The translations under genes and the position numbers were made by a program. The notes below the pieces were generated by a model. That model had not been told where the DNA came from. It did no database searches and saw nothing but the letters and a program-made list of their open reading frames with translations. Positions 1-37,978 of a stretch of DNA of 37,978 bases are shown piece by piece. Numbering within the stretch: position 1 is the first letter of the stretch; every line of letters starts with the position of its first letter. The stretch lies in the UHGV virus genome UHGV-0283905; one strand, given 5' to 3'. The stretch comes from a virus.

Positions 1-173
1 ACAGCAACCACGCCACCGGCTCCTGCTCCATGCCAGCCGTCAGCGCTTCCAGTGCGATTTTGAAGATTTGCGCATCGAGTTGCGCTTCTTCAAAATCAGG
101 GTAATGGGTTGTTACCGCAAGACGGCGCTCAAGCTCCTCAATCAACTGCTCTTTCGTAAATTCAGCCATATCC
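1..173 (-). CDS. hypothetical protein, N-terminal part only (ORF runs off the window start)
   Basis: ATG at 173..171 on minus strand, open to base 1; translation MAEFTKEQLIEELERRLAVTT...; continues the minus-strand early-right operon. Confidence 0.35.
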
Positions 174-545
174 CTACTCCCCCTTGATGCCAGCGGCGCT
201 AAGCTTGGTATTCACATCACCTTCAAAAATAGGCAGTACACCAATTGCAGCGGCCCAGTTTTTAGCTAACTCAGGGTCAGATGTCTCGTCGGTGTAGTCT
301 GATGCCCGCCACCCAATCAGTCGTTTCTGACCAGGAATGTCAGAGTTTCGCTTCTCCGTTGCTTGCTCTAGAGCATTAAGAAGTGTACGTATTTCATGCT
401 GCTGAGTAGAGATGCTTGAGTCTTTGGCTTCCAGCTCATCAAGCAGCGCCAGCACATCCCGAGTGGGGACCATAAAGTTCGGCATGAAGTTATCTTTTGC
501 CTTTTCTGCTGTTAGGCGCAGCGCCTGTTTGTCGATGTTGCTCAT
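174..545 (-). CDS. hypothetical phage early protein
   Basis: 123-aa ORF, 4-nt overlap with upstream gene (542..545); no family recognised. Confidence 0.5.
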   Translation of the reverse strand: MSNIDKQALRLTAEKAKDNFMPNFMVPTRDVLALLDELEAKDSSISTQQHEIRTLLNALEQATEKRNSDIPGQKRLIGWRASDYTDETSDPELAKNWAAAIGVLPIFEGDVNTKLSAAGIKGE

Positions 546-1195
546 TGCGCGTCCCCCTTGCGAATCTGGGCGGCGATGTCTTCGAGTACACCATCAGCGA
601 ACGAGCGATCGAAATCGCCTTCCGGCGCATCATCCATAAACTCTGTGGAGGTCAGTATCATTCGTGCGATGTCCGCAGCGTTCTTCGCTGTGTCTTCGAT
701 AAACCCAGCCTCCCATGCAGCCAGCATTCGGTTGGCAACAAAGTGAGCGCCTTCCTTGTGGGCTTGCGCCCGCACTTCAGCCAGGAAAGCATCGGTGGCT
801 GGAATGGGCTTTTGTGGTGATATAGCAATGCGAATTGTCTCAAGGTCTGGATCTGTTTCCGCTGCTGGCACCTTGATATAACCCACCTGCACCCCATTCA
901 TGATGAACCTGCGACGGTCATCACATATCGCCTTTAGCCCCGCATTCTCCGCCGCCAGCGCCGAAAACTTCTCGTGTGCCAACTTAACAGCTGCATCAGC
1001 CTGCTTAATTGACTCAATCGCTTTCTGTTGGTCTTCGGCCAGCGCATTAGCACGCACCAGTTGCACTTCCAGTTGCGTTGCCAAATCGCTGATCAGCTTT
1101 GCCACACTGCGCATATCAACGGCACCACATTCTGCTTTCAGTTCCGAAGCCATCTCATGCCCGGCGGAAACTAACCATTTGATATTACCGTCCAT
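542..1195 (-). CDS. hypothetical phage protein, coiled-coil-rich N-terminal half
   Basis: 217-aa ORF in the same operon; Ala/Glu/Lys-rich heptad-like N-terminus; no confident family. Confidence 0.5.
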   Translation of the reverse strand: MDGNIKWLVSAGHEMASELKAECGAVDMRSVAKLISDLATQLEVQLVRANALAEDQQKAIESIKQADAAVKLAHEKFSALAAENAGLKAICDDRRRFIMNGVQVGYIKVPAAETDPDLETIRIAISPQKPIPATDAFLAEVRAQAHKEGAHFVANRMLAAWEAGFIEDTAKNAADIARMILTSTEFMDDAPEGDFDRSFADGVLEDIAAQIRKGDAQ

Positions 1196-1256
1196 CTTTA
1201 CCCTCGCTTATCCACATAACTTATTGATTACATTGATAACTAAAAAGATCGTCGAT

Positions 1257-1601
1257 TCAGAACTCTTCGATGTTCCAGCCACCACCTGCTTTCTTTGGCT
1301 TAACCGTTACCCCGATGATTCGGAACGGATACTGATCTGCGGCGACTTTGGTTTTCACTCTGGCGTCATCGGTCCAGAAACCTTTCACTTCGTGTAGTTC
1401 CATCTCGCCGGTGGCGAGCATCACAGCAAAATCGGGCGTATAGAACGTGTTGTCAGCTAACCGCAGCTTGATACCCTCGAATCGATACCAGGCGATTTCC
1501 CCTGCACGTTTACGCAGCTCAAGGTGCTGGCAATACGCAGATTCTGTTTTGTTCATCTGGCCTGTTTTGAGTCGACCAAGAGCCTGTATCTGTTTTCTCA
1601 T
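1257..1601 (-). CDS. putative small PD-(D/E)XK-type nuclease (DUF1064-like)
   Basis: 114 aa; motif YTPDF...ELHEVKG resembles a D...E.K nuclease core; start codon sits 3 nt after a TTACC-N5-GGTAA site. Confidence 0.4.
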   Translation of the reverse strand: MRKQIQALGRLKTGQMNKTESAYCQHLELRKRAGEIAWYRFEGIKLRLADNTFYTPDFAVMLATGEMELHEVKGFWTDDARVKTKVAADQYPFRIIGVTVKPKKAGGGWNIEEF

Positions 1602-1718
1602 GATTTACCTCTAAGGTAATTAAAAACCACATAAGACACGAAATCAATAGAGTTTAGAATATTTTATTACCCAACAGGTAATTATCAAGGCGTAAAAAAA
1701 TGCGCTATCGCGCTGGTA

Positions 1719-2519
1719 TTACTTGATAAATCCTGCCGCCTTTCCCCGCCTGTATTCCTCCATCAGCCACTGCGCCGGTGTTATTCCCCCAAGGGTGGCG
1801 GCGTTAGGCATGCACCCGAAACTTCGCCCTGGTGGATGGTAAACGTCTCTCCCTGTGTCCGGAGGCGTACTCATGGGTTCTGGCTTTGCCTGTATGCTGA
1901 TCACCGGATCGGGTATCTGCTGTCCGGAAGCCACCTTTTTCGCCCAATCATCGAGCAGCCTGCGCGCGTGTTTCTCAACCTCTATCTCGCTAAGCTGGCG
2001 CTGATACATTGCACGGCGGGTATCACATACGACCCAGTACATAACCGGATGCCGCCACGGGAATCTTTCGGGACCACCAGGATATAAACTTTTTTCCTTG
2101 CTGTACCGGTGAAACTCCGTCATCACATCGTCAATGGTGACGCCAAGAACCATCTTGCTGTCTTTGCACCACTTGATGAATTGCCCTGGCGACGGCCAGA
2201 ACGGAGATTCACTGGCGCGGGCGTGGCGCATACCAGCAGAAACCTGTTCACGGGTTCGGATCCCCCCTTCGGCAAACGCAGCAATCCACTGCTGTTTTGC
2301 AGCAACTTCCTGCTCTGGCGTCTTCAGGTTGGTTACCACTGCCGCCGGAAACAGTTGTTTCAGCTGTTTGAAAAGGGCATCAACAAGCCTCTCTGCTGAC
2401 ATGTTCACCACGTTGTCATTGTTGGTGTACTGATGCTCATAACCTGACATGCGAGAAAGGGCTTCTCCGTCACGGTTTTGTATCGCGGTAAAAACGTTGT
2501 TCACAAGAAATCCTCCCAT
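1719..2519 (-). CDS. replication protein P-like (DnaB helicase loader)
   Basis: Segment QQWIAAFAEGGIRTREQVSAGMRHARASESPFWPSPGQFIKWC closely matches my recollection of lambda P (QWVLAFRENGITTMEQVNAGMRVARRQNRPFLPSPGQFVAWC); lies directly downstream of the O-like gene. Confidence 0.8.
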   Translation of the reverse strand: MGGFLVNNVFTAIQNRDGEALSRMSGYEHQYTNNDNVVNMSAERLVDALFKQLKQLFPAAVVTNLKTPEQEVAAKQQWIAAFAEGGIRTREQVSAGMRHARASESPFWPSPGQFIKWCKDSKMVLGVTIDDVMTEFHRYSKEKSLYPGGPERFPWRHPVMYWVVCDTRRAMYQRQLSEIEVEKHARRLLDDWAKKVASGQQIPDPVISIQAKPEPMSTPPDTGRDVYHPPGRSFGCMPNAATLGGITPAQWLMEEYRRGKAAGFIK

Positions 2520-3292
2520 GCTTCAGGGCTGTTCCAGTGCGGAACGTTGTTATCAGGTAATGTTGATTGCTTCTGTCTGCTAATCTGCAGCCGCCTTGCC
2601 AGCTTCTGCTCCCACTGTGCCTGATGGTATGCCTTACCCTCAGCCATCCAGTAAATTCTGAACTCTGCAAGTTCCTGTGCCGTTGGCAGACTGTCCAGGT
2701 AGATCCCCTGCAAGGAGCTTTTCCGAAGAAAGTCATCTGATGGCTGCCATTGTTCATGCATGACAAATTTGCCTAATTGCCCTGGCCCACCAGGAGGAAC
2801 AAAGTTATTCATCACGGCGTTGTTTGCGCCGGGGTCATGAGGCACAGAATCCCCGTTTTTTGTCCTGCTCTCCCTCTCTTGGTTAAATGACTGGTTATAT
2901 GACTGGTTCTGGATCCCGTTTTTGGGATCATTCAACATCCCGTTTTTGGGTATATTCCCGTTTTCGGTAACATTACCGTTTTCGGGTTCATTGCCCCCCT
3001 CCCGGTTGCCTTTAATGTTCCCGTTTTTGGTTATATTAAGAGAGAAAACCCGCACTCTTTTCGTCGCTCCCTTTCTCTCTCCGGTATCTGAAATAAGCCC
3101 CATTTTCATGAGCGATATAAGCCCGGCCTGCACGGTTTTTTTATTCAGGCAAGTGTCTTTAACGAGGCGTTCTATGCTGGGGTAGCAGAGGTTATATTCA
3201 TCGGCTCTGTCAGCCATCGAGAGCAGTATGAGCTTTAATGACGAGCTACCTGGATCTGTCTCCCAGGCCCAATCTGTTGCATGTCTGCTCAT
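2501..3292 (-). CDS. replication initiator, lambda O-like, with origin iterons inside the coding sequence
   Basis: 263 aa; N-terminal winged-helix-like segment; central KNG/ENG peptide repeats encoded by DNA iterons; immediately upstream of the P-like gene. Confidence 0.65.
   Translation of the reverse strand: MSRHATDWAWETDPGSSSLKLILLSMADRADEYNLCYPSIERLVKDTCLNKKTVQAGLISLMKMGLISDTGERKGATKRVRVFSLNITKNGNIKGNREGGNEPENGNVTENGNIPKNGMLNDPKNGIQNQSYNQSFNQERESRTKNGDSVPHDPGANNAVMNNFVPPGGPGQLGKFVMHEQWQPSDDFLRKSSLQGIYLDSLPTAQELAEFRIYWMAEGKAYHQAQWEQKLARRLQISRQKQSTLPDNNVPHWNSPEAWEDFL
2912..3030. repeat. candidate origin iterons (about five copies of CCCGTTTT(T/C)GG) inside the O-like gene
   Basis: Copies begin near 2914, 2939, 2957, 2974 (variant) and 3020, followed by AT-rich TTATATTAAG; a separate tandem TGACTGGTT x2 lies at 2889..2910. 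Confidence 0.6.
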
Positions 3293-3307
3293 GATTAATC
3301 TCCGCTA

Positions 3308-3508
3308 TCAGCTTGAATATTGTGGGGAGGAATTAATCATGATCTGCTTAATCTCTGCCCTGATGCGACGGTTTGATTCCATGGTGCACTCAACACAGTG
3401 TCCGTTGTAAACCCAGCGTTCACTGTCATGTCCGTGCTTACATGGTTTTCCGGTGTAGTAGCGTTTAAGTCCGCGCTTTGCGGCATCAATACGTGTAATG
3501 ATTTCCAT
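3308..3508 (-). CDS. small zinc-ribbon protein (CxH.H ... CxxC)
   Basis: ORF table gives 3308..3571; internal ATG at 3508 (MEIITRID...) preferred because the longer N-terminus is hydrophobic and lacks an RBS; motif YYTGKPCKHGH...NGHCVEC. Confidence 0.4.
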   Translation of the reverse strand: MEIITRIDAAKRGLKRYYTGKPCKHGHDSERWVYNGHCVECTMESNRRIRAEIKQIMINSSPQYSS

Positions 3509-3658
3509 GGTAAGCCCTGTTATTAGTATTTGGATTACGGTTATTTTGTGCTGACACAAAAAAAAGATCAACCAGATTTGGTTTTTTATTACCTTTGAGG
3601 TACGGATAGATATGAAAAGACCGCCGGGTGGCGGTCTACAGAGGGTTGTAGCTGGATA

Positions 3659-3889
3659 TCATGAGTAGAAGAAGTATGCCAGTTCTGCTTTTGAGCGCAG
3701 CCATTGTCTTGTTTTACAGGCTTTAAAAAGCCCATTCATCAATACTTTACCTGGCATTTTGCGCTTACCTGTTAAGTGAGTCTGGATATAGTGACTCGTC
3801 GTTCCGGCTTCCTGTGCGAAGGCTTCACGCTCATCCGGAGTAAGTGCAAGCCAGTGCTTTTTGAAATCGAAATGTCCGTTATCGCTCAT
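3659..3889 (-). CDS. Cro-like small HTH regulator, first gene of the early-right operon
   Basis: 76 aa, divergent from the repressor gene across an intergenic region holding three dyad sites; HTH-like segment AFAQEAGTTSHYIQTHLTG. Confidence 0.45.
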   Translation of the reverse strand: MSDNGHFDFKKHWLALTPDEREAFAQEAGTTSHYIQTHLTGKRKMPGKVLMNGLFKACKTRQWLRSKAELAYFFYS

Positions 3890-3925
3890 AGCTATTGCCT
3901 GATATTTATTTCAGATAATAAATAT

Positions 3926-3988
3926 TCACCCATAAGGTAACAAAAATCAAGGATAGTTACCTATGGGGTGCATTTACCTGTTGGGTAA
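3926..3988. promoter_or_regulatory. OR-like operator cluster: three TTACC-N5-GGTAA-type dyad sites between the divergent Cro-like and repressor genes
   Basis: TCACCcataaGGTAA 3926..3940, TTACCtatggGGTGC 3957..3971 (one half degenerate), TTACCtgttgGGTAA 3974..3988. Confidence 0.6.
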
Positions 3989-4043
3989 TATTGCTTTAAA
4001 TTGAATCATCTACTGATTCATATATGAGGCGATTTTCCAGAAA

Positions 4044-4628
4044 ATGAAAAGTATCCAGGACGTCCGCAGGCAAAATCTCAACGACTTGATCGACCGTGAA
4101 TTCAATGGTGTTCAGACGCGGATGGCAGAAAAACTTGGAACTCAGGCAAATCTGGTAAACCGCTGGGCTCTTGGCAAGAAGGTTATCGGCGACCAGGTTG
4201 CACGAAAAATTGAAGCTGCCGCCAATAAACCCCGTAACTGGCTTGATATTGATCGTTCGCTTTCTCAGGAGGGTTTTCAGCCTGTCGGACCAAGCGACAT
4301 TGGTCAACTGGCGGCTCACAACCTGGAACGCTGGATGAGCGAAAGCCGCGACCTTTCAACACAGGGAAAACTTCACCGCGCATCCGGCGTAGCCCAGGTG
4401 ACAATCAGCCGCCTGTTAAACAATGAGGTCAGCGTTTCCATTTCCACCCTGGAGAATGTTGCATCCGCATTCGGGCGTCATGGCTATGAATTACTGATTC
4501 ACCCGCACGACCCTGCGACCATCAACTATGATCGCTCGCGCTACGCATTGTTACCCGAAACCGAGAAAGCAAAGATCGAAAGTTACATTGAATTTGTCAT
4601 CAACCAGAACGAAAAAAGCAAACAATAA
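4044..4628 (+). CDS. candidate immunity repressor, dual HTH (XRE-type), no peptidase S24 domain
   Basis: 194 aa; two HTH-like segments (about residues 20-45 and 115-140); no recognisable Ser/Lys autocleavage motifs; occupies the cI position opposite the Cro-like gene. Confidence 0.6.
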   Translation: MKSIQDVRRQNLNDLIDREFNGVQTRMAEKLGTQANLVNRWALGKKVIGDQVARKIEAAANKPRNWLDIDRSLSQEGFQPVGPSDIGQLAAHNLERWMSESRDLSTQGKLHRASGVAQVTISRLLNNEVSVSISTLENVASAFGRHGYELLIHPHDPATINYDRSRYALLPETEKAKIESYIEFVINQNEKSKQ

Positions 4629-4650
4629 AACCATAGTTTTCAGTAAGTAA

Positions 4651-4673
4651 GCCGCCTCATGGCGGCTTTTTTA
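4651..4673 (+). terminator. intrinsic terminator downstream of the repressor gene
   Basis: GCCGCC-tcat-GGCGGC hairpin followed by TTTTTTATT. Confidence 0.7.
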
Positions 4674-4685
4674 TTGCCAGATAGA

Positions 4686-4762
4686 TTACCTTACGGGTAA
4701 TTTTTTTAACTCATATCTATTGACACCAAACCAAATAAGCATAATTATTACCCCAACGGTAA
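4686..4762. promoter_or_regulatory. OL-like operators: two dyad sites upstream of the early-left operon
   Basis: TTACCttacgGGTAA 4686..4700 and TTACCccaacGGTAA 4748..4762, between the repressor terminator and the first early-left ORF. Confidence 0.55.
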
Positions 4763-4781
4763 CAGACCGAGGTAACAAGTT

Positions 4782-4934
4782 ATGCAGTGGAAAATCATCA
4801 ACGGTTGGTACTGCGTTACTGCATGCGGATTCATGAGCTGGAAGTTCCGCACCTTACAGGAAGGCATTAAGTGGGCTTTCGTCAGCAAAGAAGCTCGCGA
4901 TGTGGCCAACGATAACGAGATATGGGAGGGCTGA
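4782..4934 (+). CDS. small hypothetical protein (50 aa), first early-left gene; not in the ORF track
   Basis: ATG 4782 preceded by GAGGT at about 9 nt; translation MQWKIINGWYCVTACGFMSWKFRTLQEGIKWAFVSKEARDVANDNEIWEG; stop TGA 4932..4934. Confidence 0.35.
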   Translation: MQWKIINGWYCVTACGFMSWKFRTLQEGIKWAFVSKEARDVANDNEIWEG

Positions 4935-4936
4935 TA

Positions 4937-5236
4937 ATGAACGTTAATCAGCAGAAAAATCTTCAAAAAATCATGCTGGCATTCGACAAGGACTACCGCC
5001 TGTCAGAACAGCTATATGACCGACAAGTTGAACTGATTGAGAGCATCCGACTTCATCAACTGTCCTCAACTTTCGACGTTGTAACAGGCAAAGGCGTTCG
5101 TCAGGAAGTACTGGAGGCTGCTAAAGACAGCCCTGAGTTCGAAGAACTGATGGATGCCTATCGGCGAGAGGCAATGGCAATTATCGCCCGCTGGGATCTG
5201 GCGGATCAGCTTGATGGGCAGAGGGACGCGGCATGA
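4937..5236 (+). CDS. hypothetical early protein (99 aa)
   Basis: ORF table start 4922; ATG 4937 preferred (GGGAGGG 6 nt upstream); stop overlaps exonuclease start (ATGA at 5233). Confidence 0.5.
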   Translation: MNVNQQKNLQKIMLAFDKDYRLSEQLYDRQVELIESIRLHQLSSTFDVVTGKGVRQEVLEAAKDSPEFEELMDAYRREAMAIIARWDLADQLDGQRDAA

Positions 5237-6132
5237 TGCGGAACGCTGGAATCATGGATAGAACAAAATACATCGGAGGAAGCGATGTTGCAGGGATTCT
5301 TGGAATTAGCCCATGGCGCACCCCGCTTGAGGTTTATCTGGATAAGGTCCAGCCACGTGTCAAACCAGTAGACCCAAGCAAGCAGAAAGTTTTCACGCGT
5401 GGCCAGCGTATGGAGCCATACGTAATAGACCTGCTTTCTGAGGAAACAGGGATGGAAATCGTTCATCGCGGAAACCGCTATATCCACCGTGATTACGATT
5501 TTATTGCAGCTGAGATCGATGCAGAAGCAGCGTCAGGCGAGAACATTGAGATCAAAACAGTTAGTCCGTTCAAAGCCAAAGAATGGGGAGAAATCCAGAC
5601 AGATGCAATTCCTGTGCATTACACGGCCCAGGCCATGCACGGGTTGATGGTTACAAACAAACAGGTATGCGTTTTCGGTGTGCTTATCGGTGGCGACGAC
5701 TTCCGAATCTATCGGGTTGAGCGTGATGAAGAAACTATCCAGGCGATCTTAGAAAAAGAAATCGCTTTCTGGGACCGAGTGAAAAATCTTAACCCGCCGG
5801 AAGCTACCAGCGTAAGCGATGTATCGCTGATGTTTGAGAAAGATGCCGGGACAAGTATCGAGGCTGACGGAAAGGCACTCGCACTATTCAACAATCTACG
5901 AGACATGAAATCACGCAGAAAATCACTGGAAGAAGAAATAGCTATATCAGAAGAGAAGCTGAAGATGTACATGCAAGAGCACTCAGTCCTGACCCTGGAC
6001 GGAAAGCCGCTCTGCACATGGAAATCTCAGATCAGCAACAGATTCGACCAGAAGCTATTCCAGTCAGTACACCCTGAGTTATTCGAAAAATTCAAAACAA
6101 CAACGACACAACGCGTCTTCAGAATGAAGTAA
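5233..6132 (+). CDS. YqaJ-family viral recombination exonuclease (lambda Exo-like)
   Basis: N-terminal KYIGGSDVAGILGISPWRTPLEVYL matches the YqaJ signature; immediately upstream of a RecT-type gene. Confidence 0.8.
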   Translation: MMRNAGIMDRTKYIGGSDVAGILGISPWRTPLEVYLDKVQPRVKPVDPSKQKVFTRGQRMEPYVIDLLSEETGMEIVHRGNRYIHRDYDFIAAEIDAEAASGENIEIKTVSPFKAKEWGEIQTDAIPVHYTAQAMHGLMVTNKQVCVFGVLIGGDDFRIYRVERDEETIQAILEKEIAFWDRVKNLNPPEATSVSDVSLMFEKDAGTSIEADGKALALFNNLRDMKSRRKSLEEEIAISEEKLKMYMQEHSVLTLDGKPLCTWKSQISNRFDQKLFQSVHPELFEKFKTTTTQRVFRMK

Positions 6133-6141
6133 GGAGAAAAA

Positions 6142-7164
6142 ATGTCTATCAATGCACTTAAGGCAGCGGCTACCGGTAACCAAGTTGCACATCATAATGA
6201 GAAACCAACAACTCTGGCCGGACTTCTGGCAGACCCAAAAATTAAAGCTCAGATGGCTTTGGCACTTCCAAAGCACATGACAGCAGACCGTCTGGCGCGC
6301 ATAGCAACCACAGAGATCAGAAAGGTTCCAAAACTTGCATCATGCGACCAAGCCAGCTTCCTGGGGGCAATTATGCAATGTGCCCAATTGGGTCTTGAAC
6401 CAGGCGGAGCTCTTGGACACGCTTACCTGATACCGTTCGACAAACGCCAGAAAGTAAATGGAAGATGGGAAACCGTATCTACAGAAGCACAGCTGATTAT
6501 CGGCTATCGCGGAATGATTGACCTTGCCCGCCGCTCTGGGCAGATCCTGAGTATCTCGGCTCGTACCGTACATACAAACGACAAATTCAGCTACTCATAC
6601 GGCCTGGAAGAAACGCTCGAGCATTTACCTTGCGAAACAGGTGACAGCGGAGAATTAACGCACGTTTACGCCGTTGCACGACTGAAAGATGGCGGAGTCC
6701 AATTTGAAGTTATGAGCCGGGCAGACGTTGAGAAAGTTCGTGCACTGAGCAAAGCCGGTAGCAGTGGCCCATGGGTTGATCACTTCGATGAGATGGCTAA
6801 AAAAACAGTAATTCGCCGACTGTTCAAATATCTTCCTGTTTCTATTGAAATGCAGAAGGCTGTTGTTATGGATGAGCGCGCTGAAGCTGGACTTAGCCAA
6901 GATAACGCAGCTGTTATCACTGGTGAATATTCCGTAGTTGACGATGAGCGTCAACACCTGTCGCCAATTTCAGATTCAGAACGAGAAGAAGCTCGAGAAT
7001 ATATCATCGCGATACTTAATAGCCTGGATCCATCTGCTGAAGATGCAAAAACGATGTTCAAGCGCGCTGAAAATGAAATTAACACCATGGCTGAAAAGCT
7101 CGGTGATGAATATCACCAAAAATTCATGATGACGCTTAACGATATGCGTCCAGAATTCGAGTAA
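6142..7164 (+). CDS. recT: RecT-family single-strand annealing protein
   Basis: 340 aa; LGHAYLIPF and QLIIGYRGMIDLARRSGQ motifs typical of RecT/Bet; AGGAG RBS; paired with YqaJ exonuclease. Confidence 0.85.
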   Translation: MSINALKAAATGNQVAHHNEKPTTLAGLLADPKIKAQMALALPKHMTADRLARIATTEIRKVPKLASCDQASFLGAIMQCAQLGLEPGGALGHAYLIPFDKRQKVNGRWETVSTEAQLIIGYRGMIDLARRSGQILSISARTVHTNDKFSYSYGLEETLEHLPCETGDSGELTHVYAVARLKDGGVQFEVMSRADVEKVRALSKAGSSGPWVDHFDEMAKKTVIRRLFKYLPVSIEMQKAVVMDERAEAGLSQDNAAVITGEYSVVDDERQHLSPISDSEREEAREYIIAILNSLDPSAEDAKTMFKRAENEINTMAEKLGDEYHQKFMMTLNDMRPEFE

Positions 7165-7166
7165 CC

Positions 7167-7185
7167 ACCACCGCGGCGCCACGTG
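7167..7185. other. 19-bp perfect palindrome GCGGCGCCACGTGCGCCGC after recT (hairpin without U-run)
   Basis: Read directly; no adjacent T-run, so not a canonical intrinsic terminator. Confidence 0.4.
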
Positions 7186-7213
7186 CGCCGCACTGCAACC
7201 AAGAGAGGTATTC

Positions 7214-7462
7214 ATGAAAGGTGCATTAGGTAAGAAAGAACTCCTGGCGGTGGTGCCACTGTCATGGAGCACTATCGACCGTATGGAGCGCGCAGGGGAA
7301 TTTCCTAAACGCTGGTATATCACCGATAAACGCTGCGCATGGAACCGTGATGAAGTTGAGCGTTGGCTTGATGAACGTCAGGCAGCAAGCCCGGCAGAGT
7401 TCCAGGGTAAAAAGCCTCCTGTTCAGCAACGTGTATATCGTCCCGTGAGCAACGCTGCATGA
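7214..7462 (+). CDS. AlpA-family phage transcriptional regulator / excisionase-like HTH protein
   Basis: 82 aa; LLAVVPLSWSTIDRMERAGEFPKRWYITDKRCAWNRDEVERWLDE fits the AlpA/MerR-type HTH pattern; commonly partnered with P4-type integrases. Confidence 0.7.
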   Translation: MKGALGKKELLAVVPLSWSTIDRMERAGEFPKRWYITDKRCAWNRDEVERWLDERQAASPAEFQGKKPPVQQRVYRPVSNAA

Positions 7463-7571
7463 GTGCGCTGCTAAGGCACTGGAGCAAATGGTCAGGATGG
7501 TACTTATTCCTGGCCTCTGTTTCAGCATGGCTTTATCTGCTGGCATTAATTTTCAGAGAGGGTTGGATTAA

Positions 7572-7871
7572 GTGAGAAAGTTAAGCCGACTTGAAAAATA
7601 TCACATGAATAAGGTTTCAATGCGCAGTCCGTCAAAGATTGTCGCCGTTACTCCTGCGGCGATAGAGATCGAAAAACGCGCGATTGAAAGAGAGAAAAAA
7701 GGGCAATTCCGCATTGCCGCTCACCTTTGGCTTCAGTGTATGGATGTTGCTTCTGGTGATGTTGAACGTGCAAGGATCGCGGTTCGCAGGGACCAATGTA
7801 TCACAAAAGGTAACGGCCTTCGCCGTGGCGACTATAGCGGTATAGGATGTTGCGGGGTGGTTTATGACTAA
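7572..7871 (+). CDS. PerC-like transcriptional regulator (tentative)
   Basis: 99 aa, GTG start at 7572 (alternative ATG 7605); segment AIEREKKGQFRIAAHLWLQCMDV...RRDQC resembles my recollection of PerC family proteins. Confidence 0.35.
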   Translation: MRKLSRLEKYHMNKVSMRSPSKIVAVTPAAIEIEKRAIEREKKGQFRIAAHLWLQCMDVASGDVERARIAVRRDQCITKGNGLRRGDYSGIGCCGVVYD

Positions 7872-8514
7872 GAAATACACACTAATCTATGCAGATCCAC
7901 CCTGGGTATACCGGGACAAAGCCGCAGATGGTAATCGCGGTGCCGGTTTTAAATATCCGGTTATGAGTGTGATGGATATCTGCCGCCTTCCTGTGTGGGA
8001 TTTGGCCGATGAAAACTGTCTGTTGGCCATGTGGTGGGTGCCAACACAACCACTCGAAGCACTAAAAGTTGTTGAAGCCTGGGGATTCCGTCTGATGACC
8101 ATGAAGGGATTCACGTGGATAAAATGTGGTAGTCGACAACCAGATAAACTGGTTATGGGTATGGGTCACATGACTCGCGCCAATAGTGAAGATTGCCTGT
8201 TTGCAGTAAAGGGAAAACTACCTCCGCGCATTAATGCAGGGATCGTTCAGTCATTTACCGCACCGCGGCTTGAGCATTCAAGAAAACCAGATGTCGTTCG
8301 TGAAAAACTTGTGCAATTGTTAGGCGATGTTTCTCGCATTGAACTGTTCGCCCGCCAGTCGTCTCATGGCTTCGATGTTTGGGGTAATCAGTGCGAAGAC
8401 CCGGCAGTGCAACTACACCCTGGATACGCGTTGGATATTGCCAGATTAACAAATGCATTCAGCAATGCTCCGCTGTCACCAACAGACAACCAGGGGCGGG
8501 AGCGTGCAGCATGA
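7864..8514 (+). CDS. MT-A70-family DNA N6-adenine methyltransferase (orphan)
   Basis: 216 aa; catalytic DPPW motif in YADPPWVY; no adjacent restriction endonuclease gene. Confidence 0.85.
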   Translation: MTKKYTLIYADPPWVYRDKAADGNRGAGFKYPVMSVMDICRLPVWDLADENCLLAMWWVPTQPLEALKVVEAWGFRLMTMKGFTWIKCGSRQPDKLVMGMGHMTRANSEDCLFAVKGKLPPRINAGIVQSFTAPRLEHSRKPDVVREKLVQLLGDVSRIELFARQSSHGFDVWGNQCEDPAVQLHPGYALDIARLTNAFSNAPLSPTDNQGRERAA

Positions 8515-8705
8515 ACCGGGCATCACCAGCAGATTTAAGGAAATGCCTTGAAACTGCAAACATGCTTGCACACAGCGGGATCAGGTTTGTTCCAATTCCC
8601 GCTGTCACCGATGCTGAATTTGCAACGCTGTCAGCAATATTCGAAGACAAAATTGAATCACTGGCAGCAGAAGCCGAGATGGAAGAAAATCAGCAGAATA
8701 ATTAA
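8511..8705 (+). CDS. hypothetical small protein (64 aa) abutting the integrase gene
   Basis: ATG 8511 overlaps the MTase stop (ATGA); ORF table lists a longer frame from 8391; ends 3 bp from the convergent integrase stop. Confidence 0.4.
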   Translation: MNRASPADLRKCLETANMLAHSGIRFVPIPAVTDAEFATLSAIFEDKIESLAAEAEMEENQQNN

Positions 8706-8708
8706 ACG

Positions 8709-9959
8709 TTATTCCCCCGCCATCCACTTCTCAAACTTCGACGGGGAGAACGGAATCAGATCCGTATGCTCCCCGTCAATCCAAGAATCAATCATATCGG
8801 CCCACTGCTGCAACATGTAGGCGCGCTGTCTGGCGTATTCCGCTTTGTTATATACGGCGCGCACACCTTTCTGCTCATGTGCCAGAGCCTTTTCAATCCA
8901 GTCTGAAGGATAACCAGCCTCATGCAACAACGTACTGGCTGTACGGCGCATATCGTGTACGGTGAAGTCCTGAATATGCTCACCATCTTCATTTATTATT
9001 TTCACCGTTCTGTCGATCAGAGAGTTCAGTGCGGCATTAGATAATGGCTTCCGGAAATTGTAACGACCAGGAACCAGGTATTCACTTCCACCAGCGCACA
9101 TCTGCAACCCGACCAATATATCCTGTGCCTGTTTAGGCAGGTAAATAACGTGCGCCCGGCTTCCTTTCATGCGGTCTGAAGGAATTGTCCATGTCCATTT
9201 TTTAAAATCTATTTCATCCCACGTTGCATTGGTGAATTCGCCCTTACGAACCATAGTGATAAGCACCAGTTTTAAAGCCATTTTCATAGTGCCCATAGCA
9301 CCAATGGCATCCAGCGTGCGGAAGAACAGGCCAATTTCTTCTGGTGTCAGTGTTCGCTCTCGTGGTTTAAATATGGCGATAGACGAAGGTTTAATGTCAG
9401 CCGCAGGATTAAACAAACCATGACCACGGTCATTGGCGTGACGGTATACGCTGCTGATGATCTCCCTGGCCTGCACTGCTGTTGCCCGGCCACCGCGTTC
9501 GACAATCCGGTCACACAAATCACGAACCATCGATGTGGTAATTTCAGCCATCATTTTATTGCCAAGAACCGGAAGTATGTCACGGTCGATCACCGCCTGT
9601 TTCATTGCGCGGGTACTGTCAGCCAGGATGACGTGTTTCATATAACTGTCGGTATGTACCGCAAACGTCTCGGCACCACGAATCTTTTTGATACCGTCAC
9701 GTTTAGCCGCAGCCGGTGACTGGCCTGCTTTAAGCAGCTTCTTTGCAGCAATCAGTTCTTCTCGCGCTTCTGCCAGGCTGATACCGTCACGCCCATACTG
9801 CCCGATTACCAGCGTTTCGCGGCGACCGTTGATACGGTAGTCGTAGCGAAACGAGACCGTGCCTGACGTAAGCACAGCCACATACAGCCCGTCACGATCG
9901 GAAACTTTGTACAGTTTGTCCTGTGGCTTGAGGTTTTTTAATTTTGTATCGGTAAGCAC
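8709..9959 (-). CDS. int: tyrosine integrase, P4-type
   Basis: 416 aa; N-terminal arm-binding-like segment LKPQDKLYKVSDRDGLYVAV; C-terminal catalytic region with HDMRRTASTLL and AHEQKGVRAVY (catalytic Tyr). Confidence 0.9.
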   Translation of the reverse strand: MLTDTKLKNLKPQDKLYKVSDRDGLYVAVLTSGTVSFRYDYRINGRRETLVIGQYGRDGISLAEAREELIAAKKLLKAGQSPAAAKRDGIKKIRGAETFAVHTDSYMKHVILADSTRAMKQAVIDRDILPVLGNKMMAEITTSMVRDLCDRIVERGGRATAVQAREIISSVYRHANDRGHGLFNPAADIKPSSIAIFKPRERTLTPEEIGLFFRTLDAIGAMGTMKMALKLVLITMVRKGEFTNATWDEIDFKKWTWTIPSDRMKGSRAHVIYLPKQAQDILVGLQMCAGGSEYLVPGRYNFRKPLSNAALNSLIDRTVKIINEDGEHIQDFTVHDMRRTASTLLHEAGYPSDWIEKALAHEQKGVRAVYNKAEYARQRAYMLQQWADMIDSWIDGEHTDLIPFSPSKFEKWMAGE

Positions 9960-10001
9960 AATTCACCCGTATAGAAACCATTTTCATGACGGTATGAGAG
10001 T

Positions 10002-10016
10002 ATACCTTTAAGGTAA
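10002..10016. promoter_or_regulatory. dyad site ATACCtttaaGGTAA about 43 bp upstream of the integrase start
   Basis: Variant of the TTACC-N5-GGTAA motif. Confidence 0.45.
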
Positions 10017-10248
10017 TACCGTCACCTGTACCGCCAAAAAATATGGTGTAGAGTGAATAGAAATGAATACATAAAAACAAAAACCCTCTGCAAAAACAGA
10101 GGGTTAAGTTGACATCTGAATAGAAATGATTTGCTATGAGTTAGCTGTTAATCATTCCCACTCAATTATTTACGGACACCATAACTAATTGAGTGATAAC
10201 ATTTTTCCAAAGATGAATTTTTCTCGTACCGTTTTATATACCGTCACC
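10016..10248. repeat. direct repeats in the int-proximal non-coding region (candidate attP arm sites)
   Basis: TGAATAGAAATGA at 10054..10066 and 10118..10130; ATACCGTCACC at 10016..10026 and 10238..10248; they flank a hairpin at 10084..10103. Confidence 0.4.
10072..10103 (-). terminator. intrinsic terminator ending the lysis/late transcript before int
   Basis: CCCTCTG-caaaaa-CAGAGGG hairpin; minus-strand RNA continues UUUUUGUUUUU. Confidence 0.7.
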
Positions 10249-10276
10249 GGAAATCAGTACCATGAAAAATGCCATG

Positions 10277-10759
10277 CTATCTGGTCAGTGTGTCGTACTG
10301 TTTTTCGCAGACTCTTCCGGCTTCGGCTGCCCGGTCAGCATACTCTGCCAGTTGTCTGTTTCTCTCGAGAGATTTGCTGAGCACGTCGGCAAGCAAAACT
10401 CCGGTGTCTGCGGCTGACGTCCCAGCGCCGACAATGGCGTTATACTGCCTGAGCTGCTCACGGATGGCAAAGAGTTGTTGCTGCAACCGGCCAGCGCGAG
10501 CGGCAGCATCAAGAGCATCATTGCGCGCCTGGTCGATCCTCTGCTGAGCTTCACGTTCATTGGCCACTTTCTCCTGTTCGTAGTACTGACGAACTTTGTC
10601 TTCTTCGGCTTTGCGGTCTTCTTCCGCCTGCGCATACCCGGCATCGTACTGGCGACTGCCGTGTATATTCCAGGAAACCACTCCGACGATGAACAGAGCA
10701 GCAAGCATCAACACAATAAGCATCTGTTTCCAATATGCTTTTACGAATGCCCAGATCAT
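10277..10759 (-). CDS. i-spanin (Rz-like)
   Basis: 160 aa; N-terminal TM helix MLIVLMLAALFIVGVV then charged coiled-coil periplasmic domain; directly downstream of the endolysin (ATGA overlap). Confidence 0.75.
   Translation of the reverse strand: MIWAFVKAYWKQMLIVLMLAALFIVGVVSWNIHGSRQYDAGYAQAEEDRKAEEDKVRQYYEQEKVANEREAQQRIDQARNDALDAAARAGRLQQQLFAIREQLRQYNAIVGAGTSAADTGVLLADVLSKSLERNRQLAEYADRAAEAGRVCEKQYDTLTR
10285..10560 (-). CDS. o-spanin (Rz1-like lipoprotein) embedded in the +1 frame of Rz
   Basis: Internal ATG at 10560 gives MNVKLSRGSTRRAMMLLMLPLALAGC... with lipobox LAGC and a Pro/Ser-rich mature part; AGGAG upstream; ORF table frame is 10285..10704. Confidence 0.6.
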   Translation of the reverse strand: MNVKLSRGSTRRAMMLLMLPLALAGCSNNSLPSVSSSGSITPLSALGRQPQTPEFCLPTCSANLSRETDNWQSMLTGQPKPEESAKNSTTH

Positions 10760-11385
10760 ATAGCCAGCACCTTACTGGCAGTGACGTACCGCGCGCGCCG
10801 GTCGTCGATGCCGTTCCGGCCACCATTGATAATCAGAGTTACACGTGCAATATCGCCGGTATACTTCATGCATCCTTTGCTGGCAAAGAACCACGCCGCG
10901 CTACGAGCCGCGTATTCGTCCTGCGCCAGCAGTTCAGGACTCTCCAGCAGGTCAACCTTAAGACCGTTTCCACAGTCACGATAGTTATTCAAACCGGTAA
11001 TCTGGATAAGTCCGCGACCACGGTAATTCCAGCCATCACCAGAGGCATTGTTACCCATGCGTTTGCTGTACACCAGATTTGCGATCGCGCGCTGGCGCTC
11101 GAGTGGCAATGGTGGCTCACCAGCACGGCGGCCCAGTGCGTTAGCCTGTCCCTGGGTGAGACGCCCAGCCCGAACGAAGTTAGCCAGTCCGGTGACGCTG
11201 TAGTTGAAATTTTCCTGCAACCGGTTGAAGCCACCAGACTCATGCCCGACCTGAGCAATAAACATTGCCTGATCTTCGGGTTTGCTGATACCAAACTCTT
11301 TCATCGCAGAAGTTATATGCGAGAACCAGCGTGCGGCCAGCGCCTCGCTAATACCAGCAGCTCGCTGGAATTGTTTAATCTCCAT
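10756..11385 (-). CDS. endolysin, glycoside hydrolase family 19 (chitinase-like)
   Basis: Start at internal ATG 11385 (MEIKQFQRAAG...); motifs FIAQVGHESGGF and YRGRGLIQITGLNNY; resembles epsilon15/SPN1S-like endolysins from memory; the longer table ORF (to 11616) is a hydrophobic extension overlapping the holin gene. Confidence 0.85.
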   Translation of the reverse strand: MEIKQFQRAAGISEALAARWFSHITSAMKEFGISKPEDQAMFIAQVGHESGGFNRLQENFNYSVTGLANFVRAGRLTQGQANALGRRAGEPPLPLERQRAIANLVYSKRMGNNASGDGWNYRGRGLIQITGLNNYRDCGNGLKVDLLESPELLAQDEYAARSAAWFFASKGCMKYTGDIARVTLIINGGRNGIDDRRARYVTASKVLAI

Positions 11386-11683
11386 GTTTAGACCTCGATA
11401 TTTTGAAAATATGAACAACGTTACCGCGTGTTTTAATAACCGCGGCAAGCATGACAGCGTTGATAATGACCTCAGATAAATCCACAGCCATTGGCGTGCG
11501 TAACCAGATTGCATAGACGACACGAACAGGAATACTTGCCGCAGCAACAATAAGGAAATAAGCAAGCCACCCTCCCCATCTTCGATGTTGAGAGCCGTTA
11601 CGCCGGAATGTGACAACGCGAATTGCTATGCCAGTACAAATAACTGCATTGGTGATAAGCAAAAAAAACTCATGCGTTACCAT
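11375..11683 (-). CDS. holin-like membrane protein
   Basis: 102 aa, three predicted TM segments, charged C-terminus, ends 11 nt into the endolysin start. Confidence 0.5.
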   Translation of the reverse strand: MVTHEFFLLITNAVICTGIAIRVVTFRRNGSQHRRWGGWLAYFLIVAAASIPVRVVYAIWLRTPMAVDLSEVIINAVMLAAVIKTRGNVVHIFKISRSKHGD

Positions 11684-12074
11684 CGTCTTTTCTCCCCGGA
11701 ATTAACTCGCGTGGATTATCGGAACGGTGATAGAGCCAGATGCCAATACGCACGGCGACAATTGCTGACACGAATGCGCCTGCAGAGAAAACAATCCCTT
11801 TTTCAAAAGAGTCCTGCGTGATGGTAGGGATCAGGCTGGCTATGCCGATAAGAATTGATGCTGCTGGTTTGTAAAAGAGAAGGCCGCAAAGAAAGCTGAG
11901 CATCGACAGGAGCACCCGGCGACGGATGGGGTACTCTACTGCAGAGGTAACAAAAATTACCGCCCCAGCCAAAGCCCCTAAAGCAACCTCCGGAGGGACA
12001 CCTGCAATAACCGCAGCAAGAGAACTAACACTAAGCCACTGATTTGAAGTTTCATTGGTTAGTTGGAATGACAT
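11670..12074 (-). CDS. multi-pass membrane protein (second holin or antiholin candidate)
   Basis: 134 aa, 4-5 hydrophobic segments, first gene of the lysis cassette. Confidence 0.45.
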   Translation of the reverse strand: MSFQLTNETSNQWLSVSSLAAVIAGVPPEVALGALAGAVIFVTSAVEYPIRRRVLLSMLSFLCGLLFYKPAASILIGIASLIPTITQDSFEKGIVFSAGAFVSAIVAVRIGIWLYHRSDNPRELIPGRKDDGNA

Positions 12075-12146
12075 AACGAAACCCGTTTATTTGCAAACAC
12101 CCTGCTTCAGGAAAAGTATACCGCGCAACAACACACCATTTACGGT

Positions 12147-14609
12147 TCAATTCCCTGTTAATTGCAAAACTTGCTCTTCCAGCTTTTTAACCCTGCGTCT
12201 CATCATCGCAGATTCCAGAATCAGAGCCTCTTCATAACGGATACCGTAACATTCACCAGCCTCGACGGCTTCGCGTACCAGAACCTTTGTCTGTATAAGT
12301 GGGTAAACTCCTGCAGAATGCTCTTCTTCCGTCACATCCCTGTATTCTGCCGGGGTCTCATTCCACTTGTCATAACAGATAAATGCCAGTCGTGACACAT
12401 CTATGCCTTCATTCTGAAATACACTGATAACATGCTGCGCAACTGCACCAAAGTGCCATCTTGCTCCGTCTTTACCTTTCACTTCGATCCTGTCAAGGTA
12501 CTGGTATGAAACCCATTCCACTCTTTCCCATGCGTCCAGTATTTTCTCATCAATAACCTCTGGAGCAGTCTTGAAACGCGCATCGGACAGCACCGTAAAC
12601 GCTGACTGGGTAAATCCCCCCGACCATGCACGACCAGCCAACCCAAGAGAATAAGTATTCGTTGTCGATGGTGTCATGGCTGAATCAGAAAACTGTATAT
12701 ATTCTGAATTTCCAGTAGATATTCGAATATTTCCATTTATTAGCGACATAGTGCCTTTAGTATTATCACTATTGAATAATTTCAATTGCGAACTTATACC
12801 GCCTCCCACAGCCAGAGATACATCGCCTTCAGCAAGCATTCTGAATTTATCTGCAGAAACAAGCGTCTGGTTAGCAAGGTTAAAATATTTAACCCACCAT
12901 TCAAAACGCCCTGACATAGTCCCAACGTACTGACCAAGCGCAGGGACGTGAACAACATTGCTATTTGTAGTGCCGTCTATACTGGAAATACCAGTCACCG
13001 CTGATGCAGAACTCAGAATATTATTTCTGTCACCCGGATGTTTAATTTCAACAAAGTTCCTGATACACCCTTCCTCGAAGGTAACCACGCCGGAAGAACT
13101 ATACATGGGGAATATTGACGCATAATTACTGCGTGCAGCATCTAAGAAACGAATGGTTGTAGATGCCTGCAGATCTCCTGATTCATTTTTCCCATCACAC
13201 CCAGTCATTAGAATATTACTGGCAATATTATTATTTCCCTGAACGGTGACGCCGTGCGCCTGCTTTGCGTCCGATTCAGAGTAATCAACCAGCACATCCG
13301 AAATCAGGTTACCAGTCCCCTTGCCAACAACTACTGCGGCGTATTTTGGGTTGTTAGCCATTACACTGCTAATGATATTATTCGTTGGGGCAGTTTCCGT
13401 CTCAGTTCCATTGTAAACAACGTGCTGACACTCTTCACCAATAACATTGCTGACAATGTTATATTTTGCTGCTGTTTTAAGTTCCACTGCACCAAACTGA
13501 GGATAATTTCTGGCTATCACACCATCAATTAGCGTATTTTGCGATGAATCAAAAAGCACACAACCTGCTTTTTTATTATTTGCGAACCCTAAATACTCTC
13601 CTCTTATATCTCTAACAATGTAACCTGACGGAATACCATTATCCGGATAAGCGATCAAGCTAAATCCTGGTCCTCGCGTATTTGTAAATCTGATATTTTT
13701 AACCGATACATCATGGCCACCTGAAAATGACACCTGGTGTCCCTGCACACTATCATCTGATTTATTTCCCATAATTGTTAGCGTACTAAGCATGCCACCA
13801 TCGGGCATGTTAAAAACCAGATGATTACCATCTCTGTCATACTGTTTTATCGTTCCCCCACCTGTTCCGTACAAGCCACAACGTGAAAGAGAAACTAAAG
13901 ATGTATTGAATACCCCTTCCGGAACAAAAACACTGCTAAACGAATGTAATGATTTTGTAAAAGCATCCTTGTTATCATTTAAGATTCCATTTTGAGCTCC
14001 AAAATCCTTAATGCTGACACCATCACGCATCTTATCCTGGAACGTTCTGTATACCGCTCCAGAACCATACTGAATAAACCAACCAAAACCACCAATAACT
14101 CCGGCGATTGCAGCATCGACATAATTACGCATTGAGCGATTATTTACAGCGTCCTGCTCAAGTGATGGATCGGCAAGGTTAGATATTCTGTTTTGCTTTG
14201 CATCGTAATATTTTGCAAGCAAAGATGGTTTCATCAATGCACGTCTGAACCACCCAAAACATCGCTGGATCAGCATCGTCAGGTAGTCAAATGCATCCTC
14301 ATGAACTTCGGGGAAAAATTTTCCCTGATTGCGAAGATCAGTCTCCTGCACCACATCAAGCACACGCTCTATCGTGATTCGCCAGCCAGCAGCAAGCGGC
14401 GACGGAAGAACCACTGCACCGCCACTATAAGTTCCCGCCCCTGTTACCGTATAACCAGCATCCAGCACTAGTTTTGTAACGTTACCGTTAAGGTCAGACA
14501 CCTGAACAACCAGGTCGGATTTTTTGAAAATACGGAAGGTATACGGAAATGATGTCGTAACGCCGTTACCTGTGTATTCGTTGTGGTCAACTTCGGTTGA
14601 GACCGTCAT
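12147..14609 (-). CDS. tailspike / tail fibre with central beta-helix (depolymerase-like) and C-terminal S74-type intramolecular chaperone
   Basis: 820 aa; conserved N-terminal particle-binding segment; AT-richer middle with beta-helix-like repeats; C-terminal LSDARFK...RWHFGAVAQ autoproteolytic chaperone motif. Confidence 0.85.
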   Translation of the reverse strand: MTVSTEVDHNEYTGNGVTTSFPYTFRIFKKSDLVVQVSDLNGNVTKLVLDAGYTVTGAGTYSGGAVVLPSPLAAGWRITIERVLDVVQETDLRNQGKFFPEVHEDAFDYLTMLIQRCFGWFRRALMKPSLLAKYYDAKQNRISNLADPSLEQDAVNNRSMRNYVDAAIAGVIGGFGWFIQYGSGAVYRTFQDKMRDGVSIKDFGAQNGILNDNKDAFTKSLHSFSSVFVPEGVFNTSLVSLSRCGLYGTGGGTIKQYDRDGNHLVFNMPDGGMLSTLTIMGNKSDDSVQGHQVSFSGGHDVSVKNIRFTNTRGPGFSLIAYPDNGIPSGYIVRDIRGEYLGFANNKKAGCVLFDSSQNTLIDGVIARNYPQFGAVELKTAAKYNIVSNVIGEECQHVVYNGTETETAPTNNIISSVMANNPKYAAVVVGKGTGNLISDVLVDYSESDAKQAHGVTVQGNNNIASNILMTGCDGKNESGDLQASTTIRFLDAARSNYASIFPMYSSSGVVTFEEGCIRNFVEIKHPGDRNNILSSASAVTGISSIDGTTNSNVVHVPALGQYVGTMSGRFEWWVKYFNLANQTLVSADKFRMLAEGDVSLAVGGGISSQLKLFNSDNTKGTMSLINGNIRISTGNSEYIQFSDSAMTPSTTNTYSLGLAGRAWSGGFTQSAFTVLSDARFKTAPEVIDEKILDAWERVEWVSYQYLDRIEVKGKDGARWHFGAVAQHVISVFQNEGIDVSRLAFICYDKWNETPAEYRDVTEEEHSAGVYPLIQTKVLVREAVEAGECYGIRYEEALILESAMMRRRVKKLEEQVLQLTGN

Positions 14610-14713
14610 GTTAAATCTCCAGATAGTCGCAGCACCCGTTGCGCCGCATATCTGGTTATTCTATTACCCAAAAAACCATATATGGATAGAAAGACTGTGA
14701 ATATGAATAGATA

Positions 14714-14728
14714 TTACCTTTCAGGTAA
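14714..14728. promoter_or_regulatory. dyad site TTACCtttcaGGTAA upstream of the LexA-box promoter
   Basis: Exact motif; identical in sequence to the site at 33667..33681. Confidence 0.5.
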
Positions 14729-14746
14729 TTTGCAAAACGTGCTGGA

Positions 14747-14767
14747 TAGCAAACAAATTATTTGCTA
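14747..14767. promoter_or_regulatory. inverted repeat TAGCAAA-N7-TTTGCTA abutting the LexA box
   Basis: Read directly; second palindrome in the same promoter region. Confidence 0.35.
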
Positions 14768-14783
14768 CTGTATAAATATACAG
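14768..14783. promoter_or_regulatory. LexA (SOS) box CTGTATAAATATACAG
   Basis: Fits the enterobacterial CTGT-N8-ACAG consensus with AT-rich centre; 22 bp upstream of the RBS of the 85-aa gene. Confidence 0.75.
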
Positions 14784-14805
14784 TTATTGCATGGAGAAGA
14801 TTAAG

Positions 14806-15063
14806 ATGCAGCAGTATCACTATCCACTGGAAGAGGGATTTACCGAAAGGATTCACACGCCGGGAGGCGTCAGGTCACTGGTGGAGGGATCGCACTTGAT
14901 GAAATTACTCCGGGATCTCGATAAGGATGGATTTAATGTCGATGGCCCACTTGCCGAACTGACTGCACTGATTAACTACGTCACCAGCTCACAGATGTCT
15001 ATGCGGGATCTGCAAACACATCTCGACTATTGTGCCGAACAATTACGAAAACAAACCAGATAA
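14806..15063 (+). CDS. small SOS-controlled protein, candidate antirepressor (85 aa)
   Basis: ATG 14806 preferred (GGAGAAG 6 nt upstream; table start 14791); paralogous to the C-terminal domain of the Bro-N protein. Confidence 0.55.
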   Translation: MQQYHYPLEEGFTERIHTPGGVRSLVEGSHLMKLLRDLDKDGFNVDGPLAELTALINYVTSSQMSMRDLQTHLDYCAEQLRKQTR

Positions 15064-15094
15064 GGTTTGCAATTACCAAGTGGAGTGCTTATAT

Positions 15095-15109
15095 TTACCT
15101 TTGAGGTAA
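15095..15109. promoter_or_regulatory. dyad site TTACCtttgaGGTAA
   Basis: Exact motif, flanked by inverted GGAGTGC / GCACTCC. Confidence 0.45.
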
Positions 15110-15200
15110 ATTTACATCGCACTCCTCTTATGCCATAGTAATCGGGCACTGGCAAAATCCAGTGCCGGGATTGGCGTCCCGGGTTACTAAGTGGCGCATA

Positions 15201-15222
15201 CCACGCCAGACGTGGTTTTTTT
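15201..15222 (+). terminator. intrinsic terminator inside the intergenic region between the two antirepressor-locus genes
   Basis: CCACG-ccaga-CGTGG hairpin followed by TTTTTTT. Confidence 0.7.
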
Positions 15223-15351
15223 ATGCGTTAAGCACAGCTCAGCTATATCCGAATTATGGTGGGCTGGGCAGGGGTCCGAAAGGACGCCGGTACCACTTAG
15301 GCCGGTACGCCAACCTTGTCCAGTTCACCACCAGTAATTGGCGTTGCGGTG

Positions 15352-15365
15352 GTGATTAAAATCAC
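15352..15365. promoter_or_regulatory. 14-bp palindrome GTGATTAAAATCAC immediately upstream of the Bro-N gene RBS
   Basis: Perfect dyad; ACTAAGTGG direct repeats at 15186..15194 and 15364..15372. Confidence 0.4.
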
Positions 15366-15383
15366 TAAGTGGAGATAACCACC

Positions 15384-16094
15384 ATGGCTAATGCTCAAAC
15401 TGCCATCTTCAAATTTGAATCTGTTAACCCTATCCGTTCCATCATTATCGATGGCCAACCATGGTTTGTAGCCCAAGACGTTTGTAGTGCGCTGCGTATC
15501 CAAAACGTCACCCAAGCACTTGAAAAACTGGATGATGATGAAAGGTCTATGTTCAACATAGGGCATGAACATCGTGCAATTTTTGACAGCCGAGTAAAAG
15601 AGATCAACATCATCTCCGAGTCAGGCCTCTACACACTGATCCTCCGCTGCCGCGACGCAGTGACACCAGGCACTATCCCCTACCGCTTTCGCAAATGGGT
15701 TACAGGTGATGTTCTTCCTCAGATCCGTCGCACCGGAAGTTACATTAAAAACTCGCTCCCGCAGGAAGAACGCATAAAGATGGTTGCCGACCAGGTAGCC
15801 AGCGCCACAGCATCAGCAGTGATGCAGGCAATGAAGGTAGAGAACAAAACCTACAGCGCCCCACTGAAGCCCGGCTACCGCAGCCTGATTCATTCGCCGT
15901 CTGGTGTTCTTGGCCTGACGGAGAACTCACTGCTGATGAATCTGCTGAACCAGTTACAGGACGACGGGCATGACGTATCGGGCGCGGCGGCGGAGCTGAC
16001 CACCATGTTCTGCTACATCGTCGGTGTGAGCAAATGCCTGCGTGATATCCAGACGCACGCGGAGTACATCAGCGACAAAGCAGGGTTCTTCTGA
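15384..16094 (+). CDS. Bro-N domain protein (antirepressor-type) with C-terminal domain paralogous to the upstream 85-aa protein
   Basis: ATG 15384 with GGAGA RBS (table start is GTG 15369); N-terminus FKFESVNPIRSIIIDGQPWFVAQDVCSALRI fits Bro-N. Confidence 0.75.
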   Translation: MANAQTAIFKFESVNPIRSIIIDGQPWFVAQDVCSALRIQNVTQALEKLDDDERSMFNIGHEHRAIFDSRVKEINIISESGLYTLILRCRDAVTPGTIPYRFRKWVTGDVLPQIRRTGSYIKNSLPQEERIKMVADQVASATASAVMQAMKVENKTYSAPLKPGYRSLIHSPSGVLGLTENSLLMNLLNQLQDDGHDVSGAAAELTTMFCYIVGVSKCLRDIQTHAEYISDKAGFF

Positions 16095-16160
16095 CGGGCG
16101 GCGGCACAGGGATGTGCCTTTAAAATAATCATTGGCGATGTGATGTAGATTCGCGTAATA

Positions 16161-16175
16161 TTACCTTAAAGGTAA
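16161..16175. promoter_or_regulatory. dyad site TTACCttaaaGGTAA overlapping the RBS region of the 55-aa gene
   Basis: Exact motif, followed directly by AGGAGG and ATG 16188. Confidence 0.5.
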
Positions 16176-16187
16176 AGGAGGCGCGAT

Positions 16188-16355
16188 ATGACAGCGTTGA
16201 AAAATCGTACTCAGCACAATGAACAAGCCAAGCAATGCTGGGATGTCATTGGAAAAGTTATGCTTGGTCGCGCAAGCAAAGAGCGCGACAAGGATATGGT
16301 TTACCAGACAGGAACATCTTTTAGCGACTTCAAGGCGGCATTTCGCTCCAAATAG
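16188..16355 (+). CDS. small hypothetical protein (55 aa); not in the ORF track
   Basis: ATG 16188 with AGGAGG RBS; translation MTALKNRTQHNEQAKQCWDVIGKVMLGRASKERDKDMVYQTGTSFSDFKAAFRSK; stop TAG 16353..16355. Confidence 0.4.
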   Translation: MTALKNRTQHNEQAKQCWDVIGKVMLGRASKERDKDMVYQTGTSFSDFKAAFRSK

Positions 16356-16375
16356 AAGCACATCAGGAGTTTTCC

Positions 16376-16819
16376 TTGAAGTTTAACATTAGAATATCTA
16401 ATAGTTTTCTACATGGGGAAAGCAACACCCCTTTCGCTGTAGACGGACCTTTCCTTACTGATGATGAAATAAAAATCATACAAAGGTTTTTAGAGGATGT
16501 TGCCAATGGAAGGGCGCTTGTTGGAAAAAACAAGCCATCGTGGGTTGATGATAACCATGATAAAATTCCCGGCTCAGACAATTATGAGCAAGAGAATTAT
16601 TGGCATTATCATTGTGGGCCAACATGGTATCCAAACACATTTAAGAATTATACCATTAACTTAAATTTCAACCCTGGCGGAATGCATTCTAATGAATGCA
16701 TTCATTATGCAAAAAATGATAATGAAATTGTCATTGTTGGATTTTCAAGAGAACACATACCTTTCCTTTCATCAGATGGAAACAACAATCCGCTTTTTAA
16801 TGATGAAGAAGAAGAATAA
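16376..16819 (+). CDS. AT-rich acidic hypothetical protein (moron), 147 aa, TTG start
   Basis: Markedly lower GC than neighbours by eye; CAGGAG 6 nt before TTG; about 23 Asp/Glu vs about 11 Lys/Arg; C-terminal NDEEEE; followed by a strong terminator. Confidence 0.5.
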   Translation: MKFNIRISNSFLHGESNTPFAVDGPFLTDDEIKIIQRFLEDVANGRALVGKNKPSWVDDNHDKIPGSDNYEQENYWHYHCGPTWYPNTFKNYTINLNFNPGGMHSNECIHYAKNDNEIVIVGFSREHIPFLSSDGNNNPLFNDEEEE

Positions 16820-16840
16820 GCCCGCGCTGCGGGCTTTTTT
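16819..16840 (+). terminator. intrinsic terminator after the AT-rich moron
   Basis: AGCCCGC-gct-GCGGGCT hairpin plus TTTTTT. Confidence 0.75.
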
Positions 16841-16912
16841 GTGGACGAAACAAAAGTCAGTGCTACACTCATTGACGCCACATTGAGGTGGCTTATAGAT
16901 GGAAATTTCACA

Positions 16913-17074
16913 ATGAAAAAAGCATTTGCTGCACTGTTCGTTTTGTTGTCTCTGGTAGCTTCAACTCAGGCCTTTGCCGGTCGTTGTCAGCACGACAGCG
17001 ATACTGCCGCTGACGGCTCCCGCTGCGGTGGGCGTTCTGCGGATTCCCGCCCGGGCGGCGGTGGCATTCGTTAA
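16913..17074 (+). CDS. small secreted peptide (53 aa) with signal peptide
   Basis: Internal ATG of table ORF 16841..17074; MKKAFAALFVLLSLVASTQAFA then a 31-aa Gly/Arg/Asp-rich part with two Cys. Confidence 0.4.
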   Translation: MKKAFAALFVLLSLVASTQAFAGRCQHDSDTAADGSRCGGRSADSRPGGGGIR

Positions 17075-17096
17075 AAACAAGGCCGCGAAAGCGGCC
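17073..17096 (-). terminator. hairpin GGCCGC-gaaa-GCGGCC with minus-strand U-run (bidirectional-like terminator)
   Basis: Minus-strand RNA reads hairpin then UUGUUUUU; the palindrome GTGACATGTCAC lies 1 nt away. Confidence 0.6.
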
Positions 17097-17097
17097 T

Positions 17098-17109
17098 GTG
17101 ACATGTCAC
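17098..17109. promoter_or_regulatory. 12-bp perfect palindrome GTGACATGTCAC (copy 1 of 3)
   Basis: Overlaps the stop codon of the 98-aa membrane protein gene; adjacent to terminator hairpin. Confidence 0.5.
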
Positions 17110-17402
17110 GCTCTTTTTCTGAATGATAGCCATTCGAAAAATGATGACATTCCACCGCAGACAATAGCAAAGATGATCCCACCAAAGAAGAGAAGGCCAG
17201 CCTGCCACCACTCCCACCGCCATACATCCACAGCGCCAACCATACCAACAATAGCTCCAACAAATGGAATATAGCTCACGATGAAAGCAATGGGGGCTGC
17301 AATTATCCAGTGCAATCCCCACCATGATTCAAGCCCAGCCATAATTGCTGCCAACTGAAAAAGACCAACGACGATATAAACAATGAATCCTATAGCTTGC
17401 AT
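17106..17402 (-). CDS. small multi-pass membrane protein
   Basis: 98 aa, 3-4 hydrophobic segments, Trp-rich loops; last gene of this minus-strand block. Confidence 0.5.
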   Translation of the reverse strand: MQAIGFIVYIVVGLFQLAAIMAGLESWWGLHWIIAAPIAFIVSYIPFVGAIVGMVGAVDVWRWEWWQAGLLFFGGIIFAIVCGGMSSFFEWLSFRKRA

Positions 17403-17441
17403 GTAGTCACCTATTTACCCAGTAAAAATCAGAGGCCTCCC

Positions 17442-17588
17442 CTCAATAAGGCTTGCAACAAGAACTATTCCCTGCACAACAAAGATGAACCAGCAAATAG
17501 CTTGAGTCTGAGGGTTAAGAAAATATTTGTAGCGGTCAATAAATAACAACCCACCAAAAATTATCACACTCAAAATAATTAAAAACAC
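17442..17588 (-). CDS. possible small membrane protein (48 aa, GTG start); not in the ORF track
   Basis: AAGGAAG 5 nt upstream of GTG 17588; hydrophobic translation VFLIILSVIIFGGLLFIDRYKYFLNPQTQAICWFIFVVQGIVLCCKPY; hand-translated, may be non-coding. Confidence 0.25.
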
Positions 17589-17597
17589 AACACTTCC

Positions 17598-20072
17598 TTA
17601 TTGCGGAGTGACATCCTGAGGTCGCCACCAGTATGTCTGGTTAAACTCTTTCTTCGAACGTTGCTCCATTTTACGCAAATAGCCTGGTGAAAAATACTCC
17701 TGCATCTGGTTAAAAATCATGTGATCGAGAGCCGCCTTCAAGTACCAGAGATTCGCACCTGGCATCAAACCTTTCCCCAGCTTCACCAGATCACCACCAG
17801 TCTGCTCACTCTTCCCTTCCACAGCATTTAACGGTATGCCCTGAGCAATCTTCACTACGTCATCAACCAGACCAGCTACCGGGCCAAGCATCGACGCCAG
17901 CGCGCCGCTTCCGTACCTAGTGTGATCTGACAATAAAAAGTCACCGTAAAGGCCAAGACCACCACCTTTCAGTAGAGCACCAAGCCAAAATTTAGCAGCA
18001 TCTTCTCCTGTCATCTCGCGAGGATTACGACCAGACGCAAGGTCGTTAAGTTGCTGCGACAAAGCGCCAAGAATGGTCGTACTGGCAATAAACGTCGCAA
18101 TATATGCCGCACGCCCACCAGCAGACGGCATACCCATAGCGCGTGACCAGTGACGCATAACCACCGAGATAGGGAACGATTTAAACAGGAAAACACTTCT
18201 CGTTAATTCACCTTTCCATGTTCCACGCTGAATACCAGAACCGGTTATCAGTTGCTCACGTGCTCCTGGTGTAATAACAGCCATATCAACTTCTTCAGTT
18301 ACGGCACCGAGCAGTTTACGCATTGCCTCAAATTTCACGCGTTCAGGCTCACCAAGATGTTTAACTGCTGAATCAGGGATACGCATAATGCTTTCCGGTG
18401 TCAGCATCGTATTATTACCGTTCCCCCAGTCCTCCTGTTGCGCCAGCTTCCATACGCTCCAGTCTGTGTCAGTAATCCCTTTGCTTTTCAGGATACGAAA
18501 ATCAGAGTCATCGAGGCTACGAAGGTCTGGTGTCCGTGACACTACTTCTCCCAGGCTTCCCATCATGGTTACGCCATAGGCGCGCTTGTGCGCATCTGAC
18601 CATGCTGTAAGCCCACTGGCACGCATTACCGCCGTTGCCGCCCAACGAGACACTGACGGCCCCATATTATCCATCGCCCAGCGGTTAACGCTGCCAAGTA
18701 GAGATTCCATCGCCAGACCAGCGCGGCGCGCCCGCGCAAGTTCTGTACGGTTCGTTGGGTCCATAGCTTCAAGCTGGTTGCGGAATAACTGGTTCATTGG
18801 AAGGTTGGTCACCTTCGCAGACAGATACATGGTTCCAAGATCAGAGAACGATGATAGCAACGCAGATCCGAGTCTGCTGGCAACCAGCCAGTTGCGGATA
18901 TTGTCAGACCATCGCGCGATGTGCGGATTCGCTACAGGCTGTGTCTTTCCGGAAATAAAGTTGTACAGATTCTCTGTGTTGTTCGCCAGCCGCTCGACTT
19001 TACCGGTTTTACTCGGGTTAGCTGTTGCCGTTTCTGCCTTCACCTGATCAAGAAGAGAGCGGAAAACATGATCGGGGTTTGGGCCATATGTTTCCACCAG
19101 TGCAATATCTTTACTGATACCTTCCAGGTGACCGACCATGATTTCCCATAGAGAGCGATCGCCATAAAGTTGCTGATATTGCAGATAGGAATCTGCATCT
19201 TTGAAATGTATCTGTCGTGATGCATTACCACGGTTAGCACGTGCGCCGGAAATTCGCATTCCGGTATCAGTAAGCTTATTCAGCCCACCAGTAGCGATCG
19301 TGTTATAAGCCTCTCCAAGAAATGCAGACAACTCGGCATCGTTCATCAGTTGTCCATCGGCTCGGATATAATATTTGCGATCCAGCTTACCTATAACATC
19401 GCTAACCCACTTATCCTTTGATACCGCCCCAACCTTTTCCATAGAATGATGTTGAGGGAACCCCCAGTTTTCGAGATAGCCAATGTCCCCACCAGCATCA
19501 TTAAACCGGCGGCGCAGTAGATCTGTCACTTCTCTCCACGCCTTAGCACCTTTTCTTGCTTTAGCATTGCCAGTATTTTGCCCTCGCATTTCATATACCA
19601 GGTCACGTACGCCCGCTTCATCTTCAAACAGACCAAAAAAGCGAGGATCAACTGCTTCGAATGCCTCCTGCAATTGACTCAATGCATAATCACGAGTGGC
19701 TTTTGTTCTGGACTCAACAGAGAGGAAATTCGATTTACCGTCTGCATTAAAAGCAATAGTACGGTTAAGAGCGCCAAGTTTCCCATCAGCCCCTTGATAG
19801 CTATTGATAAATTTATCCAATCTCTGACGTGCGGCTATAGTGAGGGCCACACGACGTTTCTTTAATGCCGCTTCTCGCTGTAATTCTTCAGATGCCAATT
19901 GTGCTGCACGATATAGCCGCTCTGATTCGGAAAGTTGTCTCCACGACATCGGGTCATCACGAGCAATGGAGCGCATATTTCGATAAATGCGGTCTTCAAT
20001 GCTCTGTATTTCTCGCGCCGTTAACGTGCGCTGCGCCGCCTGCTGGACCGCTTGTATACATTCCTGTCTCAT
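17598..20072 (-). CDS. large internal virion / ejection protein
   Basis: 824 aa, position after the other internal virion genes in a T7-like order; hydrophobic Gly-rich segment near the C-terminus. Confidence 0.55.
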   Translation of the reverse strand: MRQECIQAVQQAAQRTLTAREIQSIEDRIYRNMRSIARDDPMSWRQLSESERLYRAAQLASEELQREAALKKRRVALTIAARQRLDKFINSYQGADGKLGALNRTIAFNADGKSNFLSVESRTKATRDYALSQLQEAFEAVDPRFFGLFEDEAGVRDLVYEMRGQNTGNAKARKGAKAWREVTDLLRRRFNDAGGDIGYLENWGFPQHHSMEKVGAVSKDKWVSDVIGKLDRKYYIRADGQLMNDAELSAFLGEAYNTIATGGLNKLTDTGMRISGARANRGNASRQIHFKDADSYLQYQQLYGDRSLWEIMVGHLEGISKDIALVETYGPNPDHVFRSLLDQVKAETATANPSKTGKVERLANNTENLYNFISGKTQPVANPHIARWSDNIRNWLVASRLGSALLSSFSDLGTMYLSAKVTNLPMNQLFRNQLEAMDPTNRTELARARRAGLAMESLLGSVNRWAMDNMGPSVSRWAATAVMRASGLTAWSDAHKRAYGVTMMGSLGEVVSRTPDLRSLDDSDFRILKSKGITDTDWSVWKLAQQEDWGNGNNTMLTPESIMRIPDSAVKHLGEPERVKFEAMRKLLGAVTEEVDMAVITPGAREQLITGSGIQRGTWKGELTRSVFLFKSFPISVVMRHWSRAMGMPSAGGRAAYIATFIASTTILGALSQQLNDLASGRNPREMTGEDAAKFWLGALLKGGGLGLYGDFLLSDHTRYGSGALASMLGPVAGLVDDVVKIAQGIPLNAVEGKSEQTGGDLVKLGKGLMPGANLWYLKAALDHMIFNQMQEYFSPGYLRKMEQRSKKEFNQTYWWRPQDVTPQ

Positions 20073-20077
20073 TTAAT

Positions 20078-21880
20078 TTAACCTCTCAAGAAACACGCCA
20101 CAGCGACATCAAACAGGCTGGAATCCTGTATTGCCTGCTCACTTTCCCTGTTCGCTTCATCCAGTACTTCACGCGCACTGCGCGATTGTGGATTACCATC
20201 ATCATCCAGCACGGTGATTATCATGTCCGGAGATTCAAGCAGCGAGTCTTCAGCTATACGCAGATCAATATCTCCTGCCGGATCTGCCATCATTTTTTGT
20301 TCTGTCTGTTGCAATATCTTACCGGGCTCAAAAGGAGCTACTTCGTCTGGCGTCCTGACCTCTGCTGTTTTATAGAATGAAACAGCCTGAGCATTAAGTT
20401 CACTTTCTGCCTGCTGTCGTCGTGCCAGTTCTGCTCGAGCTTCAAAAAACTGACCTCCAGGCTCGTGCGGCGCCAACGCGTTACGAGAAAATTCCAGGCG
20501 TTCTTGTGCCTGCCGGATTCGTTGGTCAATATCGCGAAGTCTGGCCTGTTTATCTGATCGAGCACGAGATAAAGCCTTACCGCTACCGGTTGGCTCTTCT
20601 GCAAGAATTTGTGCGCGCTGTTCAGTGAGATTTTCAATAATTCGTTGGCTATTAGCGATTTCAGACTGGTAAACCTGTCTATCGCCACGCGACAAAAGCT
20701 GCGCGGCCTGTTCTTCAAGCAACCGATTTTCTATAGCGCGCGCCGTTACTCCATCATCTACAGATGACAGAGCCTCATTAACTGCCTGAGACAGCAGACT
20801 CTTGCGCCCAGGAATTTCACTGAAAGATGCAGACTCAACAATGCTGGCAACGTCTACAGGTCTCCCCTGGCTAACATCAGACATGGCTTTTCGCAGAGCC
20901 TGAATGTGCGAATTACGCGAAAGCACGTTGATCGGAACGCCGGGAGCAATATCAATTTCAGCATGATGAGCGGCATTCGCCGCCAGTGCAGCATCAATAT
21001 CAACTGGTGAAAAATTTGGTGTGCTTGTAGACTCGCCGCGAGAGTTAATAAATCTGCCGACACCACCAAACGCCACCCCAAGAACAGCATCAATAGCAAT
21101 TGCCTGTCGATCCAACACATCATACTGGTTAGCCATTTCGCTATAGCCACCATCACGAAGCGTTTTTGCAGTAAGCCCACGCTGTGCCATACCGAACGCA
21201 ATATTTGTACCTGCGGCATAGGCAATATCTGGCGTTGCACGTACTGCTGTTGCTGCGGCGCGTCGCACTGAACTTTCACCCGTCCGCGCAAGCTGAGCCG
21301 CCACACCTTCCGCCAGCGCACCACCAGCACGTAACCCGAGGCTCATAGGGATCAGTGTTCCGGCACCAGCAGTAATACCCTGCACTAATCCCGCTTCCTG
21401 CGCCGTCCTGAAATCAACACCCTGTGCTGTCAACCGTTCAAACTCAGAAAAACCCTGTAGAGAAGTTACCGCCGCAGCACCTCCGACCGGACCACCGAGC
21501 GTTGTACCGACAACAGCCTGCCCGCCCATATCGAACAACCCATAAAGGACCTGCCCGGCGGTTCCGGTTGTCGCGGCATCAGGCGTCAGCCGCTTAACCT
21601 GCTGCTCTGCTAGTTTTCTCTGCTCAGCAATGTATGAAACTGAAGTGTCATTGAGCGAGGTGTTTTCGTTAACAAGCTGAGCAATCGGTGATACGATTTT
21701 ATCCATCCCTGCCCATAGCAACTGATCTGGCTTTGCCACCAGCCCGGAGTACAAACCAGACAATGCCGCTCCTACAGCATTGTCGAAAAAACCAACATCG
21801 CTGTTAAAGCCAACTGGATTTGATGCTGCTTCGTCAAGCTGCTGATTCTGGTTTACTGGATTAAGGCCAAAGTAACTCAT
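20078..21880 (-). CDS. internal virion / ejection protein
   Basis: 600 aa, Ala/Gly-rich, coiled-coil C-terminal half; 4-nt overlap with upstream gene. Confidence 0.5.
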   Translation of the reverse strand: MSYFGLNPVNQNQQLDEAASNPVGFNSDVGFFDNAVGAALSGLYSGLVAKPDQLLWAGMDKIVSPIAQLVNENTSLNDTSVSYIAEQRKLAEQQVKRLTPDAATTGTAGQVLYGLFDMGGQAVVGTTLGGPVGGAAAVTSLQGFSEFERLTAQGVDFRTAQEAGLVQGITAGAGTLIPMSLGLRAGGALAEGVAAQLARTGESSVRRAAATAVRATPDIAYAAGTNIAFGMAQRGLTAKTLRDGGYSEMANQYDVLDRQAIAIDAVLGVAFGGVGRFINSRGESTSTPNFSPVDIDAALAANAAHHAEIDIAPGVPINVLSRNSHIQALRKAMSDVSQGRPVDVASIVESASFSEIPGRKSLLSQAVNEALSSVDDGVTARAIENRLLEEQAAQLLSRGDRQVYQSEIANSQRIIENLTEQRAQILAEEPTGSGKALSRARSDKQARLRDIDQRIRQAQERLEFSRNALAPHEPGGQFFEARAELARRQQAESELNAQAVSFYKTAEVRTPDEVAPFEPGKILQQTEQKMMADPAGDIDLRIAEDSLLESPDMIITVLDDDGNPQSRSAREVLDEANRESEQAIQDSSLFDVAVACFLRG

Positions 21881-24390
21881 TGCGGAATATCTCCGGAGAA
21901 TCTCTGACGCTTCTGTGTCAGATCAAGAACAACGGGAGAACCATCATCTTTTAGCAGATAACCAGTACCAAGTTTCACCAGGTACTGACTATCGCCGTAA
22001 CTTTGCAAACCATACTGACCAGGCGGTGTTTTTATCCCTGTGCCAACAACTTGTTCATTCCAAGCCTGATTAACCTGCTTATCGAATTGCTCTGCAGACA
22101 TTCCCCACGGCAAAAGAACATTCCCCATTCCGTTATAGTCATGCACGCCACCTGTAGCTACGTTAACAGCCTGTTTCCAGATATCATTGTCAATTTCGCC
22201 TGATACCACGCCTTTTTTCGCCATCACACCAGCGTAATAGTCCTTTGCGATCTCGTATGCCATTGATGCCCCCTGAGCATCACCAGCAAATGCATCCTTC
22301 ACCATGTCAGAAAACTCAAGGCGAAGATCAGCATCTTTAGGCATCGGAATACCTTTCGCGTCATCAGTACCTTTACGAGCCGCCGCGCCAGCAAGAATTG
22401 TCTGCGCAGCGGTTTCTGGAGACACGGAAACATCCGGATTAAACCAGTTTTTTTCTGCCAAAATACCACCTGGCTTATCCATCAGTATCCCGGCAACGGC
22501 AGCAGATGGAGCGTTGGCACTGATCTGCTGTAGTGCTGACATATACACCTGCCCACCACCAGTGCTCTGCCTGATGGTATCGAGATATGCTGCCTGTTGG
22601 GAAACGGGCGCATCACGAAAGAAAACACCGATCTGATTGGCCTCGTCTTTGGAAAAGAACGTCAGTGGAGTGCCATATGACTTAGCAAGGTCACTGACCT
22701 GAGCAGCACGCAAGGCAACGCTCTGTCCAAAGTTATCCTTATTGCTCATGTCGATAGGCTTTGCCTGTCCGGCGGCAAGAGAGAACTGTACAGGATCAGC
22801 CTGTCGCTGCTTTATCACCTGACTTGCAGCCGACACAACGTTGTCATAAAGAGCGGCTCGTGCCGCATAACCCTCCCCTGTCTCACCAGTATCCGGGCGT
22901 AATTGCTCAACATATGCTGTAATGCTGCTTGTCGGCATGTTGCGGAAAGAGCCTATATACTGTCCGGCGATTTGCGTATTTCTGAACTCGGTATATCGCA
23001 GGTTTCCTTCTCTTACTCCATAAGCTGCAATAAAATCAGCCTCACCAGGTGGGTTAGGAAATTCAACGCCACGCATATACGCAGCTGTCGCATCGCGAAC
23101 CTGGCTGTCAATCATCGTTTTATATTCAGCCTGCTGCTGCCGACGCAGTTGATCCGCCTGTCGCATAAAACTTGCCTGCGCCTCAGGAGATGCCGCATCG
23201 AATGCTGCATTACCGGTATAGCGTTTGGTGTTGGTTGGAATTGTTGATAAACCAAGTGCTGCACTGACACCAGCAGTTAACTGCTGATCACTGTATGGCT
23301 GGCTACCGTTCTCATGATGGATAATGGCTGCACAAAGCGCCTTCAGGGTATCAGGATTAGATGCATCGAGAGGCTCATCAGCAGAAACGCCAAGTTGTTC
23401 GCACACTGCTTTGATATACGACATAGTGTCATTTTTATCAGCAGGCGGTGCCCAGCGATTAATTATCTCGCTGACGGTATCAATACCCTGCCTCTGATAC
23501 GACATCAGGTTCCGCCCTAATGCACGAATCCCGTGTTCAGGTGTTTCGAATTTAGCAAATCGACCATCATCACCGGTCTGGCCTACCCACGGATTAGTTT
23601 TGCTGTATTCGAGATTTCCTGGGTTATTGTTGCGTATGCCACGGGCACGCTCGGAAGAGTCACTATCTGCTACAGCACGGCGAGCTCCAGCAGCAGTATC
23701 ACTTAACTCGCCATTACTTTGGATGAATGCGGTCGCATTGTTTGCCGACCACTGGGACAATGCAGCATCAGCAACCTTCTCTTTAAACTCGATTTTCTTG
23801 GCCTGGATTTGCTCGTTGCTCCAGCCATGTGCAACACCGTACTCCTCAATTTGCTGGAAAGTTTGCTTGTTAGCCAATACGTATGCGGCGTTGTCGCCAT
23901 ACAATGCTGCGGCATTTTTACCATTGTTCAGCAGTGTCGCCTGAAACTGGCCTTCTTCGTAGGCATTAATTTGCCCTATCTCGTGTCGCCCGGCCTGCGT
24001 AGTGAACTGAATGCGCTGCTGCTGCGCCTGCTGCATGAAAGCATTACGAGCCTGTTCATCCGGCAGCGACATAGCCAGTTGTTCGACCTGAGCATCAAAC
24101 TGCTGCGTATACTCATGGCCTTTTCCAATAGCATTTTTCCCTTTCAGGTTAAGCAATCCTGTTTCAGGATTATTCAGCAGATCGCTGCTTATCTGACTGA
24201 GGTTAAGAGATGCCTCCTGAGCCAGAGCGATATTGGCACGCTGTTTTGCCTGCCCCAAAACATCAATTGCCTCTGTCCCTGCCCGAACAAAAGCATCACC
24301 AATACCTTGCTGAGAAAACGTCTGCAAGCCTGCTGACTGAACTCCACGACTCTCAACCTGACGTCCGGATACTGTTGGTACGACTGGCAT
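21877..24390 (-). CDS. internal virion protein (T7 gp15-position) with conserved RNNNPGNL-containing domain
   Basis: Start set at ATG 24390 (TAATG overlap with upstream stop, GGAGG 6 nt upstream); table ORF begins 24465; function of the internal domain unknown. Confidence 0.55.
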   Translation of the reverse strand: MPVVPTVSGRQVESRGVQSAGLQTFSQQGIGDAFVRAGTEAIDVLGQAKQRANIALAQEASLNLSQISSDLLNNPETGLLNLKGKNAIGKGHEYTQQFDAQVEQLAMSLPDEQARNAFMQQAQQQRIQFTTQAGRHEIGQINAYEEGQFQATLLNNGKNAAALYGDNAAYVLANKQTFQQIEEYGVAHGWSNEQIQAKKIEFKEKVADAALSQWSANNATAFIQSNGELSDTAAGARRAVADSDSSERARGIRNNNPGNLEYSKTNPWVGQTGDDGRFAKFETPEHGIRALGRNLMSYQRQGIDTVSEIINRWAPPADKNDTMSYIKAVCEQLGVSADEPLDASNPDTLKALCAAIIHHENGSQPYSDQQLTAGVSAALGLSTIPTNTKRYTGNAAFDAASPEAQASFMRQADQLRRQQQAEYKTMIDSQVRDATAAYMRGVEFPNPPGEADFIAAYGVREGNLRYTEFRNTQIAGQYIGSFRNMPTSSITAYVEQLRPDTGETGEGYAARAALYDNVVSAASQVIKQRQADPVQFSLAAGQAKPIDMSNKDNFGQSVALRAAQVSDLAKSYGTPLTFFSKDEANQIGVFFRDAPVSQQAAYLDTIRQSTGGGQVYMSALQQISANAPSAAVAGILMDKPGGILAEKNWFNPDVSVSPETAAQTILAGAAARKGTDDAKGIPMPKDADLRLEFSDMVKDAFAGDAQGASMAYEIAKDYYAGVMAKKGVVSGEIDNDIWKQAVNVATGGVHDYNGMGNVLLPWGMSAEQFDKQVNQAWNEQVVGTGIKTPPGQYGLQSYGDSQYLVKLGTGYLLKDDGSPVVLDLTQKRQRFSGDIPQ

Positions 24391-24935
24391 TATAATCCTC
24401 CGGGTAATCTGGTTCCTGCTGCTGCCCCGATTGGCGCAGGAGTTCTTTGAGTAAACGGACTCCACGTCCCACCAAACATCTGGTATGCACCGTATGCCTT
24501 CAGAGGCGCAGTGAGCAATGTTGTTGCTGCTCCCACATTCCCCTGTTTACGGGCTGAACTGGCTTCTGCTTTATAGTTGGCAGCCTGAACCTGATAACCG
24601 TAAGCCTCGCGTTGCGCGTTATTCACCGTCGTCAGCGAATCAAGAGCGCCAAACTGGGCAGTGTCGCCAAATATATCCAGCGCGTTACCGGTAGATAAAT
24701 CGGCGCCGGTCGCCCCCATTGTCGCCGCCTGTGTACCAAGCCGCTGTCGTGTCTCTCTGCGCCGTTGCTCAGCTTCAGCGTTACCTCTGTTTATTGCATC
24801 ATTTGCCTGAGCTGTGGCTATATCTGCGTTCGCTTCTGCAACCTTCGAGGCATACTTTCCCTGTTGGTACTGGGTGTATGCCTGAATGCCACTCATGGCG
24901 AGCATTGCGCCACCAGCAATAACCGGATCGCACAT
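24390..24935 (-). CDS. internal virion protein (T7 gp14-position)
   Basis: 181 aa, Ala/Gln-rich, low complexity. Confidence 0.4.
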   Translation of the reverse strand: MCDPVIAGGAMLAMSGIQAYTQYQQGKYASKVAEANADIATAQANDAINRGNAEAEQRRRETRQRLGTQAATMGATGADLSTGNALDIFGDTAQFGALDSLTTVNNAQREAYGYQVQAANYKAEASSARKQGNVGAATTLLTAPLKAYGAYQMFGGTWSPFTQRTPAPIGAAAGTRLPGGL

Positions 24936-25399
24936 TATTTTCTCTCCATGTGAAATCTGTGGAAATTAAGACCAAGAGCACCATAAGGCGCGGCTTCTTC
25001 AAGCCTGAATCCAAGCCAGTGCAGCCATGCTTTGGCAACATGGTTTCGCTCGTCGACGTAGTTTTCCAGGCGCGGATAAACTGCCAGCATCTGCTGCAAT
25101 ACAGGGCGGCAGTGGCGCAGAAATGTCTTCTGATATTTTTCAATACGGCTGGTTCCTACCAGCCAGGGCGTACCATTGCCACCGATCATTGACGCCGGAG
25201 ATACACCAAACATGGTCACCAGTTCTCCGTTCGCGAACCCTGACCAGGCCATAGTCGCAGTGCGAAGACCAACGCGCAGCGCATCTTCGGTAGTCATCAG
25301 CGATACCGCATACAGTTCGTCAATATCAGCCTGACGAACATCCGGCAAAATCATCTGAAGATGCTCTTCGGTAGCGGGAATAATTTGAACATCGATCAT
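24935..25399 (-). CDS. hypothetical virion protein (T7 gp13-position)
   Basis: 154 aa, between the tail-tube B and gp14-like genes. Confidence 0.35.
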   Translation of the reverse strand: MIDVQIIPATEEHLQMILPDVRQADIDELYAVSLMTTEDALRVGLRTATMAWSGFANGELVTMFGVSPASMIGGNGTPWLVGTSRIEKYQKTFLRHCRPVLQQMLAVYPRLENYVDERNHVAKAWLHWLGFRLEEAAPYGALGLNFHRFHMERK

Positions 25400-27870
25400 C
25401 AGAATCCCCCAACAGTAAGGCGAGGAATAACGGCAAGAACAGACAGCGGCAACGGGTCAAGCTGACGGATTCTTACACGTCCGTTTTTGCCCCAGTTACT
25501 GTCAAGTTTCACTTCTACTTTTCCGGTAGCGTCATCAACAGGATCATCGTAGAACTCGAATTCACGCTGTTGATATTCGTACCATTTACCGCCGGGCGTA
25601 GTCGCCCAGATGCCGCGGCTGGCATTCACAACCAGAGTAACGGATGGGATCACCTGTTTTTTGTCCAGCAGCGTTTCCTGTCCGTTAATGTTGATATCCA
25701 GTGTTTCGAATTCAGCAGTTATTGGCAGGCCGATGTGCACTACAGCCCCCGGTGATTCCAGCGTGACGGCACCTCCGGAAACTACTTTCTGTGGTTCCAC
25801 GTTCGCATCAGAGAGGATGTTTACGGTCTGACCTTCAAGATGAGACAAGCCGCCAAATGCCCGGCGCGCCATCTGCCAGTTCGTGGTGGCCACATTCCTG
25901 ATGGATGGCGGGACGTTCCTGTTAGCACGAACCACTACAGCGGTGTTGCTGGTTACAGAAATAATGTCGCAACGTAATTCTTTTGACACTTCATCGCCAG
26001 TATCAGGATCAGTTCCGGTATAAGGGAACTGTAGTTGCGCACCGACATCACTACTGGTGAAGTACGCACCACCAGAAACACTGATTGTATATTCCGCGCG
26101 GTAATCCCATTCACCAGAACCACCAGTGATGGTCATCGTTCTGTCAGACGTATTTCTTCCATCATAGCTAAGGCCAGAATCAACAAAGAAAGCATCTTCA
26201 TCGCTGGTAAATAAACGGCTGGACAGTCGCTCGATGTATCTCACTGTTTGCCCGTTAACGGTTCGGTTAACGACGAAATACACCGCATCTTCATTGCCTT
26301 CGCTGATACTGCATGTGCTTTCATATTTTCCGGTACTGGACTGTGGTGCCCATGCAAAAACCTGTTGATCACGCAGATAGGTCATCACCAGTAATTTACC
26401 GTCATCACGAATGCAGAAGGCGCTGGAGTAAGGGACAATAGAGAAGCACCAGTCAACAATGCTGTGCTTCTGAAAAAGATGATTGGCAAGGATGGTCAGG
26501 TCGTTCCCCTGATAGCCGTCAACATCGAATGAGTAGGCCAGATCACGGACAACACTGCCTTTCTCCTGGACGAACAGAGCAATATTCGCCACGGCAATTG
26601 GTGGGACATTGCTCGAGCCATTTGATCCCTGAGAGCTGAATGCAAATGATGATGGGGTTAACACTTTGTTCTGGTCGCCGGTGATGACGTACTCACCTCC
26701 GGAAGTCAGTGCCACCAGCGAACCGACATCAATCAGGTGGCGGATCTCATTAACCTGACGCCCGGCATAGGTGTAGATAATTCTGTCGTCATCCTGCGTA
26801 GGATTGCTTTTGCCAAAATCCTTATAATCCCCGGTACGGCTGGCCCAGATAGTCTGAGGGAACGCAGTCGATGCGGCGAAGTAAAGGCGTTGTTGATAAT
26901 AAACAACAGTGCCAGGATAACCGTTAATACTGTTCCAGGCATATTTAGCCCATTTATAGCTGGCATTATCCTCGCCAACTACCTGCGAAGGGATATAGGA
27001 AATCACCTCGGCAGTTGCAGTAGTTCCATTTGCAGCAGAGATACGGGCAATGCCAAAACCACTGTGCAGATACTCCCACTCAATGCCGGTATCATCATCA
27101 CCGGATCCGCCCCAGCCATCCCATGATGTGCCTTCTGTATGCGAAGGGCGCAAAGTGCCTGTTTTGCCTGCTGTAACGGCGCGATAGTAGTTACTGTCTG
27201 CACGGCGAATATCGCCAATCGACGTACTCTTACTGGTTTCCCATACCGGCACAGAATCCACTGCAGGCTGTTCCAGATAGAACAATTTGCCTACCTGCTC
27301 CGCGCCAAAAATTGAGGCGCTTGCCGTTAACGTAATTGTCCCGGTGCTGGCGCTGGCATAAACCGTCACTGACTCGTCAATATTGATATCTTCAAATGGC
27401 CCGTTCTTCGTTACCACATCAACCAGTTGCCAGTTGTCATGCGCATAGCGGCGCAACTCTTTCGGCGGGTATGCCGGATGAACCAGCGTAAGCACGTCTG
27501 CGCTTTGCGTGAATTTAATTCGGAACAGATCGGCTTCAGTATATGGCGTGGCAATTTCATAAATAACATTGCTGCTGTTCAGCACCAACGCACCATCTTT
27601 GATAACGCGCATGTACTGGTGTCCGAACTCCAGAGCATAAGTCTGAACCGTCGAGAACTGGAACGGGATCAGGCGGCATTTCCGATTTGGGTATTTGGCG
27701 GCACCGACAAAACGCGTACCAGGTCGATTCTCAACGCCGCCATACTGCCGCACGATAAAGTTATCGCACTTGCGCAATGCCACCTGGTACTTCGCCATGT
27801 CGATACGACCGTACAACGACGGTCCAATCTCACCACCGGCAAAGCTGGGCTGGATCCAACTGATAGCCAT
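25399..27870 (-). CDS. tail tubular protein B-like (nozzle)
   Basis: 823 aa; N-terminus SWIQPSFAGGEIGPSLYGRIDMAKYQ parallels the T7 gp12 N-terminal pattern; follows the tail-tube A-like gene. Confidence 0.55.
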   Translation of the reverse strand: MAISWIQPSFAGGEIGPSLYGRIDMAKYQVALRKCDNFIVRQYGGVENRPGTRFVGAAKYPNRKCRLIPFQFSTVQTYALEFGHQYMRVIKDGALVLNSSNVIYEIATPYTEADLFRIKFTQSADVLTLVHPAYPPKELRRYAHDNWQLVDVVTKNGPFEDINIDESVTVYASASTGTITLTASASIFGAEQVGKLFYLEQPAVDSVPVWETSKSTSIGDIRRADSNYYRAVTAGKTGTLRPSHTEGTSWDGWGGSGDDDTGIEWEYLHSGFGIARISAANGTTATAEVISYIPSQVVGEDNASYKWAKYAWNSINGYPGTVVYYQQRLYFAASTAFPQTIWASRTGDYKDFGKSNPTQDDDRIIYTYAGRQVNEIRHLIDVGSLVALTSGGEYVITGDQNKVLTPSSFAFSSQGSNGSSNVPPIAVANIALFVQEKGSVVRDLAYSFDVDGYQGNDLTILANHLFQKHSIVDWCFSIVPYSSAFCIRDDGKLLVMTYLRDQQVFAWAPQSSTGKYESTCSISEGNEDAVYFVVNRTVNGQTVRYIERLSSRLFTSDEDAFFVDSGLSYDGRNTSDRTMTITGGSGEWDYRAEYTISVSGGAYFTSSDVGAQLQFPYTGTDPDTGDEVSKELRCDIISVTSNTAVVVRANRNVPPSIRNVATTNWQMARRAFGGLSHLEGQTVNILSDANVEPQKVVSGGAVTLESPGAVVHIGLPITAEFETLDININGQETLLDKKQVIPSVTLVVNASRGIWATTPGGKWYEYQQREFEFYDDPVDDATGKVEVKLDSNWGKNGRVRIRQLDPLPLSVLAVIPRLTVGGF

Positions 27871-28478
27871 CAGGACAACCTCGCAATGGTAAACTCGTCA
27901 ACCGGTGGCTGTGGTTCCTGTGATTCATTCTGGCTATGCGAGCCAGCACTAAGAATCACGCGATTGTACATATTGAGGGCAAACGTACCGAGGTCTGCAT
28001 TCCCAGTCAGCGCCATGTTAATAGCTGCCGCAAGACGCCAGGCCAACGCCTCCATAAAAATGGCATCAAACATGTTCACATCTGAAACGCGAGAGACATA
28101 CTTGAGCCATGCCTGCGGCTGGTCTGTGTAGATCAACTTTCCTGTTCCGTTGGTGTCTGCACCAACTTCGTACTGAACGCGCATTGCTGCTGTTGGATTG
28201 CGTACACCAGGAAGCATAATTTCAGTAATGCGCAGACAATCGGACGGGTACTGGTACGCATATTCCCAGTCAGGCGGTGGATTGCTCGTATCTGCAAGCG
28301 CCACGCGTTTGGTAGCAAAGTTCCAGTCAAAATCAGAAAGAACAGCATCACGGCAGGCCTCAAAGTGCAGCGAACATTCACCCGCTTCCTTGCTGGCTTC
28401 CGTCAGGCTGTTAATACTGCGGCTGTTGCCAATATTGGACAGCGCACGATTACAGATCTCTACTACAGAGGCCATCAC
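27870..28478 (-). CDS. tail tubular protein A-like (adaptor)
   Basis: 202 aa; N-terminal ICNRALSNIG resembles T7 gp11 N-terminus (VNDILASIG) from memory. Confidence 0.45.
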   Translation of the reverse strand: MMASVVEICNRALSNIGNSRSINSLTEASKEAGECSLHFEACRDAVLSDFDWNFATKRVALADTSNPPPDWEYAYQYPSDCLRITEIMLPGVRNPTAAMRVQYEVGADTNGTGKLIYTDQPQAWLKYVSRVSDVNMFDAIFMEALAWRLAAAINMALTGNADLGTFALNMYNRVILSAGSHSQNESQEPQPPVDEFTIARLS

Positions 28479-28804
28479 TCACCTCCGTTACCGTACAGAG
28501 TTTCAGCCGCTGATTTTTCTACATCCCTGGAAACAGGAGCGATCGCCATATCAGTGATCTGCAGATCGGCGCTGCGATTAACACCATCGTCAGTTTCTCT
28601 GGCAGACAGGCCTCGAATAACAGCCTTTGCAGTTATCATCACTTCTGTTCCGACGCCCTGAGGTTGCGCCTTCAGCTTATTCAATGTGTCGTTATTAAGA
28701 GTGATGCACAGCCCCCACGGGTATTCATCGCGAGTTCTGGTTTCTCCGCTCTCATCCTGGTAGCTGTCAGTGCCGGTTTTGAGGTTTACGAGTTCCATAT
28801 ACAC
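28475..28804 (-). CDS. hypothetical structural protein
   Basis: 109 aa, within the head-tail block. Confidence 0.4.
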   Translation of the reverse strand: MYMELVNLKTGTDSYQDESGETRTRDEYPWGLCITLNNDTLNKLKAQPQGVGTEVMITAKAVIRGLSARETDDGVNRSADLQITDMAIAPVSRDVEKSAAETLYGNGGE

Positions 28805-28848
28805 TCCTGCAATAAAGGGGCCGAAGCCCCTTGTCGGATTCGCGAGGC

Positions 28849-29193
28849 TTACACGCCCAGTTCTTTACGCTTATCTGCGATCTTCTCGCGGAGCGTTTCG
28901 GCTTTAGCGTTATGGTGTGGCTTCTCGTTAAAGAGCAATTCGTACTCTTCACGGAGCTTATCCAGTTCACCATCATCTGACACATCGTTGATGATTTTGG
29001 TGCTGGTTGCTGCCATAGACACCTTTCCTGCTACCTTTGCTTTTGCCTGTCTGGCTGCATCGTTAACAGGTTCCAGTGCGCTACCAGGCTCACCTTCGTA
29101 TTCGATTTCTTCCCCCTCCGGCCACAGTGTGTTATGGATATGAGAGAGGCGCAGAACGCGGTATCTTGGTTTCTCACCTGACATCGATATCAC
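28849..29193 (-). CDS. hypothetical structural protein
   Basis: 114 aa; followed by hairpin AAGGGGC-cgaa-GCCCCTT at 28812..28829. Confidence 0.4.
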   Translation of the reverse strand: MISMSGEKPRYRVLRLSHIHNTLWPEGEEIEYEGEPGSALEPVNDAARQAKAKVAGKVSMAATSTKIINDVSDDGELDKLREEYELLFNEKPHHNAKAETLREKIADKRKELGV

Positions 29194-29194
29194 C

Positions 29195-29632
29195 TTAACC
29201 AGTTACTTTTGAGCGGATCGGGTACGGCGTATTGGCATCAACATCCAGACTGATACCCGCAGTGAATTTGCCGGCCGTTAGTGGGCCAGTTGCGACGGAG
29301 TAGTTAACACGCAGATATCGCTGAACACCGGCAGGCACCTTTGCAGAAACAACTCGTTTACCTGCTGTCAGGGTAGCCTTTGCCAGTGCGCCACTATCAT
29401 AAATAGTGGACCATGAGCTGTTATTCTCACTCGTCTGCAACTGGATGTTTACAGTTGCCTCACCACTTGCCGTGGCGGCTTCGTTAACCAGCACCCAAAA
29501 CTCAAGCGGATAACCCACGCCGATATCGCGACGGTTTCCATCAATTGGACCGAGATCGATTACGTCAGTAGAAGCCGCGGTATTCGTAACCGCCTGAGCT
29601 TCGGAGAACATCAACAGTTTGTCGGTGATCAT
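29195..29632 (-). CDS. hypothetical capsid-associated protein (decoration or staple candidate)
   Basis: 145 aa, Thr/Ser/Ala-rich, immediately after the major capsid gene. Confidence 0.35.
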   Translation of the reverse strand: MITDKLLMFSEAQAVTNTAASTDVIDLGPIDGNRRDIGVGYPLEFWVLVNEAATASGEATVNIQLQTSENNSSWSTIYDSGALAKATLTAGKRVVSAKVPAGVQRYLRVNYSVATGPLTAGKFTAGISLDVDANTPYPIRSKVTG

Positions 29633-29683
29633 CTTCTTTCTCCATTAGTGGGTCTGTTACGACCCACAGGTTAATAACAGGCG

Positions 29684-30676
29684 TTACACCACGCGGGCTT
29701 CTGTTTCCAGAAGCGCATCAGTTTCACGGATTGGTACACCACGGAATGAAGTCCACCACTCGCCTTCAGTCTCTTTTACGCTGATCGCCAGAGATGTTTT
29801 CTCCAGAGATTGCAGATCAAGAGCCTGGCCTACAGTGCGGTTCATGTAGAACACCGGGCGACCCATTCCACGGTTTGGAATGCGATGCAGTGCTTTAACC
29901 ATCAACTTCGCAATATTTGCGGCAGAGGAAGGTTCTGAAAGATTGCTGACATCGATGTTTGCAATGCGAACAACATAACGCCAGTCACGCAGAGCAAGTC
30001 CGTTGTCCCATTTGTAATGGGTGCGATAGCCTTCGTACTTGCCGCCATTAGCATCTTCCAGTGTCACCTGGCCTTTATCTTCCATCTGGATGCCAGCCTT
30101 CTGCCCTTTCGGGAAGATGCCATGCACGGTGTTTTCGCCCCACACCACTAACCAGATTGAGGTGTTATCTGTACCCGTGCCACCAGCATCAATGATGTTC
30201 TGAGCATTACCCGCAGACAGGCTGGAATAGCGGGAGGACAGTCCCATAAACTGCTGAGGGTTAACGCTGGAATCACCATAAAACAGCGTCTGCGCCATCT
30301 GCTGATTCATCGCTTCAATAAATGCGCGGTCTTCAGACAGGCGGAATTCAGCGGTATTGCCGTTCAGATCAGCCAGTGATTTATCGACTTCAGCATAGGT
30401 TTCCAGCATGCCAACGTAATCGGTTACCTGCACTGTGGTTGATTTGCTTGGCTGTACGCCATAGTTCAGCAAACGCCAGGTAGCTGAAGGTAAACCAGAA
30501 CGAATGGTGGTTCGGTGTCCGGTAGGAAGGTTCCCTTCGACAAAAGGCATATCCTGAAGGATCGGGTTAGTTTGACCGAGAAGCTCGATAATCTTATCGA
30601 CTTTCCCGTTTGGATCGACGCGCTTACCCCAGTCAGCCAGCGTTAGCGCAGTTAAGCCTTTAACAGCCATTGTCAT
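29684..30676 (-). CDS. major capsid protein
   Basis: 330 aa, position after scaffold and portal; followed by stem-loop GTGGGTC-tgttac-GACCCAC (29648..29667). Confidence 0.7.
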   Translation of the reverse strand: MTMAVKGLTALTLADWGKRVDPNGKVDKIIELLGQTNPILQDMPFVEGNLPTGHRTTIRSGLPSATWRLLNYGVQPSKSTTVQVTDYVGMLETYAEVDKSLADLNGNTAEFRLSEDRAFIEAMNQQMAQTLFYGDSSVNPQQFMGLSSRYSSLSAGNAQNIIDAGGTGTDNTSIWLVVWGENTVHGIFPKGQKAGIQMEDKGQVTLEDANGGKYEGYRTHYKWDNGLALRDWRYVVRIANIDVSNLSEPSSAANIAKLMVKALHRIPNRGMGRPVFYMNRTVGQALDLQSLEKTSLAISVKETEGEWWTSFRGVPIRETDALLETEARVV

Positions 30677-30684
30677 TTCCTCTC

Positions 30685-31386
30685 TTATTTGCCATAGAGC
30701 ACTTCGGCCGCACTACGCTGGCCTTCATTACCACCGGTGACCATGCCATCTTCAGACATCGCCTTTCCGATTTTCACGAACGTTTTGACCAGATCAGGGT
30801 GATTACCCAGCCCGGTGGTGTTCAGATATTCTTTGAGTTCAGGTGTCCCGAACTGGTCAAGCGCACGCTGTGCGGCGCTAAGGTTAGAAATCAACTTGTC
30901 GCCACCGATTTCTTTGTCAGCTTTTACATCCGCAGCCCACTGCTCGGTTGTTTTCTGCCAGGCTTCTGCCTGGCGCTGCTGAACACCTGCCAGAATCTTC
31001 GGATAAGCATCAACCAGCTTTTGCGCTTGCTCGTTGGTCAGGTTAAGTTCTCGCGCCACCGGCTCGAATTCCTTCAACGCTTCTGTATCCAGCTCTACGC
31101 CTTCGGCAGCCTGAAACTCGTACTTCTCAGGCGCACCCTCTGGTTTATCGCCGTCCTTTTTTTCATCCTGCTTATCGTTTTCAGGCTTTTTGTCATCAGC
31201 AGGTTTATCGCCATCAGCAACAGGTTGTGGCTTATCACCTTCCTGTTGTGATGGATCACCAACTGGAGCAGGGTTATCACCTGCAGGCGCTGACGGTTCT
31301 GACGCAGCCGGAGCTGCTCCACCATCGACTGGTTGCTCATTGCAAAGACGGCGATACAGCAAACGCTCAAATAAACTCATGATCAC
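30685..31386 (-). CDS. scaffolding protein
   Basis: 233 aa, acidic, Pro/Ala-rich N-terminal third and Lys/Asp/Glu-rich region; between portal and capsid genes. Confidence 0.55.
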   Translation of the reverse strand: MIMSLFERLLYRRLCNEQPVDGGAAPAASEPSAPAGDNPAPVGDPSQQEGDKPQPVADGDKPADDKKPENDKQDEKKDGDKPEGAPEKYEFQAAEGVELDTEALKEFEPVARELNLTNEQAQKLVDAYPKILAGVQQRQAEAWQKTTEQWAADVKADKEIGGDKLISNLSAAQRALDQFGTPELKEYLNTTGLGNHPDLVKTFVKIGKAMSEDGMVTGGNEGQRSAAEVLYGK

Positions 31387-31679
31387 TCCTGTTCACTGGC
31401 CTCTTTGGCCATCTTCAAATACTGTTCAGGGCAATGCGCCATAACGCGCTGAAACAGTTCCAGCGCCAGATTGCGTTGCCCCTCATTAAATGCCATTGCC
31501 ATAGCGTCCATCGGTGAGATAGCGGAAAACACACGGCCTTTCTCCAGCACCGACCAGACAACGCGACGCCCCTGTTCACTGCTCATGACAAAGCGAATGT
31601 CATCAATTTCACGCTGCGCCATGTCACGTTGCTTACGGGCGTTTTCTTCTTTCAGTTGATCGTCTTCGTAATCTGTCAT
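31383..31679 (-). CDS. hypothetical protein between portal and scaffold
   Basis: 98 aa, overlapping neighbours by 4 nt at both ends. Confidence 0.4.
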   Translation of the reverse strand: MTDYEDDQLKEENARKQRDMAQREIDDIRFVMSSEQGRRVVWSVLEKGRVFSAISPMDAMAMAFNEGQRNLALELFQRVMAHCPEQYLKMAKEASEQE

Positions 31680-33355
31680 TGTGATTGCCCACCCTGACCA
31701 CTAACTGCATTCGCCATAGCTGACAAAACACTCGGATCCGAAGTTTTAGCTTCGCTTAGCGTCTTGGCCCCCTGTGCCGCCGCCATCCCCATCGCCATCA
31801 TTTGTTGCTGCTGTTGTTGCTGTGCCCGTTGCTGGCGAGCCTGCTCAACCTGTTCCTGCGGAACAATGACGGTTGGAGACACTCCGGACATATCAGCGAA
31901 TGCATCGATCGCCTGATCAACGTTGAGTTTGTCGAGAGCTTCTGGTTTCGCTTGCGCAAGTTGACCAATGAAGTTGACCGTAGACGCCAGACTGGACAGG
32001 CCGATAGACTTCTGCGCCTGAGCCATGACGGAAATGTATTCGACCTTCAGGGGCATACCTTCCATCGCGTCAGGCGGTGGCGGCAGCATGTTTTTACGCA
32101 CCATCATCGAGAAAGCGCGGTCAATGAGAGGATTAAGACATTCGTCGTTCAGACGCTCCAGAACCGGCCCCAACATCAGAAGTTTTTCTTCTTTCATTTC
32201 GATCACTGCTTCAACAGGCATCGAGCGGGTATTGATGTTCTGCAACATCATGAACAGATCGACAAAGTAGGCGCTGTTAATGATTTGACGAGTGTCCTGA
32301 ATGTCTGCTACCAGATCTGCTGTACTGGGGTTAACCAGATAAGCAGGCCTGAAGCCATCCTGACCAGTAATCTGATCGATATACGTGATGTCACCAGGAA
32401 GAAGGGAGGCGCGCTGATTCTTGAGGGAAGTCGGAGCAACCATCGGCGGATTGGTGGCTTTATCAATCAACTGCGACTTGCGCTCCTGGAGAAGTTGCAA
32501 TGCCTTAACAGGTCCAAGCGCCAGCATACCCGGGCATGATGATCCATAAACATCTTCGCCATTAACTTCCCAGCGCGGAGCCATAATTGGAAACTCATCA
32601 AATCCGGACTCACGCAACAACTTGTCGTTATCGCCACCAACCTCGTAATAAACCGATTTGAATGGCTTGTTCTTGCTATCCAGCTTCGATGTATCGCGGT
32701 CAATGTTCGGGTAAACCGAATGCATCACTTCAATCCACTTCTCGTAGGTGCCGCTTTCCCACATGCTTTTTACGGATTCGCTGACGTTATTTAGTCCGAA
32801 CTCCTGAACAAGCTGACGAACAGTCATAGAGAACTTGCGAAAACAGGTGTCCACACTGCCACGAGGTGAGTTAGCCAGGTAGTAACTTCCTATCGGGAAT
32901 GGCATTGTACGAATGATGTCCTCGTCATCCTCCAGCACCGCCATTGCGCCAGTGCTGTATGTGCCGAGGCTTCCGTATAACTGCGGCAGCGACTGATAGA
33001 GATTCGACTTATTGAACATATCGTTCATGCGGTTCTGCACCGCCTCAAGCCACAACTTAACAGGGCCATAATCCATCATTTCAGGATCTGGCGTAGCCAG
33101 GCGAAACCACGGACGCGCGGGGCTTGTGATGCCTGACATCATGCCGCTGGCGAGAGTGCGCGCCGCCATAGTCCCGGTCGAATCAATAATGCGTGTATTG
33201 CGTCGATCGTTACGGTTGACCTCAGAAGTCAGAAAGCGGGAACCACGCGGGTTGATGTAATCACTCAACTCGCGCCAGTGCGGCTCGAACGACTGACGCT
33301 CGCTTTCAAGTTGTGCGAACTGTTTGTTCAATCGCTCTTTAGTTGTTTCCGCCAT
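31676..33355 (-). CDS. portal protein (T7 gp8-like head-to-tail connector)
   Basis: 559 aa; C-terminal Gln-rich tail QQRAQQQQQQQMMAMGMAAAQG resembles the T7 gp8 C-terminus from memory. Confidence 0.8.
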   Translation of the reverse strand: MAETTKERLNKQFAQLESERQSFEPHWRELSDYINPRGSRFLTSEVNRNDRRNTRIIDSTGTMAARTLASGMMSGITSPARPWFRLATPDPEMMDYGPVKLWLEAVQNRMNDMFNKSNLYQSLPQLYGSLGTYSTGAMAVLEDDEDIIRTMPFPIGSYYLANSPRGSVDTCFRKFSMTVRQLVQEFGLNNVSESVKSMWESGTYEKWIEVMHSVYPNIDRDTSKLDSKNKPFKSVYYEVGGDNDKLLRESGFDEFPIMAPRWEVNGEDVYGSSCPGMLALGPVKALQLLQERKSQLIDKATNPPMVAPTSLKNQRASLLPGDITYIDQITGQDGFRPAYLVNPSTADLVADIQDTRQIINSAYFVDLFMMLQNINTRSMPVEAVIEMKEEKLLMLGPVLERLNDECLNPLIDRAFSMMVRKNMLPPPPDAMEGMPLKVEYISVMAQAQKSIGLSSLASTVNFIGQLAQAKPEALDKLNVDQAIDAFADMSGVSPTVIVPQEQVEQARQQRAQQQQQQQMMAMGMAAAQGAKTLSEAKTSDPSVLSAMANAVSGQGGQSQ

Positions 33356-33369
33356 TTCAATGACTCCGG

Positions 33370-33576
33370 TTACTGACCAAGCAGCGTTTTACCGCTGGTA
33401 TTAGCGGTTGATGTGTCGCCCTGAGAACCGGTAAGCAGCGTAGAACTACGACCAGCAGCAGCGCGACGGCGACGAGTTTCTTCGTAGCGGGCATCAACAA
33501 CGGCGGCATCCTGCTCCTGTGGTGCTGCCTGAACTTCTGGTGTTGCAGGCACTGACGGTGAGCTACCCATGCACAT
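33370..33576 (-). CDS. hypothetical small protein upstream of portal
   Basis: 68 aa, GGAG 8 nt upstream of ATG 33576; overlapping 79-aa frame 33357..33596 judged less likely. Confidence 0.35.
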   Translation of the reverse strand: MCMGSSPSVPATPEVQAAPQEQDAAVVDARYEETRRRRAAAGRSSTLLTGSQGDTSTANTSGKTLLGQ

Positions 33577-33666
33577 ATCAATGACTCCGTACGCAATTAA
33601 ATTATTACCAATTTAACCACATATGATTTATTTATCGTAGACAGTTGACATTTAATGCACGAATTA

Positions 33667-33681
33667 TTACCTTTCAGGTAA
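33667..33681. promoter_or_regulatory. dyad site TTACCtttcaGGTAA; possible -35 TTGACA at 33644..33649
   Basis: Exact motif at the start of the non-coding region leading to the tRNA. Confidence 0.45.
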
Positions 33682-34003
33682 GTAAATGGTTCATTCCGGT
33701 TATTAACCTGACTGGCTTGTCGTTAAATTGAACAGGTGGAGTGAGCTTTTATTTTGAGCAGTACGGCGTATGGCACATGCGCCGATAGCGGTCTGGATAC
33801 GTTTAAGGGGCACCCTCCCTTGCTCGGGCAAACGAACCAGGTAGCCGGAATGTGCAAGTCGAGCGGTTTTATTCCGCGCACGGGGATTCACCATCCCGGC
33901 GATTCGGTGTGACGCCTCGGAAGAGACGAGGGTACAACGATGAGAGCATTTATGGAGCCGCGACAAAGTGTGGCGCCTTAACAGGCTAAGTGCTCTCAGC
34001 GTT

Positions 34004-34080
34004 GTGGCATTAGCTCAGTTGGACAGAGCAACCGCCTTCTAAGCGGTTGGTCGCAGGTTCGAATCCTGCATGCCACGCCA
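34004..34080 (+). tRNA. tRNA-Arg (anticodon UCU), CCA encoded
   Basis: Hand-folded cloverleaf: acceptor GTGGCAT/ATGCCAC, D-arm GCTC-AGTTGGACA-GAGC, anticodon arm ACCGC-CTTCTAA-GCGGT, T-arm GCAGG-TTCGAAT-CCTGC, discriminator G, CCA. Confidence 0.85.
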
Positions 34081-34123
34081 GAATCACGCCTAAGGACCGT
34101 GATGCCAGAAGTTCCAGGTGCTT

Positions 34124-34165
34124 GGCGGTGATGGTTTCCCTTGAAGGACTATCACCGCCCTTTTT
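34124..34165 (+). terminator. terminator-like hairpin after the tRNA
   Basis: GGCGGTGAT ... ATCACCGCC stem followed by CTTTTT. Confidence 0.55.
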
Positions 34166-34243
34166 ACAGCAGGACGCCATTGCGATGACTTCATGCTGTA
34201 AACCAGTACAGCCACGGAAGGCATAACTCATTGCTTCCAGTTC

Positions 34244-34267
34244 GCCCGGTTCGCCGGGCATTTTTTT
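34244..34267 (+). terminator. intrinsic-terminator-like hairpin in the leader of the DUF2829 gene (attenuator candidate)
   Basis: GCCCGG-ttcg-CCGGGC plus TTTTTTT, ending 12 nt before ATG 34279. Confidence 0.6.
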
Positions 34268-34278
34268 AAGGTGAGATT

Positions 34279-34575
34279 ATGAGCGAAACATCAACAGTAT
34301 CTTTCTCCACTGCTTTGTCATCACTCAAAGATGGTAAGCGCATTGCACGTGCCGGATGGAATGGCAAAGGCATGTATCTGCAACTGGTTAAGCCACCGCA
34401 ATCGGCCACTCCGAACGAGTGGCGATTTGACGTTACATGCGGTGACGAGTATACATTTGTACCTGGCGTTAAACTTCTACCGTGGATTGGGATGAAAACT
34501 GCTGACGGTTGCTTTGTACCGTGGCTGGCATCTCAAACCGATCTGCTATCTGATGACTGGATTGTAATTCAATAA
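34279..34575 (+). CDS. DUF2829-family protein (Tad2-like, candidate anti-Thoeris sponge)
   Basis: 98 aa; N-terminal FSTALSSLKDGKRIARAGWNGKGMYLQL and C-terminal VPWLASQTDLLSDDWIVI fit my recollection of the DUF2829 pattern; opposite orientation to flanking structural genes, own terminator. Confidence 0.55.
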   Translation: MSETSTVSFSTALSSLKDGKRIARAGWNGKGMYLQLVKPPQSATPNEWRFDVTCGDEYTFVPGVKLLPWIGMKTADGCFVPWLASQTDLLSDDWIVIQ

Positions 34576-34579
34576 CACC

Positions 34580-34591
34580 GTGACATGTCAC
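34580..34591. promoter_or_regulatory. 12-bp perfect palindrome GTGACATGTCAC (copy 2 of 3)
   Basis: 4 nt upstream of terminator hairpin 34596..34622. Confidence 0.5.
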
Positions 34592-34595
34592 AAAC

Positions 34596-34622
34596 AGCCA
34601 GCCTATGAGCTGGCTTTGTTTT
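34596..34622 (+). terminator. intrinsic terminator after the DUF2829 gene
   Basis: AGCCAGC-ctatga-GCTGGCT plus TTGTTTT. Confidence 0.7.
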
Positions 34623-34665
34623 ATCCTCACCAGAGGATATCAACGACATTATCCCCACCAGCGGA

Positions 34666-36141
34666 TTAAGCATAGGGATCGTAATCTGTAATGGCCTTGC
34701 CTTGCTGGTTCTGCTGACCTGGAATTCGCAGACGCTTCGACACAGGGAAAGCAAACGTCAGCAATAGCGCATCGCCTTTACCAGGAGAACGCCCAAGCCG
34801 CTCCTTGATATCTTCCTTCGGTTCGATAACGATTTTACCGTCCACTCGAACTTTGTACTCTGCCGCCGACAGGTCGTCCGCTGTTTCCTGGTCATCAAGC
34901 ATGCCGCCCAGCCTCAGCCATGTCTTGCATGAGTTGAACATCTCCCCGCGCTTATTGAGCATCTGCGGGTCAGTAGACGCGCCACCGAACGGAACAAGTT
35001 GCCATGTACGACCCCAGCCATCACCGATTGACTTCAGACCAGTTCCGTAACCGAAGTCGATGAACACTGCGTCAGCCTGGTACTGGTCTTCAAAGTCAGC
35101 GATACGCTTCGCCATAATCAGATCGTCAGTGGTCTTGTTGCCGGTCCACAGCACCTTACTGTGCAGCCCCTGCCGCAGATATATCACCGCGTCATCAACA
35201 CCGGAGTATGCCGGGTCAACGCCGATTATCACCGGAGCATGTGCAACCTGCGCAGCGGTGACCACCCGTTTCATTGCCTCGTCAGTAAGTCCGGTAGGGA
35301 TAAACTGCAATTCAGATGCATCCGGGAATATGCCGCGCACACGGATTTTAACGAAGTCGCTATCTTCCCCGTAGTCATCAACCCATTTCTGCAACTGCTG
35401 TTTGTTAGTGCCTTCCACCGTCCGGCTGTCAATCTGCGCAGTTTTCCAGCGGTGTTTGTATTTGCGGAAACATTCGCGAAAACGCCCGGTATTACGTGTA
35501 GGGTTTCCGAACGCCACCCAGATAATCTCAGTGTCTTCGTCCGTAAGCGCACCCTCAGCAACTTCCCACACCAGATCCGCAATGTTCGACGCTTCATCGA
35601 ATACCACGATGATGCGTTTGCGCTCGTTGTGTAGTCCGGCGAATGCCTCAGTGTTGTGCTCAGACCAGGGGATTGCGTCAGCTCGCCACCGCTTGTCGTG
35701 CCCAGGATCATTGCTGTACATCGCAGTAGCGGTACAGGTAAACCAGTCTTTCGTGATAGCAAGGTTCGACCACTTGATAATTTCCGGCCAGGTCTTCGTT
35801 CGTAGCTGGTTGTCGGTGTTGGCGGTCACCACGACCTTACAATCCTCGCAAGTGGACATGCCCCAGTTGATCAGCATTGAGATGAATGCGGATTTACCAA
35901 TACCGTGACCCGAAGCACGTGCCAGCATAAGCGGCTGATAGCGCGTCTCTGGATTCTGCAGGTGATCACGTATCTCTCGGAACGCATCAGCCTGCCACTG
36001 ACGTGGGCCGGTAGCATGTGCCAGTTCAGTCCCCTCTTCCCCCCACGGGAACGCATAGAGGGCATAGCCAAGCGGATCGTGAGTGAACCCTGCAATATCC
36101 TCGATCAACTGCTCTTCAGGAGATAACGCTGTATCTGTCAC
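34666..36141 (-). CDS. terminase large subunit
   Basis: 491 aa; Walker A-like GHGIGKSAF; ATPase then nuclease layout; start overlaps small-subunit stop (ATGA). Confidence 0.85.
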   Translation of the reverse strand: MTDTALSPEEQLIEDIAGFTHDPLGYALYAFPWGEEGTELAHATGPRQWQADAFREIRDHLQNPETRYQPLMLARASGHGIGKSAFISMLINWGMSTCEDCKVVVTANTDNQLRTKTWPEIIKWSNLAITKDWFTCTATAMYSNDPGHDKRWRADAIPWSEHNTEAFAGLHNERKRIIVVFDEASNIADLVWEVAEGALTDEDTEIIWVAFGNPTRNTGRFRECFRKYKHRWKTAQIDSRTVEGTNKQQLQKWVDDYGEDSDFVKIRVRGIFPDASELQFIPTGLTDEAMKRVVTAAQVAHAPVIIGVDPAYSGVDDAVIYLRQGLHSKVLWTGNKTTDDLIMAKRIADFEDQYQADAVFIDFGYGTGLKSIGDGWGRTWQLVPFGGASTDPQMLNKRGEMFNSCKTWLRLGGMLDDQETADDLSAAEYKVRVDGKIVIEPKEDIKERLGRSPGKGDALLLTFAFPVSKRLRIPGQQNQQGKAITDYDPYA

Positions 36142-36734
36142 TGATTACCATCCTGACGTTCTTTGAGTCGCTTCCTGGCTGCTGCTATGCGATCAGCAAT
36201 TGTCACATTCACATTAACATCCAGACGTTCTTTGAACGCGTTGACATCAACATGCTTACCAATCAGCTCAAGGTTCTTCACCTTGTCAGGCCATTTAATT
36301 TTTTTGAGGATTGTCTCTATCGAATCCTCGTTCATGTTCATGATGGTCGATGACAGATCAAAGCCACTAAGCGTAGTGCGCCAGATTTTCGGCCACTCAC
36401 GGATTGGTTTAAGGCTCCCATCGTCGTTGAGGATGTCGATCACGTCCATCTGGTCGATCTGCACCAGGCGCATGAGAACGTAATCAGCACTGACGCGCAT
36501 TCGTTTGTTGCGCTCCTCCATCAACTCGGCAATCCGTTTTTGAATGCGTTCATCGCGCATCATGACACTGGCTTTAACTGCCGCTGTATTTGGGGAGAAT
36601 CCTGCGTTAATCGCTGCCTGAGTCTGGTTTTCAGGCGTTTTGATGTATGACTGGCAATAAGCCTCCTGCATTGCTGTTAGTGGCTTAAATTGCGTTGATT
36701 TGCGTTTATAGGTTTTAGGTTCAGCAGGCATCAT
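36138..36734 (-). CDS. terminase small subunit
   Basis: Start at ATG 36734 or 36731 (MMPAEPKTYK...), GGTGG upstream; the table's longer ORF (to 36812) would read through a terminator hairpin and is treated as spurious. Confidence 0.6.
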   Translation of the reverse strand: MMPAEPKTYKRKSTQFKPLTAMQEAYCQSYIKTPENQTQAAINAGFSPNTAAVKASVMMRDERIQKRIAELMEERNKRMRVSADYVLMRLVQIDQMDVIDILNDDGSLKPIREWPKIWRTTLSGFDLSSTIMNMNEDSIETILKKIKWPDKVKNLELIGKHVDVNAFKERLDVNVNVTIADRIAAARKRLKERQDGNQ

Positions 36735-36741
36735 AACCACC

Positions 36742-36770
36742 GTGGTAATAGTTACCGTTGTGGTAATAGT
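36742..36770. repeat. direct repeat GTGGTAATAGT x2 just upstream of the terminase small-subunit start
   Basis: Copies at 36742..36752 and 36760..36770; contains an inverted GGTAA-N3-TTACC arrangement. Confidence 0.4.
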
Positions 36771-36775
36771 ACCAT

Positions 36776-36803
36776 ACAAAATAAAGCCGCCATAGTTGGC
36801 GGC
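36776..36803 (-). terminator. intrinsic terminator between the late-leader genes and terminase (tR'-like)
   Basis: GCCGCC-aactat-GGCGGC hairpin then UUUAUUUUGU on the minus-strand transcript. Confidence 0.65.
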
Positions 36804-36844
36804 AGTATTCAAAACCCATCAAATTCATCATGCATAATCTACTC

Positions 36845-36856
36845 GTGACATGTCAC
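36845..36856. promoter_or_regulatory. 12-bp perfect palindrome GTGACATGTCAC (copy 3 of 3)
   Basis: Overlaps the stop of the Cys-rich gene, about 41 nt upstream (in transcription direction) of terminator 36776..36803. Confidence 0.5.
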
Positions 36857-37194
36857 ACTATTAATTTCGTTTCATGCCAGCCTTTAGTCACCCAGCATTG
36901 CGAGTCACCATTACACGGGCATGAATTAACTGGAACTCTCTCGCCGCACTTACCGCAACATTTTCTGCTGATCGATTTTATACGCCCGCGCACGCGTGCA
37001 TCATCCTGGCGGATCAGTAACGCTATATACTCACCAAATTCGTAAGGCGCACGCCCGGGGCGACGCGTGGCACAGTTACGCTCCAGCATTTCAATTTCCT
37101 GAGCATCCAGCACAATCTCCAGCTTACGTACACCGGATGCAGCTTGTCTGGCTCTCTGAGCGGCTTTGCGCTCTGCTGCTGATTTAGCCATCAA
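36853..37194 (-). CDS. Cys-rich small basic protein (putative zinc-binding regulator; late-activator candidate)
   Basis: 113 aa; basic N-terminus; C-terminal cysteine cluster CCGKCGERVPVNSCPCNGDSQC; immediately upstream of the palindrome/terminator/terminase arrangement. Confidence 0.45.
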   Translation of the reverse strand: MMAKSAAERKAAQRARQAASGVRKLEIVLDAQEIEMLERNCATRRPGRAPYEFGEYIALLIRQDDARVRGRIKSISRKCCGKCGERVPVNSCPCNGDSQCWVTKGWHETKLIV

Positions 37195-37465
37195 TATTTA
37201 CCTTTATCGCGAACACCTTTACCGGTTTATCGCCGAAGTGCGGATGTGTGATTGTCTTGATTTCATATCCGTCATACGGAATATCAATTCTGCGGCTGGA
37301 ATCGTCGCGCTTCGGATATCCCTTTGTGATAATCAGACGGTCATACTTACGGTTAACGAGTCGCTTTTTCCAGTAGTCATTACACAAGCGATACTCTTCC
37401 GTTTTCTCTCCGCGAATCATGGCATTGAAGTATTCACCTTTTACGGCAAGTTGCAGGTTAGCCAT
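37184..37465 (-). CDS. ASCH/DUF3850-like small protein (tentative)
   Basis: Start at ATG 37465 (TAATG coupling to upstream stop; table start 37486); family call is a low-confidence pattern match. Confidence 0.4.
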   Translation of the reverse strand: MANLQLAVKGEYFNAMIRGEKTEEYRLCNDYWKKRLVNRKYDRLIITKGYPKRDDSSRRIDIPYDGYEIKTITHPHFGDKPVKVFAIKVNIDG

Positions 37466-37725
37466 TACCGCACCTCCAGTCTCCATACCGCCTGACCAAT
37501 CCGGCTGGCATGGTTATCTTTAGATACTGTTCCGTCTTTAGCAATCTCCATAAGAATTTTGCGCAAATCTGCCGAGCGCCATTCTTCATCAGGAAATTCC
37601 TTCTCCATTGCCAACCGCAGATTCCAGGTTGCTATCGTGAATGGATATTCCCCGCCGAGAGCTTTCTCTTGCAAGGCAGCACGGGAACGCATCACCTGCA
37701 AAACCTTCTCTTTTACATCCATCAT
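37465..37725 (-). CDS. hypothetical small protein
   Basis: 86 aa, 4-nt overlap with the upstream gene. Confidence 0.4.
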   Translation of the reverse strand: MMDVKEKVLQVMRSRAALQEKALGGEYPFTIATWNLRLAMEKEFPDEEWRSADLRKILMEIAKDGTVSKDNHASRIGQAVWRLEVR

Positions 37726-37934
37726 TTTGCCTCCTGCGGCGGTTCTGGTAGCTGCATCCAGTGGGTTACCTCTTTGAGATACAGGTCTTCGCCATCACCG
37801 TCATCCCAAGTGGGATTGCCATCATTAAACCAGTCGCCATATACGCCGACCTGAGTGTTGGGGATGTTTGGTGGGTAGTTGTTTTTAAAGTCAGCTGCTA
37901 ACACATAGCATTGTCGCTCTCCCATTTCTGGCAT
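37722..37934 (-). CDS. DUF551-like small phage protein
   Basis: C-terminal WMQLPEPPQ matches the DUF551 C-terminal signature (W.PLPEPP); in-frame TAA upstream of a second candidate ATG at 37961 shows the ORF is complete. Confidence 0.5.
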   Translation of the reverse strand: MPEMGERQCYVLAADFKNNYPPNIPNTQVGVYGDWFNDGNPTWDDGDGEDLYLKEVTHWMQLPEPPQEAK

Positions 37935-37978
37935 CTGCTCACTACAGCTTATCCAACCATCCGGAGTTACCGGAGAAT

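What the first reader, a model, noticed from the sequence alone, without database searches (positions are those of the whole stretch)
1605..33681. A 15-bp dyad motif TTACC-N5-GGTAA recurs at 13 promoter-proximal sites across the genome
I found the motif at 1605, 1667, 3589, 3926, 3957, 3974, 4686, 4748, 10002, 14714, 15095, 16161 and 33667, always in intergenic DNA and usually 3-70 bp upstream of a start codon. Three tandem copies lie between the divergent Cro-like and repressor genes (OR-like) and two precede the early-left operon (OL-like), which fits an immunity operator. The rest sit in front of int, the antirepressor locus, the 55/147-aa cassette, the tRNA/DUF2829 unit and two early-right genes. 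Spacers fall into two classes: CAACA-like at 1667, 3974 (as reverse complement) and 4748, versus TTTNA at 3589, 10002, 14714, 15095, 16161, 33667. That could mean two proteins (for example repressor and Cro-like) with different preferences, or one regulator silencing accessory promoters as in the stoperator arrangement of mycobacteriophage L5. I cannot compute the chance expectation here, but a specific 10-bp dyad occurring 13 times in 38 kb, never inside a coding region, is far above random.
Basis: partly seen in the sequence, partly recalled or inferred. Interest (0 to 1): 0.75.

Follow-up and report, generated by a model that had tools for sequence, protein, structure and literature searches.

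The report
Repressor operator sites of an epsilon15-like prophage
The repeated TTACC-N5-GGTAA motif is real and is almost certainly the set of binding sites through which this epsilon15/phiV10-type phage's repressor shuts off its promoters, an arrangement already annotated in phage epsilon15, so it is ordinary.

Summary
The motif is real. There are 10 exact copies (0.03 expected), all in the 8% of the window that is non-coding, and no exact copy at any other half-site spacing from 0 to 12. Three sites were missed (36752, 36734, 14482).

The window is a Uetakevirus genome, about 97% identical to phiV10. The same dyad sits at the same places in eight relatives. The epsilon15 RefSeq record already labels seven copies as repressor binding sites.

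The 194-aa repressor is a full-length homologue of SPC32H Rep (PDB 5D50). Its partner Ant, with a LexA box in front, is also present.

Eight or nine dyads overlap core promoter elements. In six, the last T of a -10 hexamer is the first T of TTACC. Others are partners 62 or 17-18 bp away, which fits a repressor that binds as a tetramer.

The "two spacer classes, two proteins" idea is not supported. The mycobacteriophage L5 stoperator comparison holds only loosely.

Verdict: already known in kind, low to moderate interest. One unexplained extra is a CCATATATGG-like palindrome at fixed distances from the dyads.

The parts
1605..1619 (.). Exact dyad. It is the promoter-distal partner of the early-right distal unit (PR2). 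It abuts a conserved TTGATT-17-TTTAAT promoter-like element, and its spacer holds the GAGG ribosome-binding site of the DUF1064 gene.
   Evidence: It lies 62 bp from 1667, a spacing also found in phiV10, Tyrion, epsilon15, SPC32H, BUCT711, TL-2011b and L008, but 18 bp in L007.
1667..1681 (.). Exact dyad filling the spacer of the promoter TTGATA-16-TAAAAT (1688..1661, minus strand), just after the terminator that follows the P replication gene.
   Evidence: (10 of 12 promoter match).
3589..3603 (.). One-mismatch dyad (GGTAC). It lies 15 nt after the cro-like terminator and upstream of gp42 and the replication genes. The weakened outer base is conserved in relatives.
3926..3940 (.). One-mismatch dyad (TCACC) inside the promoter of the Cro-like gene (TTGTTA-17-TATTAT, 3943..3915, minus strand). 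This is the OR site nearest PR, and the TCACC variant is conserved in all relatives.
3957..3971 (.). Two-mismatch dyad, the middle OR site, 17 bp from 3974.
   Evidence: epsilon15 and SPC32H have exact dyads with the same 17-bp spacing. On its own it is within background.
3974..3988 (.). Exact dyad, the OR site nearest rep. It overlaps a possible -10 (TAATAT, 3985-3990) for rep transcription.
   Evidence: The promoter assignment is inferred from the sequence.
4686..4700 (.). Exact dyad, the upstream partner at PL. It lies 18 nt after the rep terminator and 20 nt before the PL -35.
   Evidence: The 62-bp spacing to 4748 is conserved.
4748..4762 (.). Exact dyad fused to the -10 of PL (TTGACA-17-AATTAT, 4720-4748, plus strand). 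It covers the transcription start of the early-left operon.
   Evidence: (10 of 12).
10002..10016 (.). One-mismatch dyad (ATACC) 42 nt upstream of int. The assignment is ambiguous, because the matching epsilon15 stretch overlaps an annotated integrase arm-type site and is not annotated as a repressor site.
   Evidence: the same mismatch is conserved in all relatives.
14714..14728 (.). Exact dyad between the divergent tail-fibre and ant genes, 39 nt upstream of the LexA box of ant. It does not overlap a recognisable core promoter.
   Evidence: The orthologous epsilon15 site 19895-19911 is annotated as a repressor site.
15095..15109 (.). Exact dyad fused to the -10 of TTGCAA-17-TATATT (15067-15095, plus strand), the promoter of the isrK / C4 RNA / Bro-N::Ant unit.
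16161..16175 (.). Exact dyad fused to a putative -10 (TAATAT, 16156-16161), 12 nt before the 55-aa and 147-aa accessory cassette.
   Evidence: In TL-2011b the same 82-bp promoter-plus-dyad segment precedes different cargo.
33667..33681 (.). Exact dyad fused to the -10 of a plus-strand promoter (TTGACA 33645-33650; -10 AATTAT or TACCTT) that reads toward tRNA-Arg and the 98-aa gene. It is also about 90 bp upstream of the structural operon on the other strand.
   Evidence: (TTGACA and its distance to the dyad are kept in 6 of 7 genomes). epsilon15 site 2931-2947 is annotated as a repressor site.
36734..36748 (.). One-mismatch dyad (GGTTA on the gene strand), 18 bp from 36752. It ends at the terS start codon and contains its probable ribosome-binding site.
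36752..36766 (.). Exact dyad directly after the terminator 36786-36803. It is fused to an extended -10-like TGGTACTAT on the minus strand, in front of terS and the late operon.
   Evidence: epsilon15 site 12-27 is annotated as a repressor site.
4044..4628 (+). rep, the 194-aa repressor and the presumed binder. It has an N-terminal helix-turn-helix domain and a C-terminal tetramerisation and Ant-binding domain. It has no S24 peptidase domain.
   Evidence: PDB 5D50_A, E 3.5e-42, residues 1-190; Pfam; recognition helix NLV(N/S)RW invariant.
3659..3889 (-). Cro-like 76-aa helix-turn-helix protein, divergent from rep. It is a possible second binder of the same sites.
   Evidence: phrog_35, transcriptional repressor; 58-84% identity, helix-turn-helix invariant; always found together with rep.
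14806..15063 (+). ant, the small antirepressor that should release Rep from all operators.
   Evidence: PDB 5D50_E Ant, E 6e-47.
14768..14783 (.). LexA box CTGTATAAATATACAG in front of ant.
   Evidence: It is conserved in relatives.
15384..16094 (+). Bro-N protein with an Ant-like C-terminal domain, a possible second antirepressor. It lies downstream of isrK (15146-15222) and C4 RNA (15252-15335) and behind dyad 15095.
   Evidence: 41% identity to Ant over 78 aa, E 1e-16.

Best explanation
The dyads are the operators of the phage's immunity repressor Rep, the 194-aa protein encoded at 4044-4628.

Binding (inferred). A pair of Rep N-terminal helix-turn-helix domains reads one A-TTACC-N5-GGTAA-T dyad. 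The half-sites are 10 bp apart, one helical turn.

Repression (inferred from position). Most dyads lie on core promoter elements, so bound Rep would keep RNA polymerase off. Six are fused to a -10 hexamer whose last T is the first T of TTACC: PL, the distal early-right promoter, the isrK/C4/Bro-Ant promoter, the 55/147-aa cassette promoter, the tRNA-side promoter and the terS promoter. Two fill a promoter spacer: the Cro-like gene's promoter and PR2.

Pairing (inferred). Rep of the homologous phage SPC32H is a tetramer with two DNA-binding pairs. The remaining dyads can therefore serve as second anchors, 62 bp away at PL and PR2 or 17-18 bp away at OR and terS. That would give cooperative or looped complexes.

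Induction (inferred from homology). DNA damage removes LexA from the box in front of ant. Ant then binds the Rep C-terminal domain, and Rep leaves all operators at once. The Cro-like protein may use some of the same sites.

Shown here: enrichment, position, conservation and the homologies. Not shown here: physical binding, looping and the effect on transcription.
For: - Enrichment and specificity: 10 exact copies against 0.03 expected. Exact copies occur only at N5 among spacings 0-12. All lie in the 8% of non-coding DNA. Lambda and ZF40 have none.
- Conservation: 6-11 exact copies at the same loci in phiV10, TL-2011b, Tyrion, epsilon15, SPC32H, BUCT711 and two enterobacterial prophages.
- Prior annotation: the epsilon15 RefSeq record labels seven of them 'protein_bind repressor / lysogeny'.
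- The repressor system: rep matches SPC32H Rep (5D50_A, E 3.5e-42). ant matches 5D50_E (E 6e-47). A LexA box lies in front of ant. Rep has no S24 peptidase domain.
- Recognition helix: residues N36, L37, V38, R40 and W41 are invariant across alleles of 42-78% identity, which matches the invariant half-site.
- The module travels together: distant phages whose CI has a Rep-like N-terminal domain (about 40% identity) and which carry a Cro-like gene have TACC-N5-GGTA (pOW20-A, 4 copies against 0.07 expected) or TTACC-N4-GGTAA (PseuP_224, 4 against 0.04) flanking cI.
- Promoter overlap: searches place the dyads on predicted promoters. In 47 of 73 unique exact sites, a -10-like hexamer ends on the first T of the dyad, against 0-17 in neighbouring registers.
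- Pair spacing: 62 bp and 17-18 bp recur across genomes.
- Papers held: the ZX5 repressor, reported there as identical to phiV10's, cut endolysin and holin transcripts by more than 99.9% when over-expressed (PMC9782041). SPC32H Rep is described as binding palindromic DNA as a tetramer, and Ant as disrupting it (PMC9638917; PMC9986798).
Against: - No binding or expression data exist for this phage or for these sites.
- The epsilon15 features are predictions and cover only 7 of its 15 matches. They omit the OR cluster.
- The primary epsilon15 and SPC32H papers are not in the library. The operator sequence used in those experiments could not be read.
- Rep and the Cro-like protein always occur together, and the Cro-like protein is the more conserved of the two. 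Computation cannot say which one binds.
- Five credible dyads (3589, 4686, 10002, 14714, 36734) do not overlap a recognisable sigma-70 core promoter.
- 10002 coincides with a predicted integrase arm site in epsilon15.
- Promoter calls are consensus matches only. Promoter-like hits as a whole are not enriched in the window.
Confidence: 0.85

Rival explanations
1. The dyads are mainly the sites of the 76-aa Cro-like protein, the lytic regulator, and Rep acts elsewhere or only at a subset.
For: The Cro-like protein has an invariant helix-turn-helix and is more conserved (58-84%) than Rep (42-78%), as is the motif. It co-occurs with the motif everywhere, including pOW20-A.
Against: The distant phages also keep the Rep-type N-terminal domain in their CI, so this does not separate the two proteins. 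Sites at ant, terS, accessory cassettes and the tRNA promoter are what a prophage repressor needs to silence. The epsilon15 annotators assigned them to the repressor. Over-expressed repressor silences the lysis genes (PMC9782041). Shared use, as with lambda CI and Cro, is likely. Exclusive use by the Cro-like protein is not.
Confidence: 0.07
2. There are two discrete operator classes defined by the spacer (CAACA-like and TTTNA), read by two different proteins.
For: In the window, CAAC or GTTG occurs in 4 of 10 spacers (1667, 3974, 4748, 36752), all at main early or late promoters. 'AAC-GGTAA' recurs at the terS and OL-proximal sites of several relatives.
Against: Over 74 unique sites the spacer positions carry 0.16-0.23 bits, apart from a central A/T at 0.82 bits. 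The orthologues of 1667 read TGTTG, TAATG, TGATG, CAGTG and AAAAG. Spacer composition differs between repressor alleles: A as the first spacer base in 5 of 74 half-sites against 27 of 60. That points to tuning of one protein's affinity or specificity.
Confidence: 0.1
3. The sites act as L5-type stoperators. The bound repressor blocks elongating RNA polymerase inside transcription units instead of blocking initiation.
For: Four dyads lie just downstream of terminators or promoters where read-through would pass: 1605, 3589, 36734 and 36752. The sites are dispersed genome-wide.
Against: The sites are perfect palindromes, so they cannot carry the orientation dependence that defines stoperators. 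Eight or nine overlap -10 or spacer elements. There are about 15 sites, all at the starts of units and none inside operons. A roadblock role for a subset remains possible, at roughly 0.2.
Confidence: 0.05
4. The motif is not a protein operator. It would be an RNA hairpin, a packaging (pac) signal at terS, or a host-factor site.
For: The dyads can form small hairpins of -3.2 to -6.9 kcal/mol. Two copies lie at the 5' end of terS, where some phages have pac sites.
Against: The hairpins are weak, have no U tract, and most are not far from shuffled controls. The stem sequence never covaries and is always TTACC/GGTAA, which argues for sequence-specific recognition. Several copies lie upstream of transcription starts. 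One motif at 15 promoters cannot be a pac site. The motif tracks a phage gene module across host genera (Escherichia, Salmonella, Klebsiella, Enterobacter, Psychrobacter, Pseudomonas), not a host.
Confidence: 0.03

Closest known systems
Repressor binding sites annotated in Salmonella phage epsilon15 (RefSeq NC_004775.2; Kropinski et al. 2007, not readable here)
   Same: The motif is the same (A)TTACC-N5-GGTAA(T). The loci are the same: in front of terS, in front of gp3, between ant and the tail fibre, the OL cluster, and in front of the distal early-right gene. The gene order is the same and the repressor is orthologous at 43% identity.
   Different: The epsilon15 record marks only 7 sites and not its OR cluster. 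The window has sites that epsilon15 lacks (15095 at the isrK/C4/Bro-Ant unit, 16161 at the accessory cassette). It lacks the site that relatives carry between the lysis genes and the serotype-conversion genes. Spacers are more G/C-tolerant in the phiV10-type allele.
SPC32H Rep-Ant-LexA switch (PDB 5D50, 5D4Z; Kim & Ryu 2013 and Kim et al. 2016, recalled from memory and from PMC9638917 and PMC9986798)
   Same: Homologues of Rep and Ant are present. A LexA box lies in front of ant. Rep has no autocleavage domain. The SPC32H genome carries the same dyads.
   Different: Rep is only 42.7% identical. The window also has a second Ant-domain protein fused to Bro-N, behind isrK and C4 RNAs. Binding, tetramerisation and disassembly by Ant are untested for this allele.
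Phage P1 C1 repressor with dispersed operators and the immI c4-ant module (established knowledge, from memory)
   Same: One repressor controls many operators spread over the genome. One of them lies in front of an antisense-RNA-controlled antirepressor module. The window has a C4 RNA match and a dyad at that unit's promoter.
   Different: P1 operators are asymmetric 17-mers and C1 is unrelated to Rep. The sites here are symmetric dyads.
Mycobacteriophage L5 gp71 stoperators (established knowledge, from memory)
   Same: Many copies of a repressor site lie outside the immunity region, in short intergenic gaps, and silence the prophage genome-wide.
   Different: L5 sites are asymmetric 13-mers, number more than 20, are oriented with transcription and block elongation. 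The sites here are palindromes, about 15 in number, and lie mostly on -10 or spacer elements of promoters.
Lambda CI/Cro with OR1-3 and OL1-3 (annotated in NC_001416)
   Same: A three-site cluster lies between divergent repressor and cro-like genes. A second cluster lies at the early-left promoter. Shared use by two proteins and cooperative binding are likely.
   Different: Lambda operators occur only at OR and OL, whereas this phage has about 9 further sites. CI is cleaved with RecA, whereas Rep is predicted to be inactivated by Ant. PL lies downstream of rep on the same strand. The distant relative pOW20-A, whose CI has a Rep-like N-terminal domain joined to a lambda-CI-like C-terminal part, keeps the lambda-like two-locus layout.

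Membership tests
epsilon15/SPC32H-type Rep operator system (Uetakevirus immunity) | Full-length Rep homologue: N-terminal helix-turn-helix domain plus C-terminal tetramerisation and Ant-binding domain | tested here: met
   5D50_A, E 3.5e-42, residues 1-190 aligned; alignment with 6 alleles.
epsilon15/SPC32H-type Rep operator system (Uetakevirus immunity) | Small antirepressor Ant homologue with a LexA box at its promoter | tested here: met
   5D50_E, E 6e-47. CTGTATAAATATACAG at 14768-14783, 22 nt before ant.
epsilon15/SPC32H-type Rep operator system (Uetakevirus immunity) | Repressor lacks a RecA-dependent autocleavage (S24) domain | tested here: met
   only helix-turn-helix families are hit, and no Peptidase_S24.
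epsilon15/SPC32H-type Rep operator system (Uetakevirus immunity) | Same palindromic operator at the same loci as the sites annotated 'repressor' in epsilon15 | tested here: met
epsilon15/SPC32H-type Rep operator system (Uetakevirus immunity) | Rep physically binds the dyads and Ant releases it | not testable with these tools
   Needs EMSA, footprinting or ChIP. The primary SPC32H papers are not held.
L5-type stoperators | Asymmetric site whose orientation follows the direction of transcription | tested here: not met
   The sites are perfect inverted repeats.
L5-type stoperators | Sites lie within transcription units, away from promoters, and block elongation | tested here: inconclusive
   Eight or nine dyads overlap predicted -10 or spacer elements. 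1605, 3589 and 36734 could act as roadblocks. Function was not tested.
Lambda-type OR/OL immunity operators | Operators confined to two clusters flanking the repressor gene | tested here: not met
   About nine credible sites lie elsewhere in the genome. The distant relative pOW20-A does meet this feature.
Lambda-type OR/OL immunity operators | Three sites between divergent repressor and cro genes | tested here: met
   3926, 3957 and 3974, with 1, 2 and 0 mismatches. Spacings of 31 and 17 bp match relatives.
P1 C1-type dispersed operators | Asymmetric 17-bp operator and a C1-family repressor | tested here: not met
   The site is a symmetric dyad. Rep matches only helix-turn-helix families and 5D50.

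The most novel reading that the evidence does not exclude
The dyads may be only one half of a composite, phased control unit. A second palindrome (CCATATATGG-like) sits at fixed distances from them, about 20 and about 42 bp. It lies between the two dyads of each 62-bp pair and over the -35/spacer region of the gp3, tail-fibre and lysis promoters.

This could be the site of a second, unidentified factor: the Cro-like protein, a late activator or a bending protein. With the Rep tetramer it would form a small looped complex, and it could also define the still unknown late promoters of epsilon15-like phages.

A related reading concerns immunity. Repressor alleles down to 42% identity keep the same half-site and recognition helix. 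Specificity in this genus may therefore be frozen by the dispersal of operators and may reside in the spacer or in the Ant-Rep contact instead.
Probability: 0.3. Interest if true: 0.55.

Novelty: already known. Interest (0 to 1): 0.27.

Why it matters
It gives a ready map of the repressor-controlled promoters of a phiV10-type prophage of E. coli. The map includes the antirepressor units, an exchangeable accessory-gene slot, the tRNA unit and the packaging/late operon. This is useful for annotating such prophages and for engineering phiV10-based reporter phages.

It also shows that the operator set of this genus is unusually wide and unusually constant across hosts.

It does not change the current understanding of phage immunity. 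The motif and its assignment to the repressor are already in the epsilon15 record, and the repressor-antirepressor mechanism has been solved for SPC32H.

Tried and rejected
- Primary papers. I tried to read the epsilon15 genome paper and both SPC32H papers by DOI, PMC id and PubMed id. None is held.
- Literature search for the motif. A full-text search for the motif written four ways found nothing.
- Homology search. A search with the Rep N-terminal 80 residues returned only near-identical fragments and gave no distant contexts.
- Genome-collection scan. It gave only two further prophages.
- Separating Rep from the Cro-like protein by co-occurrence. This failed. They occur in the same 35 phage records, and both distant phages keep both proteins.
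- Testing the p55-like regulator as the binder of the second palindrome. Phage ZF40 has a 67%-identical homologue but no such palindromes at its late genes. This is inconclusive.
- RNA hairpin or terminator reading. Rejected because the stems are weak and there is no U tract.
- Two-mismatch matches as extra weak operators. Rejected because other half-site spacings give as many.
- NarL 7-2-7, IHF and DnaA-box resemblances. I considered these by eye and dropped them because the spacing or sequence does not fit. No tool test was run.

Full report
**1. Observation**

TTACC-N5-GGTAA occurs exactly 10 times in the window: 1605, 1667, 3974, 4686, 4748, 14714, 15095, 16161, 33667 and 36752. Dinucleotide-preserving shuffles give 0.03. 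With one mismatch allowed there are 15 matches against 0.57 expected.

- 9 exact sites;
- 3 with one mismatch (3589, 3926, 10002);
- 1 with two mismatches (3957).

It misses 36752 (exact), 36734 and 14482.

I added a control by varying the distance between the half-sites from 0 to 12:
- Exact copies number 10 at N5 and none at any other spacing.
- One-mismatch copies number 5 at N5 against 0-5 elsewhere.
- Two-mismatch copies number 24 at N5 against 13-31 elsewhere, so they are background.

With a gene map transferred from phiV10, non-coding DNA is 8.0% of the window. It holds all 10 exact sites and five imperfect ones.

14482 lies inside the tail-fibre gene and is probably chance.

The two terS sites count as intergenic only if terS starts at the ATG near 36734. 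Four annotated relatives start it there, and a strong terminator (36786-36803) lies inside phiV10's longer ORF.

**2. What the window is**

It is a complete or nearly complete genome of an epsilon15-like temperate podophage (genus Uetakevirus). It is about 97% identical to phiV10 over most of its length and lies in the opposite orientation to the phiV10 record.

**3. The same motif in relatives, and a prior annotation**

The dyad is equally over-represented in eight relatives: phiV10, TL-2011b, Tyrion, epsilon15, SPC32H, Klebsiella phage BUCT711, and prophages of Pseudescherichia and Pseudocitrobacter.

It always falls at the same places:
- a pair in front of terS;
- one site in front of the structural operon;
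- one or two around ant;
- one in front of int;
- a pair or triplet at the early-left promoter;
- a triplet between rep and the cro-like gene;
- one after the cro-like terminator;
- a pair in front of the distal early-right genes.

The epsilon15 RefSeq record already carries seven 'protein_bind: repressor / lysogeny' features. Each coincides with one of these dyads.

Lambda and Pectobacterium phage ZF40 have no exact copy.

**4. The proteins**

- *Rep.* The 194-aa product of 4044-4628 aligns over its whole length with the crystallised repressor of Salmonella phage SPC32H (5D50_A, E 3.5e-42). It has no S24 autocleavage domain.
- *Ant.* The 85-aa product of 14806-15063 matches the SPC32H antirepressor (5D50_E, E 6e-47). 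A canonical LexA box, CTGTATAAATATACAG, lies at 14768-14783.
- *What held papers say.* They describe SPC32H Rep as binding palindromic sites as a tetramer, with the two DNA-binding pairs drawn from different dimers. They describe Ant as breaking this assembly (PMC9638917; PMC9986798).
- *From memory.* The primary papers (Kim & Ryu 2013; Kim et al. 2016) report that Rep is not cleaved on SOS induction and that LexA controls ant. I could not read them.
- *Functional evidence.* For phage ZX5, whose repressor is reported as identical to phiV10's, over-expression abolished free phage and cut endolysin and holin transcripts by more than 99.9% (PMC9782041).
- *Recognition helix.* Across seven Rep alleles of 42-78% identity, the predicted recognition helix NLV(N/S)RW and neighbouring residues are invariant. 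The N-terminal domain is more conserved than the C-terminal domain, 53% against 40% in the window-epsilon15 comparison. This matches the invariance of the half-site.

**5. An independent line of evidence**

Two unrelated phages have a CI whose N-terminal domain is about 40% identical to Rep's. It is fused to a longer C-terminal part whose sequence looks like the autocleavage domain of lambda CI (read by eye, not scanned against Pfam), and both phages also encode a Cro-like homologue.
- Psychrobacter phage pOW20-A has four exact TACC-N5-GGTA dyads (0.07 expected in the 8-kb locus). All flank CI, and there are no others in its 40.8-kb genome.
- Pseudomonas phage PseuP_224 has four TTACC-N4-GGTAA dyads flanking cI, against 0.04 expected.

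So the half-site travels with this repressor-domain/Cro-like module. Spreading the sites over the whole genome is a feature of the Uetakevirus lineage.

**6. Anatomy**

*Sites fused to a -10 hexamer.* In six cases the last T of a -10-like hexamer is the first T of TTACC:

| Dyad | Promoter |
|---|---|
| 4748 | PL, TTGACA-17-AATTAT, 10 of 12 |
| 15095 | TTGCAA-17-TATATT |
| 33667 | AATTAT, with a TTGACA kept in 6 of 7 genomes |
| 16161 | TAATAT |
| 1605 | TTGATT-17-TTTAAT, conserved in Tyrion and epsilon15 |
| 36752 | extended -10 TGGTACTAT, conserved |

These rest. Over 73 unique exact sites from nine genomes, 47 have a -10-like hexamer in exactly this register. Neighbouring registers give 0-17, and the only other register with a fixed T gives 17. 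These counts include orthologous sites and are not independent.

*Sites in a promoter spacer.* 1667 fills the spacer of TTGATA-16-TAAAAT (10 of 12). 3926 lies in the promoter of the Cro-like gene. 3974 overlaps a possible -10 for rep.

*Partner sites.* 4686 and 1605 lie 62 bp, about six helical turns, from 4748 and 1667. This spacing is kept at both loci in nearly all genomes. 3957/3974 and 36734/36752 lie 17-18 bp apart.

*Consensus.* The symmetrised consensus is A-TTACC-(t)(t)-W-(a)(a)-GGTAA-T. Only the central spacer base carries much information, 0.82 bits.

**7. Mechanism**

The best-supported picture has three parts.
- Rep tetramers bind the dyads through pairs of N-terminal domains. They occlude the -10 and start region of at least eight promoters and use a second nearby dyad for cooperative or looped binding.
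- The prophage is therefore silent at its early, late, antirepressor and accessory units.
- SOS induction removes LexA from ant. Ant then strips Rep from all sites at once.

Enrichment, position, conservation and homology are shown here. Binding, looping and transcriptional effect are inferred.

The Cro-like protein is more conserved than Rep and always accompanies it. It may share some sites, as Cro does in lambda.

**8.

*Two spacer classes.*
- In the window, four spacers contain CAAC or GTTG, all at main promoters.
- Orthologous sites in relatives have different spacers.
- The spacer is nearly uninformative overall.
- Spacer composition does differ between repressor alleles. A is the first spacer base in 5 of 74 half-sites in phiV10/Tyrion-type phages and in 27 of 60 in epsilon15/SPC32H/BUCT711-type phages.
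- I read this as affinity or specificity tuning of one protein, not as two proteins.

*L5 stoperators.*
- The likeness is limited to dispersal.
- These sites are palindromes placed on promoters.
- Only a few (1605, 3589, 36734) are positioned where a roadblock would make sense.

**9. Comparison and novelty**

The feature is the orthologue of the predicted epsilon15 repressor sites and belongs to the SPC32H-type Rep-Ant-LexA switch. All computable defining features are met, and binding is not testable here.

It works like P1 C1, where one repressor controls many dispersed operators, including one in front of a C4-RNA-controlled antirepressor unit. It is not a member of that family, of the L5 family or of the lambda family.

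I rate it as already known and of low to moderate interest.

**10. What remains open**

A second palindrome, CCATATATGG-like, lies at quantised distances from dyad centres in all nine genomes: 19.5 bp in 11 cases and 40.5-43.5 bp in 25 cases.
- In the window alone there are 4 such cases against 0.10 expected, though the offsets were chosen after the fact.
- It lies between the dyads of the 62-bp pairs.
- It lies 8-9 nt upstream of -10-like hexamers at the gp3, tail-fibre and (in relatives) lysis promoters, which lack a good -35.
- Its binder is unknown. The ZF40 comparison did not implicate the p55-like regulator.

This palindrome, together with the constancy of the half-site across very divergent repressor alleles, is the only part that might hold something new.

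Noticed in passing
window 14676-14685 (perfect), 3572-3581, 4018-4027, 15056-15065, 33617-33626; weaker at 1626-1635 and 4730-4739; the same places in L001-L008: A second palindrome, CCATATATGG-like and usually followed by TT on the late strand, sits at fixed offsets from the repressor dyads: about 19.5 bp, about 41.5 bp, and 52.5 bp at gp3. It lies between the dyads of the 62-bp pairs. It also precedes -10-like hexamers at the gp3, tail-fibre and lysis promoters, which lack a good -35. Its binder is unknown. It may mark activator-dependent late promoters or a second operator type.
   Followed up: partly
window 15095-16094: This is a P1 immI-like unit. A promoter with a repressor dyad is followed by an isrK sRNA match (15146-15222), a C4 antisense RNA match (15252-15335) and a Bro-N protein. 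The C-terminal 78 residues of that protein are 41% identical to the small antirepressor Ant. The phage therefore seems to carry two Ant-domain proteins under different controls. In phiV10 the matching gene appears truncated.
   Followed up: partly
window 36734-36812; L001 41-120: The phiV10 annotation starts terS at a TTG about 25 codons too early. That extension contains a strong terminator (36786-36803) and both dyads. Tyrion, epsilon15, SPC32H and TL-2011b start terS at the ATG just after the second dyad.
   Followed up: partly
window 34004-34080 and 34010-34261: A tRNA-Arg (anticodon TCT) on the plus strand overlaps the ORF equivalent to phiV10 p04 on the minus strand, so p04 is probably not a real gene. 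A second CTGT-N8-ACAG (possible LexA box) lies at 34196-34211, 68 bp before the 98-aa ORF at 34279.
   Followed up: no
window 16095-16176 versus L006 (TL-2011b) 33332-33419: The 82-bp promoter-plus-dyad segment in front of the 55/147-aa cassette is shared with TL-2011b. There it precedes different cargo, next to a YafO-family toxin gene. The cassette itself occurs only in HEMP4 and phiv142-3. This looks like a repressor-controlled slot for exchangeable accessory genes.
   Followed up: partly
window 12075-12146 and 12147-14609: The window lacks the O-antigen modification gene (oac or equivalents) that relatives carry between the tail fibre and the lysis genes. It also lacks the dyad found there in phiV10, Tyrion, epsilon15 and SPC32H. 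The tail fibre matches phiV10 only over its first 161 residues, at 68% identity.
   Followed up: no
L012/L013 (pOW20-A) 8762-9706; L011 (PseuP_224) 3922-4836: Two unrelated phages have a CI with a Rep-like N-terminal domain, a longer C-terminal part resembling the lambda CI autocleavage domain (by eye), and a Cro-like gene. They use the same half-site but only around cI. In PseuP_224 the half-site spacing is 4 bp instead of 5.
   Followed up: partly
window 10002-10016; L003 26873-26896: The dyad-like site in front of int keeps the same single mismatch in all relatives. It overlaps a 10-bp element annotated as an integrase binding site in epsilon15, within GGTA-rich repeats of the attP arm. It may be an Int arm site, a weak operator or both.
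   Followed up: no
all exact sites in window and L001-L008: Spacer composition differs by repressor allele. In epsilon15/SPC32H/BUCT711-type phages the spacers are almost purely A/T, and A often follows TTACC. In phiV10/Tyrion-type phages C/G are common and A is rare at that position. This is a possible basis for immunity specificity despite identical half-sites.
   Followed up: partly

What the first reader, a model, noticed from the sequence alone, without database searches (positions are those of the whole stretch)
2889..3030. Origin-like iterons embedded in the O-like initiator gene
About five copies of CCCGTTTT(T/C)GG at 17-25 bp spacing, followed by an AT-rich stretch, lie inside the 2501..3292 coding sequence. 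They are translated as KNG/ENG peptide repeats. This mirrors ori-lambda inside gene O, and the P-like helicase loader follows directly.
Basis: partly seen in the sequence, partly recalled or inferred. Interest (0 to 1): 0.4.

Follow-up and report, generated by a model that had tools for sequence, protein, structure and literature searches.

The report
Phage replication origin inside initiator gene
A phiV10-like E. coli phage carries its probable replication origin, a row of short initiator-binding DNA repeats, inside the gene for the initiator protein itself, as phage lambda does, but here the initiator is built from different protein domains.

Summary
Five exact CCGTTTTYGG cores lie at + 2916-3030, inside the 263-aa gene 2501..3292 (-). 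About 0.18 are expected by chance in the whole window. They and an adjacent 12-bp repeat are the only tandem arrays in 38 kb.

The origin reading is well supported by comparison, but not by experiment.
- The same core (CC[A/G]AAAACGG) sits just after the homologous N-terminal winged-helix domain in about 20 distant relatives and most of 120 family representatives.
- It is often spaced 17, 23 or 25 bp apart, so it is read in different frames. Selection therefore acts on the DNA, not the peptide.
- The motif follows the N-domain, not the C-domain.
- It nearly equals the annotated gp15-binding iterons of phage phi80.
- Copy number varies by whole units (4-11) among close relatives.
- A lambda-P-family gene follows with a GTGA overlap.

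It is HTH_36, a disordered linker and a DnaT C-terminal domain. The AT-rich stretch is weak. What is conserved next to the iterons is a 12/13-bp AACCAGTCA repeat.

Verdict: a variant of the known lambdoid origin-in-gene design, of moderate interest.

The parts
2501..3292 (-). Initiator gene, 263 aa: N-terminal winged helix, disordered linker, DnaT-CTD-like domain
   Evidence: ORF. Pfam HTH_36 at aa 18-67 (E 1.7e-10) and DnaT DNA-binding domain at aa 176-244 (E 1.1e-15). RefSeq calls the phiV10 orthologue 'replication initiation protein'.
3023..3292 (-). Coding region of the N-terminal winged-helix domain (aa 1-90), the presumed iteron-binding module
   Evidence: AlphaFold2 pLDDT 87-98 over aa 1-90, with H-H-H-H-beta-beta topology. 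Foldseek matches MarR/Fur-type winged helices and a plasmid Rep-DNA complex (5kbj) in PDB, and phage HTH and GpO-like proteins in BFVD. The whole-library search finds 567 cluster representatives at E<=1e-10.
2780..3022 (-). Linker-coding region (aa 91-171) that carries the iterons and the 12-mers; the peptide is predicted to be disordered
   Evidence: pLDDT is below 50 for aa 94-202. All repeats map here.
3020..3030 (-). Iteron 1 (gene sense AACCAAAAACGGGAAC), first in the direction of transcription
2975..2985 (-). Iteron 2 (AACCCGAAAACGGTAAT)
2957..2967 (-). Iteron 3 (TTACCGAAAACGGGAAT)
2939..2949 (-). Iteron 4 (ATACCCAAAAACGGGATG)
   Evidence: This 24-bp unit type is the one duplicated in relatives.
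2915..2925 (-). Iteron 5 (GATCCCAAAAACGGGATC, perfect 6-bp inverted arms GATCCC/GGGATC)
2873..2908 (-). Three 12-bp direct repeats AACCAGTCATAT / AACCAGTCATTT / AACCAAGAGAGG immediately downstream (gene sense) of iteron 5; candidate DNA-unwinding element or second protein-binding element
   Evidence: Tandem Repeats Finder array 2880-2908 and direct-repeat family D5. GC 0.39. AACC[AG]GTCA occurs only here in the window and is about 200-fold enriched at the same place in distant relatives, where copies are usually 13 nt apart and so in different frames. phiV10 has one extra unit.
2852..2863 (-). Outlying iteron-like copy (ACAAAAAACGGGG), one mismatch, 63 bp beyond iteron 5; probably not constrained
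   Evidence: The core varies among close relatives (AAAAAACGG / AAAAAGCGG / AAAAACCGG).
2522..2779 (-). Coding region of the C-terminal domain (aa 172-257), homologous to the E. coli DnaT C-terminal ssDNA-binding, filament-forming domain
   Evidence: phmmer against PDB: 9zbt_D, 6aep, 4ou6, 2ru8 at E 7e-21 to 2e-19, aligned to DnaT residues 85-170 only.
1719..2504 (-). Lambda-P-family helicase-loader gene; its GTG start overlaps the initiator stop (GTGA)
   Evidence: Pfam Phage_lambda_P E 1.5e-56. Overlap shown. Same arrangement is annotated in phiV10.

Best explanation
The array is the initiator-binding part of the phage's replication origin, laid out as in lambda and phi80. The 263-aa initiator has an N-terminal winged-helix domain, and this domain binds the five roughly 20-bp sites (consensus RAATnnnCC[C/A][A/G]AAAACGG[G/T]A). 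These sites lie in the DNA that encodes the protein's own disordered linker. The multi-protein complex, helped by the A-tract in each site, destabilises the neighbouring 12-bp repeat block at 2873-2908. The C-terminal DnaT-like domain then holds the single strands and/or, together with the C-terminal tail, brings in the P-like protein carrying host DnaB helicase. Shown here: the repeats are real, they are selected as DNA, they travel with the N-terminal domain, they match known phi80 iterons, and the domain make-up and gene order are as stated. Inferred: binding, unwinding, the site of unwinding and the recruitment of P-DnaB.
For: (1) The cluster is not chance: 5 exact cores in 115 bp against 0.18 expected per 38 kb. 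These are the only tandem arrays in the window.
(2) Selection acts on DNA. In 26 distant relatives (N-domain 46-87% identical; Vibrio, Pseudoalteromonas, Proteus, Providencia, Marinobacterium, Desulfovibrio, Burkholderia phage and others), the relaxed core occurs at 9.7 per kb in nt 241-600 of the gene and 0.10 per kb elsewhere. 18 of 26 have 3 or more copies and 14 of 26 have copies in more than one frame. 19 of 50 short spacings are not multiples of 3 (17, 23, 25 bp). Among 120 representatives of 50%-identity clusters, 90 carry 2 or more peptide signatures of the motif in aa 81-200 (372 hits against 5 elsewhere), and 59 show signatures of 2 or more frames.
(3) The motif is linked to the N-domain. 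GF-2 (whose C-terminal part resembles lambda O by eye, with a P gene), AP22 (followed by a DnaB-like helicase), Vibrio H20 and Bcep176 share the N-domain and the repeats but not the C-domain. SPN1S, Tyrion, TL-2011b and Rac YdaU share the DnaT-like C-domain but have another N-domain and no CCNAAAANGG at all.
(4) The phi80 record annotates four gp15-binding sites inside gene 15, such as TTCCCGAAAACGGGAAAA, with the same core read in another frame. Lambda iterons ATCCCTCAAAACGAGGGA share the TCCC / A-tract / GGGA plan and also fall in frames 0, 2, 2, 1.
(5) All 78 close relatives in IMG/VR keep the array. Copy number is 4-9 (mode 6) there, and up to 11 are seen in database proteins. Changes are whole 18- or 24-bp units.
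(6) The encoded segment is predicted to be disordered, so it can tolerate DNA-level constraint.
(7) A P-family gene follows with a GTGA overlap.
(8) Literature: in lambdoid phages the origin lies in the middle of O and consists of iterons plus an AT-rich tract, with 4 iterons in lambda and 6 in Stx phages (PMC7466680).
Against: There is no experimental evidence for binding or origin activity in this phage or any relative with this N-domain; nothing turned up in the held literature. The flanking region is only mildly A+T-rich (GC 0.39; 94-98th percentile of low duplex stability), unlike lambda. In this window all five copies are in one frame, so the window alone cannot separate DNA-level from peptide-level selection; that argument rests on relatives. 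Sequence homology of the N-domain to lambda O or phi80 gp15 was not detected (hhalign probability 7.7%), so the iteron similarity to phi80 could be convergent.
Confidence: 0.8

Rival explanations
1. The sites are true initiator-binding sites, but their main role is regulatory: autoregulation, copy control by handcuffing, or replication-type incompatibility. DNA opening would then happen somewhere else in the genome.
For: Iterons in plasmids serve both initiation and control. In Stx phages the two distal iterons are bound weakly yet are still needed (PMC7466680). No strong A+T-rich block adjoins the array here.
Against: No other repeat array exists in the 38-kb window. A second conserved DNA element (12/13-mers), followed in several relatives by an A-rich tract, sits directly beside the last iteron, as expected for an unwinding region. 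The layout matches lambda and phi80, where the same site is the origin.
Confidence: 0.1
2. The repeats are only a by-product of a repetitive, slippage-prone low-complexity linker peptide (xPKNGx), selected if at all at the protein level, with no DNA function.
For: In this window all copies are in frame and encode (K/E)NG. Copy number changes by in-frame units. The segment is predicted to be disordered.
Against: In relatives the same DNA core is spaced 17, 22, 23 or 25 bp apart and is translated in two or three frames as PKNG, TQKR or PKTG. The DNA motif is conserved where the peptide is not. The phi80 binding sites have the same core in another frame. The motif is absent from proteins that share only the C-domain.
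Confidence: 0.04
3. The array serves another DNA transaction, such as a packaging (pac) site, a partition site or a recombination hot spot.
For: Some public phage records begin inside or next to this region (O157 typing phages 9 and 10 at window 2763 and 2887; Vibrio Va_90-11-287_p41).
Against: Those record starts are better explained by assemblies breaking at repeats. Many database proteins of the family are 'partial' and come from contigs of about 1 kb, which fits the same explanation. The motif is tied to a replication-initiator DNA-binding domain in phages with unrelated virion modules (Uetakevirus, Obolenskvirus, Gofduovirus, Vibrio H20-like).
Confidence: 0.03

Closest known systems
Phage phi80 origin inside gene 15, followed by gene 14 (P-like)
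   Same: Direct repeats inside the linker-coding middle of the initiator gene. The core is almost identical (phi80 TTCCCGAAAACGGGA; here ACCCGAAAACGGTA and TCCCAAAAACGGGA). An AGAAC(C)AGT-like sequence lies downstream of the last iteron. A P-family gene follows.
   Different: phi80 gp15 has a Pfam Phage_rep_O N-domain and what looks by eye like a lambda-O-type C-terminal part. Here the N-domain is HTH_36 and the C-domain is DnaT-CTD. The core is read in a different frame (PKTG there, PKNG here). phi80 has 4 sites about 21 bp apart; here there are 5 at 18, 24 and 45 bp.
Phage lambda ori in gene O, with gene P
   Same: Origin in the middle of the initiator gene. Iterons have the TCCC / A-tract / GGGA inverted-arm plan. 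The unwinding region lies on the promoter-distal side. The P gene lies immediately downstream and overlaps (PMC7466680).
   Different: Lambda iterons are 18-19 bp with a longer spacer (TCCCTCAAAACGAGGGA). Lambda has a strong 40-bp A+T-rich block, whereas here there is only a mildly A+T-rich 12-bp repeat block. The initiator domains belong to different Pfam families, and profile comparison does not show homology.
Stx phage (933W, P27) origins with six iterons
   Same: Iteron number differs between related phages through gain or loss of whole units (PMC7466680; here 4-11 copies).
   Different: The Stx O proteins are close lambda O homologues; the protein here is not.
E. coli DnaT (primosomal protein I, replication restart)
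   Same: The C-terminal domain (aa 172-257) is clearly homologous to DnaT residues 85-170 (E about 1e-20). That domain forms helical filaments on ssDNA (PMC13377028).
   Different: The alignment to DnaT covers only DnaT residues 85-170, so the DnaT N-terminal domain is not matched; PriA/PriB dependence is not implied. Instead, a sequence-specific winged helix is fused to the DnaT-like domain. The database names 'primosomal protein I' and 'DnaT' for this phage protein are misleading.
Iteron plasmids (RepA, RepE, pi; Rep_3) and staphylococcal RepA
   Same: A winged-helix initiator binds tandem iterons next to an unwinding element. Foldseek finds the staphylococcal Rep-DNA complex 5kbj among many winged helices.
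   Different: There is no Rep_3 match and only one winged-helix domain. The iterons lie inside the gene rather than beside it. The helicase loader is phage-encoded.

Membership tests
Lambda-type origin embedded in the initiator gene (lambda, phi80, Stx phages) | Three or more direct repeats (iterons) inside the initiator coding sequence, in the part between the DNA-binding and C-terminal domains | tested here: met
   Five exact cores at 2916-3030, between the HTH_36 domain (aa 18-67) and the DnaT-like domain (aa 176-244).
Lambda-type origin embedded in the initiator gene (lambda, phi80, Stx phages) | Iterons with inverted arms around an A-tract (TCCC...GGGA) | tested here: met
   Iteron 5 is GATCCCAAAAACGGGATC and iteron 4 is ACCCAAAAACGGGAT; the other three have partial arms. 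Family consensus RAATnnnCCCAAAAACGGnA comes from 86 copies. Compared with the lambda and phi80 sites read from their records.
Lambda-type origin embedded in the initiator gene (lambda, phi80, Stx phages) | A+T-rich unwinding region next to the iterons, on the promoter-distal side | tested here: inconclusive
   2873-2908 has GC 0.39 against 0.492 for the window and reaches only the 94-98th percentile of low stability. It does carry a conserved 12/13-bp repeat, followed by an A-rich tract in several relatives but not here.
Lambda-type origin embedded in the initiator gene (lambda, phi80, Stx phages) | Helicase-loader gene of the lambda P family immediately downstream | tested here: met
   Pfam Phage_lambda_P, E 1.5e-56, 191 bits against a cut-off of 26; GTGA overlap.
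Lambda-type origin embedded in the initiator gene (lambda, phi80, Stx phages) | Fragment supports initiator- and P-dependent replication; initiator footprints on the iterons | not testable with these tools
Lambda O protein family (Pfam Phage_rep_O, PF04492) | N-terminal domain matches Phage_rep_O | tested here: not met
   Lambda O and phi80 gp15 match Phage_rep_O (E 6e-36 and 6e-25). The window protein and its relatives match HTH_36 only. hhalign of the two N-domain alignments gives probability 7.7%. Foldseek finds GpO-annotated phage proteins only at E 6e-9 to 1e-5, among generic winged helices.
Pfam HTH_36 (PF13730) phage and plasmid replication-type winged helix | Score above the gathering threshold | tested here: met
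   41 bits against a cut-off of 25. The model is a confident winged helix.
E. coli DnaT (replication-restart primosome protein) | Full DnaT architecture: N-terminal oligomerisation domain, PriB-docking linker and C-terminal ssDNA-binding domain | tested here: not met
   Only DnaT residues 85-170 align. The N-terminal 90 aa are a winged helix instead.
E. coli DnaT (replication-restart primosome protein) | C-terminal three-helix ssDNA-binding domain (Pfam DnaT, PF17948) | tested here: met
   Pfam 57.6 bits against a cut-off of 25. PDB hits at E about 1e-20. ssDNA binding itself was not tested.
Iteron-plasmid Rep proteins (Rep_3 / RepA-RepE-pi) | Rep_3-type double winged-helix initiator | tested here: not met
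   No Rep_3 hit in Pfam. Only one confident N-terminal domain in the model.

The most novel reading that the evidence does not exclude
This initiator may be a natural 'origin-tethered DnaT'. A row of iteron-bound winged helices would deliver several DnaT-type C-terminal domains onto the adjacent 12/13-mer element, where they would polymerise on one strand as DnaT does on lagging-strand ssDNA. That would open the origin by a DnaA-like route without PriA or PriB and hand it to P-DnaB. On this reading the conserved AACCAGTCA 12/13-mers are a sequence-specific element of that step. The near-identity of the iteron core with phi80's, despite different Pfam families for the binding domain, would reflect an ancient common origin-initiator pair.
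Probability: 0.25. Interest if true: 0.6.

Novelty: new variant of a known kind. Interest (0 to 1): 0.38.

Why it matters
It gives a concrete, testable origin for the phiV10 (Uetakevirus) group, whose public records annotate none at this locus and name the initiator 'primosomal protein I / DnaT'. phiV10 is already used as an engineered reporter phage for E. coli O157 detection.

It also defines a large initiator family. 567 clusters at 50% identity match at E<=1e-10, across Gammaproteobacteria, Burkholderia phage and Desulfovibrio. The N-terminal domain, a conserved iteron core and often a 12/13-mer travel together, while the C-terminal helicase-recruiting part is swapped. This gives a simple rule for predicting origins and replication-type incompatibility in prophages.

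Fusion of an origin-binding domain to the filament-forming DnaT C-terminal domain offers a natural system for testing the DnaT/DnaA parallel proposed in 2026 (PMC13377028).

In practice, the array appears to break short-read assemblies and produces truncated gene calls.

Tried and rejected
- Homology of the N-domain to lambda O or phi80 gp15: hhalign of small alignments gave probability 7.7%, over the recognition helix only. Homology is not shown and not excluded.
- PDB fold search: only generic winged helices (MarR, Fur, TFE, plasmid Rep), all at E>=1e-3. The BFVD search was dominated by uncharacterised phage HTH proteins.
- DnaA boxes: none within about 1.3 kb of the array. The only perfect box is at 1208-1216, and the window total is not above chance.
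- Strong A+T-rich block: not found.
- Promoter and terminator consensus scans of 1600-4700 were at chance level. One terminator-like hit at 2923-2942 is just the iteron 4/5 inverted repeat.
- A degenerate iteron in the 45-bp gap (2996-3009, GCAACCGGGAGGGG) was considered and dropped: it has no A-tract and GC 0.79.
- The outlying copy at 2852-2863 was considered as a sixth iteron, but its core varies among close relatives.
- The first genome-contig scan with the six-sequence alignment failed for lack of a conserved stretch. A three-sequence alignment worked.
- Literature searches on phiV10, Uetakevirus, HTH_36 and DnaT with iterons found no description of this origin.
- GC skew was not used. 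In a 38-kb phage it mostly follows transcription direction.

Full report
**Context.** The window is a phiV10-like (genus Uetakevirus) E. coli phage or prophage. Positions 762-25000 align to phage phiV10 at 96.7% identity, and the gene of interest is 94-99% identical to phiV10, phiv142-3, PAS61 and EC.W1-9. The early region is transcribed on the minus strand. It comprises a repressor-like gene at 4044-4628 (+), a small cro-position gene at 3659-3889 (-), an 87-aa ORF at 3308-3571 (-), the initiator at 2501-3292 (-), a P-like gene at 1719-2504 (-) and a DUF1064 gene at 1257-1601 (-).

**1. The observation.**
- Exact CCGTTTTYGG occurs five times, at + 2916, 2940, 2958, 2976 and 3021, and nowhere else in 38 kb on either strand.
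- A first-order Markov model of the window expects 0.18 exact matches. None of 300 randomisations gave two matches within 150 bp.
- Spacing is 24, 18, 18 and 45 bp. A one-mismatch copy lies at 2852-2863.
- Tandem Repeats Finder reports only two arrays in the whole window. These are this one (2938-2992, period 18) and a 12-bp array beside it (2880-2908).
- All copies lie in ORF 2501..3292 (-), in one frame, and give TKNG, PENG, TENG, PKNG, PKNG.
- The 'AT-rich stretch' is weak. GC is 0.39 over 2873-2908 against 0.492 overall. The least stable 20-mers flank the array on both sides (3030-3049 at the 99.6th percentile, 2883-2902 at the 98.4th). Nothing resembles lambda's 40-bp A+T block.

**2. The protein.**
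- Pfam gives HTH_36 at aa 18-67 and the DnaT DNA-binding domain at aa 176-244, and no match to Phage_rep_O.
- Against PDB sequences, aa 172-257 align to E. coli DnaT residues 85-170 at E about 1e-20 (9zbt, 6aep, 4ou6, 2ru8).
- An AlphaFold2 model built on a 98-sequence alignment has a confident N-terminal winged helix (aa 1-90, pLDDT 87-98). The segment aa 94-202 has pLDDT below 50, and the C-terminal helical domain is modelled with moderate confidence.
- The iterons and the 12-mers therefore lie in DNA that encodes a disordered linker.
- The next gene is a clear lambda-P family member (E 1.5e-56). Its GTG start overlaps the initiator stop as GTGA.

**3. Close relatives.**
- In an alignment with seven phage records, the only length differences are one extra 24-bp unit (CCCAAAAACGGGATGTTGAATGAT) in six of them and one extra 12-bp unit (AACCAGTCATAT) in phiV10.
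- Among 78 IMG/VR relatives with 99-100% identical N-domains, every one keeps the array. The modal form has 6 cores (spacing 45, 18, 18, 24, 24) and the range is 4-9. The window's 5-core form is a minority.
- Database proteins reach 311 aa with 11 units.

**4. Distant relatives: the key test.** Proteins sharing only the N-terminal domain (35-87% identity) were collected from phage records and from one-genome-per-species contigs. Nearly all have 3-9 repeats directly after the N-domain coding part, mostly with the same core CC(C/A)(A/G)AAAACGG.
- In 26 non-redundant genes the relaxed core occurs at 9.7 per kb in nt 241-600 and at 0.10 per kb elsewhere in the loci.
- 18 of 26 have 3 or more copies, and 14 of 26 have copies in more than one reading frame.
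- 19 of 50 short spacings are not multiples of three. Examples are 17, 17, 23, 24 in a Vibrio salinus prophage; 17, 17, 104, 17, 17, 17, 40, 23 in a Desulfovibrio; and a 22-bp period in the Bcep176 repeat family.
- The same DNA word is thus translated as PKNG, TQKR or PKTG, depending on the copy.
- Across 120 representatives of 50%-identity clusters found by a full-library search, 90 carry 2 or more of these peptide signatures in aa 81-200 (372 hits against 5 elsewhere). 59 show signatures of at least two frames.
- Selection therefore acts on the DNA word, not on the peptide.
- A position matrix from 86 copies extends the site to about 20 bp, RAATnnnCCCAAAAACGGnA. Essentially the whole 18-24-bp unit is one site.

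**5. Which domain the motif follows.**
- GF-2 (C-terminal part resembling lambda O by eye, followed by a P gene), AP22 (followed by a DnaB-like helicase gene), Vibrio H20 and Bcep176 share the N-domain and have the repeats, but their C-terminal parts do not align with the window's.
- SPN1S, Tyrion, TL-2011b and Rac YdaU share the DnaT-like C-domain but have other N-terminal domains, and they contain no CCNAAAANGG on either strand.
- The repeats are thus the cognate partner of the N-terminal winged helix.

**6. Comparison with characterised origins, read from the records and not from memory.**
- The phi80 record annotates four gp15-binding sites inside gene 15: AACCGGAAACGGGAAG, TTCCCGAAAACGGGAAAA, TTCCCGAAATCAGGAAT and TTCCCGAAAACGGTAG.
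- The lambda record annotates four iterons inside O, such as ATCCCTCAAAACGAGGGA, in frames 0, 2, 2, 1.
- The window's sites (ACCCGAAAACGGTA, TCCCAAAAACGGGAT) have practically the phi80 core, read in another frame. They share the TCCC / A-tract / GGGA plan with lambda.
- Yet lambda O and phi80 gp15 are Phage_rep_O proteins. A profile comparison with the present N-domain shows no significant similarity (probability 7.7%).
- Foldseek finds GpO-annotated proteins only among many generic winged helices.
- Whether the shared iteron type reflects deep common ancestry or convergence remains open.

**7. A second conserved element.**
- Immediately downstream (gene sense) of the last iteron, the window has AACCAGTCATAT AACCAGTCATTT AACCAAGAGAGG (2873-2908).
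- AACC[AG]GTCA occurs only there in the window. In distant relatives it is about 200-fold enriched at the same place (1.88 per kb against 0.009 per kb).
- In five of the six relatives with two strict copies, the copies are 13 nt apart, so they are read as NQS and then EPV.
- In several relatives an A-rich tract follows, for example TTAAAAAATAAATCAAAAAA. In the window that position is purine-rich but not A+T-rich.
- By position this block corresponds to the unwinding region of lambda and phi80. Whether it is melted, bound as duplex or bound as a single strand is unknown.

**8. Mechanism.**
- Shown: a non-random, DNA-selected array of about 20-bp sites coupled to a winged-helix domain; a disordered linker; a DnaT-CTD-type domain; and a downstream P-family gene.
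- Inferred from lambda biology (PMC7466680) and from DnaT structures (PMC13377028): several initiator molecules occupy the iterons and bend the DNA through the A-tracts. This stresses the adjacent 12-mer block. The C-terminal DnaT-like domains, which in E. coli form helical filaments on ssDNA, stabilise the opened strand and/or dock the P-DnaB complex. Early transcription passes through the site, as in lambda.
- I put 0.8 on 'initiator-binding iterons of the origin'. About 0.1 goes to 'binding sites with mainly regulatory function', and a few per cent go to peptide-only or other DNA roles.

**9. Novelty and score.**
- An origin inside the initiator gene with a P-type loader downstream is textbook lambdoid biology, so the finding is not surprising in kind.
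- It is not a member of the lambda O family by the sequence test. It is a variant built from HTH_36 plus a DnaT C-terminal domain. I found no description of its origin in the held literature or in the phage records.
- The family-wide rule (N-domain, conserved core and 12/13-mer together, with swappable C-termini), the phi80-like core and the tethered DnaT domain add moderate interest.
- Interest is 0.38.

Noticed in passing
window 2501-2545 (C-terminal tail of the initiator, ...NNVPHWNSPEAWEDFL): The tail ...VPHWNSPEAWEDFL is shared with the Enterobacter phage Tyrion initiator, which has a different N-domain and is also followed by a 786-nt gene annotated 'replication protein'. The tail is absent from the SPN1S initiator, which has the same DnaT-like domain but is followed directly by the DUF1064 gene, with no such gene between. 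Lambda O, phi80 gp15, GF-2 and TL-2011b end in an NTDW(I/A)(Y/E)GV-like tail. These tails may be docking peptides for the P-like protein.
   Followed up: no
window 2501-3292; database proteins P0001-P0120: Public sources name this phage initiator 'primosomal protein I', 'DnaT' or 'DnaT-like ssDNA-binding domain-containing protein', although only the C-terminal domain of DnaT (residues 85-170) is matched. The names hide its role as origin-binding initiator.
   Followed up: partly
window 2763 and 2887; records KP869107, KP869108, MK672800, MK672801: Several linear phage records start inside or next to the repeat region of this gene or its Vibrio homologue. Many database proteins of the family are 'partial' and come from contigs of about 1 kb. 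The array probably breaks short-read assemblies.
   Followed up: partly
L002 (PP488543 Escherichia phage BP9, 131937-138295) and L007 (PP350014 phage PH444): A 138-kb Vequintavirus record and a 115-kb 'UNVERIFIED_ORG' record each carry a phiV10-like early region (99.5% and 95.8% identical to the window gene), in BP9 at the record's end. These look like chimeric assemblies or prophage contamination.
   Followed up: no
L013 1030-1845 (Salmonella phage SPN1S initiator gene): This Uetakevirus initiator has the same DnaT-like C-domain but a different N-terminal domain, and its gene is followed directly by the DUF1064 gene with no P-like gene between. It carries its own short repeats GTCCGCAT (gene nt 55, 66, 334, 345) with the complementary AAGCGGAC at nt 77, 356 and 367. 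This may be a different iteron set.
   Followed up: no
window 1208-1216 (+): This is the only perfect DnaA box (TTATCCACA) in the window. It is intergenic, between ORFs 542-1195 and 1257-1601, about 1.7 kb from the iterons. The count of near-matches in the window is not above chance.
   Followed up: no
window 3308-3571 (-): Between the cro-position gene and the initiator, the window has an 87-aa ORF with no Pfam match. phiV10, phiv142-3 and PAS61 annotate a 201-nt gene at this position, and the BP9 record annotates nothing there. This is a small variable slot just upstream of the initiator.
   Followed up: no
L110, L111 (Acinetobacter), L114 (Sphingobium), L115 (Zoogloeaceae), L117 (Methylotenera), nt about 260-470 of the homologous genes: The most divergent N-domains (47-54% identity) keep a repeat array at the same place but with other words: AACAGTACCAAC, AACCAGTCGGAAAAATCCG, CCACCAGTGCCAAAAGT, CTACCAGT. 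This could serve as raw material for a code linking the recognition helix to the iteron sequence.
   Followed up: partly

Follow-up and report, generated by a model that had tools for sequence, protein, structure and literature searches.

The gene at positions 4044–4628 of the window (the whole 37,978-nt stretch of UHGV virus genome UHGV-0283905) very probably codes for the lysogeny repressor, of the Rep type, in a podophage resembling phiV10 and epsilon15 (genus Uetakevirus), a three-part, non-autocleaving protein that is switched off by a LexA-gated antirepressor, Ant. Homology, fold and domain layout, the presence of Ant and a LexA box, and the enrichment and conservation of the operators were all observed in this analysis (Table 1). 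In the proposed mechanism, the N-terminal Cro-type HTH domain of Rep (about aa 1–70) would read the operators, the middle domain (about aa 89–152), an XRE/HTH_3 fold, would act as the dimerisation module, and the C-terminal domain (about aa 153–194) would tetramerise Rep and dock the antirepressor. Rep tetramers would place pairs of N-terminal domains onto 15-bp TTACC-N5-GGTAA palindromes, predicted to lie in a group of three in the rep/cro-like intergenic region, as 62-bp pairs around early promoters and singly at other operon boundaries, and lytic transcription would be silenced by Rep bound to them. Upon DNA damage, RecA*-stimulated cleavage of LexA would derepress ant via its LexA box, and Ant, bound to the C-terminal domain of Rep, would split the tetramer into weakly binding dimers, releasing the DNA.

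Table 1. Features of the lysogeny switch, in window coordinates.
Feature	Position	Strand	Remarks
cro-like gene, 76 aa	3659..3889	-	ORF; homolog of epsilon15 gp39 / phiV10 p41; phrog_35 'transcriptional repressor' (5.6e-13); phiV10 synteny
Putative switch-region operator triplet	3926..3988		TCACCCATAAGGTAA (3926-3940), TTACCTATGGGGTGC (3957-3971) and TTACCTGTTGGGTAA (3974-3988), between the cro-like gene and rep; palindrome search and repeats
rep	4044..4628	+	ATG to stop, 194 aa; lysogeny repressor, ortholog of phiV10 gp40, vB_EcoP_ZX5 ORF21, epsilon15 gp38 and SPC32H Rep
Rep N-terminal domain, aa 1-70	4044..4253	+	Cro/YdaS-type HTH, presumably operator-reading; recognition helix aa 35-43 (ANLVNRWAL)
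Rep middle domain, aa 89-152	4308..4499	+	Second HTH_3-like fold; equivalent to SPC32H Rep MDD
Rep C-terminal domain, aa 153-194	4500..4625	+	Equivalent to the Ant-binding/tetramerisation domain of SPC32H Rep (CAD, 'TetDloop')
Intrinsic terminator	4649..4668	+	Directly 3' of rep; terminator scan; also annotated in phiV10
Putative operator pair, 62 bp apart	4686..4762		4686-4700 and 4748-4762; brackets a promoter-like site
Palindrome TTACCTTTCAGGTAA	14714..14728		Upstream of the LexA box and ant; presumed Rep site
LexA box TACTGTATAAATATACAGTT	14766..14785	+	Exact CTGT-N8-ACAG, AT-rich spacer, near-consensus; ends 20 nt upstream of the ant start codon
ant	14806..15063	+	85-aa small antirepressor, SPC32H Ant ortholog; 5D50_E 'Anti-repressor protein', E=6.1e-47, 86-88% identity
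Palindrome TTACCTTTGAGGTAA	15095..15109		Downstream of ant; abuts a promoter-like site (15066-15095) facing the Bro-N::Ant-like gene
Bro-N protein with C-terminal Ant-like domain	15384..16094	+	Second, candidate antirepressor; homolog of ZX5 'ORF4 anti-repressor'

The ORF is real and, as the original prediction had stated for this 194-aa protein, lies in the cI position. It is divergent from the cro-like gene, which is the first gene of the leftward early/replication operon, and from the replication genes, i.e. it occupies the classical site of a repressor. The terminator immediately behind the gene indicates that rep is monocistronic. An antisense ORF overlapping rep (3996–4319, minus strand) was without support and was set aside.

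Rep is identical at 193 of 194 positions (99.5%) to both phiV10 p40 (gp40) and vB_EcoP_ZX5 ORF21, the sole difference being a conservative one (S192 where the others have N), and 100% identical to the protein of phage HEMP4. The repressors of phiV10, ZX5 and the O157 typing phages 9 and 10 are thus essentially the same protein as the present one, and epsilon15 gp38 is a homologous repressor of divergent sequence (43% identity). At the DNA level, the region matched, among others, phiV10, vB_EcoP_ZX5 and the O157 typing phages 9 and 10 with 96.8–98.2% identity. Of 5426 complete E. coli genomes, 561 contained it; about 10% of these genomes thus carry the switch. Overexpressed ZX5 ORF21 represses lytic genes: free phage was abolished, and endolysin and holin transcripts were cut by more than 99.9% (PMC9782041).

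A different label, HigA/VapI-type antitoxin, is attached to the 99.5%-identical gene of phage BP9. The model TIGR02607 (antidote_HigA) scored only 18.7 bits, well below its cut-off (47.7), and no toxin gene adjoins rep, the neighbours being the cro-like gene and the early operon. Membership of the RstR family (NF041951) was likewise rejected, since the score, 19.6 bits, falls short of the cut-off (80) and the match extends over aa 106–192 only; the C-terminal half of Rep has at most a distant resemblance to RstR.

Homology to Rep of the Salmonella phage SPC32H extends over the full length of the protein (198 aa in SPC32H, 194 aa here). A phmmer search of the PDB matched aa 1–190 to residues 2–197 of 5D50_A, 'Repressor' (E=3.5e-42), and tblastn aligned 99% of the query with 'rep' of the SPC32H record KC911856 at 42.7% identity. 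The top Foldseek matches of the Rep model were 5d50 ('Rep-Ant complex from Salmonella-temperate phage') and 5d4z, with E=1e-10 for the full-length 5d50 chains and target-normalised TM-scores of 0.70–0.75 for the C-terminal half against the 5d4z chains (Rep 92–198).

Two separate XRE-like HTH segments had been predicted, and these were found by several methods; the phiV10 GenBank record likewise assigns "two helix-turn-helix motifs" to gp40. Pfam HTH_3 matched Rep in two stretches (E=1.2e-9), the best being aa 106–147, which HTH_26 and LacI-type HTH models also matched. Nearer the N-terminus, aa 21–61 resembled the Cro-like YdaS HTH (Pfam YdaS_toxin; E=3.1e-4, below Pfam's cut-off), and the N-terminal segment matched the phage repressor families phrog_5736 (aa 4–76, 2.8e-11) and phrog_12107 (aa 1–75, 4e-10); the C-terminal HTH segment matched phrog_3949 (aa 92–152) and phrog_13326 (aa 98–192). 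The AlphaFold2 model (pLDDT 77.7) consists of two helical bundles (H4–59 and H83–151) joined by a disordered linker (aa 74–84), the second bundle being the five-helix middle domain, and of a C-terminal helix. When the two HTH motifs were compared by profile-profile alignment (hhalign), aa 22–48 and 105–131 aligned in register, but the score was weak (P=0.002, probability 13%), and a local alignment of the two segments with each other was insignificant. Internal duplication was rejected on these grounds; the segments are two HTH-type folds of separate origin and did not arise by a recent duplication.

SPC32H Rep is described as comprising an N-terminal DNA-binding domain, a middle dimerisation domain (MDD) and a C-terminal Ant-binding/tetramerisation domain (CAD) (PMC9986798). 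The present Rep aligns with each of these parts, and by homology it has the same three-part architecture, from which the domain roles are carried over. The N-terminal domain matched residues 2–72 of 5D50_A (E=6e-18; 54% identity) and the middle domain residues 4–67 of 5D4Z_A (E=3.7e-9; 34% identity); the alignments with 5D50_A and 5D4Z continue to the C-terminus, where identity to the CAD is 43–47% and Y162, L170 and F184 are invariant. The inter-domain linker is shorter than in SPC32H Rep and unrelated to it. Oligomeric state, middle-domain role and Ant binding of the present Rep would accordingly be those of a relative with about 43% overall identity, on which tetramer binding and its disassembly by Ant have been demonstrated by others: a tetramer of Ant is stated to bind two dimers of Rep and to break up the tetrameric form in which Rep binds DNA (PMC9638917). 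We infer that these mechanistic details also apply to the present Rep/Ant pair.

The prediction that Rep lacks a peptidase S24 motif was borne out. Pfam Peptidase_S24 (PF00717) gave no match to Rep even at E<=1 and was found in none of 86 relatives; no Ala-Gly or Cys-Gly dipeptide occurs in the whole 194-aa sequence, and no LexA-type catalytic fold was among the Foldseek matches of the model. Domain prediction, proposed beforehand as a check, returned two HTH-type helical domains and no LexA-like catalytic domain. Behind the second HTH-like domain, only about 42 aa remain in the model, and these are mostly helical. The sequence is consistent with a Rep that does not cleave itself in the SOS response. 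A classical RecA-sensitive repressor of the CI/LexA type, with a cleavage module too divergent to be recognised, would agree with the SOS inducibility of this phage group (ZX5 is inducible by mitomycin C; PMC9782041), but such inducibility is fully explained by a LexA-gated antirepressor, and as the domain is missing from Rep and its relatives alike, and the dipeptides and the fold from Rep, this explanation is highly improbable.

The TTACC-N5-GGTAA palindrome occurs at 15 sites in the window (0.57 expected) and at 18 sites in SPC32H (0.67 expected), and the layout is alike in the two phages. Three sites of SPC32H (34390, 34407 and 34437) correspond in position and spacing to the switch-region triplet, the first member of which is overlapped by a leftward promoter-like site (3943–3915). 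The 62-bp pair beyond the rep terminator has an SPC32H equivalent at 33604/33666; it encloses a strong promoter-like site (TTGACA-17-AATTAT, 4720–4748) for the rightward recombination/excision operon. In the epsilon15 record, ATTACC-N5-GGTAAT is annotated as 'protein_bind: repressor', and the same palindromes carry this annotation downstream of the repressor gene, including the sites equivalent to the 4686/4748 pair with their 62-bp spacing. The palindrome TTACCTTTCAGGTAA is conserved, position included, in SPC32H, in Tyrion and in Klebsiella phage BUCT711. GGATAG, a candidate second operator motif recurring beside several palindromes, was not enriched in the window (10 against 12 expected).

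It had also been suggested that the two HTHs might contact both half-site classes of the dispersed operators. This suggestion was not upheld, as the operators of the window form one palindrome class with ordinary degeneracy (e.g. GGTGA), the second HTH-like segment of SPC32H Rep is described as a dimerisation domain, and the ANLVNRW recognition helix is invariant in five Uetakevirus Reps. A reading in which both segments are DNA-binding but differ in the half-site class that they recognise, so that composite or dispersed operators are bridged by a single polypeptide, is very unlikely. The middle segment is a solid HTH_3 match with a canonical helix-turn-helix sequence pattern, Q118 and R123, which lie in the 'recognition' helix of this segment, vary hardly or not at all across the family, and variant half-sites (GGTGA/GGTGC) do occur in some operator copies, namely the palindromes at 3926 and 3957. 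Nevertheless, a single symmetric palindrome class is explained by paired identical N-terminal domains, and wherever the palindrome is kept, the recognition helix of the N-terminal domain is unchanged, even between Reps with an overall identity of only 43%. With a net charge of +4 and a pI of about 10, the N-terminal domain is basic, whereas the middle domain is electrically neutral (net charge 0), and the second motif tested was not enriched. In SPC32H Rep, DNA binding is assigned to the N-terminal domain and dimerisation to the segment equivalent to the middle domain, according to one description (PMC9986798), and binding is described as needing the tetramer, with pairs of N-terminal domains on palindromic sites (PMC9638917).

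As originally proposed, Rep would be inactivated through an antirepressor and not through RecA, which agrees with the gene content of the window. The ant gene adjoins the tailspike gene, in synteny with SPC32H ant, and rep and ant are annotated in the SPC32H record at positions syntenic with this phage; the phage records with Rep are essentially those with Ant. The LexA box TACTGTATAAATATACAGTT is conserved with the region upstream of SPC32H ant and is also found in Tyrion, and LexA control of ant is predicted from this box at the sequence level. No promoter overlapping positions 14766–14785 was detected in a scan for sigma-70 consensus promoters. Two further exact matches to CTGT-N8-ACAG, at 29654 and 34196, were both judged to be due to chance; the latter lies inside an ORF (34010–34261, minus strand) and has a G+C-rich spacer. 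Matches with one mismatch were not enriched overall in the window (18 against 13.6 expected). In systems of the SPC32H type, LexA cleavage is described as leading to Ant synthesis and to protein-protein inhibition of the repressor (PMC7380047). Given the homology of Rep and Ant to the SPC32H proteins and the near-consensus LexA box, antirepressor-driven, SOS-gated induction is well supported by homology.

Downstream of ant, the window encodes a second protein related to Ant. It matched Pfam Bro-N (2.7e-19), and its residues 160–236 matched 5D50_E (E=1.2e-13); phrog_450 matches both the small Ant and this Ant-like domain. The fusion of a second Ant-like domain to Bro-N is an addition of the phiV10 group. 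Overexpression of the ZX5 homolog, ORF4 (a Bro-N-type 'anti-repressor'), lowered lysogeny and decreased prophage titres about 1000-fold, and it is the only antirepressor tested in a phage of the phiV10 group (PMC9782041). As the window version shares 79% overall identity with ORF4 and is Ant-like at its C-terminus, induction might be brought about mainly by this fusion, with the small Ant dispensable or acting on other prophages. This is unlikely, since the Bro-N gene has no LexA box and lies behind the Rep-type palindrome at 15095–15109; lysogens should therefore not express it, and it cannot serve as the primary sensor of SOS. Moreover, SPC32H has a working Ant switch without any Bro-N gene, and the small Ant and its LexA box are conserved across the genus. 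With the small Ant as trigger, the Bro-N::Ant-like gene behind its Rep operator could act as a feed-forward antirepressor that locks in induction.

Ant and its target differ in their degree of conservation. Ant is 86–88% identical to that of SPC32H and 82–84% identical to that of Tyrion, while the values for Rep are 43% and 78%. As Ant is far more conserved than Rep, it may inactivate the Reps of several Uetakevirus lineages. It is tentatively suggested that the Ant module is a cross-type inducer within a two-tier circuit, consisting of a LexA-gated Ant trigger and a Rep-repressed Bro-N::Ant lock-in; the likelihood of this is rather low. If true, Ant could cross-induce other prophages in the same host cell, as is the case with the Gifsy phages. 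In a variant judged less likely than this, the middle HTH-like domain of Rep would retain some residual role in DNA binding.

The present phage shares with SPC32H the rep position, the operator palindrome, the switch-region layout and the recognition helix, as well as the LexA box and the tailspike-side neighbourhood of ant; it differs in the Bro-N::Ant-like gene and in its host (E. coli, as against Salmonella). Lambda CI, P22 C2 and LexA resemble Rep in the N-terminal HTH, the divergence from cro and the cooperative binding to multiple operators, but they combine the HTH with peptidase S24, whereas Rep has neither an S24 domain nor a cleavage site, has other oligomerisation modules and would be inactivated reversibly via the antirepressor. 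The SPC32H Rep/Ant switch was reportedly described by Kim & Ryu (2013, J Virol) and Kim et al. (2016, PNAS), with the PDB entries 5D4Z (Rep alone) and 5D50 (with Ant), and the former authors are said to have found SPC32H Ant structurally distinct from sipho- and myovirus antirepressors. Gifsy prophage repressors with LexA-controlled, trans-acting antirepressors were reportedly described by Lemire et al. in 2011. The Gifsy repressors and Tum of coliphage 186 share with the present system a small LexA-controlled antirepressor, protein-protein contact and a non-cleavable repressor (PMC7380047); the likeness is one of logic.

Several elements of this switch are already known, namely the two HTHs (phiV10 GenBank note), the antirepressor mechanism (SPC32H, by genetics and structure) and the repressor function (ZX5). 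Derivatives of phiV10 appear in reviews of engineered diagnostic phages, and knowledge of the lysogeny-control genes is useful for engineering strictly lytic variants. The labels 'helix-turn-helix protein' and 'VapI antidote' on phage and E. coli genes that are at least 99% identical can be corrected to Rep. Similarly, the 'hypothetical protein' at 14806–15063 in phages of the phiV10 type, and with it PHROG 450 ('unknown function'), can be annotated as the probable Rep-specific antirepressor Ant.

The ORF at 4044–4628 (+), which encodes the 194-aa lysogeny repressor candidate (Rep), was confirmed. The two HTH-type segments claimed for this protein were borne out by Pfam, PHROG matches and an AlphaFold2 model. 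Pfam HTH_3 matched Rep (E=1.2e-9) in two stretches, of which the strongest was aa 106–147, and the N-terminal segment (aa 21–61) resembled the Cro-like YdaS HTH model (E=3.1e-4, which fails the Pfam cut-off). Separate PHROG repressor families covered aa 1–76 and aa 92–192. In the AlphaFold2 model (42 family members as input; mean pLDDT 77.7), helical bundles H4-59 and H83-151, with a disordered linker (aa 74–84) between them, are followed by a short C-terminal element ending in a long helix, H172-193. The two HTH motifs gave an in-register but weak profile-profile alignment (P=0.002) and are not the products of a recent internal duplication. Rep aa 106–192 (window 4359–4619) weakly resembles the RstR repressor family NF041951 (19.6 bits, cut-off 80), a sequence similarity hinting that Rep may have originated when a Cro-like HTH became joined to a repressor of the RstR type (HTH plus oligomerisation tail).

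The original prediction also held that Rep has no S24 autocleavage domain, and searches of the sequence, the relatives and the fold were all empty. No S24 match was obtained for Rep at E<=1, neither an Ala-Gly nor a Cys-Gly dipeptide is present in it, PF00717 occurred in 0 of 86 relatives, and the LexA catalytic fold, whose detection would count against the prediction, was not among the structural matches of Rep.

Over its full length, Rep matched the "Repressor" of Salmonella phage SPC32H (PDB 5D50 chain A; E=3.5e-42, aa 1–190 versus 2–197), and its C-terminal half matched 5D4Z. These two structures were also the top Foldseek matches, with a target-normalised TM-score of 0.70–0.75 for the C-terminal half. 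The homologous gene is annotated as rep in the SPC32H genome record (42.7% identity), and the C-terminal domains are only 43–47% identical; in the epsilon15 record the Rep homolog is annotated "repressor … HHpred: 5d50_A". SPC32H Rep consists of an N-terminal DNA-binding domain, a dimerisation domain in the middle (MDD) and a C-terminal domain (CAD) responsible for tetramerisation and antirepressor binding (PMC9986798). DNA is bound by the Rep tetramer and only weakly by the dimer, the pairs of N-terminal domains on palindromic sites are supplied by different Rep dimers, and tetrameric Ant binds two Rep dimers, breaking the Rep tetramer (PMC9638917).

Inactivation driven by an antirepressor rather than by RecA, as had been proposed, is well supported by homology to this characterised system, together with an antirepressor gene (ant) and a LexA box in the window. 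A LexA-box search of the window detected an exact, AT-rich CTGT-N8-ACAG at 14768–14783 (full predicted box, TACTGTATAAATATACAGTT) directly upstream of ant, the probable start of which is the ATG preceded by GGAG. As in SPC32H, ant is divergent from the tailspike gene, and the region 5' of it aligns with the SPC32H counterpart; both the LexA box and, ~40 bp farther upstream, a TTACC-N5-GGTAA palindrome fall within the alignment. Homologs of Rep and Ant were found in 37 and 35 phage records, respectively, essentially one set. In switches of this class, the SOS response leads to LexA self-cleavage, the antirepressor is made, and the repressor is inhibited by protein-protein interaction (PMC7380047, citing Kim & Ryu 2013 among others). 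Phage vB_EcoP_ZX5, a related E. coli phage, is inducible by mitomycin C. We infer that Rep is not cleaved, that the small Ant binds it, and that LexA binds the predicted box.

Across the genus, Ant is kept far better than Rep: identities to the SPC32H proteins were 86–88% for Ant and 43% for Rep, and to those of Enterobacter phage Tyrion 82–84% and 78%. This discordance suggests either an Ant that is active on different Rep types or an immunity region that has been swapped by recombination.

Coordinates of features in the window
Feature	Position	Strand	Remarks
Gene labelled replication protein P in near-identical records	1719–2519	-	beyond Cro-like gene
DnaT/HTH_36 replication gene	2501–3292	-	beyond Cro-like gene
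Cro-like gene	3659–3889	-	76 aa, divergent from rep; phrog_35, E=5.6e-13
Intrinsic terminator	4649–4668		after rep
Integrase gene	8709–9959	opposite to rightward operon	after that operon
ant	14806–15063	+	85 aa; match to 5D50 chain E "Anti-repressor protein", E=6.1e-47
Bro-N protein gene	15384–16094 (ORF listed from GTG 15369)	+	Pfam Bro-N 2.7e-19
Tad2-like (Thoeris anti-defence 2) protein	34279–34575	+	98 aa; Pfam PF11195, E=3.1e-24
15-bp palindromes (starts)	1605, 1667, 3589, 3926, 3974, 4686, 4748, 10002, 14482, 14714, 15095, 16161, 33667, 36734, 36752		one-mismatch search

SPC32H lacks the Bro-N protein gene of the window. The C-terminal domain of the Bro-N protein (aa 160–236) is Ant-like (5D50_E, E=1.2e-13), and phrog_450 matches both this domain and the small Ant. 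The protein is 79% identical to vB_EcoP_ZX5 ORF4, the "anti-repressor" tested in that phage, which is a Bro-N protein and not the small Ant. Overexpression of ORF4 reduced lysogeny (PMC9782041), an activity for which the Ant-like domain, given this identity, provides a rationale. The Bro-N gene lies behind a TTACC-N5-GGTAA site (15095–15109) and a promoter-like site (15066–15095), not a LexA box, and its product could be a second, Rep-repressed antirepressor. Between ant and the Bro-N gene, positions 15120–15220 are structured and non-coding and end in a terminator-like hairpin (15200–15216) with a T-run after it; in vB_EcoP_ZX5 a 37-aa "ash family protein" is annotated in the equivalent interval.

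It had further been proposed that Rep could contact both half-site classes of its operators through its two HTH segments. This was not supported; the second HTH-like segment is equivalent to the dimerisation domain in the solved homolog. Separate half-site classes were likewise rejected, the variation (GGTAA versus GGTGA/GGTGC) being ordinary degeneracy. With up to one mismatch, TTACC-N5-GGTAA occurred 15 times in the window (0.57 expected), mostly between genes or operons; SPC32H has 18 sites of this motif (0.67 expected). A triplet (3926, 3957 and 3974, the 3957 copy with two mismatches) lies between rep and the Cro-like gene, pairs spaced by exactly 62 bp were found at 4686/4748, around a promoter-like site (TTGACA-17-AATTAT), and at 1605/1667, and single copies (14714 and 15095) flank ant. 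The triplet and 62-bp pairs recur at equivalent positions in SPC32H. Sites of the form ATTACC-N5-GGTAAT carry the label "protein_bind: repressor" in the epsilon15 record, and no palindrome sites are listed within the examined region of the phiV10 record. Five Reps, those of the window, Tyrion, Klebsiella phage BUCT711, epsilon15 and SPC32H, have overall identities down to 43% and share an identical putative recognition helix, ANLVNRW, in the N-terminal domain. Rep carries a net charge of +4 on its basic N-terminal domain (pI ~10), and its middle domain is neutral. Judged from these sequences, the putative operators are explained by a single class of palindrome that identical N-terminal domains read in pairs. 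Q118 and R123 in the third helix of the middle domain are conserved, but residual DNA contact by this segment seems very improbable.

The rep gene is in the classical repressor position, and the rightward operon past its terminator carries genes for a YqaJ exonuclease, RecT, an AlpA-like regulator and a methylase. A one-mismatch palindrome (10002–10016) lies just past the integrase start. Beyond the integrase in the window (8709–10300) are phage lysis genes (DUF2514 Rz-like, 10277–10759), whereas guaA is found there in E. coli ECSC054, indicating that the window has the phage (attP) and not the integrated-prophage arrangement.

About 2 kb around rep matched, at 96.8–98.2% identity, phiV10, O157 typing phages 9 and 10, vB_EcoP_PAS61, vB_EcoP_ZX5 and others, all Uetakevirus (epsilon15-like podophages), and the region was present in 561 of the 5426 complete E. 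coli genomes searched. Rep is 100% identical to a HEMP4 protein and shares 193 of 194 residues with phiV10 gp40 and vB_EcoP_ZX5 ORF21. When ORF21 was overexpressed, free phage dropped to zero and transcript levels fell by 99.99% for endolysin and by 99.97% for holin (PMC9782041). Since gp40 is already described with two HTHs in the phiV10 GenBank record, that observation is not new; the original prediction is a correct reading of an already known protein.

A shortened variant (cluster P0077; 21 member sequences, 10 contigs, up to 37.6 kb) is identical to Rep over aa 1–106 and stops at Q107, and further truncated or frameshifted variants are present in public data (P0065, P0083, P0085 and P0086). 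Such proteins may be natural repressors that are inactivated or reduced to the N-terminal domain, perhaps those of clear-plaque or virulent derivatives.

The Tad2-like protein is, from its sequence, a possible anti-defence product of the late region. An exact CTGT-N8-ACAG upstream of its gene (34196–34211) is probably due to chance, as it lies inside an opposite-strand ORF and has a G+C-rich spacer.

What the first reader, a model, noticed from the sequence alone, without database searches (positions are those of the whole stretch)
9960..10276. Candidate attP and int control region with two pairs of direct repeats and a dyad site
The integrase 3' end abuts a convergent gene with only 3 bp between them, so attP is most likely on the 5' side. 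The 316 bp between int and Rz carry TGAATAGAAATGA x2 (10054, 10118), ATACCGTCACC x2 (10016, 10238), the terminator hairpin and an ATACC-N5-GGTAA site. These are plausible arm-type or host-factor sites. No tRNA-like core was recognisable.
Basis: inference. Interest (0 to 1): 0.45.

Follow-up and report, generated by a model that had tools for sequence, protein, structure and literature searches.

The report
Known phage attP at guaA end
This stretch is the attachment site (attP) that a phiV10/epsilon15-type temperate phage uses to insert into the last codons of the host gene guaA; the site was already mapped experimentally in near-identical phages, so the finding is correct but ordinary.

Summary
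The window is a Uetakevirus, 96-97% identical to phiV10, ZX5 and EC.W1-9. In 568 of 5,426 complete E. coli genomes this region is split. The int-side match ends at 10166 and the Rz-side match starts at 10150. That gives a 17-bp core, AATCATTCCCACTCAAT, the reverse complement of the guaA 3' end (ATT GAG TGG GAA TGA TT). This is the attP core published for ZX5, 190 bp upstream of int.

ATACCGTCAC is the arm-type integrase site. It is invariant in nine phages. Across 28 related guaA-linked integrases from Gamma-, Beta- and Alphaproteobacteria it sits at fixed distances from the guaA stop codon. Two further copies lie inside int and are kept by selection on the DNA, so attP probably extends to about 9691.

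The TGAATAGAAATGA pair flanks a terminator homologous to guaA's own. Repeats occur at that position throughout the family, but their sequence differs by lineage. They are probably sites for an accessory factor or excisionase; this is inferred.

A weak promoter-like site for int overlaps one arm site. IHF sites are not statistically supported, and no RNA-level role is supported.

The parts
10150..10166 (.). attP common core AATCATTCCCACTCAAT. It is identical to attB and is the reverse complement of the guaA 3' end ATT GAG TGG GAA TGA TT. The guaA stop codon complement TCA is at 10152-10154.
   Evidence: The int-side prophage match ends at 10166 and the Rz-side match begins at 10150 in 568 E. 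coli genomes. attL, attR and attB were aligned. The same core is published for ZX5, phiV10 and epsilon15.
10156..10163 (.). Probable strand-exchange (overlap) region TCCCACTC, the reverse complement of GAGTGGGA. The proposed layout is C = TTAATCATT (10148-10156), O = CCCACTC (10157-10163), C' = AATTATTTA (10164-10172).
   Evidence: In a Klebsiella lysogen the native guaA end is GAG TAA, so attP/attB identity is only TCCCACTCAAT (10156-10166). GIsul2 recombines at GAGTGGGA. A 7/9 dyad flanks a 7-bp spacer (read from the sequence; inference). The block 10151-10173 is invariant in nine phages.
10016..10025 (+). Arm-type Int site ATACCGTCAC on the int-proximal arm, 127 nt from the guaA stop. A degenerate tandem partner GTACCGCCA lies 12 bp away at 10028-10036.
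   Evidence: Exact 10-mer. Invariant in nine phages. The 127-nt position is conserved in nearly all of the 28 family loci.
9986..9995 (-). Inverted arm-type copy ATACCGTCAT, 1 mismatch, about 157 nt from the guaA stop and 27-36 nt upstream of the int start.
   Evidence: An inverted copy at 156-168 nt from the stop recurs across the family. It is less conserved among the phages.
10238..10247 (+). Arm-type Int site ATACCGTCAC on the Rz-proximal arm, about 80 bp from the core centre. A degenerate tandem partner GTACCGTTTT lies 12 bp away at 10226-10235.
   Evidence: Exact 10-mer. The block 10227-10247 is invariant in nine phages.
9781..9790 (+). Arm-type motif inside int, at codons 57-60 (R-D-G-I), 362 nt from the guaA stop.
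   Evidence: Exact copy. Annotated as integrase-binding in epsilon15. T GAC GGT AT is kept in 15 gammaproteobacterial int genes even though residue 57 varies R/I/P/A/S. Codons 58 and 59 are among only 4 of 96 fully invariant synonymous-capable codons.
9691..9700 (+). Second arm-type motif inside int, at codons 87-90 (R-D-G-I), 452 nt from the guaA stop.
   Evidence: G89 GGT is invariant in all 15 gamma sequences.
9438..9447 (-). Third exact copy inside int, in the opposite orientation. It is not generally conserved and its status is uncertain.
   Evidence: Present only in the window and in phage Tyrion among seven phages.
10082..10105 (-). Rho-independent terminator (AACCCTCTG / CAGAGGGTT plus a T-run). 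It ends the late lysis operon in the phage. After integration it sits about 45 nt past the guaA stop and replaces guaA's own terminator.
   Evidence: and annotated in phiV10 and epsilon15. The stem is identical to the native guaA terminators of E. coli K-12 (31/46 over the aligned block) and K. pneumoniae (33/46). The two hosts match each other at 31/46.
10054..10066 (+). Terminator-flanking direct repeat TGAATAGAAATGA, copy 1, on the int side of the terminator.
   Evidence: TAGAGTGAATAG and TGA are invariant in nine phages. Lineage-specific repeat pairs flank the terminator in the family loci.
10117..10129 (+). Terminator-flanking direct repeat TGAATAGAAATGA, copy 2, between the terminator and the core. 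It matches the reverse complement of the core at 10 of 13 positions.
10003..10015 (.). The arms are invariant and the spacer varies. It lies in the spacer of the putative int promoter.
9999..10025 (-). Only promoter-like element upstream of int: -35 GTGACG (10025-10020), a 15-nt spacer, and -10 TATACT (10004-9999; TATAAT in epsilon15). The -35 lies inside the arm-type site.
   Evidence: Relaxed scan, 9 of 12 matches. The standard scan found none. The epsilon15 variant is visible. Function is inferred.
10160..10198 (.). IHF-consensus-like sequences next to the core: 10160-10172 (+), 10182-10194 (-) and 10186-10198 (-), each with 1 mismatch.
   Evidence: Annotated as IHF sites in epsilon15. xxTCAATnnnTTA is conserved. 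There is no window-wide enrichment (36 matches against 36.8 expected).
8709..9959 (-). int: a tyrosine integrase with an N-terminal arm-binding domain.
   Evidence: Pfam Arm-DNA-bind_3 (3.9e-20), Phage_int_M and Phage_integrase.
7214..7462 (+). AlpA-family ORF, the candidate excisionase (recombination directionality factor, RDF).
   Evidence: Pfam Phage_AlpA, 24.2 bits against a cutoff of 21. AlpA promotes excision of the guaA-integrating island GIsul2.
10277..10759 (-). Rz (DUF2514) with embedded Rz1. This is the last late gene and is separated from int on integration.

Best explanation
The int-Rz intergenic region is the phage attachment site attP of a lambda-style system, in which a tyrosine integrase binds both arm sites and the core.

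Shown:
- The 17-bp core at 10150-10166 is identical to the last four sense codons, the stop codon and two following bases of host guaA.
- Recombination there puts int directly downstream of guaA and puts Rz next to yfgI.
- guaA keeps an intact 3' end.

Inferred from comparison:
- Strand exchange occurs within TCCCACTC (10156-10163).
- Int's N-terminal domain binds the ATACCGTCAC sites. On the int side these are a tandem pair at 10016 and 10028 and an inverted copy at 9986. On the Rz side they are a tandem pair at 10226 and 10238.
- Int probably also binds two copies inside its own gene (9781 and 9691), so the functional attP spans roughly 9691-10250.
- The terminator at 10082-10105 is a homologue of guaA's own terminator. 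It ends the late operon in the phage. In the lysogen it terminates guaA and shields int from read-through.

More tentative:
- The TGAATAGAAATGA pair flanking the terminator binds an element-specific accessory protein, most likely the AlpA-type excisionase.
- A weak int promoter overlaps the 10016 arm site, which would allow Int to repress its own gene.
For: Junction mapping:
- 568 of 5,426 E. coli genomes carry the region split at 10150-10166, next to guaA.
- Base-level attL, attR and attB were aligned in H10407 and K-12.
- A Klebsiella lysogen narrows the exchange region to 10156-10166.
- ZX5, phiV10 and epsilon15 have the same published core, 190 bp 5' of int. GIsul2 recombines at GAGTGGGA.

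Arm sites:
- Int has an Arm-DNA-bind_3 domain.
- There are 5 exact ATACCGTCAC copies, all within 9438-10247.
- The sites are invariant in nine phages at 79-98% identity.
- 28 integrases of 47-91% identity all lie 190-318 bp downstream of guaA. In them TGACGGTAT sits at fixed distances from the guaA stop (115, 127, about 167 inverted, 192, 262). Its density is 13.6 per kb, against 0.62 per kb in guaA.
- The in-gene copies are kept at synonymous positions and across amino-acid changes.

Terminator: homologous to the guaA terminator.

Flanking repeats: present at the same position across the family, with lineage-specific sequence.
Against: - No protein-binding data exist for any repeat. The arm-site assignment rests on comparison and on a predicted annotation in the epsilon15 record.
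- IHF-like matches are no more frequent than chance in the window.
- The promoter-like site is weak (15-nt spacer, 9 of 12). The standard scan found no promoter.
- The in-gene copies are absent from the beta- and alphaproteobacterial relatives. They are therefore not essential to the family mechanism.
- The C-O-C' assignment is a 7/9 dyad in AT-rich DNA and could be chance.
- The Rz-side arm could be compared only within Uetakevirus phages.
Confidence: 0.9

Rival explanations
1. The repeats and dyads act at the RNA level, not as recombination sites. On this view they form hairpins in the 3' UTR of the late lysis transcript or the 5' leader of int mRNA. These would be RNase III processing sites, as annotated in epsilon15, and would control int expression in the manner of lambda sib.
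For: The epsilon15 record annotates two RNase III sites here. On the minus-strand RNA the guaA-end sequence UGAGUGGGAAUGA can pair with UCAUUUCUAUUCA (copy 2 of the repeat). The stem is 13 bp, and its three non-Watson-Crick pairs are all G.U. The copies at 9987-9995 and 10016-10024 form a 9-bp stem.
Against: The alignment fold shows essentially no covariation: the covariation term is +0.32, with 1 compensatory pair in 69. Where one arm varies (9987-9995 in BUCT554, Tyrion and BUCT711), the partner does not compensate. No Rfam family matches. The arm motif also occurs without any pairing partner at 10238, 9781 and 9691, and at fixed DNA distances from the core in distant relatives. Copy 1 of the 13-mer lies beyond the terminator. 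In other lineages the terminator-flanking repeats do not resemble the core. The hairpins lie upstream of int, not downstream as sib does.
Confidence: 0.1
2. The ATACCGTCAC copies bind a protein other than Int, such as the phage repressor or a host regulator. They would form a transcriptional control region for int rather than attP arms.
For: One copy overlaps the -35 of the only promoter-like element upstream of int. Copies occur inside the int gene, far from the core. No binding data exist.
Against: The motif co-occurs with this integrase clade across three proteobacterial classes and in non-phage contexts, where the other element genes differ. It keeps fixed distances from the recombination core rather than from the int start codon. 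It flanks the core on both sides. Int carries a dedicated arm-binding domain.
Confidence: 0.07
3. The repeats are non-functional relics, for example leftovers of captured guaA-flanking DNA or of local duplications. On this view only the 17-bp core matters.
For: The terminator and core are clearly host-derived sequence. The 13-mer resembles the reverse complement of the core at 10 of 13 positions.
Against: The repeats are the most conserved blocks of an otherwise diverging spacer in nine phages. They exceed shuffle expectations. The arm motif is maintained over 47-91% Int divergence and at synonymous codon positions.
Confidence: 0.03

Closest known systems
[quoted passage not shown]
   Same: The region is 94-98% identical to E. 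coli members and 79-85% identical to Salmonella, Enterobacter and Klebsiella members. The core attgagtgggaatgatt is the same and lies 190 bp upstream of int. The terminator is the same, and the ATACCGTCAC copies match those annotated as integrase sites in the epsilon15 record.
   Different: Nothing substantive; this window is another isolate of the same module. The published work available here defines only the 17-bp core. The arm architecture, the in-gene sites and the terminator homology come from this analysis or from predicted annotation.
Phage lambda attP (P arm - COC' - P' arm, Int with arm-binding and core-binding domains, IHF, Xis)
   Same: A tyrosine integrase with an N-terminal arm-binding domain. 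A short core shared with attB. Repeated arm-type sites on both sides at about 80 bp and about 130-170 bp from the core. IHF-consensus-like sequence directly next to the core on the short arm. A separate small excisionase candidate.
   Different: The target is the 3' end of a protein-coding gene, which the phage reconstitutes. int lies next to the long arm and is read away from the core. The arm-site sequence is unrelated to lambda's. Arm-type copies extend into the int ORF. The RDF candidate is AlpA-type, not lambda Xis-type. A terminator sits inside the long arm. Binding by Int and IHF is untested.
GIsul2 and related guaA-integrating genomic islands (P4-like Int plus AlpA)
   Same: Integration at the 3' end of guaA, with the recombination motif GAGTGGGA lying inside this phage's core. 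int lies immediately downstream of guaA. An AlpA-type RDF is present. In this analysis 28 relatives of the phage Int across Proteobacteria share the guaA-int arrangement.
   Different: GIsul2 is a genomic island, not a phage. Homology between its Int and this Int was not tested here. The GIsul2 paper does not mention arm-type sites.
KplE1 (CPS-53) intS regulation, in which the integrase promoter overlaps attL arm sites and Int autorepresses (from my own knowledge: Panis et al. 2010)
   Same: int is transcribed away from the core, so its upstream region coincides with an attP/attL arm. The only promoter-like element overlaps an exact arm-type site.
   Different: The promoter here is only a weak consensus match, and neither a transcription start nor repression has been shown.

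Membership tests
Uetakevirus guaA-specific attP (ZX5 / phiV10 / epsilon15) | Core sequence attgagtgggaatgatt located about 190 bp 5' of int | tested here: met
   Core at 10150-10166 and int start at 9959, so 190 bp lie between them.
Uetakevirus guaA-specific attP (ZX5 / phiV10 / epsilon15) | Prophage junctions in lysogens fall at this core, at the 3' end of guaA | tested here: met
   568 E. coli genomes have the split at 10150/10166 with guaA adjacent. H10407 and K-12 were aligned base by base. A Klebsiella lysogen shows the same.
Uetakevirus guaA-specific attP (ZX5 / phiV10 / epsilon15) | Sequence homology of the whole int-Rz spacer and flanking genes | tested here: met
   96-97% identity over 801 bp to phiV10, ZX5 and EC.W1-9. 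Nine-phage alignment.
Lambda-type complex attP (heterobivalent tyrosine integrase) | Integrase with a separate arm-binding N-terminal domain plus core-binding and catalytic domains | tested here: met
   Pfam Arm-DNA-bind_3, Phage_int_M and Phage_integrase.
Lambda-type complex attP (heterobivalent tyrosine integrase) | Repeated arm-type sites on both sides of the core, distinct from the core sequence | tested here: met
   ATACCGTCAC lies on both arms. It is conserved and positionally fixed across the family. This is sequence evidence only.
Lambda-type complex attP (heterobivalent tyrosine integrase) | Int physically binds the arm sites and bridges them to the core | not testable with these tools
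   Needs footprinting or EMSA.
Lambda-type complex attP (heterobivalent tyrosine integrase) | IHF (or other bending-protein) sites within the arms | tested here: inconclusive
   Three 1-mismatch consensus matches lie next to the core. The window total is 36, against 36.8 expected by chance.
Lambda-type complex attP (heterobivalent tyrosine integrase) | Inverted core-type sites flanking a 6-8 bp overlap | tested here: inconclusive
   A 7/9 dyad TTAATCATT / AATTATTTA surrounds CCCACTC. This fits the Klebsiella and GIsul2 limits but could be chance in AT-rich DNA.
guaA-3'-end integrase family (GIsul2-like) | Recombination motif GAGTGGGA at the guaA 3' end | tested here: met
   Its reverse complement TCCCACTC is at 10156-10163, within the core.
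guaA-3'-end integrase family (GIsul2-like) | Integrase homologous to GIsul2 Int | not tested
   No GIsul2 Int sequence was compared. 28 relatives of the phage Int (47-91% identity) are guaA-linked.
Lambda sib-type retroregulation by RNase III | A conserved RNase III hairpin downstream of int that is separated from it by integration | tested here: not met
   The candidate hairpins lie upstream of int and show no covariation. There is no Rfam match.
KplE1-type autoregulated int promoter within attL | A functional int promoter overlapping arm-type sites | tested here: inconclusive
   One weak promoter-like site (9 of 12, 15-nt spacer) overlaps the site at 10016-10025. The standard scan found none.

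The most novel reading that the evidence does not exclude
The functional attP is much longer than the intergenic region. On this reading, integrase arm-type sites are embedded in the codons of the integrase's own arm-binding domain (9781-9790 and 9691-9700). Selection on the DNA keeps them there, and they serve as distal arm sites or as operators through which Int senses and limits its own synthesis. More broadly, a guaA-specific integrase family spanning Gamma-, Beta- and Alphaproteobacteria would share one rigid arm-site layout (115, 127, 167 inverted, 192, 262 nt from the guaA stop), which does not appear to have been described.
Probability: 0.45. Interest if true: 0.4.

Novelty: already known. 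Interest (0 to 1): 0.2.

Why it matters
This confirms that the first-stage reasoning was sound: attP lies on the 5' side of int, and conserved repeats mark its arms. It also places this window in a well-characterised integration module.

Practical value is modest. About 10% of complete E. coli genomes carry an element inserted at this guaA site. The module restores guaA's coding end and supplies a look-alike terminator, which is consistent with the report that ZX5 lysogeny has no detectable cost to the host.

The family-wide fixed geometry of the TGACGGTAT sites and the in-ORF copies give concrete sites to test. That would help anyone engineering guaA-targeted integration vectors, or studying how P4-type integrases assemble their recombination complexes.

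Tried and rejected
- RNA-level function: the alignment fold showed no covariation and the Rfam scan found nothing. Rejected as the main role.
- IHF consensus scan: no enrichment over chance. The sites are kept only as candidates.
- Standard sigma-70 scan: no promoter in the region. Only a relaxed scan found one weak candidate.
- The 13-mer as an extra core-type Int site or a partner for the core: the resemblance to the reverse-complemented core (10 of 13) is not statistically notable (14 matches at up to 3 mismatches against 12.6 expected). It also does not hold in other lineages.
- Viral-contig scan with Int: it returned only 99-100% identical copies, so it was useless for footprinting.
- The epsilon15 genome paper (PMC2698709) is not held. 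A text search for the arm motif returned only unrelated sequence matches.
- The exact 16-mer core was not found at the Klebsiella Rz-side junction. Reading the junction directly showed this is because the native Klebsiella guaA end differs, which turned out to be informative.
- One script line gave a wrong distance from terminator to core because CAGAGGGTT also occurs at 3639. The correct spacing, read from the sequence, is 44 nt.

Full report
**What the window is.** The region and its flanks are 96-97% identical to Escherichia phages phiV10, vB_EcoP_ZX5, EC.W1-9 and the O157 typing phages 9 and 10. They are 81-87% identical to Salmonella phages epsilon15 and SPN1S, Enterobacter phage BUCT554 and Klebsiella phage BUCT711. 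All of these are genus Uetakevirus. On the minus strand the gene order is tailspike, holins, endolysin, Rz/Rz1 (10759-10277), a 317-bp spacer (10276-9960) and int (9959-8709). A convergent DUF1382 ORF ends 3 bp from int's stop codon.

**Checking the observation.**
- TGAATAGAAATGA lies at 10054 and 10117.
- ATACCGTCACC lies at 10016 and 10238.
- A terminator lies at 10082-10105 on the minus strand.
- The dyad has a perfect form, TACC-N5-GGTA, at 10003-10015.

The repeats are not chance. A 13-nt exact direct repeat arose in 1 of 2,000 dinucleotide shuffles of the spacer, and a repeat of 11 nt or more in 36 of 2,000. ATACCGTCAC has five exact copies in the 38-kb window, all between 9438 and 10247, plus an inverted one-mismatch copy at 9986. 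That makes 11 matches with one mismatch allowed, against 1.67 expected. TACCGT occurs four times in the spacer against 0.24 expected.

**Where attP is.**
- A search of 5,426 complete E. coli genomes found the region in 568, almost always split into two places. The int-side piece always ends at window 10166 and overlaps the annotated guaA. The Rz-side piece always begins at 10150.
- In ETEC H10407 the int-side junction reads phage-AATCATTCCCACTCAAT-guaA, and the Rz-side junction reads yfgI flank-AATCATTCCCACTCAAT-phage. The empty site in K-12 carries the same 17 bases at the end of guaA.
- The core is therefore 10150-10166, the reverse complement of ATT GAG TGG GAA TGA TT.

This is the sequence that the ZX5 paper verified by PCR and sequencing of attB, attL and attR. 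That paper places it 190 bp upstream of int and states that the same core holds for phiV10 and epsilon15 (PMC9782041). TL-2011b, a relative, is also reported in guaA. The finding is correct and already known.

**Narrowing the exchange site.** A Klebsiella pneumoniae lysogen (MK416010.1) has a native guaA end of GAG TAA. That native sequence remains at the Rz-side junction, while guaA in the lysogen ends with the phage's GAA TGA. Identity between attP and that attB is only TCCCACTCAAT (10156-10166), so exchange must occur there. The genomic island GIsul2 recombines at GAGTGGGA in the same guaA end (PMC9376610), which is the reverse complement of 10156-10163. A 7/9 inverted repeat, TTAATCATT (10148-10156) and AATTATTTA (10164-10172), flanks CCCACTC and would fit a C-O-C' core with a 7-bp overlap. 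This is inference. It agrees with the block that is invariant in all nine phages (10151-10173). That block runs 7 bp beyond the attB identity on the Rz side.

**The ATACCGTCAC repeats are arm-type integrase sites.** Int carries an Arm-DNA-bind_3 domain. In a nine-phage alignment with mean column identity of 87%, the most conserved spacer blocks are:
- GGTAATACCGTCA (10012-10024);
- TACCGTTTTATATACCGTCAC (10227-10247);
- the core;
- the terminator;
- the two TGAATAG...TGA motifs.

Each exact copy has a degenerate partner 12 bp away, at 10028-10036 and 10226-10235. The epsilon15 GenBank record already labels these 10-mers 'integrase' binding sites, as a prediction.

A scan of one genome per bacterial species with the Int protein found 47 relatives. 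The 28 with 47-91% identity come from Enterobacterales, Aeromonadales, Neisseriales, Rhodocyclales, Burkholderiales and Caulobacterales. All of them lie 190-318 bp downstream of a guaA ending in IEWE*, in the same orientation. In these spacers TGACGGTAT (one mismatch allowed) occurs at 13.6 per kb, against 0.62 per kb in the adjacent guaA sequence. It sits at nearly fixed distances from the guaA stop: 115 and 127 (tandem), about 167 (inverted; 156 in the enteric group), 192 and 262. The window's sites at 10016 and 9986 correspond to the 127 and 156 positions. The distances are fixed relative to the core and not to the int start, which is what arm sites would show and promoter elements would not.

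**Copies inside int.** The copies at 9781-9790 and 9691-9700 encode R-D-G-I twice, within the arm-binding domain. They are present in all seven phages examined. Across eight phage int genes only 20% of amino-acid-invariant codons are identical in all sequences. By contrast, five of the six synonymous third positions within the two motif copies are invariant.

In 15 gammaproteobacterial int genes only 4 of 96 such codons are identical in all, and three of the four are motif codons (D58 GAC, G59 GGT, G89 GGT). Residue 57 varies among R, I, P, A and S, but its codon always ends in T, which preserves T-GAC-GGT-AT. That pattern indicates selection on the DNA sequence and not on the protein. The beta- and alphaproteobacterial relatives lack these copies and instead have more sites in a longer spacer. 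I conclude that attP probably extends to about 9691. The role of the in-gene sites, whether as distal arm sites or in autoregulation, is open.

**The terminator.** Its stem (AACCCTCTG / CAGAGGGTT) is identical to that of the native guaA terminators of E. coli and K. pneumoniae. Over 46 aligned bases the phage matches them at 31 and 33 positions, as well as the two hosts match each other (31). After integration the phage copy lies about 45 nt past the guaA stop. The native terminator ends up just past the core at the Rz-side junction, where it can terminate the late operon. Every family member supplies a terminator at this position. This is the known strategy of reconstituting the target gene's 3' end, extended here to its terminator.

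**The TGAATAGAAATGA pair.** The two copies bracket the terminator and are conserved in the nine phages. In distant relatives, direct repeats occupy the same two positions but differ in sequence. Examples are CTATCG-N5-CTATCG in beta- and alphaproteobacterial elements and TTGATAACGATTG in Pantoea. Conserved position with lineage-specific sequence suggests an element-encoded accessory protein. The obvious candidate is the AlpA-family ORF at 7214-7462, because AlpA drives excision of GIsul2. This is inference.

The 13-mer resembles the reverse complement of the core at 10 of 13 positions. It could pair with the core in minus-strand RNA through three G.U pairs. I do not favour that reading for four reasons:
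- the resemblance is not statistically notable;
- it is absent in other lineages;
- the alignment fold shows no covariation;
- no Rfam family matches.

**int control.** The standard scan finds no sigma-70 promoter. A relaxed scan finds one candidate on the minus strand: -35 GTGACG (10025-10020), a 15-nt spacer containing the TACC-N5-GGTA palindrome, and -10 TATACT (10004-9999), which is TATAAT in epsilon15. Its -35 lies within an exact arm site, so Int autorepression as in KplE1 intS is plausible but unproven. IHF-consensus-like sequences lie next to the core at 10160-10198 and are annotated as IHF sites in epsilon15. The consensus is no more frequent in the window than in shuffles.

**Verdict.** The novelty class is 'already known'. 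This analysis adds four things:
- a narrowed exchange region;
- a family-wide arm-site layout;
- evidence that arm-type sites inside the int ORF are under DNA-level selection.

These additions are incremental and interest is low.

Noticed in passing
window 10082-10105; L004 about 5915-5940; L098 about 3075-3100: The phage terminator has the same 9-bp stem as the native guaA terminators of E. coli K-12 and K. pneumoniae. It is as similar to each of them (31/46 and 33/46) as they are to each other (31/46). The phage seems to carry a captured or co-evolving copy of the host gene's terminator.
   Followed up: partly
L098 3120-3150 and L099 1705-1735 (Klebsiella prophage MK416010.1): Integration in Klebsiella rewrites the end of guaA from GAG TAA to GAA TGA, a synonymous codon change plus a different stop codon. 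The attB core there matches attP over only 11 bp.
   Followed up: yes
L100-L138 (genome-contig loci), positions about 1180-1500: Integrases 47-91% identical to this one sit 190-318 bp downstream of guaA in Gamma-, Beta- and Alphaproteobacteria. TGACGGTAT sites lie at nearly fixed distances (115, 127, 167 inverted, 192, 262 nt) from the guaA stop. A text search for the motif found no description of it.
   Followed up: partly
window 9438-9447 (minus orientation); also about 496 nt from the guaA stop in L100, L102, L105, L106 and L107: Additional inverted arm-motif copies recur inside int at varying positions in different relatives. Whether they are functional or chance is unclear.
   Followed up: no
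window 34004-34080: A tRNA-Arg (anticodon TCT) gene is carried by the phage. The homologous H10407 prophage also has a tRNA-Arg.
   Followed up: no
L003 3028-5643 (ETEC H10407 prophage): The H10407 prophage of this type carries an IS66-family element (ISCro1) inserted in the tail-fibre/tailspike region, next to a truncated pseudogene. That prophage is probably defective.
   Followed up: no
phage records PP488543.1 (138 kb) and PP350014.1 (115 kb): Two 'phage' records three times the size of a Uetakevirus contain this int-attP-Rz module intact. They may be concatenated or mis-assembled records.
   Followed up: no
E. coli genome hits, e.g. NZ_CM142769.1 (H31): Five E. coli genomes contain an unsplit copy of the region. 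H31 has three places, which would fit a tandem double lysogen or an excised circle in the assembly.
   Followed up: no
window 7572-8514: A PerC-family regulator ORF (7572-7871) and an ORF at 7864-8514 whose homologue in the H10407 prophage is annotated as an MT-A70 methyltransferase lie in the early-left operon, between the AlpA-like ORF and int.
   Followed up: no

What the first reader, a model, noticed from the sequence alone, without database searches (positions are those of the whole stretch)
14714..16122. SOS-controlled antirepressor locus with a free-standing and a Bro-N-fused copy of the same domain
A near-consensus LexA box (CTGTATAAATATACAG, 14768..14783) sits 22 bp upstream of the RBS of an 85-aa protein (14806..15063). 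That protein aligns at roughly 40% identity, by eye, with the C-terminal 75 residues of the downstream Bro-N protein (shared LM.LL..L..DG..V.G..AELT...RD.QTH..Y). Between the two genes lies about 300 bp with consecutive hairpins ending in a strong terminator (15201..15222), so a roughly 100-nt structured RNA may be encoded at about 15125..15222, and a 14-bp palindrome GTGATTAAAATCAC abuts the Bro-N RBS. The candidate repressor (4044..4628) has no LexA-like autocleavage domain. Together this predicts induction through a LexA-derepressed antirepressor, with the shared domain as the repressor-binding module. The paralogous pair plus an intervening RNA is not an arrangement I recognise.
Basis: partly seen in the sequence, partly recalled or inferred. 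Interest (0 to 1): 0.75.

Follow-up and report, generated by a model that had tools for sequence, protein, structure and literature searches.

The report
Two antirepressors: SOS-controlled and RNA-controlled
This E. coli prophage carries the already-characterised LexA-controlled small antirepressor of epsilon15-like phages, followed by a known type of small-RNA-controlled antirepressor whose C-terminal domain is a diverged copy of that small protein; it recombines known parts and is not a new kind of system.

Summary
Nearly all of it maps onto described systems.

- **Small antirepressor.** The 85-aa protein (14806..15063) is the orthologue of Ant of Salmonella phage SPC32H (PDB 5D50 chain E, E=5.6e-47, about 88% identity).
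- **Repressor.** The 194-aa protein (4044..4628) is the orthologue of its partner Rep (5D50 chain A). It has HTH domains only and no S24 hit.
- **LexA box.** It matches 18 of 20 consensus positions, is unique in the window, and sits at the same place in SPC32H.
- **Intervening RNA.** It is two Rfam families in tandem: isrK (15146..15222) and C4 antisense RNA (15252..15335). The two C4 single-stranded segments pair with a site pair inside isrK and with a second pair that covers the Shine-Dalgarno sequence of the Bro-N gene. These sites co-vary across 12 loci. This is the P1 c4 / Gifsy-1 isrK layout.
- **Shared domain.** The Bro-N C-terminal domain is a true Ant paralogue (41% identity, E=1e-16). 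It occurs only in phages that encode a Rep homologue, fused to Bro-N, AntA or (by annotation only) ORF6N heads.
TTACC-N5-GGTAA palindromes, probably Rep operators, lie at all three promoter regions of the locus.

What seems undescribed in the literature I could read is the pairing of a free-standing and a fused Ant domain. Novelty is modest.

The parts
14714..14728 (.). Probable Rep operator (TTACCTTTCAGGTAA) upstream of ant, directly abutting a TTGCAA hexamer (14730..14735)
   Evidence: The TTACC-N5-GGTAA family has 15 sites with at most 1 mismatch in the window against 0.57 expected. SPC32H has 18 against 0.67, including 3 in the rep-cro intergenic region and one upstream of ant. The half-sites are invariant in all 6 aligned ant upstream regions.
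14766..14785 (+). LexA (SOS) box TACTGTATAAATATACAGTT
   Evidence: It matches 18 of 20 consensus positions and is unique in the window, with 0.00 expected. A CTGT-N8-ACAG box is present at the same place in phiV10, SPC32H, phiv142-3 and Tyrion.
14806..15063 (+). ant: 85-aa small antirepressor, orthologue of SPC32H Ant
   Evidence: PDB 5D50_E 'Anti-repressor protein', E=5.6e-47. tblastn gives 88% identity to SPC32H 'ant'. It matches phrog_450.
15067..15095 (+). Upstream promoter-like site TTGCAA-17-TATATT; its -10 hexamer runs into the operator
   Evidence: Consensus scan. A -35-like and a -10-like hexamer are kept in 7 related loci. Function is inferred.
15095..15109 (.). Probable Rep operator (TTACCTTTGAGGTAA) between two tandem promoter-like sites of the isrK-C4-ant2 unit
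   Evidence: The half-sites are invariant in 7 loci while the central 5 nt vary.
15111..15139 (+). Second promoter-like site TTTACA-17-CATAGT (TG-extended); the implied transcription start fits the isrK 5' end
   Evidence: It is almost invariant in 7 loci. Function is inferred.
15146..15222 (+). isrK-type small RNA carrying the a1 (TTGGCGT 15171..15177) and b1 (CTAAGTGG 15187..15194) C4 target sites and ending in an intrinsic terminator (stem 15200..15216 plus T-run)
   Evidence: Rfam RF01394, 67.7 bits against a gathering score of 50. Terminator. Complementarity to C4. Covariation.
15252..15335 (+). C4 antisense RNA; hairpin-2 loop CCACTTAG (15293..15300) and junction ACGCCAA (15307..15313) are the antisense segments
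   Evidence: Rfam RF01695, 66 bits against a gathering score of 45..
15338..15373 (+). C4 target pair a2 (TTGGCGT 15338..15344) and b2 (CTAAGTGG 15365..15372); b2 overlaps the SD GGAG (15370..15373) of ant2. The non-conserved palindrome 15352..15365 lies between them.
   Evidence: Exact complementarity. In the other 11 loci the b2 site changes with the C4 loop.
15384..16094 (+). ant2: 236-aa modular antirepressor with a Bro-N domain (aa 17-112) and an Ant-like C-terminal domain (aa 155-232; nt 15846..16079)
   Evidence: Pfam Bro-N E=2.6e-19. The C-terminal domain matches Ant at 41% identity, E=1e-16, and 5D50_E at E=1.2e-13. It matches phrog_130 'anti-repressor Ant' and phrog_450.
16161..16175 (.). 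Third probable Rep operator (TTACCTTAAAGGTAA), preceded by TAATAT and abutting the SD of a 55-aa ORF (16188..16355)
   Evidence: It is conserved in phiv142-3 and TL-2011b.
4044..4628 (+). rep: 194-aa prophage repressor, orthologue of SPC32H Rep and the presumed target of both antirepressors
   Evidence: 5D50_A 'Repressor' E=3.5e-42. HTH domains only, no S24. Operator-like palindromes flank it at 3926, 3974, 4686 and 4748.

Best explanation
The locus is a composite of two known kinds of antirepressor module in an epsilon15/phiV10-like (Uetakevirus) E. coli prophage.

Module 1 is the SPC32H-type switch. LexA holds the ant promoter closed. DNA damage removes LexA, and the 85-aa Ant is made. Ant binds Rep and disassembles the DNA-bound Rep tetramer, which induces the prophage.

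Module 2 is an immI-type unit of the P1 c4 / Gifsy-1 isrK kind. Its transcript begins with the isrK leader, which carries decoy sites a1/b1 and mostly stops at the isrK terminator. Read-through RNA carries the C4 antisense RNA and then ant2. C4 pairs with a2/b2 across the ant2 Shine-Dalgarno sequence and blocks translation. Short IsrK can pair with the same C4 segments and relieve the block.

Ant2 is a modular protein. Its exchangeable N-terminal head is Bro-N here. Its C-terminal domain is a paralogue of Ant and most likely binds Rep.

Probable Rep operators sit at both antirepressor promoter regions. I therefore infer that loss of Rep, triggered by Ant, also changes transcription of module 2. 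That would make Ant2 a second, RNA-gated layer, either a feed-forward commitment step or an anti-immunity function.

Shown here: the orthology, the RNA family membership, the co-varying base-pairing and the operator-like palindrome family.

Inferred: LexA binding, Ant2-Rep binding, the direction of the Rep effect on the isrK promoters, and the activating role of IsrK.
For: - Ant and Rep orthology to the crystallised SPC32H pair.
- Same position as in SPC32H, next to the divergent tailspike gene.
- LexA box unique in the window and conserved in position.
- No S24 domain in Rep.
- isrK and C4 both above the Rfam gathering scores.
- C4 loop and junction exactly complementary to a1/b1 in isrK and to a2/b2 at the ant2 SD.
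- Covariation: 11 loci with a regex-defined loop show 8 loop sequences. The longest complementary run between cognate or same-loop pairs averages 7.4 nt (isrK) and 8.1 nt (downstream), against 4.1 and 4.5 nt for non-cognate pairs. The apparent exceptions are G-U-compatible..
- Gifsy-1 has the same isrK-C4-antirepressor order. There IsrK in trans raises anrP translation 139-fold (PMC4825925).
- The Ant-like C-terminal domain is kept while the head is Bro-N or AntA. Some E. coli prophages are annotated with an ORF6N head.
- Rep, Ant and the Ant-like domain occur in the same 32-36 phage records.
- Operator-like palindromes are 26-fold enriched and lie in the rep-cro region of SPC32H.
Against: - Nothing here shows protein binding. 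Ant2 shares only about 41% identity with Ant, so it may not bind the same Rep surface.
- The Salmonella members (SPC32H, epsilon15) lack module 2 entirely, so it is dispensable for SOS induction.
- The phiV10 reference copy is frameshifted.
- The operator at 15095..15109 abuts the -35 of the promoter that fits the isrK 5' end, centred near -44. A regulator at that position could activate instead of repress. Gifsy-1 IsrK and STnc1160 are reported as highly expressed in lysogens (PMC7067206).
- The minimum-free-energy fold of the read-through RNA pairs isrK a1/b1 with C4 in cis and leaves the SD open. The on/off logic is therefore unresolved.
- The primary SPC32H papers could not be read.
Confidence: 0.75

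Rival explanations
1. Ant2 is an outward-facing weapon and not part of the prophage's own induction circuit. It would be made on infection or after induction to inactivate the Rep of resident related prophages, as an anti-immunity or cross-induction function. The variable C4 loop would provide a second immunity specificity, as between P1 and P7.
For: - The C4 loop and its targets have at least 8 specificities in 11 loci, changing in concert, which looks like diversifying immunity types.
- The original phiV10 record (DQ126339.2) annotates the gene 'putative anti-immunity protein'.
- Trans-acting antirepressors that hit non-cognate repressors are documented in Salmonella (PMC3121763).
- Module 2 is absent from Salmonella relatives, which still have the SOS switch.
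Against: - Among E. coli phages whose Rep is 99-100% identical, the Ant2 C-terminal domain is also 91-98% identical. Nothing suggests it targets a different Rep.
- Probable operators for the phage's own Rep sit at its promoter region.
- This rival is compatible with the best explanation rather than exclusive of it.
Confidence: 0.3
2. The Ant-like domain of Ant2 acts on Ant and not on Rep. Ant works as a tetramer, so a paralogous domain could co-assemble with it and buffer or tune antirepressor activity, as an anti-antirepressor or threshold setter.
For: - Ant is reported to be a tetramer (PMC9638917).
- 19 positions are invariant between free and fused copies, which could be oligomerisation residues just as well as Rep contacts.
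- Natural free-standing chimeras between the two paralogue types exist, so the halves are structurally compatible.
Against: - There is no direct evidence.
- Proteins with this head-plus-tail architecture are generally annotated and, where tested, act as antirepressors (AnrP in Gifsy-1, PMC4825925).
- Controlling a buffer with an antisense RNA that blocks its synthesis in the lysogen makes less sense than controlling an antirepressor that way.
Confidence: 0.07
3. Module 2 is a horizontally acquired passenger that is decaying and has no role in this prophage.
For: - It is absent in SPC32H and epsilon15.
- It is frameshifted in phiV10.
- In TL-2011b it is separated from ant by an insertion.
- The isrK-C4 cassette is widespread and mobile, with 207 phage records.
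Against: - It is intact here and in TL-2011b, phiv142-3, Tyrion and the Klebsiella phages.
- 210 complete E. coli genomes carry at least 80% of the locus.
- The RNA-target complementarity is maintained by concerted changes.
- The C-terminal domain matches the phage's own Ant/Rep system, not a foreign one.
Confidence: 0.08

Closest known systems
Salmonella phage SPC32H Rep-Ant switch (Kim & Ryu 2013, J Virol 87:11775; Kim et al. 2016, PNAS 113:E2480; PDB 5D50/5D4Z)
   Same: - Ant is orthologous (about 88% identity; E=5.6e-47).
- Rep is orthologous (about 43% identity; E=3.5e-42).
- A LexA box sits at the same place upstream of ant.
- The same gene neighbourhood next to the tailspike.
- The same operator-like palindrome family.
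   Different: SPC32H has ant alone. It has no isrK, no C4 and no second antirepressor (Rfam scan; annotated region). Rep is much more diverged than Ant.
Gifsy-1 isrK-orf45(STnc1160)-anrP locus (Hershko-Shalev et al. 2016, PMC4825925)
   Same: - The same order: isrK with terminator, then C4-family RNA, then a modular antirepressor whose SD overlaps the C4 target.
- The same prophage also has a separate LexA-controlled small antirepressor (PMC3121763).
   Different: - AnrP has an ORF6N head and an unrelated tail.
- No similarity was detected between the candidate small Gifsy ORFs and AnrP.
- A coupled leader ORF (orf45) is proposed in Gifsy-1, but no conserved one is evident here.
- The two modules are about 3 kb apart in Gifsy-1 and adjacent here.
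Phage P1/P7 immI operon (c4-icd-ant; Citron & Schuster 1990, as cited in PMC7313666)
   Same: An antisense C4 RNA is co-transcribed upstream of the antirepressor gene. Two short antisense segments pair with a target pair upstream (a1/b1) and a target pair downstream (a2/b2) that covers a ribosome-binding site.
   Different: - There is no icd-like leader gene here; b2 covers the SD of the antirepressor gene itself.
- The a1/b1 leader ends in a terminator and so can exist as a separate small RNA (isrK type).
- The antirepressor protein is unrelated to P1 Ant.
Phage N15: LexA-controlled antC plus the separate immA locus (icd, antA, antB)
   Same: One phage has both an SOS-controlled antirepressor and a second anti-immunity locus (PMC4488713; PMC3121763).
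   Different: The loci are separate in N15. No shared domain between the two antirepressors is reported, the proteins are unrelated to Ant, and I did not analyse N15 sequence here.
APSE phages of Hamiltonella: isrK + C4 next to a Bro-N protein (PMC7313666)
   Same: isrK and C4 RNAs with C4 complementarity to the upstream region of an adjacent Bro-N gene.
   Different: No SPC32H-type Ant or Rep is reported there, and I did not examine the sequences.

Membership tests
SPC32H-type small antirepressor Ant | Sequence homology to the crystallised Ant (5D50 chain E) over its full length | tested here: met
   E=5.6e-47 over residues 2-84; 88% identity by tblastn.
SPC32H-type small antirepressor Ant | A cognate Rep homologue without an autocleavage domain encoded in the same genome | tested here: met
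   The 4044..4628 product matches 5D50_A at E=3.5e-42. It has only HTH Pfam hits. Rep and Ant co-occur in the same phage records.
SPC32H-type small antirepressor Ant | A LexA box at the ant promoter | tested here: met
   18 of 20 consensus positions, unique in the window; same position in the SPC32H alignment. The promoter hexamers themselves could not be assigned with confidence.
SPC32H-type small antirepressor Ant | LexA binding, SOS induction of Ant, and Ant-Rep complex formation | not testable with these tools
   Needs EMSA, reporter and pull-down experiments.
SPC32H-type Ant domain (for the Bro-N C-terminus) | Homology of residues 155-232 to Ant | tested here: met
   BLASTP E=1e-16; 5D50_E E=1.2e-13; phrog_450 E=1.1e-35.
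SPC32H-type Ant domain (for the Bro-N C-terminus) | The same fold and the same Rep-binding activity | tested here: inconclusive
   The AlphaFold2 model had a mean pLDDT of 39.9 and was unusable, so no fold search was run. Binding is not testable here.
C4 antisense RNA (Rfam RF01695) | A covariance-model match above the gathering score | tested here: met
   66 bits against 45, full length 1-87.
C4 antisense RNA (Rfam RF01695) | Two antisense segments complementary to an upstream and a downstream target pair, with the downstream pair at a ribosome-binding site of an antirepressor operon | tested here: met
   Exact 7- and 8-nt matches at 15171/15187 and 15338/15365. Concerted changes across 12 loci.
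C4 antisense RNA (Rfam RF01695) | Processing from the precursor transcript and translational repression in vivo | not testable with these tools
   Needs Northern blots or RNA-seq and reporter fusions.
isrK / c4-a1b1 leader RNA (Rfam RF01394, RF03163) | A covariance-model match above the gathering score, ending in an intrinsic terminator and located upstream of C4 | tested here: met
   67.7 bits against 50; terminator. RF03163 overlaps isrK in VT2-Sakai and Gifsy-1. RF03163 itself did not reach its threshold in the window.
P1-type immI operon (c4-icd-ant) | An icd-like leader ORF between c4 and ant whose translation is the direct target of C4 | tested here: not met
   Only 48 nt separate C4 from the ant2 ATG, and b2 overlaps the ant2 SD itself. 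ORFs overlapping the RNAs are not conserved in Tyrion or the Klebsiella locus.
Bro-N domain proteins (Pfam PF02498) | A Pfam match above the gathering score | tested here: met
   70.1 bits against 25.6, residues 17-112.
LexA/CI-type self-cleaving repressors | A Peptidase_S24 C-terminal domain in the prophage repressor | tested here: not met
   No S24 hit at E<=0.01. This is consistent with antirepressor-dependent induction.

The most novel reading that the evidence does not exclude
The two antirepressors form a two-stage, feed-forward induction switch on a single repressor.

1. SOS releases the small Ant.
2. Ant removes Rep from the operator between the isrK promoters.
3. The burst of terminated IsrK titrates C4.
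4. The Bro-N::Ant-like fusion is then translated and locks Rep off.

The hypervariable C4 loop would add a second, RNA-encoded immunity specificity among otherwise homoimmune Uetakevirus prophages. The fused domain would have arisen by duplication of ant onto a mobile isrK-C4-'head' cassette, and the two copies would still exchange segments.
Probability: 0.3. Interest if true: 0.5.

Novelty: new variant of a known kind. Interest (0 to 1): 0.3.

Why it matters
About one in ten complete E. coli genomes carries at least part of this locus (534 of 5426; 210 carry at least 80% of it). Its induction logic is therefore relevant to prophage activation in a major pathogen.

The structurally solved SPC32H Rep-Ant system describes only half of what the E. 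coli, Enterobacter and Klebsiella relatives carry. They add an RNA-gated second antirepressor built on the same Rep-specific domain.

This gives a tractable case for three questions. Why do phages keep two inputs on one repressor? How does the isrK/C4 pair set a translation threshold? How do antirepressor 'tails' get matched to repressors by domain shuffling?

It is not a new principle. Each component, and even the coexistence of an SOS-controlled and an RNA-controlled antirepressor, has precedent in Gifsy-1 and N15.

Tried and rejected
1. **Generality of the paralogue pair.** In Gifsy-1 (L013) neither candidate small ORF resembles the AnrP tail. STM2621.1n lies next to the dinI homologue and the only AT-rich LexA-like box; STM2589.1n lies by the tail fibre. 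BLASTP found no alignment or gave E=8.2. The free-plus-fused pairing therefore looks specific to the Rep/Ant family. I am not certain which Gifsy ORF is the published antirepressor.
2. **The 14-bp palindrome as an operator.** Rejected. It is not conserved in the relatives.
3. **An icd/orf45-like leader ORF.** None is conserved.
4. **Structure of Ant2.** The AlphaFold2 model had a mean pLDDT of 39.9 and pTM of 0.28, too poor for a fold search, so none was run.
5. **RNAduplex on whole regions.** It gave unrealistically long duplexes and was replaced by an exact-complement search.
6. **Reading the two primary SPC32H papers.** Six look-ups failed. The published Rep operator, the mapped ant promoter and the list of 'Ant homologues' could not be checked, so the authors may already have noted the fused homologues.
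7. **Assigning the ant promoter hexamers.** Two weak alternatives exist: TTGCAA-17-ACAAAT and TGGATA-17-TACTGT. Neither was found by the scan.
8. **Simple deletion by recombination as the origin of the chimeric 84-aa Ant variants.** Not supported, because a DUF1902 gene that lies between ant and isrK in a Klebsiella relative is retained downstream of the chimeras.
Full report
**What the window is.** The region 14600..16400 is 97% identical to Escherichia phage HEMP4 and 91-94% identical to phiV10, TL-2011b and other Uetakevirus (epsilon15-like) phages. The finding's interval is 100% identical to a chromosomal prophage of E. coli ECSC054. Parts of it occur in 534 of 5426 complete E. coli genomes, and 210 of these carry at least 80% of it.

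**Checking the observation.**
- The LexA box, the 85-aa ORF, the Bro-N ORF, the terminator and the 14-bp palindrome are all present.
- The 20-mer TACTGTATAAATATACAGTT (14766..14785) matches the E. coli SOS-box consensus at 18 of 20 positions. It is the only such site in the window, with 0.00 expected.
- The box lies 22 nt from the start codon and 9 nt from the SD, a small correction to the finding.
- The 85-aa protein aligns with residues 155-232 of the Bro-N protein at 41% identity over 78 residues, E=1e-16.
- The 194-aa candidate repressor has only HTH-type Pfam domains.

**The protein pair is already known.**
- The 85-aa protein matches PDB 5D50 chain E, 'Anti-repressor protein', at E=5.6e-47.
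- The 194-aa protein matches 5D50 chain A, 'Repressor', at E=3.5e-42.
- These are Ant and Rep of Salmonella phage SPC32H, annotated as such in KC911856.
- According to papers I could read, the Kim & Ryu (2013) system belongs to the class in which LexA self-cleavage lets an antirepressor be made that inhibits the repressor by protein-protein contact (PMC7380047).
- Rep binds DNA as a tetramer. [quoted passage not shown] It does so through the Rep C-terminal tetramerisation domain (PMC9986798).
- The ant upstream region aligns across six phages, with the LexA box core conserved in five of them.
- The primary papers are not in the library.

**The 'intervening RNA' is two known RNAs.** Rfam places isrK (RF01394) at 15146..15222 with 67.7 bits against a gathering score of 50. 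It places C4 antisense RNA (RF01695) at 15252..15335 with 66 bits against 45.

The two single-stranded segments of C4 are the loop CCACTTAG (15293..15300) and the junction ACGCCAA (15307..15313). They are exactly complementary to two site pairs:
- TTGGCGT and CTAAGTGG inside isrK (15171..15177 and 15187..15194);
- the same two words downstream of C4 (15338..15344 and 15365..15372). The second of these overlaps the SD GGAG of the Bro-N gene.

This is the a1/b1 - c4 - a2/b2 design of phage P1/P7 (Citron & Schuster 1990, as summarised in PMC7313666). Rfam even has a 'c4-a1b1' family that overlaps isrK in VT2-Sakai and Gifsy-1.

**Covariation supports the pairing.** I collected 12 loci with isrK + C4:
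- the window, phiV10, phiv142-3 and TL-2011b;
- Enterobacter phage Tyrion and two Klebsiella prophages;
- Hafnia yong2, Yersinia vB_YpM_41, Salmonella 118970_sal3, VT2-Sakai and Gifsy-1.

In 11 of these loci the C4 hairpin loop could be delimited, and it has 8 different sequences. The b1 and b2 sites change with it. The junction variant AGACCAA is matched by TTGGTCT at both target sites. The longest complementary run for cognate or same-loop pairs averages 7.4 nt (isrK) and 8.1 nt (downstream), against 4.1 and 4.5 nt for non-cognate pairs. The three apparent exceptions are G-U-compatible single changes. The Gifsy-1 loop, checked by eye, also matches both of its targets.

Gifsy-1 has the same gene order: isrK, C4, then the antirepressor anrP. 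There IsrK supplied in trans raised anrP translation 139-fold, and a processed RNA from the C4 region (STnc1160) was detected (PMC4825925).

Unlike P1 (icd) and Gifsy-1 (orf45), no conserved leader ORF is evident here.

**The second antirepressor is modular.**
- In every Rep/Ant-type phage that has the RNA cassette, the downstream protein ends in an Ant-like domain with 38-43% identity to Ant. These are TL-2011b, phiv142-3, Tyrion and the Klebsiella phages.
- The head varies. It is Bro-N in most and AntA in phiv142-3. Some E. coli prophages are annotated with an ORF6N head.
- In phages with other repressors, the C4-controlled proteins have other tails. VT2-Sakai has ORF6N + P22_AR_C, 118970_sal3 has pRha, and Gifsy-1 has ORF6N.
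- Rep (36 records), Ant (35) and the Ant-like tail (32) occur in the same set of phage records.
- Identity to the window falls in the same order for Rep and for the tail. For Rep, Ant and tail respectively it is about 99/97/96% in E. coli phages, 78/84/76% in Tyrion and 45/65/54% in Klebsiella phages.
- The family is small and restricted to Enterobacteriaceae, with 281 clusters.
- SPC32H and epsilon15 lack the cassette. The phiV10 reference copy is frameshifted.
Binding has not been shown.

The palindrome TTACC-N5-GGTAA occurs 15 times with at most 1 mismatch in the window, against 0.57 expected. It occurs 18 times in SPC32H against 0.67 expected.

In SPC32H three copies fill the rep-cro intergenic region and three follow rep. 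In the window, copies flank rep at 3926, 3974, 4686 and 4748. Others lie at the heads of operons. I take these to be Rep operators; this is an inference.

Three copies lie in the locus:
- 14714..14728, abutting a TTGCAA hexamer upstream of ant. Its half-sites are invariant in six phages, SPC32H included.
- 15095..15109, between two tandem promoter-like sites. The second, TTTACA-17-CATAGT, would start transcription at the isrK 5' end. The operator and both sites are conserved in seven loci.
- 16161..16175, abutting the SD of a 55-aa ORF.

Both antirepressor genes thus appear to belong to the Rep regulon. The operator abuts the -35 of the isrK promoter, near -44, and overlaps the -10/+1 of the upstream promoter. 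I cannot say whether Rep represses, activates, or does both.

**Mechanism proposed.**
1. SOS removes LexA, so Ant is made.
2. Ant takes the Rep tetramers off the DNA, and lytic genes are expressed.
3. Transcription of the isrK-C4-ant2 unit changes as well.
4. Most transcripts stop at the isrK terminator and yield IsrK, which carries decoys for C4.
5. Read-through yields C4 and ant2 mRNA. C4 masks the ant2 SD.
6. The IsrK:C4 ratio sets whether Ant2 is translated.

Steps after Ant-Rep are inferred from P1 and Gifsy-1. No terminator was detected between ant and isrK, so LexA-controlled transcription may also read into the cassette.

The predicted fold of the read-through RNA is unusually stable (z=-5.6). 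It pairs isrK with C4 in cis, much like 'structure A' of the Gifsy-1 study. The consequence for translation cannot be deduced here.

**Comparison and novelty.**
- Module 1 is an orthologue of a published, crystallised system.
- Module 2 belongs to a published class (P1 immI, the Gifsy-1 isrK locus, and APSE phages with isrK + C4 + Bro-N).
- Having both an SOS-controlled and an RNA-controlled antirepressor in one phage has precedent in Gifsy-1 (PMC3121763, PMC4825925) and N15 (PMC4488713).
- What I did not find described is that the tail of the RNA-controlled protein is a paralogue of the SOS-controlled Ant, with the two genes adjacent. In Gifsy-1 I found no such paralogy.
- I rate it a new variant of a known kind, with modest interest.

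Noticed in passing
window 34279..34575 (+): A 98-aa ORF with a Pfam Tad2-like (Thoeris anti-defence 2-like) domain, E=3.1e-24. A CTGT-N8-ACAG word (CTGTAAACCAGTACAG, 34196..34211) lies 68 nt upstream. It is less AT-rich than a typical SOS box, and no CTGT-N8-ACAG word lies at the corresponding place in SPC32H.
   Followed up: partly
window 1605, 1667, 3589, 3926, 3974, 4686, 4748, 10002, 33667, 36752 (15-bp sites): Further copies of the TTACC-N5-GGTAA palindrome lie in intergenic regions across the genome: around rep, ahead of the replication genes, and next to the integrase gene. Several are placed right after a -10-like hexamer or a TTGACA-17 spacing. This suggests a dispersed Rep regulon, like that of P1 C1.
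   Followed up: partly
window 16188..16355 and 16376..16819 (+): Two ORFs of unknown function (phrog_8607, 55 aa; phrog_5954, 147 aa) lie downstream of ant2, behind a probable Rep operator that abuts the SD. In TL-2011b the same operator precedes a YafO-type toxin cassette instead.
   Followed up: partly
L001 (phiV10, NC_007804.2) 4223..4428: The reference phiV10 Bro-N gene is split by a frameshift inside the Ant-like domain. The remainder (DDGHDVSGAAAELTT...KAGFF) reads on in another frame and is annotated as a separate 29-aa ORF.
   Followed up: yes
P0056, P0058, P0079; loci L014, L015: These free-standing 84-aa proteins have an N-terminal half of the Ant type and a C-terminal half of the fused (Ant2) type. 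Their contigs lack isrK, C4 and a Bro-N gene but keep a DUF1902 gene. This suggests sequence exchange between the two paralogues.
   Followed up: partly
window 15348..15355 vs 15325..15332: GGTGGTGA immediately downstream of C4 is complementary to the 3' arm of the C4 closing stem (TCACCACC) and is present in all 12 loci examined. It could form an alternative helix in the unprocessed precursor.
   Followed up: no
window 12147..14609 (-): The 820-aa tailspike has a beta-helix region and a C-terminal Peptidase_S74 (endosialidase-type intramolecular chaperone) domain. Its N-terminus is shared with relatives, but the rest differs from phiV10.
   Followed up: no
window 34004..34077 (+): A tRNA gene (Rfam 73.3 bits; anticodon loop CUUCUAA, i.e. 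UCU, Arg), matching the tRNA-Arg annotated in SPC32H.
   Followed up: no
L012 (TL-2011b) 1167..2255: About 0.9 kb is inserted between ant and the isrK promoter region in TL-2011b, so the two antirepressor modules are separable units. The operator-promoter-isrK block is intact after the insertion.
   Followed up: partly

Follow-up and report, generated by a model that had tools for sequence, protein, structure and literature searches.

Three small envelope-protein genes at the junction between the late operon and the accessory block of a Uetakevirus prophage

The question raised by positions 16913-17588 of the window (the whole 37,978-nucleotide stretch analysed, UHGV virus genome UHGV-0283905) is whether the small open reading frames found there are genes, and what their products do. 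A preliminary description had placed a small secreted peptide and two small membrane proteins at the end of a structural block, and the layout confirms this. Sequence comparison, together with the annotation of phiV10 and epsilon15, assigns the window to a Uetakevirus (epsilon15/phiV10-like) prophage of E. coli: phages HEMP4 and phiv142-3 as well as E. coli prophages contain near-identical DNA, and the E. coli ECSC054 chromosome carries an identical copy of the region. The region is the junction between the minus-strand late operon of virion and ejection-protein genes and a plus-strand accessory block that is controlled like the immI region of P1 and P22, with IsrK and C4 RNAs preceding a BRO-N gene in an Rfam search. 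Gene order runs from the ejection-protein genes through the small envelope genes and an immI-like antirepressor region to the tailspike. The final large gene of the late operon is IVP-D-like, its homologues epsilon15 gp17 and phiV10 gp20 belonging to the T7 IVP-D family (PMC4819975). The features of the locus are as follows.

16818..16836, plus strand: intrinsic terminator, 8-bp GC stem followed by TTTTTTG (terminator scan)
16842..16869, plus strand: candidate sigma-70 promoter of the peptide gene, inferred from sequence and alignment only
16877..16892, plus strand: conserved 5′-UTR hairpin GCCAC-ATTGAG-GTGGC (alignment)
16913..17074, plus strand: 53-aa pre-peptide gene (WP_000708858.1; phrog_14503)
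16913-16978, plus strand: part of the 53-aa gene coding for the predicted signal peptide
16979-17071, plus strand: part coding for the predicted mature 31-aa peptide, including Cys25 and Cys38
17072-17074, plus strand: stop codon of the 53-aa gene
17080..17097, no strand assigned: GC hairpin GGCCGC-GAAA-GCGGCC (terminator scan)
17106..17402, minus strand: 98-aa predicted inner-membrane protein gene (WP_001147905.1; phrog_3075), Shine-Dalgarno sequence AGGTGA upstream
17415..17588, minus strand: 57-aa predicted two-TM protein gene with a GTG start, Shine-Dalgarno sequence AAGGAAG at 17593-17599
17598..20072, minus strand: 824-aa virion/ejection protein gene (phrog_684), homologue of epsilon15 gp17 and phiV10 gp20

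The 53-aa product, which reads MKKAFAALFVLLSLVASTQAFA up to the predicted cleavage site and GRCQHDSDTAADGSRCGGRSADSRPGGGGIR beyond it, has the N-terminal pattern of a classical Sec/SPase-I signal peptide, with KK in the n-region, a hydrophobic core and an AxA motif (AFA/G), and the predicted mature part is, as had been proposed, a Gly/Arg/Asp-rich stretch of 31 aa with two cysteines. An AF2 model of this mature part, which would have a mass of about 3.1 kDa, was mostly disordered and of low confidence (pLDDT 46-62). Upstream, the terminator at 16818..16836 closes the accessory operon (BRO-N, 55-aa and 147-aa genes) and insulates the peptide gene from it. The candidate promoter (TGGACG, a 16-nt spacer and TG-c-TACACT, an extended -10) fits at 8 of 12 positions, under the scan threshold, and in the aligned Klebsiella and Pectobacterium copies its -10 hexamer reads TACAAT, TAAACT or TACGCT. 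The 5′-UTR hairpin, which would form the 5′ end of the predicted peptide mRNA, has a compensatory variant (GCCGC..GCGG) in Pectobacterium. No RNA family was found by Rfam within 16840-17600; sub-threshold matches to the Trp and Phe leaders at 16732-16842 reflect the terminator hairpin.

Both insulation from upstream transcription (16818-16836) and a downstream terminator (17080-17097) are present, and the 53-aa gene is a stand-alone moron, since terminators flank it, the -10 element and the UTR hairpin ahead of it are kept, its presence is patchy and its contexts vary. The gene is absent from epsilon15, is reduced to a 3′ remnant in phiV10, and is found in TL-2011b, in Klebsiella phages, in a Pectobacterium tail region (amid tail genes) and in a different E. 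coli prophage. It follows YafO, RelB/YafQ or DUF2335 cassettes, or is convergent with Ant/Arc or other genes, and all Enterobacterales loci inspected were prophage accessory slots.

The hairpin between the two convergent units had been described as a bidirectional terminator. This holds for the minus strand, where the hairpin is a canonical intrinsic terminator of the late operon with its T-run (TGTTTTT) at 17073-17079. On the plus-strand side no T-run directly follows the stem; a second small 5-bp palindrome lies at 17098-17109, followed by CTCTTTTTC, and termination of the plus-strand transcript at 17080-17097 is plausible, if less canonical.

On the opposite strand, the 98-aa multi-pass membrane protein of the preliminary description was found at 17106..17402. 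The structure model (pLDDT 91.7) has helices at residues 2-28, 32-42, 46-59 and 65-97, corresponding to three predicted membrane-spanning segments of which the middle one (32-59) is kinked, with Trp-rich loops (ESWWGLHW and DVWRWEWWQA) and a basic C-terminal tail (FRKRA). A Foldseek search of the PDB and BFVD with this model returned nothing at E ≤ 0.001. The protein is a full-length member of PHROG 3075 (E = 2e-54), with 52 homologue clusters. Its family is large and uncharacterised, and its gene is an optional cargo gene: phiV10, epsilon15 and many relatives lack it, some prophages carry it singly next to an integrase, and outside phages family members occur fused to RDD, DUF805 and MORN domains.

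The second membrane ORF, earlier put at 48 aa from a GTG start, proved to be real, with a length of 57 aa rather than 48 aa; its homologues (12 clusters) are 56-58 aa long, keep the start position as GTG, TTG or ATG, and have a Shine-Dalgarno sequence 6 nt upstream. The protein has two hydrophobic segments. Its gene begins 9 nt past the stop codon of the IVP-D-like gene. At the end of the late operon the genes are separated by gaps of 9 and 12 nt, each has its own Shine-Dalgarno sequence, and a single terminator follows them. A promoter scan of the window found no promoter-like site ahead of the 57-aa and 98-aa genes; this pair appears to share the late-operon transcript, from the tail of which the two products are translated.

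Every Uetakevirus inspected has a small two-TM gene directly 3′ of the IVP-D gene, with epsilon15 gp18 (64 aa), phiV10 gp21 (46 aa; PhiV10p21, 'putative integral membrane protein'), a 66-aa Cronobacter protein and the 57-aa protein described here as occupants. Like the 57-aa gene, those for gp18 and gp21 are the first after gp17 and gp20, respectively, and precede the late terminator, and their products fall in the same size class (46-64 aa) and share the predicted two-TM hairpin with a short basic loop. Unlike this arrangement, sequence is not conserved: gp18 and gp21 have no similarity to the 57-aa protein, hhalign of the 57-aa family against each of them gave a probability of 0.3%, and no homology was detected among the occupants compared. 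One Cronobacter copy of the 57-aa gene contains a premature stop, which argues that the gene is dispensable.

Codon-level comparison shows purifying selection on each of the three ORFs, and they are real genes, far beyond chance ORFs. In the 53-aa gene synonymous sites were saturated, with dN of 0.05-0.16 in the mature part; the 98-aa gene gave omega values of 0.02-0.04 in the four comparisons with unsaturated dS, and the 57-aa ORF gave 0.13-0.26. The anatomy and the coding status of the three genes can be held with high confidence. Of 5426 complete E. coli genomes, 465 contained the peptide gene and 216 the block of the 98-aa and 57-aa genes, and in only 152 did the peptide gene adjoin the 98-aa gene; from these counts the three genes are neighbours, not a unit. 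They are genuine, independently mobile small envelope-protein genes that adjoin but form two transcription units and recombine independently.

The peptide belongs to a wider family (57 homologue clusters). Its core, C-x4-D-x-A-x-DGSRCG-x-R…RPGG, is a nearly invariant module of 25-30 residues that always lies at the C-terminus, mostly preceded by an export or lipoprotein signal and in some copies at the end of a longer protein. Carriers include Mesorhizobium, Devosia, Bradyrhizobium, Agrobacterium and Methylobacterium among the Rhizobiales, cyanobacteria, Vibrio, Bacteriovorax, Polyangiaceae and other diderm bacteria. Across homologues the signal peptide drifts, including its hydrophobic core, and the mature core stays invariant; the alanines at -3 and -1 (AFA/G) are kept as AxA in most members. 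The 53-aa protein of the window has the same sequence as RefSeq WP_000708858.1, the accession used in the annotation of TL-2011b and of the E. coli genomes examined, and matches PHROG 14503 over residues 1-53 of 53 (E = 2.3e-40); 57 homologue clusters bear the NCBI name 'transmembrane anchored protein'. As with PHROG 3075 for the 98-aa protein, this is only a name and assigns no function. The module is covered by no Pfam or NCBIfam model, weak NCBIfam matches to HxsA3 and MarB (E = 0.07-0.16) involve the signal peptide only and are due to chance, and a PDB sequence search with the peptide profile gave nothing at E ≤ 10. Pfam and NCBIfam scans of all three proteins gave nothing significant, a PADLOC scan of all three gave nothing, and no homology was found between any of them and characterised exclusion or defence proteins. 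A literature search returned nothing on these genes or proteins; the transcriptome paper on LF82 'Gally' concerns a P22-like phage and is not relevant.

As to what the three proteins do, the genomic logic that had suggested a superinfection-exclusion or host-interaction role is reasonable, and by analogy envelope-level superinfection exclusion is our best guess, a tentative one, because the layout parallels that of P22 (ejection genes, sieA, immI, tailspike). On the P22 map, which reads gene 16, sieA, mnt-arc-ant, gene 9, sieA neighbours immI, runs convergently to gene 16 and is transcribed from a promoter of its own (PMC10883804). As with SieA, the 98-aa and 57-aa proteins are predicted to be small multi-pass inner-membrane proteins, their genes lie between the last ejection gene and the antirepressor (immI) region, upstream of the tailspike, and several unrelated sequence types fill the same slot. 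The 53-aa gene is like sieA in being convergent with the ejection operon and in having its own, here candidate, promoter. The likeness does not extend further: SieA has 162-164 aa and hhalign with the 98-aa family gave a probability of 0.2%, the 98-aa and 57-aa genes run in the direction of the late operon and lack a separate promoter, and the gene in the sieA-like orientation encodes a predicted soluble exported peptide, not a membrane protein.

By this proposal the peptide would be expressed from the prophage, exported to the periplasm and cleaved after AFA, with the Cys25-Cys38 loop probably closed by DsbA, and would bind a target shared by diderm envelopes. In a phage context its most likely benefit would be an altered envelope that hinders DNA entry by rival phages, which would make the peptide a periplasmic exclusion factor in the slot of P22 sieA. 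The phage-encoded proteins T4 Spackle (Sp) and P1 Sim are exported by Sec, lose their signal peptide and counter incoming phage from the periplasm, and the mechanism proposed for the peptide is analogous in logic. Unlike these proteins, to which it has no homology, the peptide has only about 31 aa, is mostly disordered in the model and is not phage-restricted; a T4_Spackle match was seen in 1 of 31 family members (E = 0.065) and was rejected. The two membrane proteins would insert into the inner membrane of the infected cell, and the slot proteins may act where ejection proteins cross that membrane, either in exclusion or in control of the phage's own ejection proteins; action at this site fits the occupation of the slot by interchangeable, non-homologous two-TM proteins. 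Classical Sie proteins need expression in the lysogen, and lysogen expression is unsupported for the 57-aa and 98-aa genes because no promoter-like site precedes them.

The family beyond phages (Rhizobiales, cyanobacteria) fits a conserved envelope target rather than phage exclusion specifically, and the peptide may instead be a general periplasmic accessory factor of diderm bacteria, such as an ion- or ligand-binding or enzyme-modulating mini-domain, carried as lysogenic-conversion cargo by phages and mobile elements with no exclusion role. We regard this as doubtful. The occurrence of the module in many diderm genera, behind a signal or at the C-terminus of a longer protein, is in its favour. 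So is the absence of a conserved neighbour among 57 species outside the Uetakevirus block: non-enterobacterial neighbours include LysR, glycosyltransferase, FGase and RPE65 genes, many of the Rhizobiales and cyanobacterial members sit outside recognisable prophages, and with so many members outside prophages and without a conserved neighbour a generic periplasmic role is equally possible. However, many other non-enterobacterial neighbours are of mobile or defence type (resolvase, TIR, PrimPol, GmrSD), and the Enterobacterales loci inspected are, as noted, prophage slots. By inspection, the D-x-A-x-D-G-x-x-C stretch resembles the DxDxDG-type loop of Excalibur (PF05901), which is likewise a small, exported, Cys-bracketed loop with D-x-[D/A]-x-D-G-x-x-C, but in the peptide the central Asp of this calcium-binding motif is Ala and the loop is shorter, and none of 31 family members matched the Pfam Excalibur model even at E ≤ 10. 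The module would mark out a new family of exported diderm mini-proteins, widespread but so far uncurated, which temperate phages of Enterobacterales have captured as a stand-alone moron. A bolder reading, in which no smaller periplasmic anti-phage or envelope effector than the phage copy is known, is a long shot.

For the two membrane proteins, envelope-level exclusion competes with a role in the phage's own late programme, either in lysis timing (holin- or antiholin-like) or in the handling of membrane-active ejection proteins during assembly, which we consider unlikely. Both genes abut the late operon on the same strand, with the Shine-Dalgarno sequences, single terminator and missing promoter match described above, and the constant two-TM gene after the IVP-D gene would suit such a role. 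The 98-aa topology, with three hydrophobic segments and the basic FRKRA C-terminus, fits class I holins, which have three TM helices arranged N-out/C-in and a charged C-terminus, but is not holin-specific, and the Phage_holin_5_2 match of this protein (E = 0.027) reached 15.2 bits against a cut-off of 29.2 bits, was found in only 1 of 48 family members and is due to chance. Moreover, the phage already has a lysis cassette at 10.3-12.1 kb, comprising two holin-family genes, a GH19 endolysin and a DUF2514 protein, and the 98-aa gene stands outside it, about 5 kb away and not beside the endolysin. The optional presence of the 98-aa gene, sometimes alone next to an integrase, and its family's non-phage RDD, DUF805 and MORN fusions also count against a late function, and non-homologous slot occupants would be unusual for an essential morphogenetic one.

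An extracellular role, in which the peptide would pass out of the cell by a route such as TolC and serve as a signal or effector in phage-phage communication or directed at the host, is very improbable. The heat-stable enterotoxin STa is exported through TolC, a precedent for such a route, and the peptide is a small, predicted Sec-exported product with two cysteines encoded beside the IsrK/C4-controlled antirepressor region. However, its mature sequence is almost invariant across phage genera and non-phage copies, the opposite of arbitrium-type phage-specific codes, no receptor or processing gene is linked to it, and it has no similarity to enterotoxins; onward export as a signal tied to the neighbouring antirepressor switch is the less likely course. 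Finally, the notion that one or more of the ORFs arose by chance or as a by-product of a conserved terminator or RNA, which could draw on PGAP leaving the 57-aa ORF uncalled and on the 3′ end of the 53-aa ORF abutting a conserved terminator and surviving as the phiV10 remnant, is effectively refuted by the purifying selection on all three, by length, start position and Shine-Dalgarno sequence being kept across genera, by dozens of homologue clusters and by the empty Rfam interval.

Uetakevirus prophages are common in E. coli, Klebsiella and Salmonella, and if any of the three proteins blocks phage entry, this would matter for phage therapy and typing in these hosts; exclusion, if true, would add non-homologous counterparts to the P22 SieA paradigm. 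The peptide gene is carried by about 1 in 12 complete E. coli genomes and the membrane-protein pair by 1 in 25, for three proteins with no assigned function, curated family or paper. The near-invariance of the module, which spans enterobacterial prophages, Rhizobiales and cyanobacteria, suggests that its target in the envelope is conserved. Two points of annotation follow. The NCBI name of the 53-aa protein, 'transmembrane anchored protein', is probably wrong, as its N-terminus has the features typical of a signal peptide that is cleaved off. In addition, PGAP does not call the 57-aa gene in those annotated E. coli genomes that were inspected, the identical ECSC054 chromosome among them.

The window carries a podovirus prophage of the genus Uetakevirus (epsilon15/phiV10-like), and positions 16300-17700 are 100% identical to the E. 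coli ECSC054 chromosome and 98.5-98.6% identical to the Escherichia phages HEMP4 and phiv142-3. The late structural genes lie on the - strand in a block that ends with an 824-aa protein homologous to phiV10 gp20 and to epsilon15 gp17, which was assigned to the T7 IVP-D family (ejection protein, internal-virion-protein D) by Hardies et al. (PMC4819975). A + strand accessory block separates the tailspike from this ejection gene, and comprises a gp19-like gene, a BRO-N gene, a 55-aa/147-aa pair and, last, the 53-aa peptide gene. Beyond the late block, in the same region as the tailspike, lie a pair of genes of the holin family, the gene of a GH19 endolysin and that of an integrase. The features were located as follows:

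12147..14609, tailspike
15369..16094, + strand, BRO-N gene, with Rfam-significant IsrK and C4 antisense RNAs in front
16188..16355, + strand, 55-aa gene, phrog_8607
16376..16819, + strand, 147-aa gene, phrog_5954
16913..17074, + strand, 53-aa gene, predicted exported-peptide precursor
17106..17402, - strand, 98-aa gene, predicted membrane protein
17415..17588, - strand, 57-aa gene, predicted membrane protein
17598..20072, - strand, 824-aa IVP-D homologue

Three genuine genes, divided between two transcription units, lie at the boundary of the two blocks. All three ORFs are present where the preliminary description placed them; one product is predicted to be exported and the other two to reside in the inner membrane. 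The 53-aa ORF begins with a Sec signal of textbook form (MKK, 13-residue hydrophobic core, AFA↓G), which leaves 31 residues of mature peptide with two cysteines (Cys25 and Cys38), and the 98-aa ORF is multi-pass, with three hydrophobic segments. The third ORF encodes 57 aa rather than 48 aa; its GTG start has AAGGAAG 5′ of it at 6-nt spacing. Homologues of this ORF are 56-58 aa long, and at the same position start with TTG in Klebsiella, Cronobacter and Salmonella and with ATG in K. oxytoca, always with a Shine-Dalgarno sequence (SD). All three genes are under purifying selection (mature peptide dN 0.05-0.16, synonymous sites saturated; 98-aa gene omega 0.02-0.04 in four comparisons with unsaturated dS; 57-aa gene omega 0.13-0.26). 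Such small accessory envelope genes are an ordinary find in temperate phage; database entries already exist as hypothetical proteins (WP_000708858.1, WP_001147905.1; PHROGs 14503 and 3075), and searches of databases and literature found no curated family, structure or publication for the three proteins.

The hairpin at 17080-17097, described earlier as a bidirectional terminator, is canonical on the - strand but not on the + strand, where it is followed by a second palindrome and then CTCTTTTTC. This perfect 12-bp palindrome, GTGACATGTCAC (17098-17109), directly follows the hairpin, overlaps the 98-aa stop codon and is kept even in TL-2011b, which is without the 98-aa gene; it could serve as a further terminator stem, or as a site for protein binding or recombination.

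The peptide, 57-aa and 98-aa genes are each mobile independently. A strong terminator (16818-16836) insulates the 53-aa gene on its upstream side, followed by a candidate promoter (TGGACG, 16 nt, TGcTACACT; -10 hexamer conserved as TACAAT, TAAACT or TACGCT in relatives) and a putative 5′-UTR hairpin, for which Pectobacterium shows a compensatory variant. At all enterobacterial loci inspected the gene comes last among the + strand genes of the accessory block, and its neighbours vary, both upstream (toxin cassettes of the YafO or RelB/YafQ kind, DUF2335, unknown pairs) and among the convergent genes downstream (98-aa gene, Ant/Arc, 186-204-aa hypothetical proteins, tail genes of a different phage type). 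The epsilon15 genome lacks it, and in phiV10 the ORF is reduced to its last ~20 nt and terminator; the 53-aa gene is therefore a classical moron. This phiV10 remnant (comparison locus L002, 5001-5060), in which the ORF end …GGCGGCATTCGTTAA is fused to the shared terminator, marks a mosaic or deletion junction inside the peptide gene. The gene was found in 465 of 5426 complete E. coli genomes, with the 98-aa gene adjoining in only 152.

Beyond what the preliminary description recognised, the sequence places the peptide in a broad, undescribed family of probable exported mini-proteins with an invariant module. The 53-aa protein forms 57 clusters in a large protein database, all from Enterobacterales and all named 'transmembrane anchored protein', in which G-x-CQHDxDTAADGSRCGGRSADSRPGG is nearly invariant and the signal peptide drifts. 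When species were scanned by pattern, each represented by a single genome, the module C-x4-D-x-A-[AS]-D-G-S-R-C-G-x-R-...-R-P-G-G turned up in 57 of them, including Mesorhizobium, Devosia, Bradyrhizobium, Agrobacterium, Methylobacterium, several cyanobacteria, Vibrio, Bacteriovorax and a Polyangiaceae MAG; all named carriers are diderms. The module is C-terminal in every case and, in nearly all full-length reconstructions, follows a signal peptide or lipoprotein signal, or ends a 140-aa protein. No conserved neighbour was found among the 57 species, and sampled neighbours were ordinary genes mixed with mobile or defence genes (resolvase, TIR, PrimPol, GmrSD). Pfam, NCBIfam and PDB searches with the peptide returned no matching entry, and the AF2 model is confident for the signal helix alone.

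The 98-aa gene is optional cargo. It begins 12 nt past the 57-aa gene with its own SD, directly follows the ejection gene in a Salmonella prophage, comes in Yersinia after an interposed ORF that was called on the other strand, and stands alone beside Bro-N and integrase genes in a metagenomic prophage. Its family comprises 52 clusters in Enterobacterales, with identity down to 44% and strongly conserved motifs (G13, Q16, P46, G53, G56-A57, W61, W63, W65, LFFG). A profile search of 1.84 billion representatives gave 749 relatives, some of them fusions with RDD, DUF805 or MORN modules and one a Lentisphaeria protein; family members matched no Pfam family consistently. A holin match was rejected as chance. 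The AF2 model is confident and helical (pLDDT 91.7; helices 2-28, 32-42, 46-59, 65-97), with no structural neighbours in PDB or BFVD.

The unannotated 57-aa gene, whose slot also went unremarked in the preliminary description, is this prophage's version of a conserved post-IVP-D slot held by unrelated two-transmembrane (2-TM) proteins. In E. coli, Klebsiella, Salmonella and K. oxytoca it starts 9-10 nt past the IVP-D gene, and in other Uetakeviruses the slot holds unrelated 2-TM proteins: epsilon15 gp18 (64 aa), phiV10 gp21 (46 aa), and a 48-aa gp21-like and a 66-aa protein in Cronobacter prophages. Profile comparison showed no homology of the 57-aa family to gp18 or gp21, and the flanking gp17 3′ end is near-identical between phiV10 and the window; the slot is thus a recombination cassette. 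A Cronobacter prophage (L012, 5560-5676, - strand) carries a 57-aa homologue with a CAG-to-TAG nonsense codon at position 39 beside an intact 98-aa gene, so the 57-aa gene is dispensable there.

The window order of ejection genes, small envelope genes, antirepressor/immI-like region and tailspike resembles that of P22 (gene 16, sieA, mnt-arc-ant, gene 9). Exclusion of superinfecting phage would be the most plausible prophage benefit, because the position is like that of sieA and periplasmic exclusion factors such as T4 Spackle and P1 Sim provide a precedent. Cleavage of the peptide would fall after AFA, oxidation would close a disulfide loop of 14 residues, its target would be something common to diderm envelopes, and the prophage would gain through altered envelope behaviour. 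Interchangeable, non-homologous occupants beside the ejection genes point to a factor at work where the inner membrane is met by ejection proteins, as is the case for P22 SieA; mutations that escape SieA map to two of these proteins, 16 and 20 (PMC10883804). This envelope-level exclusion mechanism as a whole is offered tentatively. A generic periplasmic role for the peptide is only slightly less probable. A little less likely again, the membrane proteins would serve the phage's own late programme; the window scan found no promoter for their genes, which therefore look like late genes. That the exported peptide is an extracellular signal or effector is very improbable, and the chance that these conserved ORFs are non-genes is negligible.

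Within the accessory block, matches above the Rfam gathering score to the Hfq-binding sRNA IsrK (15146-15222, 67.7 bits) and C4 antisense RNA (15252-15335, 66 bits) lie in the stretch 15133-15335 (+ strand) upstream of the BRO-N gene, with a c4 a1b1 target match slightly below threshold (15133-15185); this is antisense control of the P1/P7 immI type, directed at an antirepressor-like gene within a Uetakevirus prophage. The near-identical palindromes ATTACCTTTCAGGTAAT (14713-14729, tailspike/gp19 divergent region) and ATTTACCTTTGAGGTAAAT (15094-15112, just 5′ of the IsrK/C4 region) are likely repressor operators; an epsilon15 repressor site is annotated at the equivalent place. The 55-aa/147-aa pair fills the slot that holds YafO or RelB/YafQ toxin-antitoxin cassettes or DUF2335 in relatives, and could likewise be a cassette of two genes for addiction or defence. 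A tRNA-Arg (anticodon TCT; 34004-34080, + strand) occupies a gap among phage genes of the - strand and is thus encoded opposite to its neighbours. The integrase (8709..9959, - strand) adjoins the lysis cassette (10277..12074, - strand), in keeping with the vegetative map of epsilon15, which has attP between the two. Either the prophage junction is therefore elsewhere, or the window has the arrangement of a phage genome.
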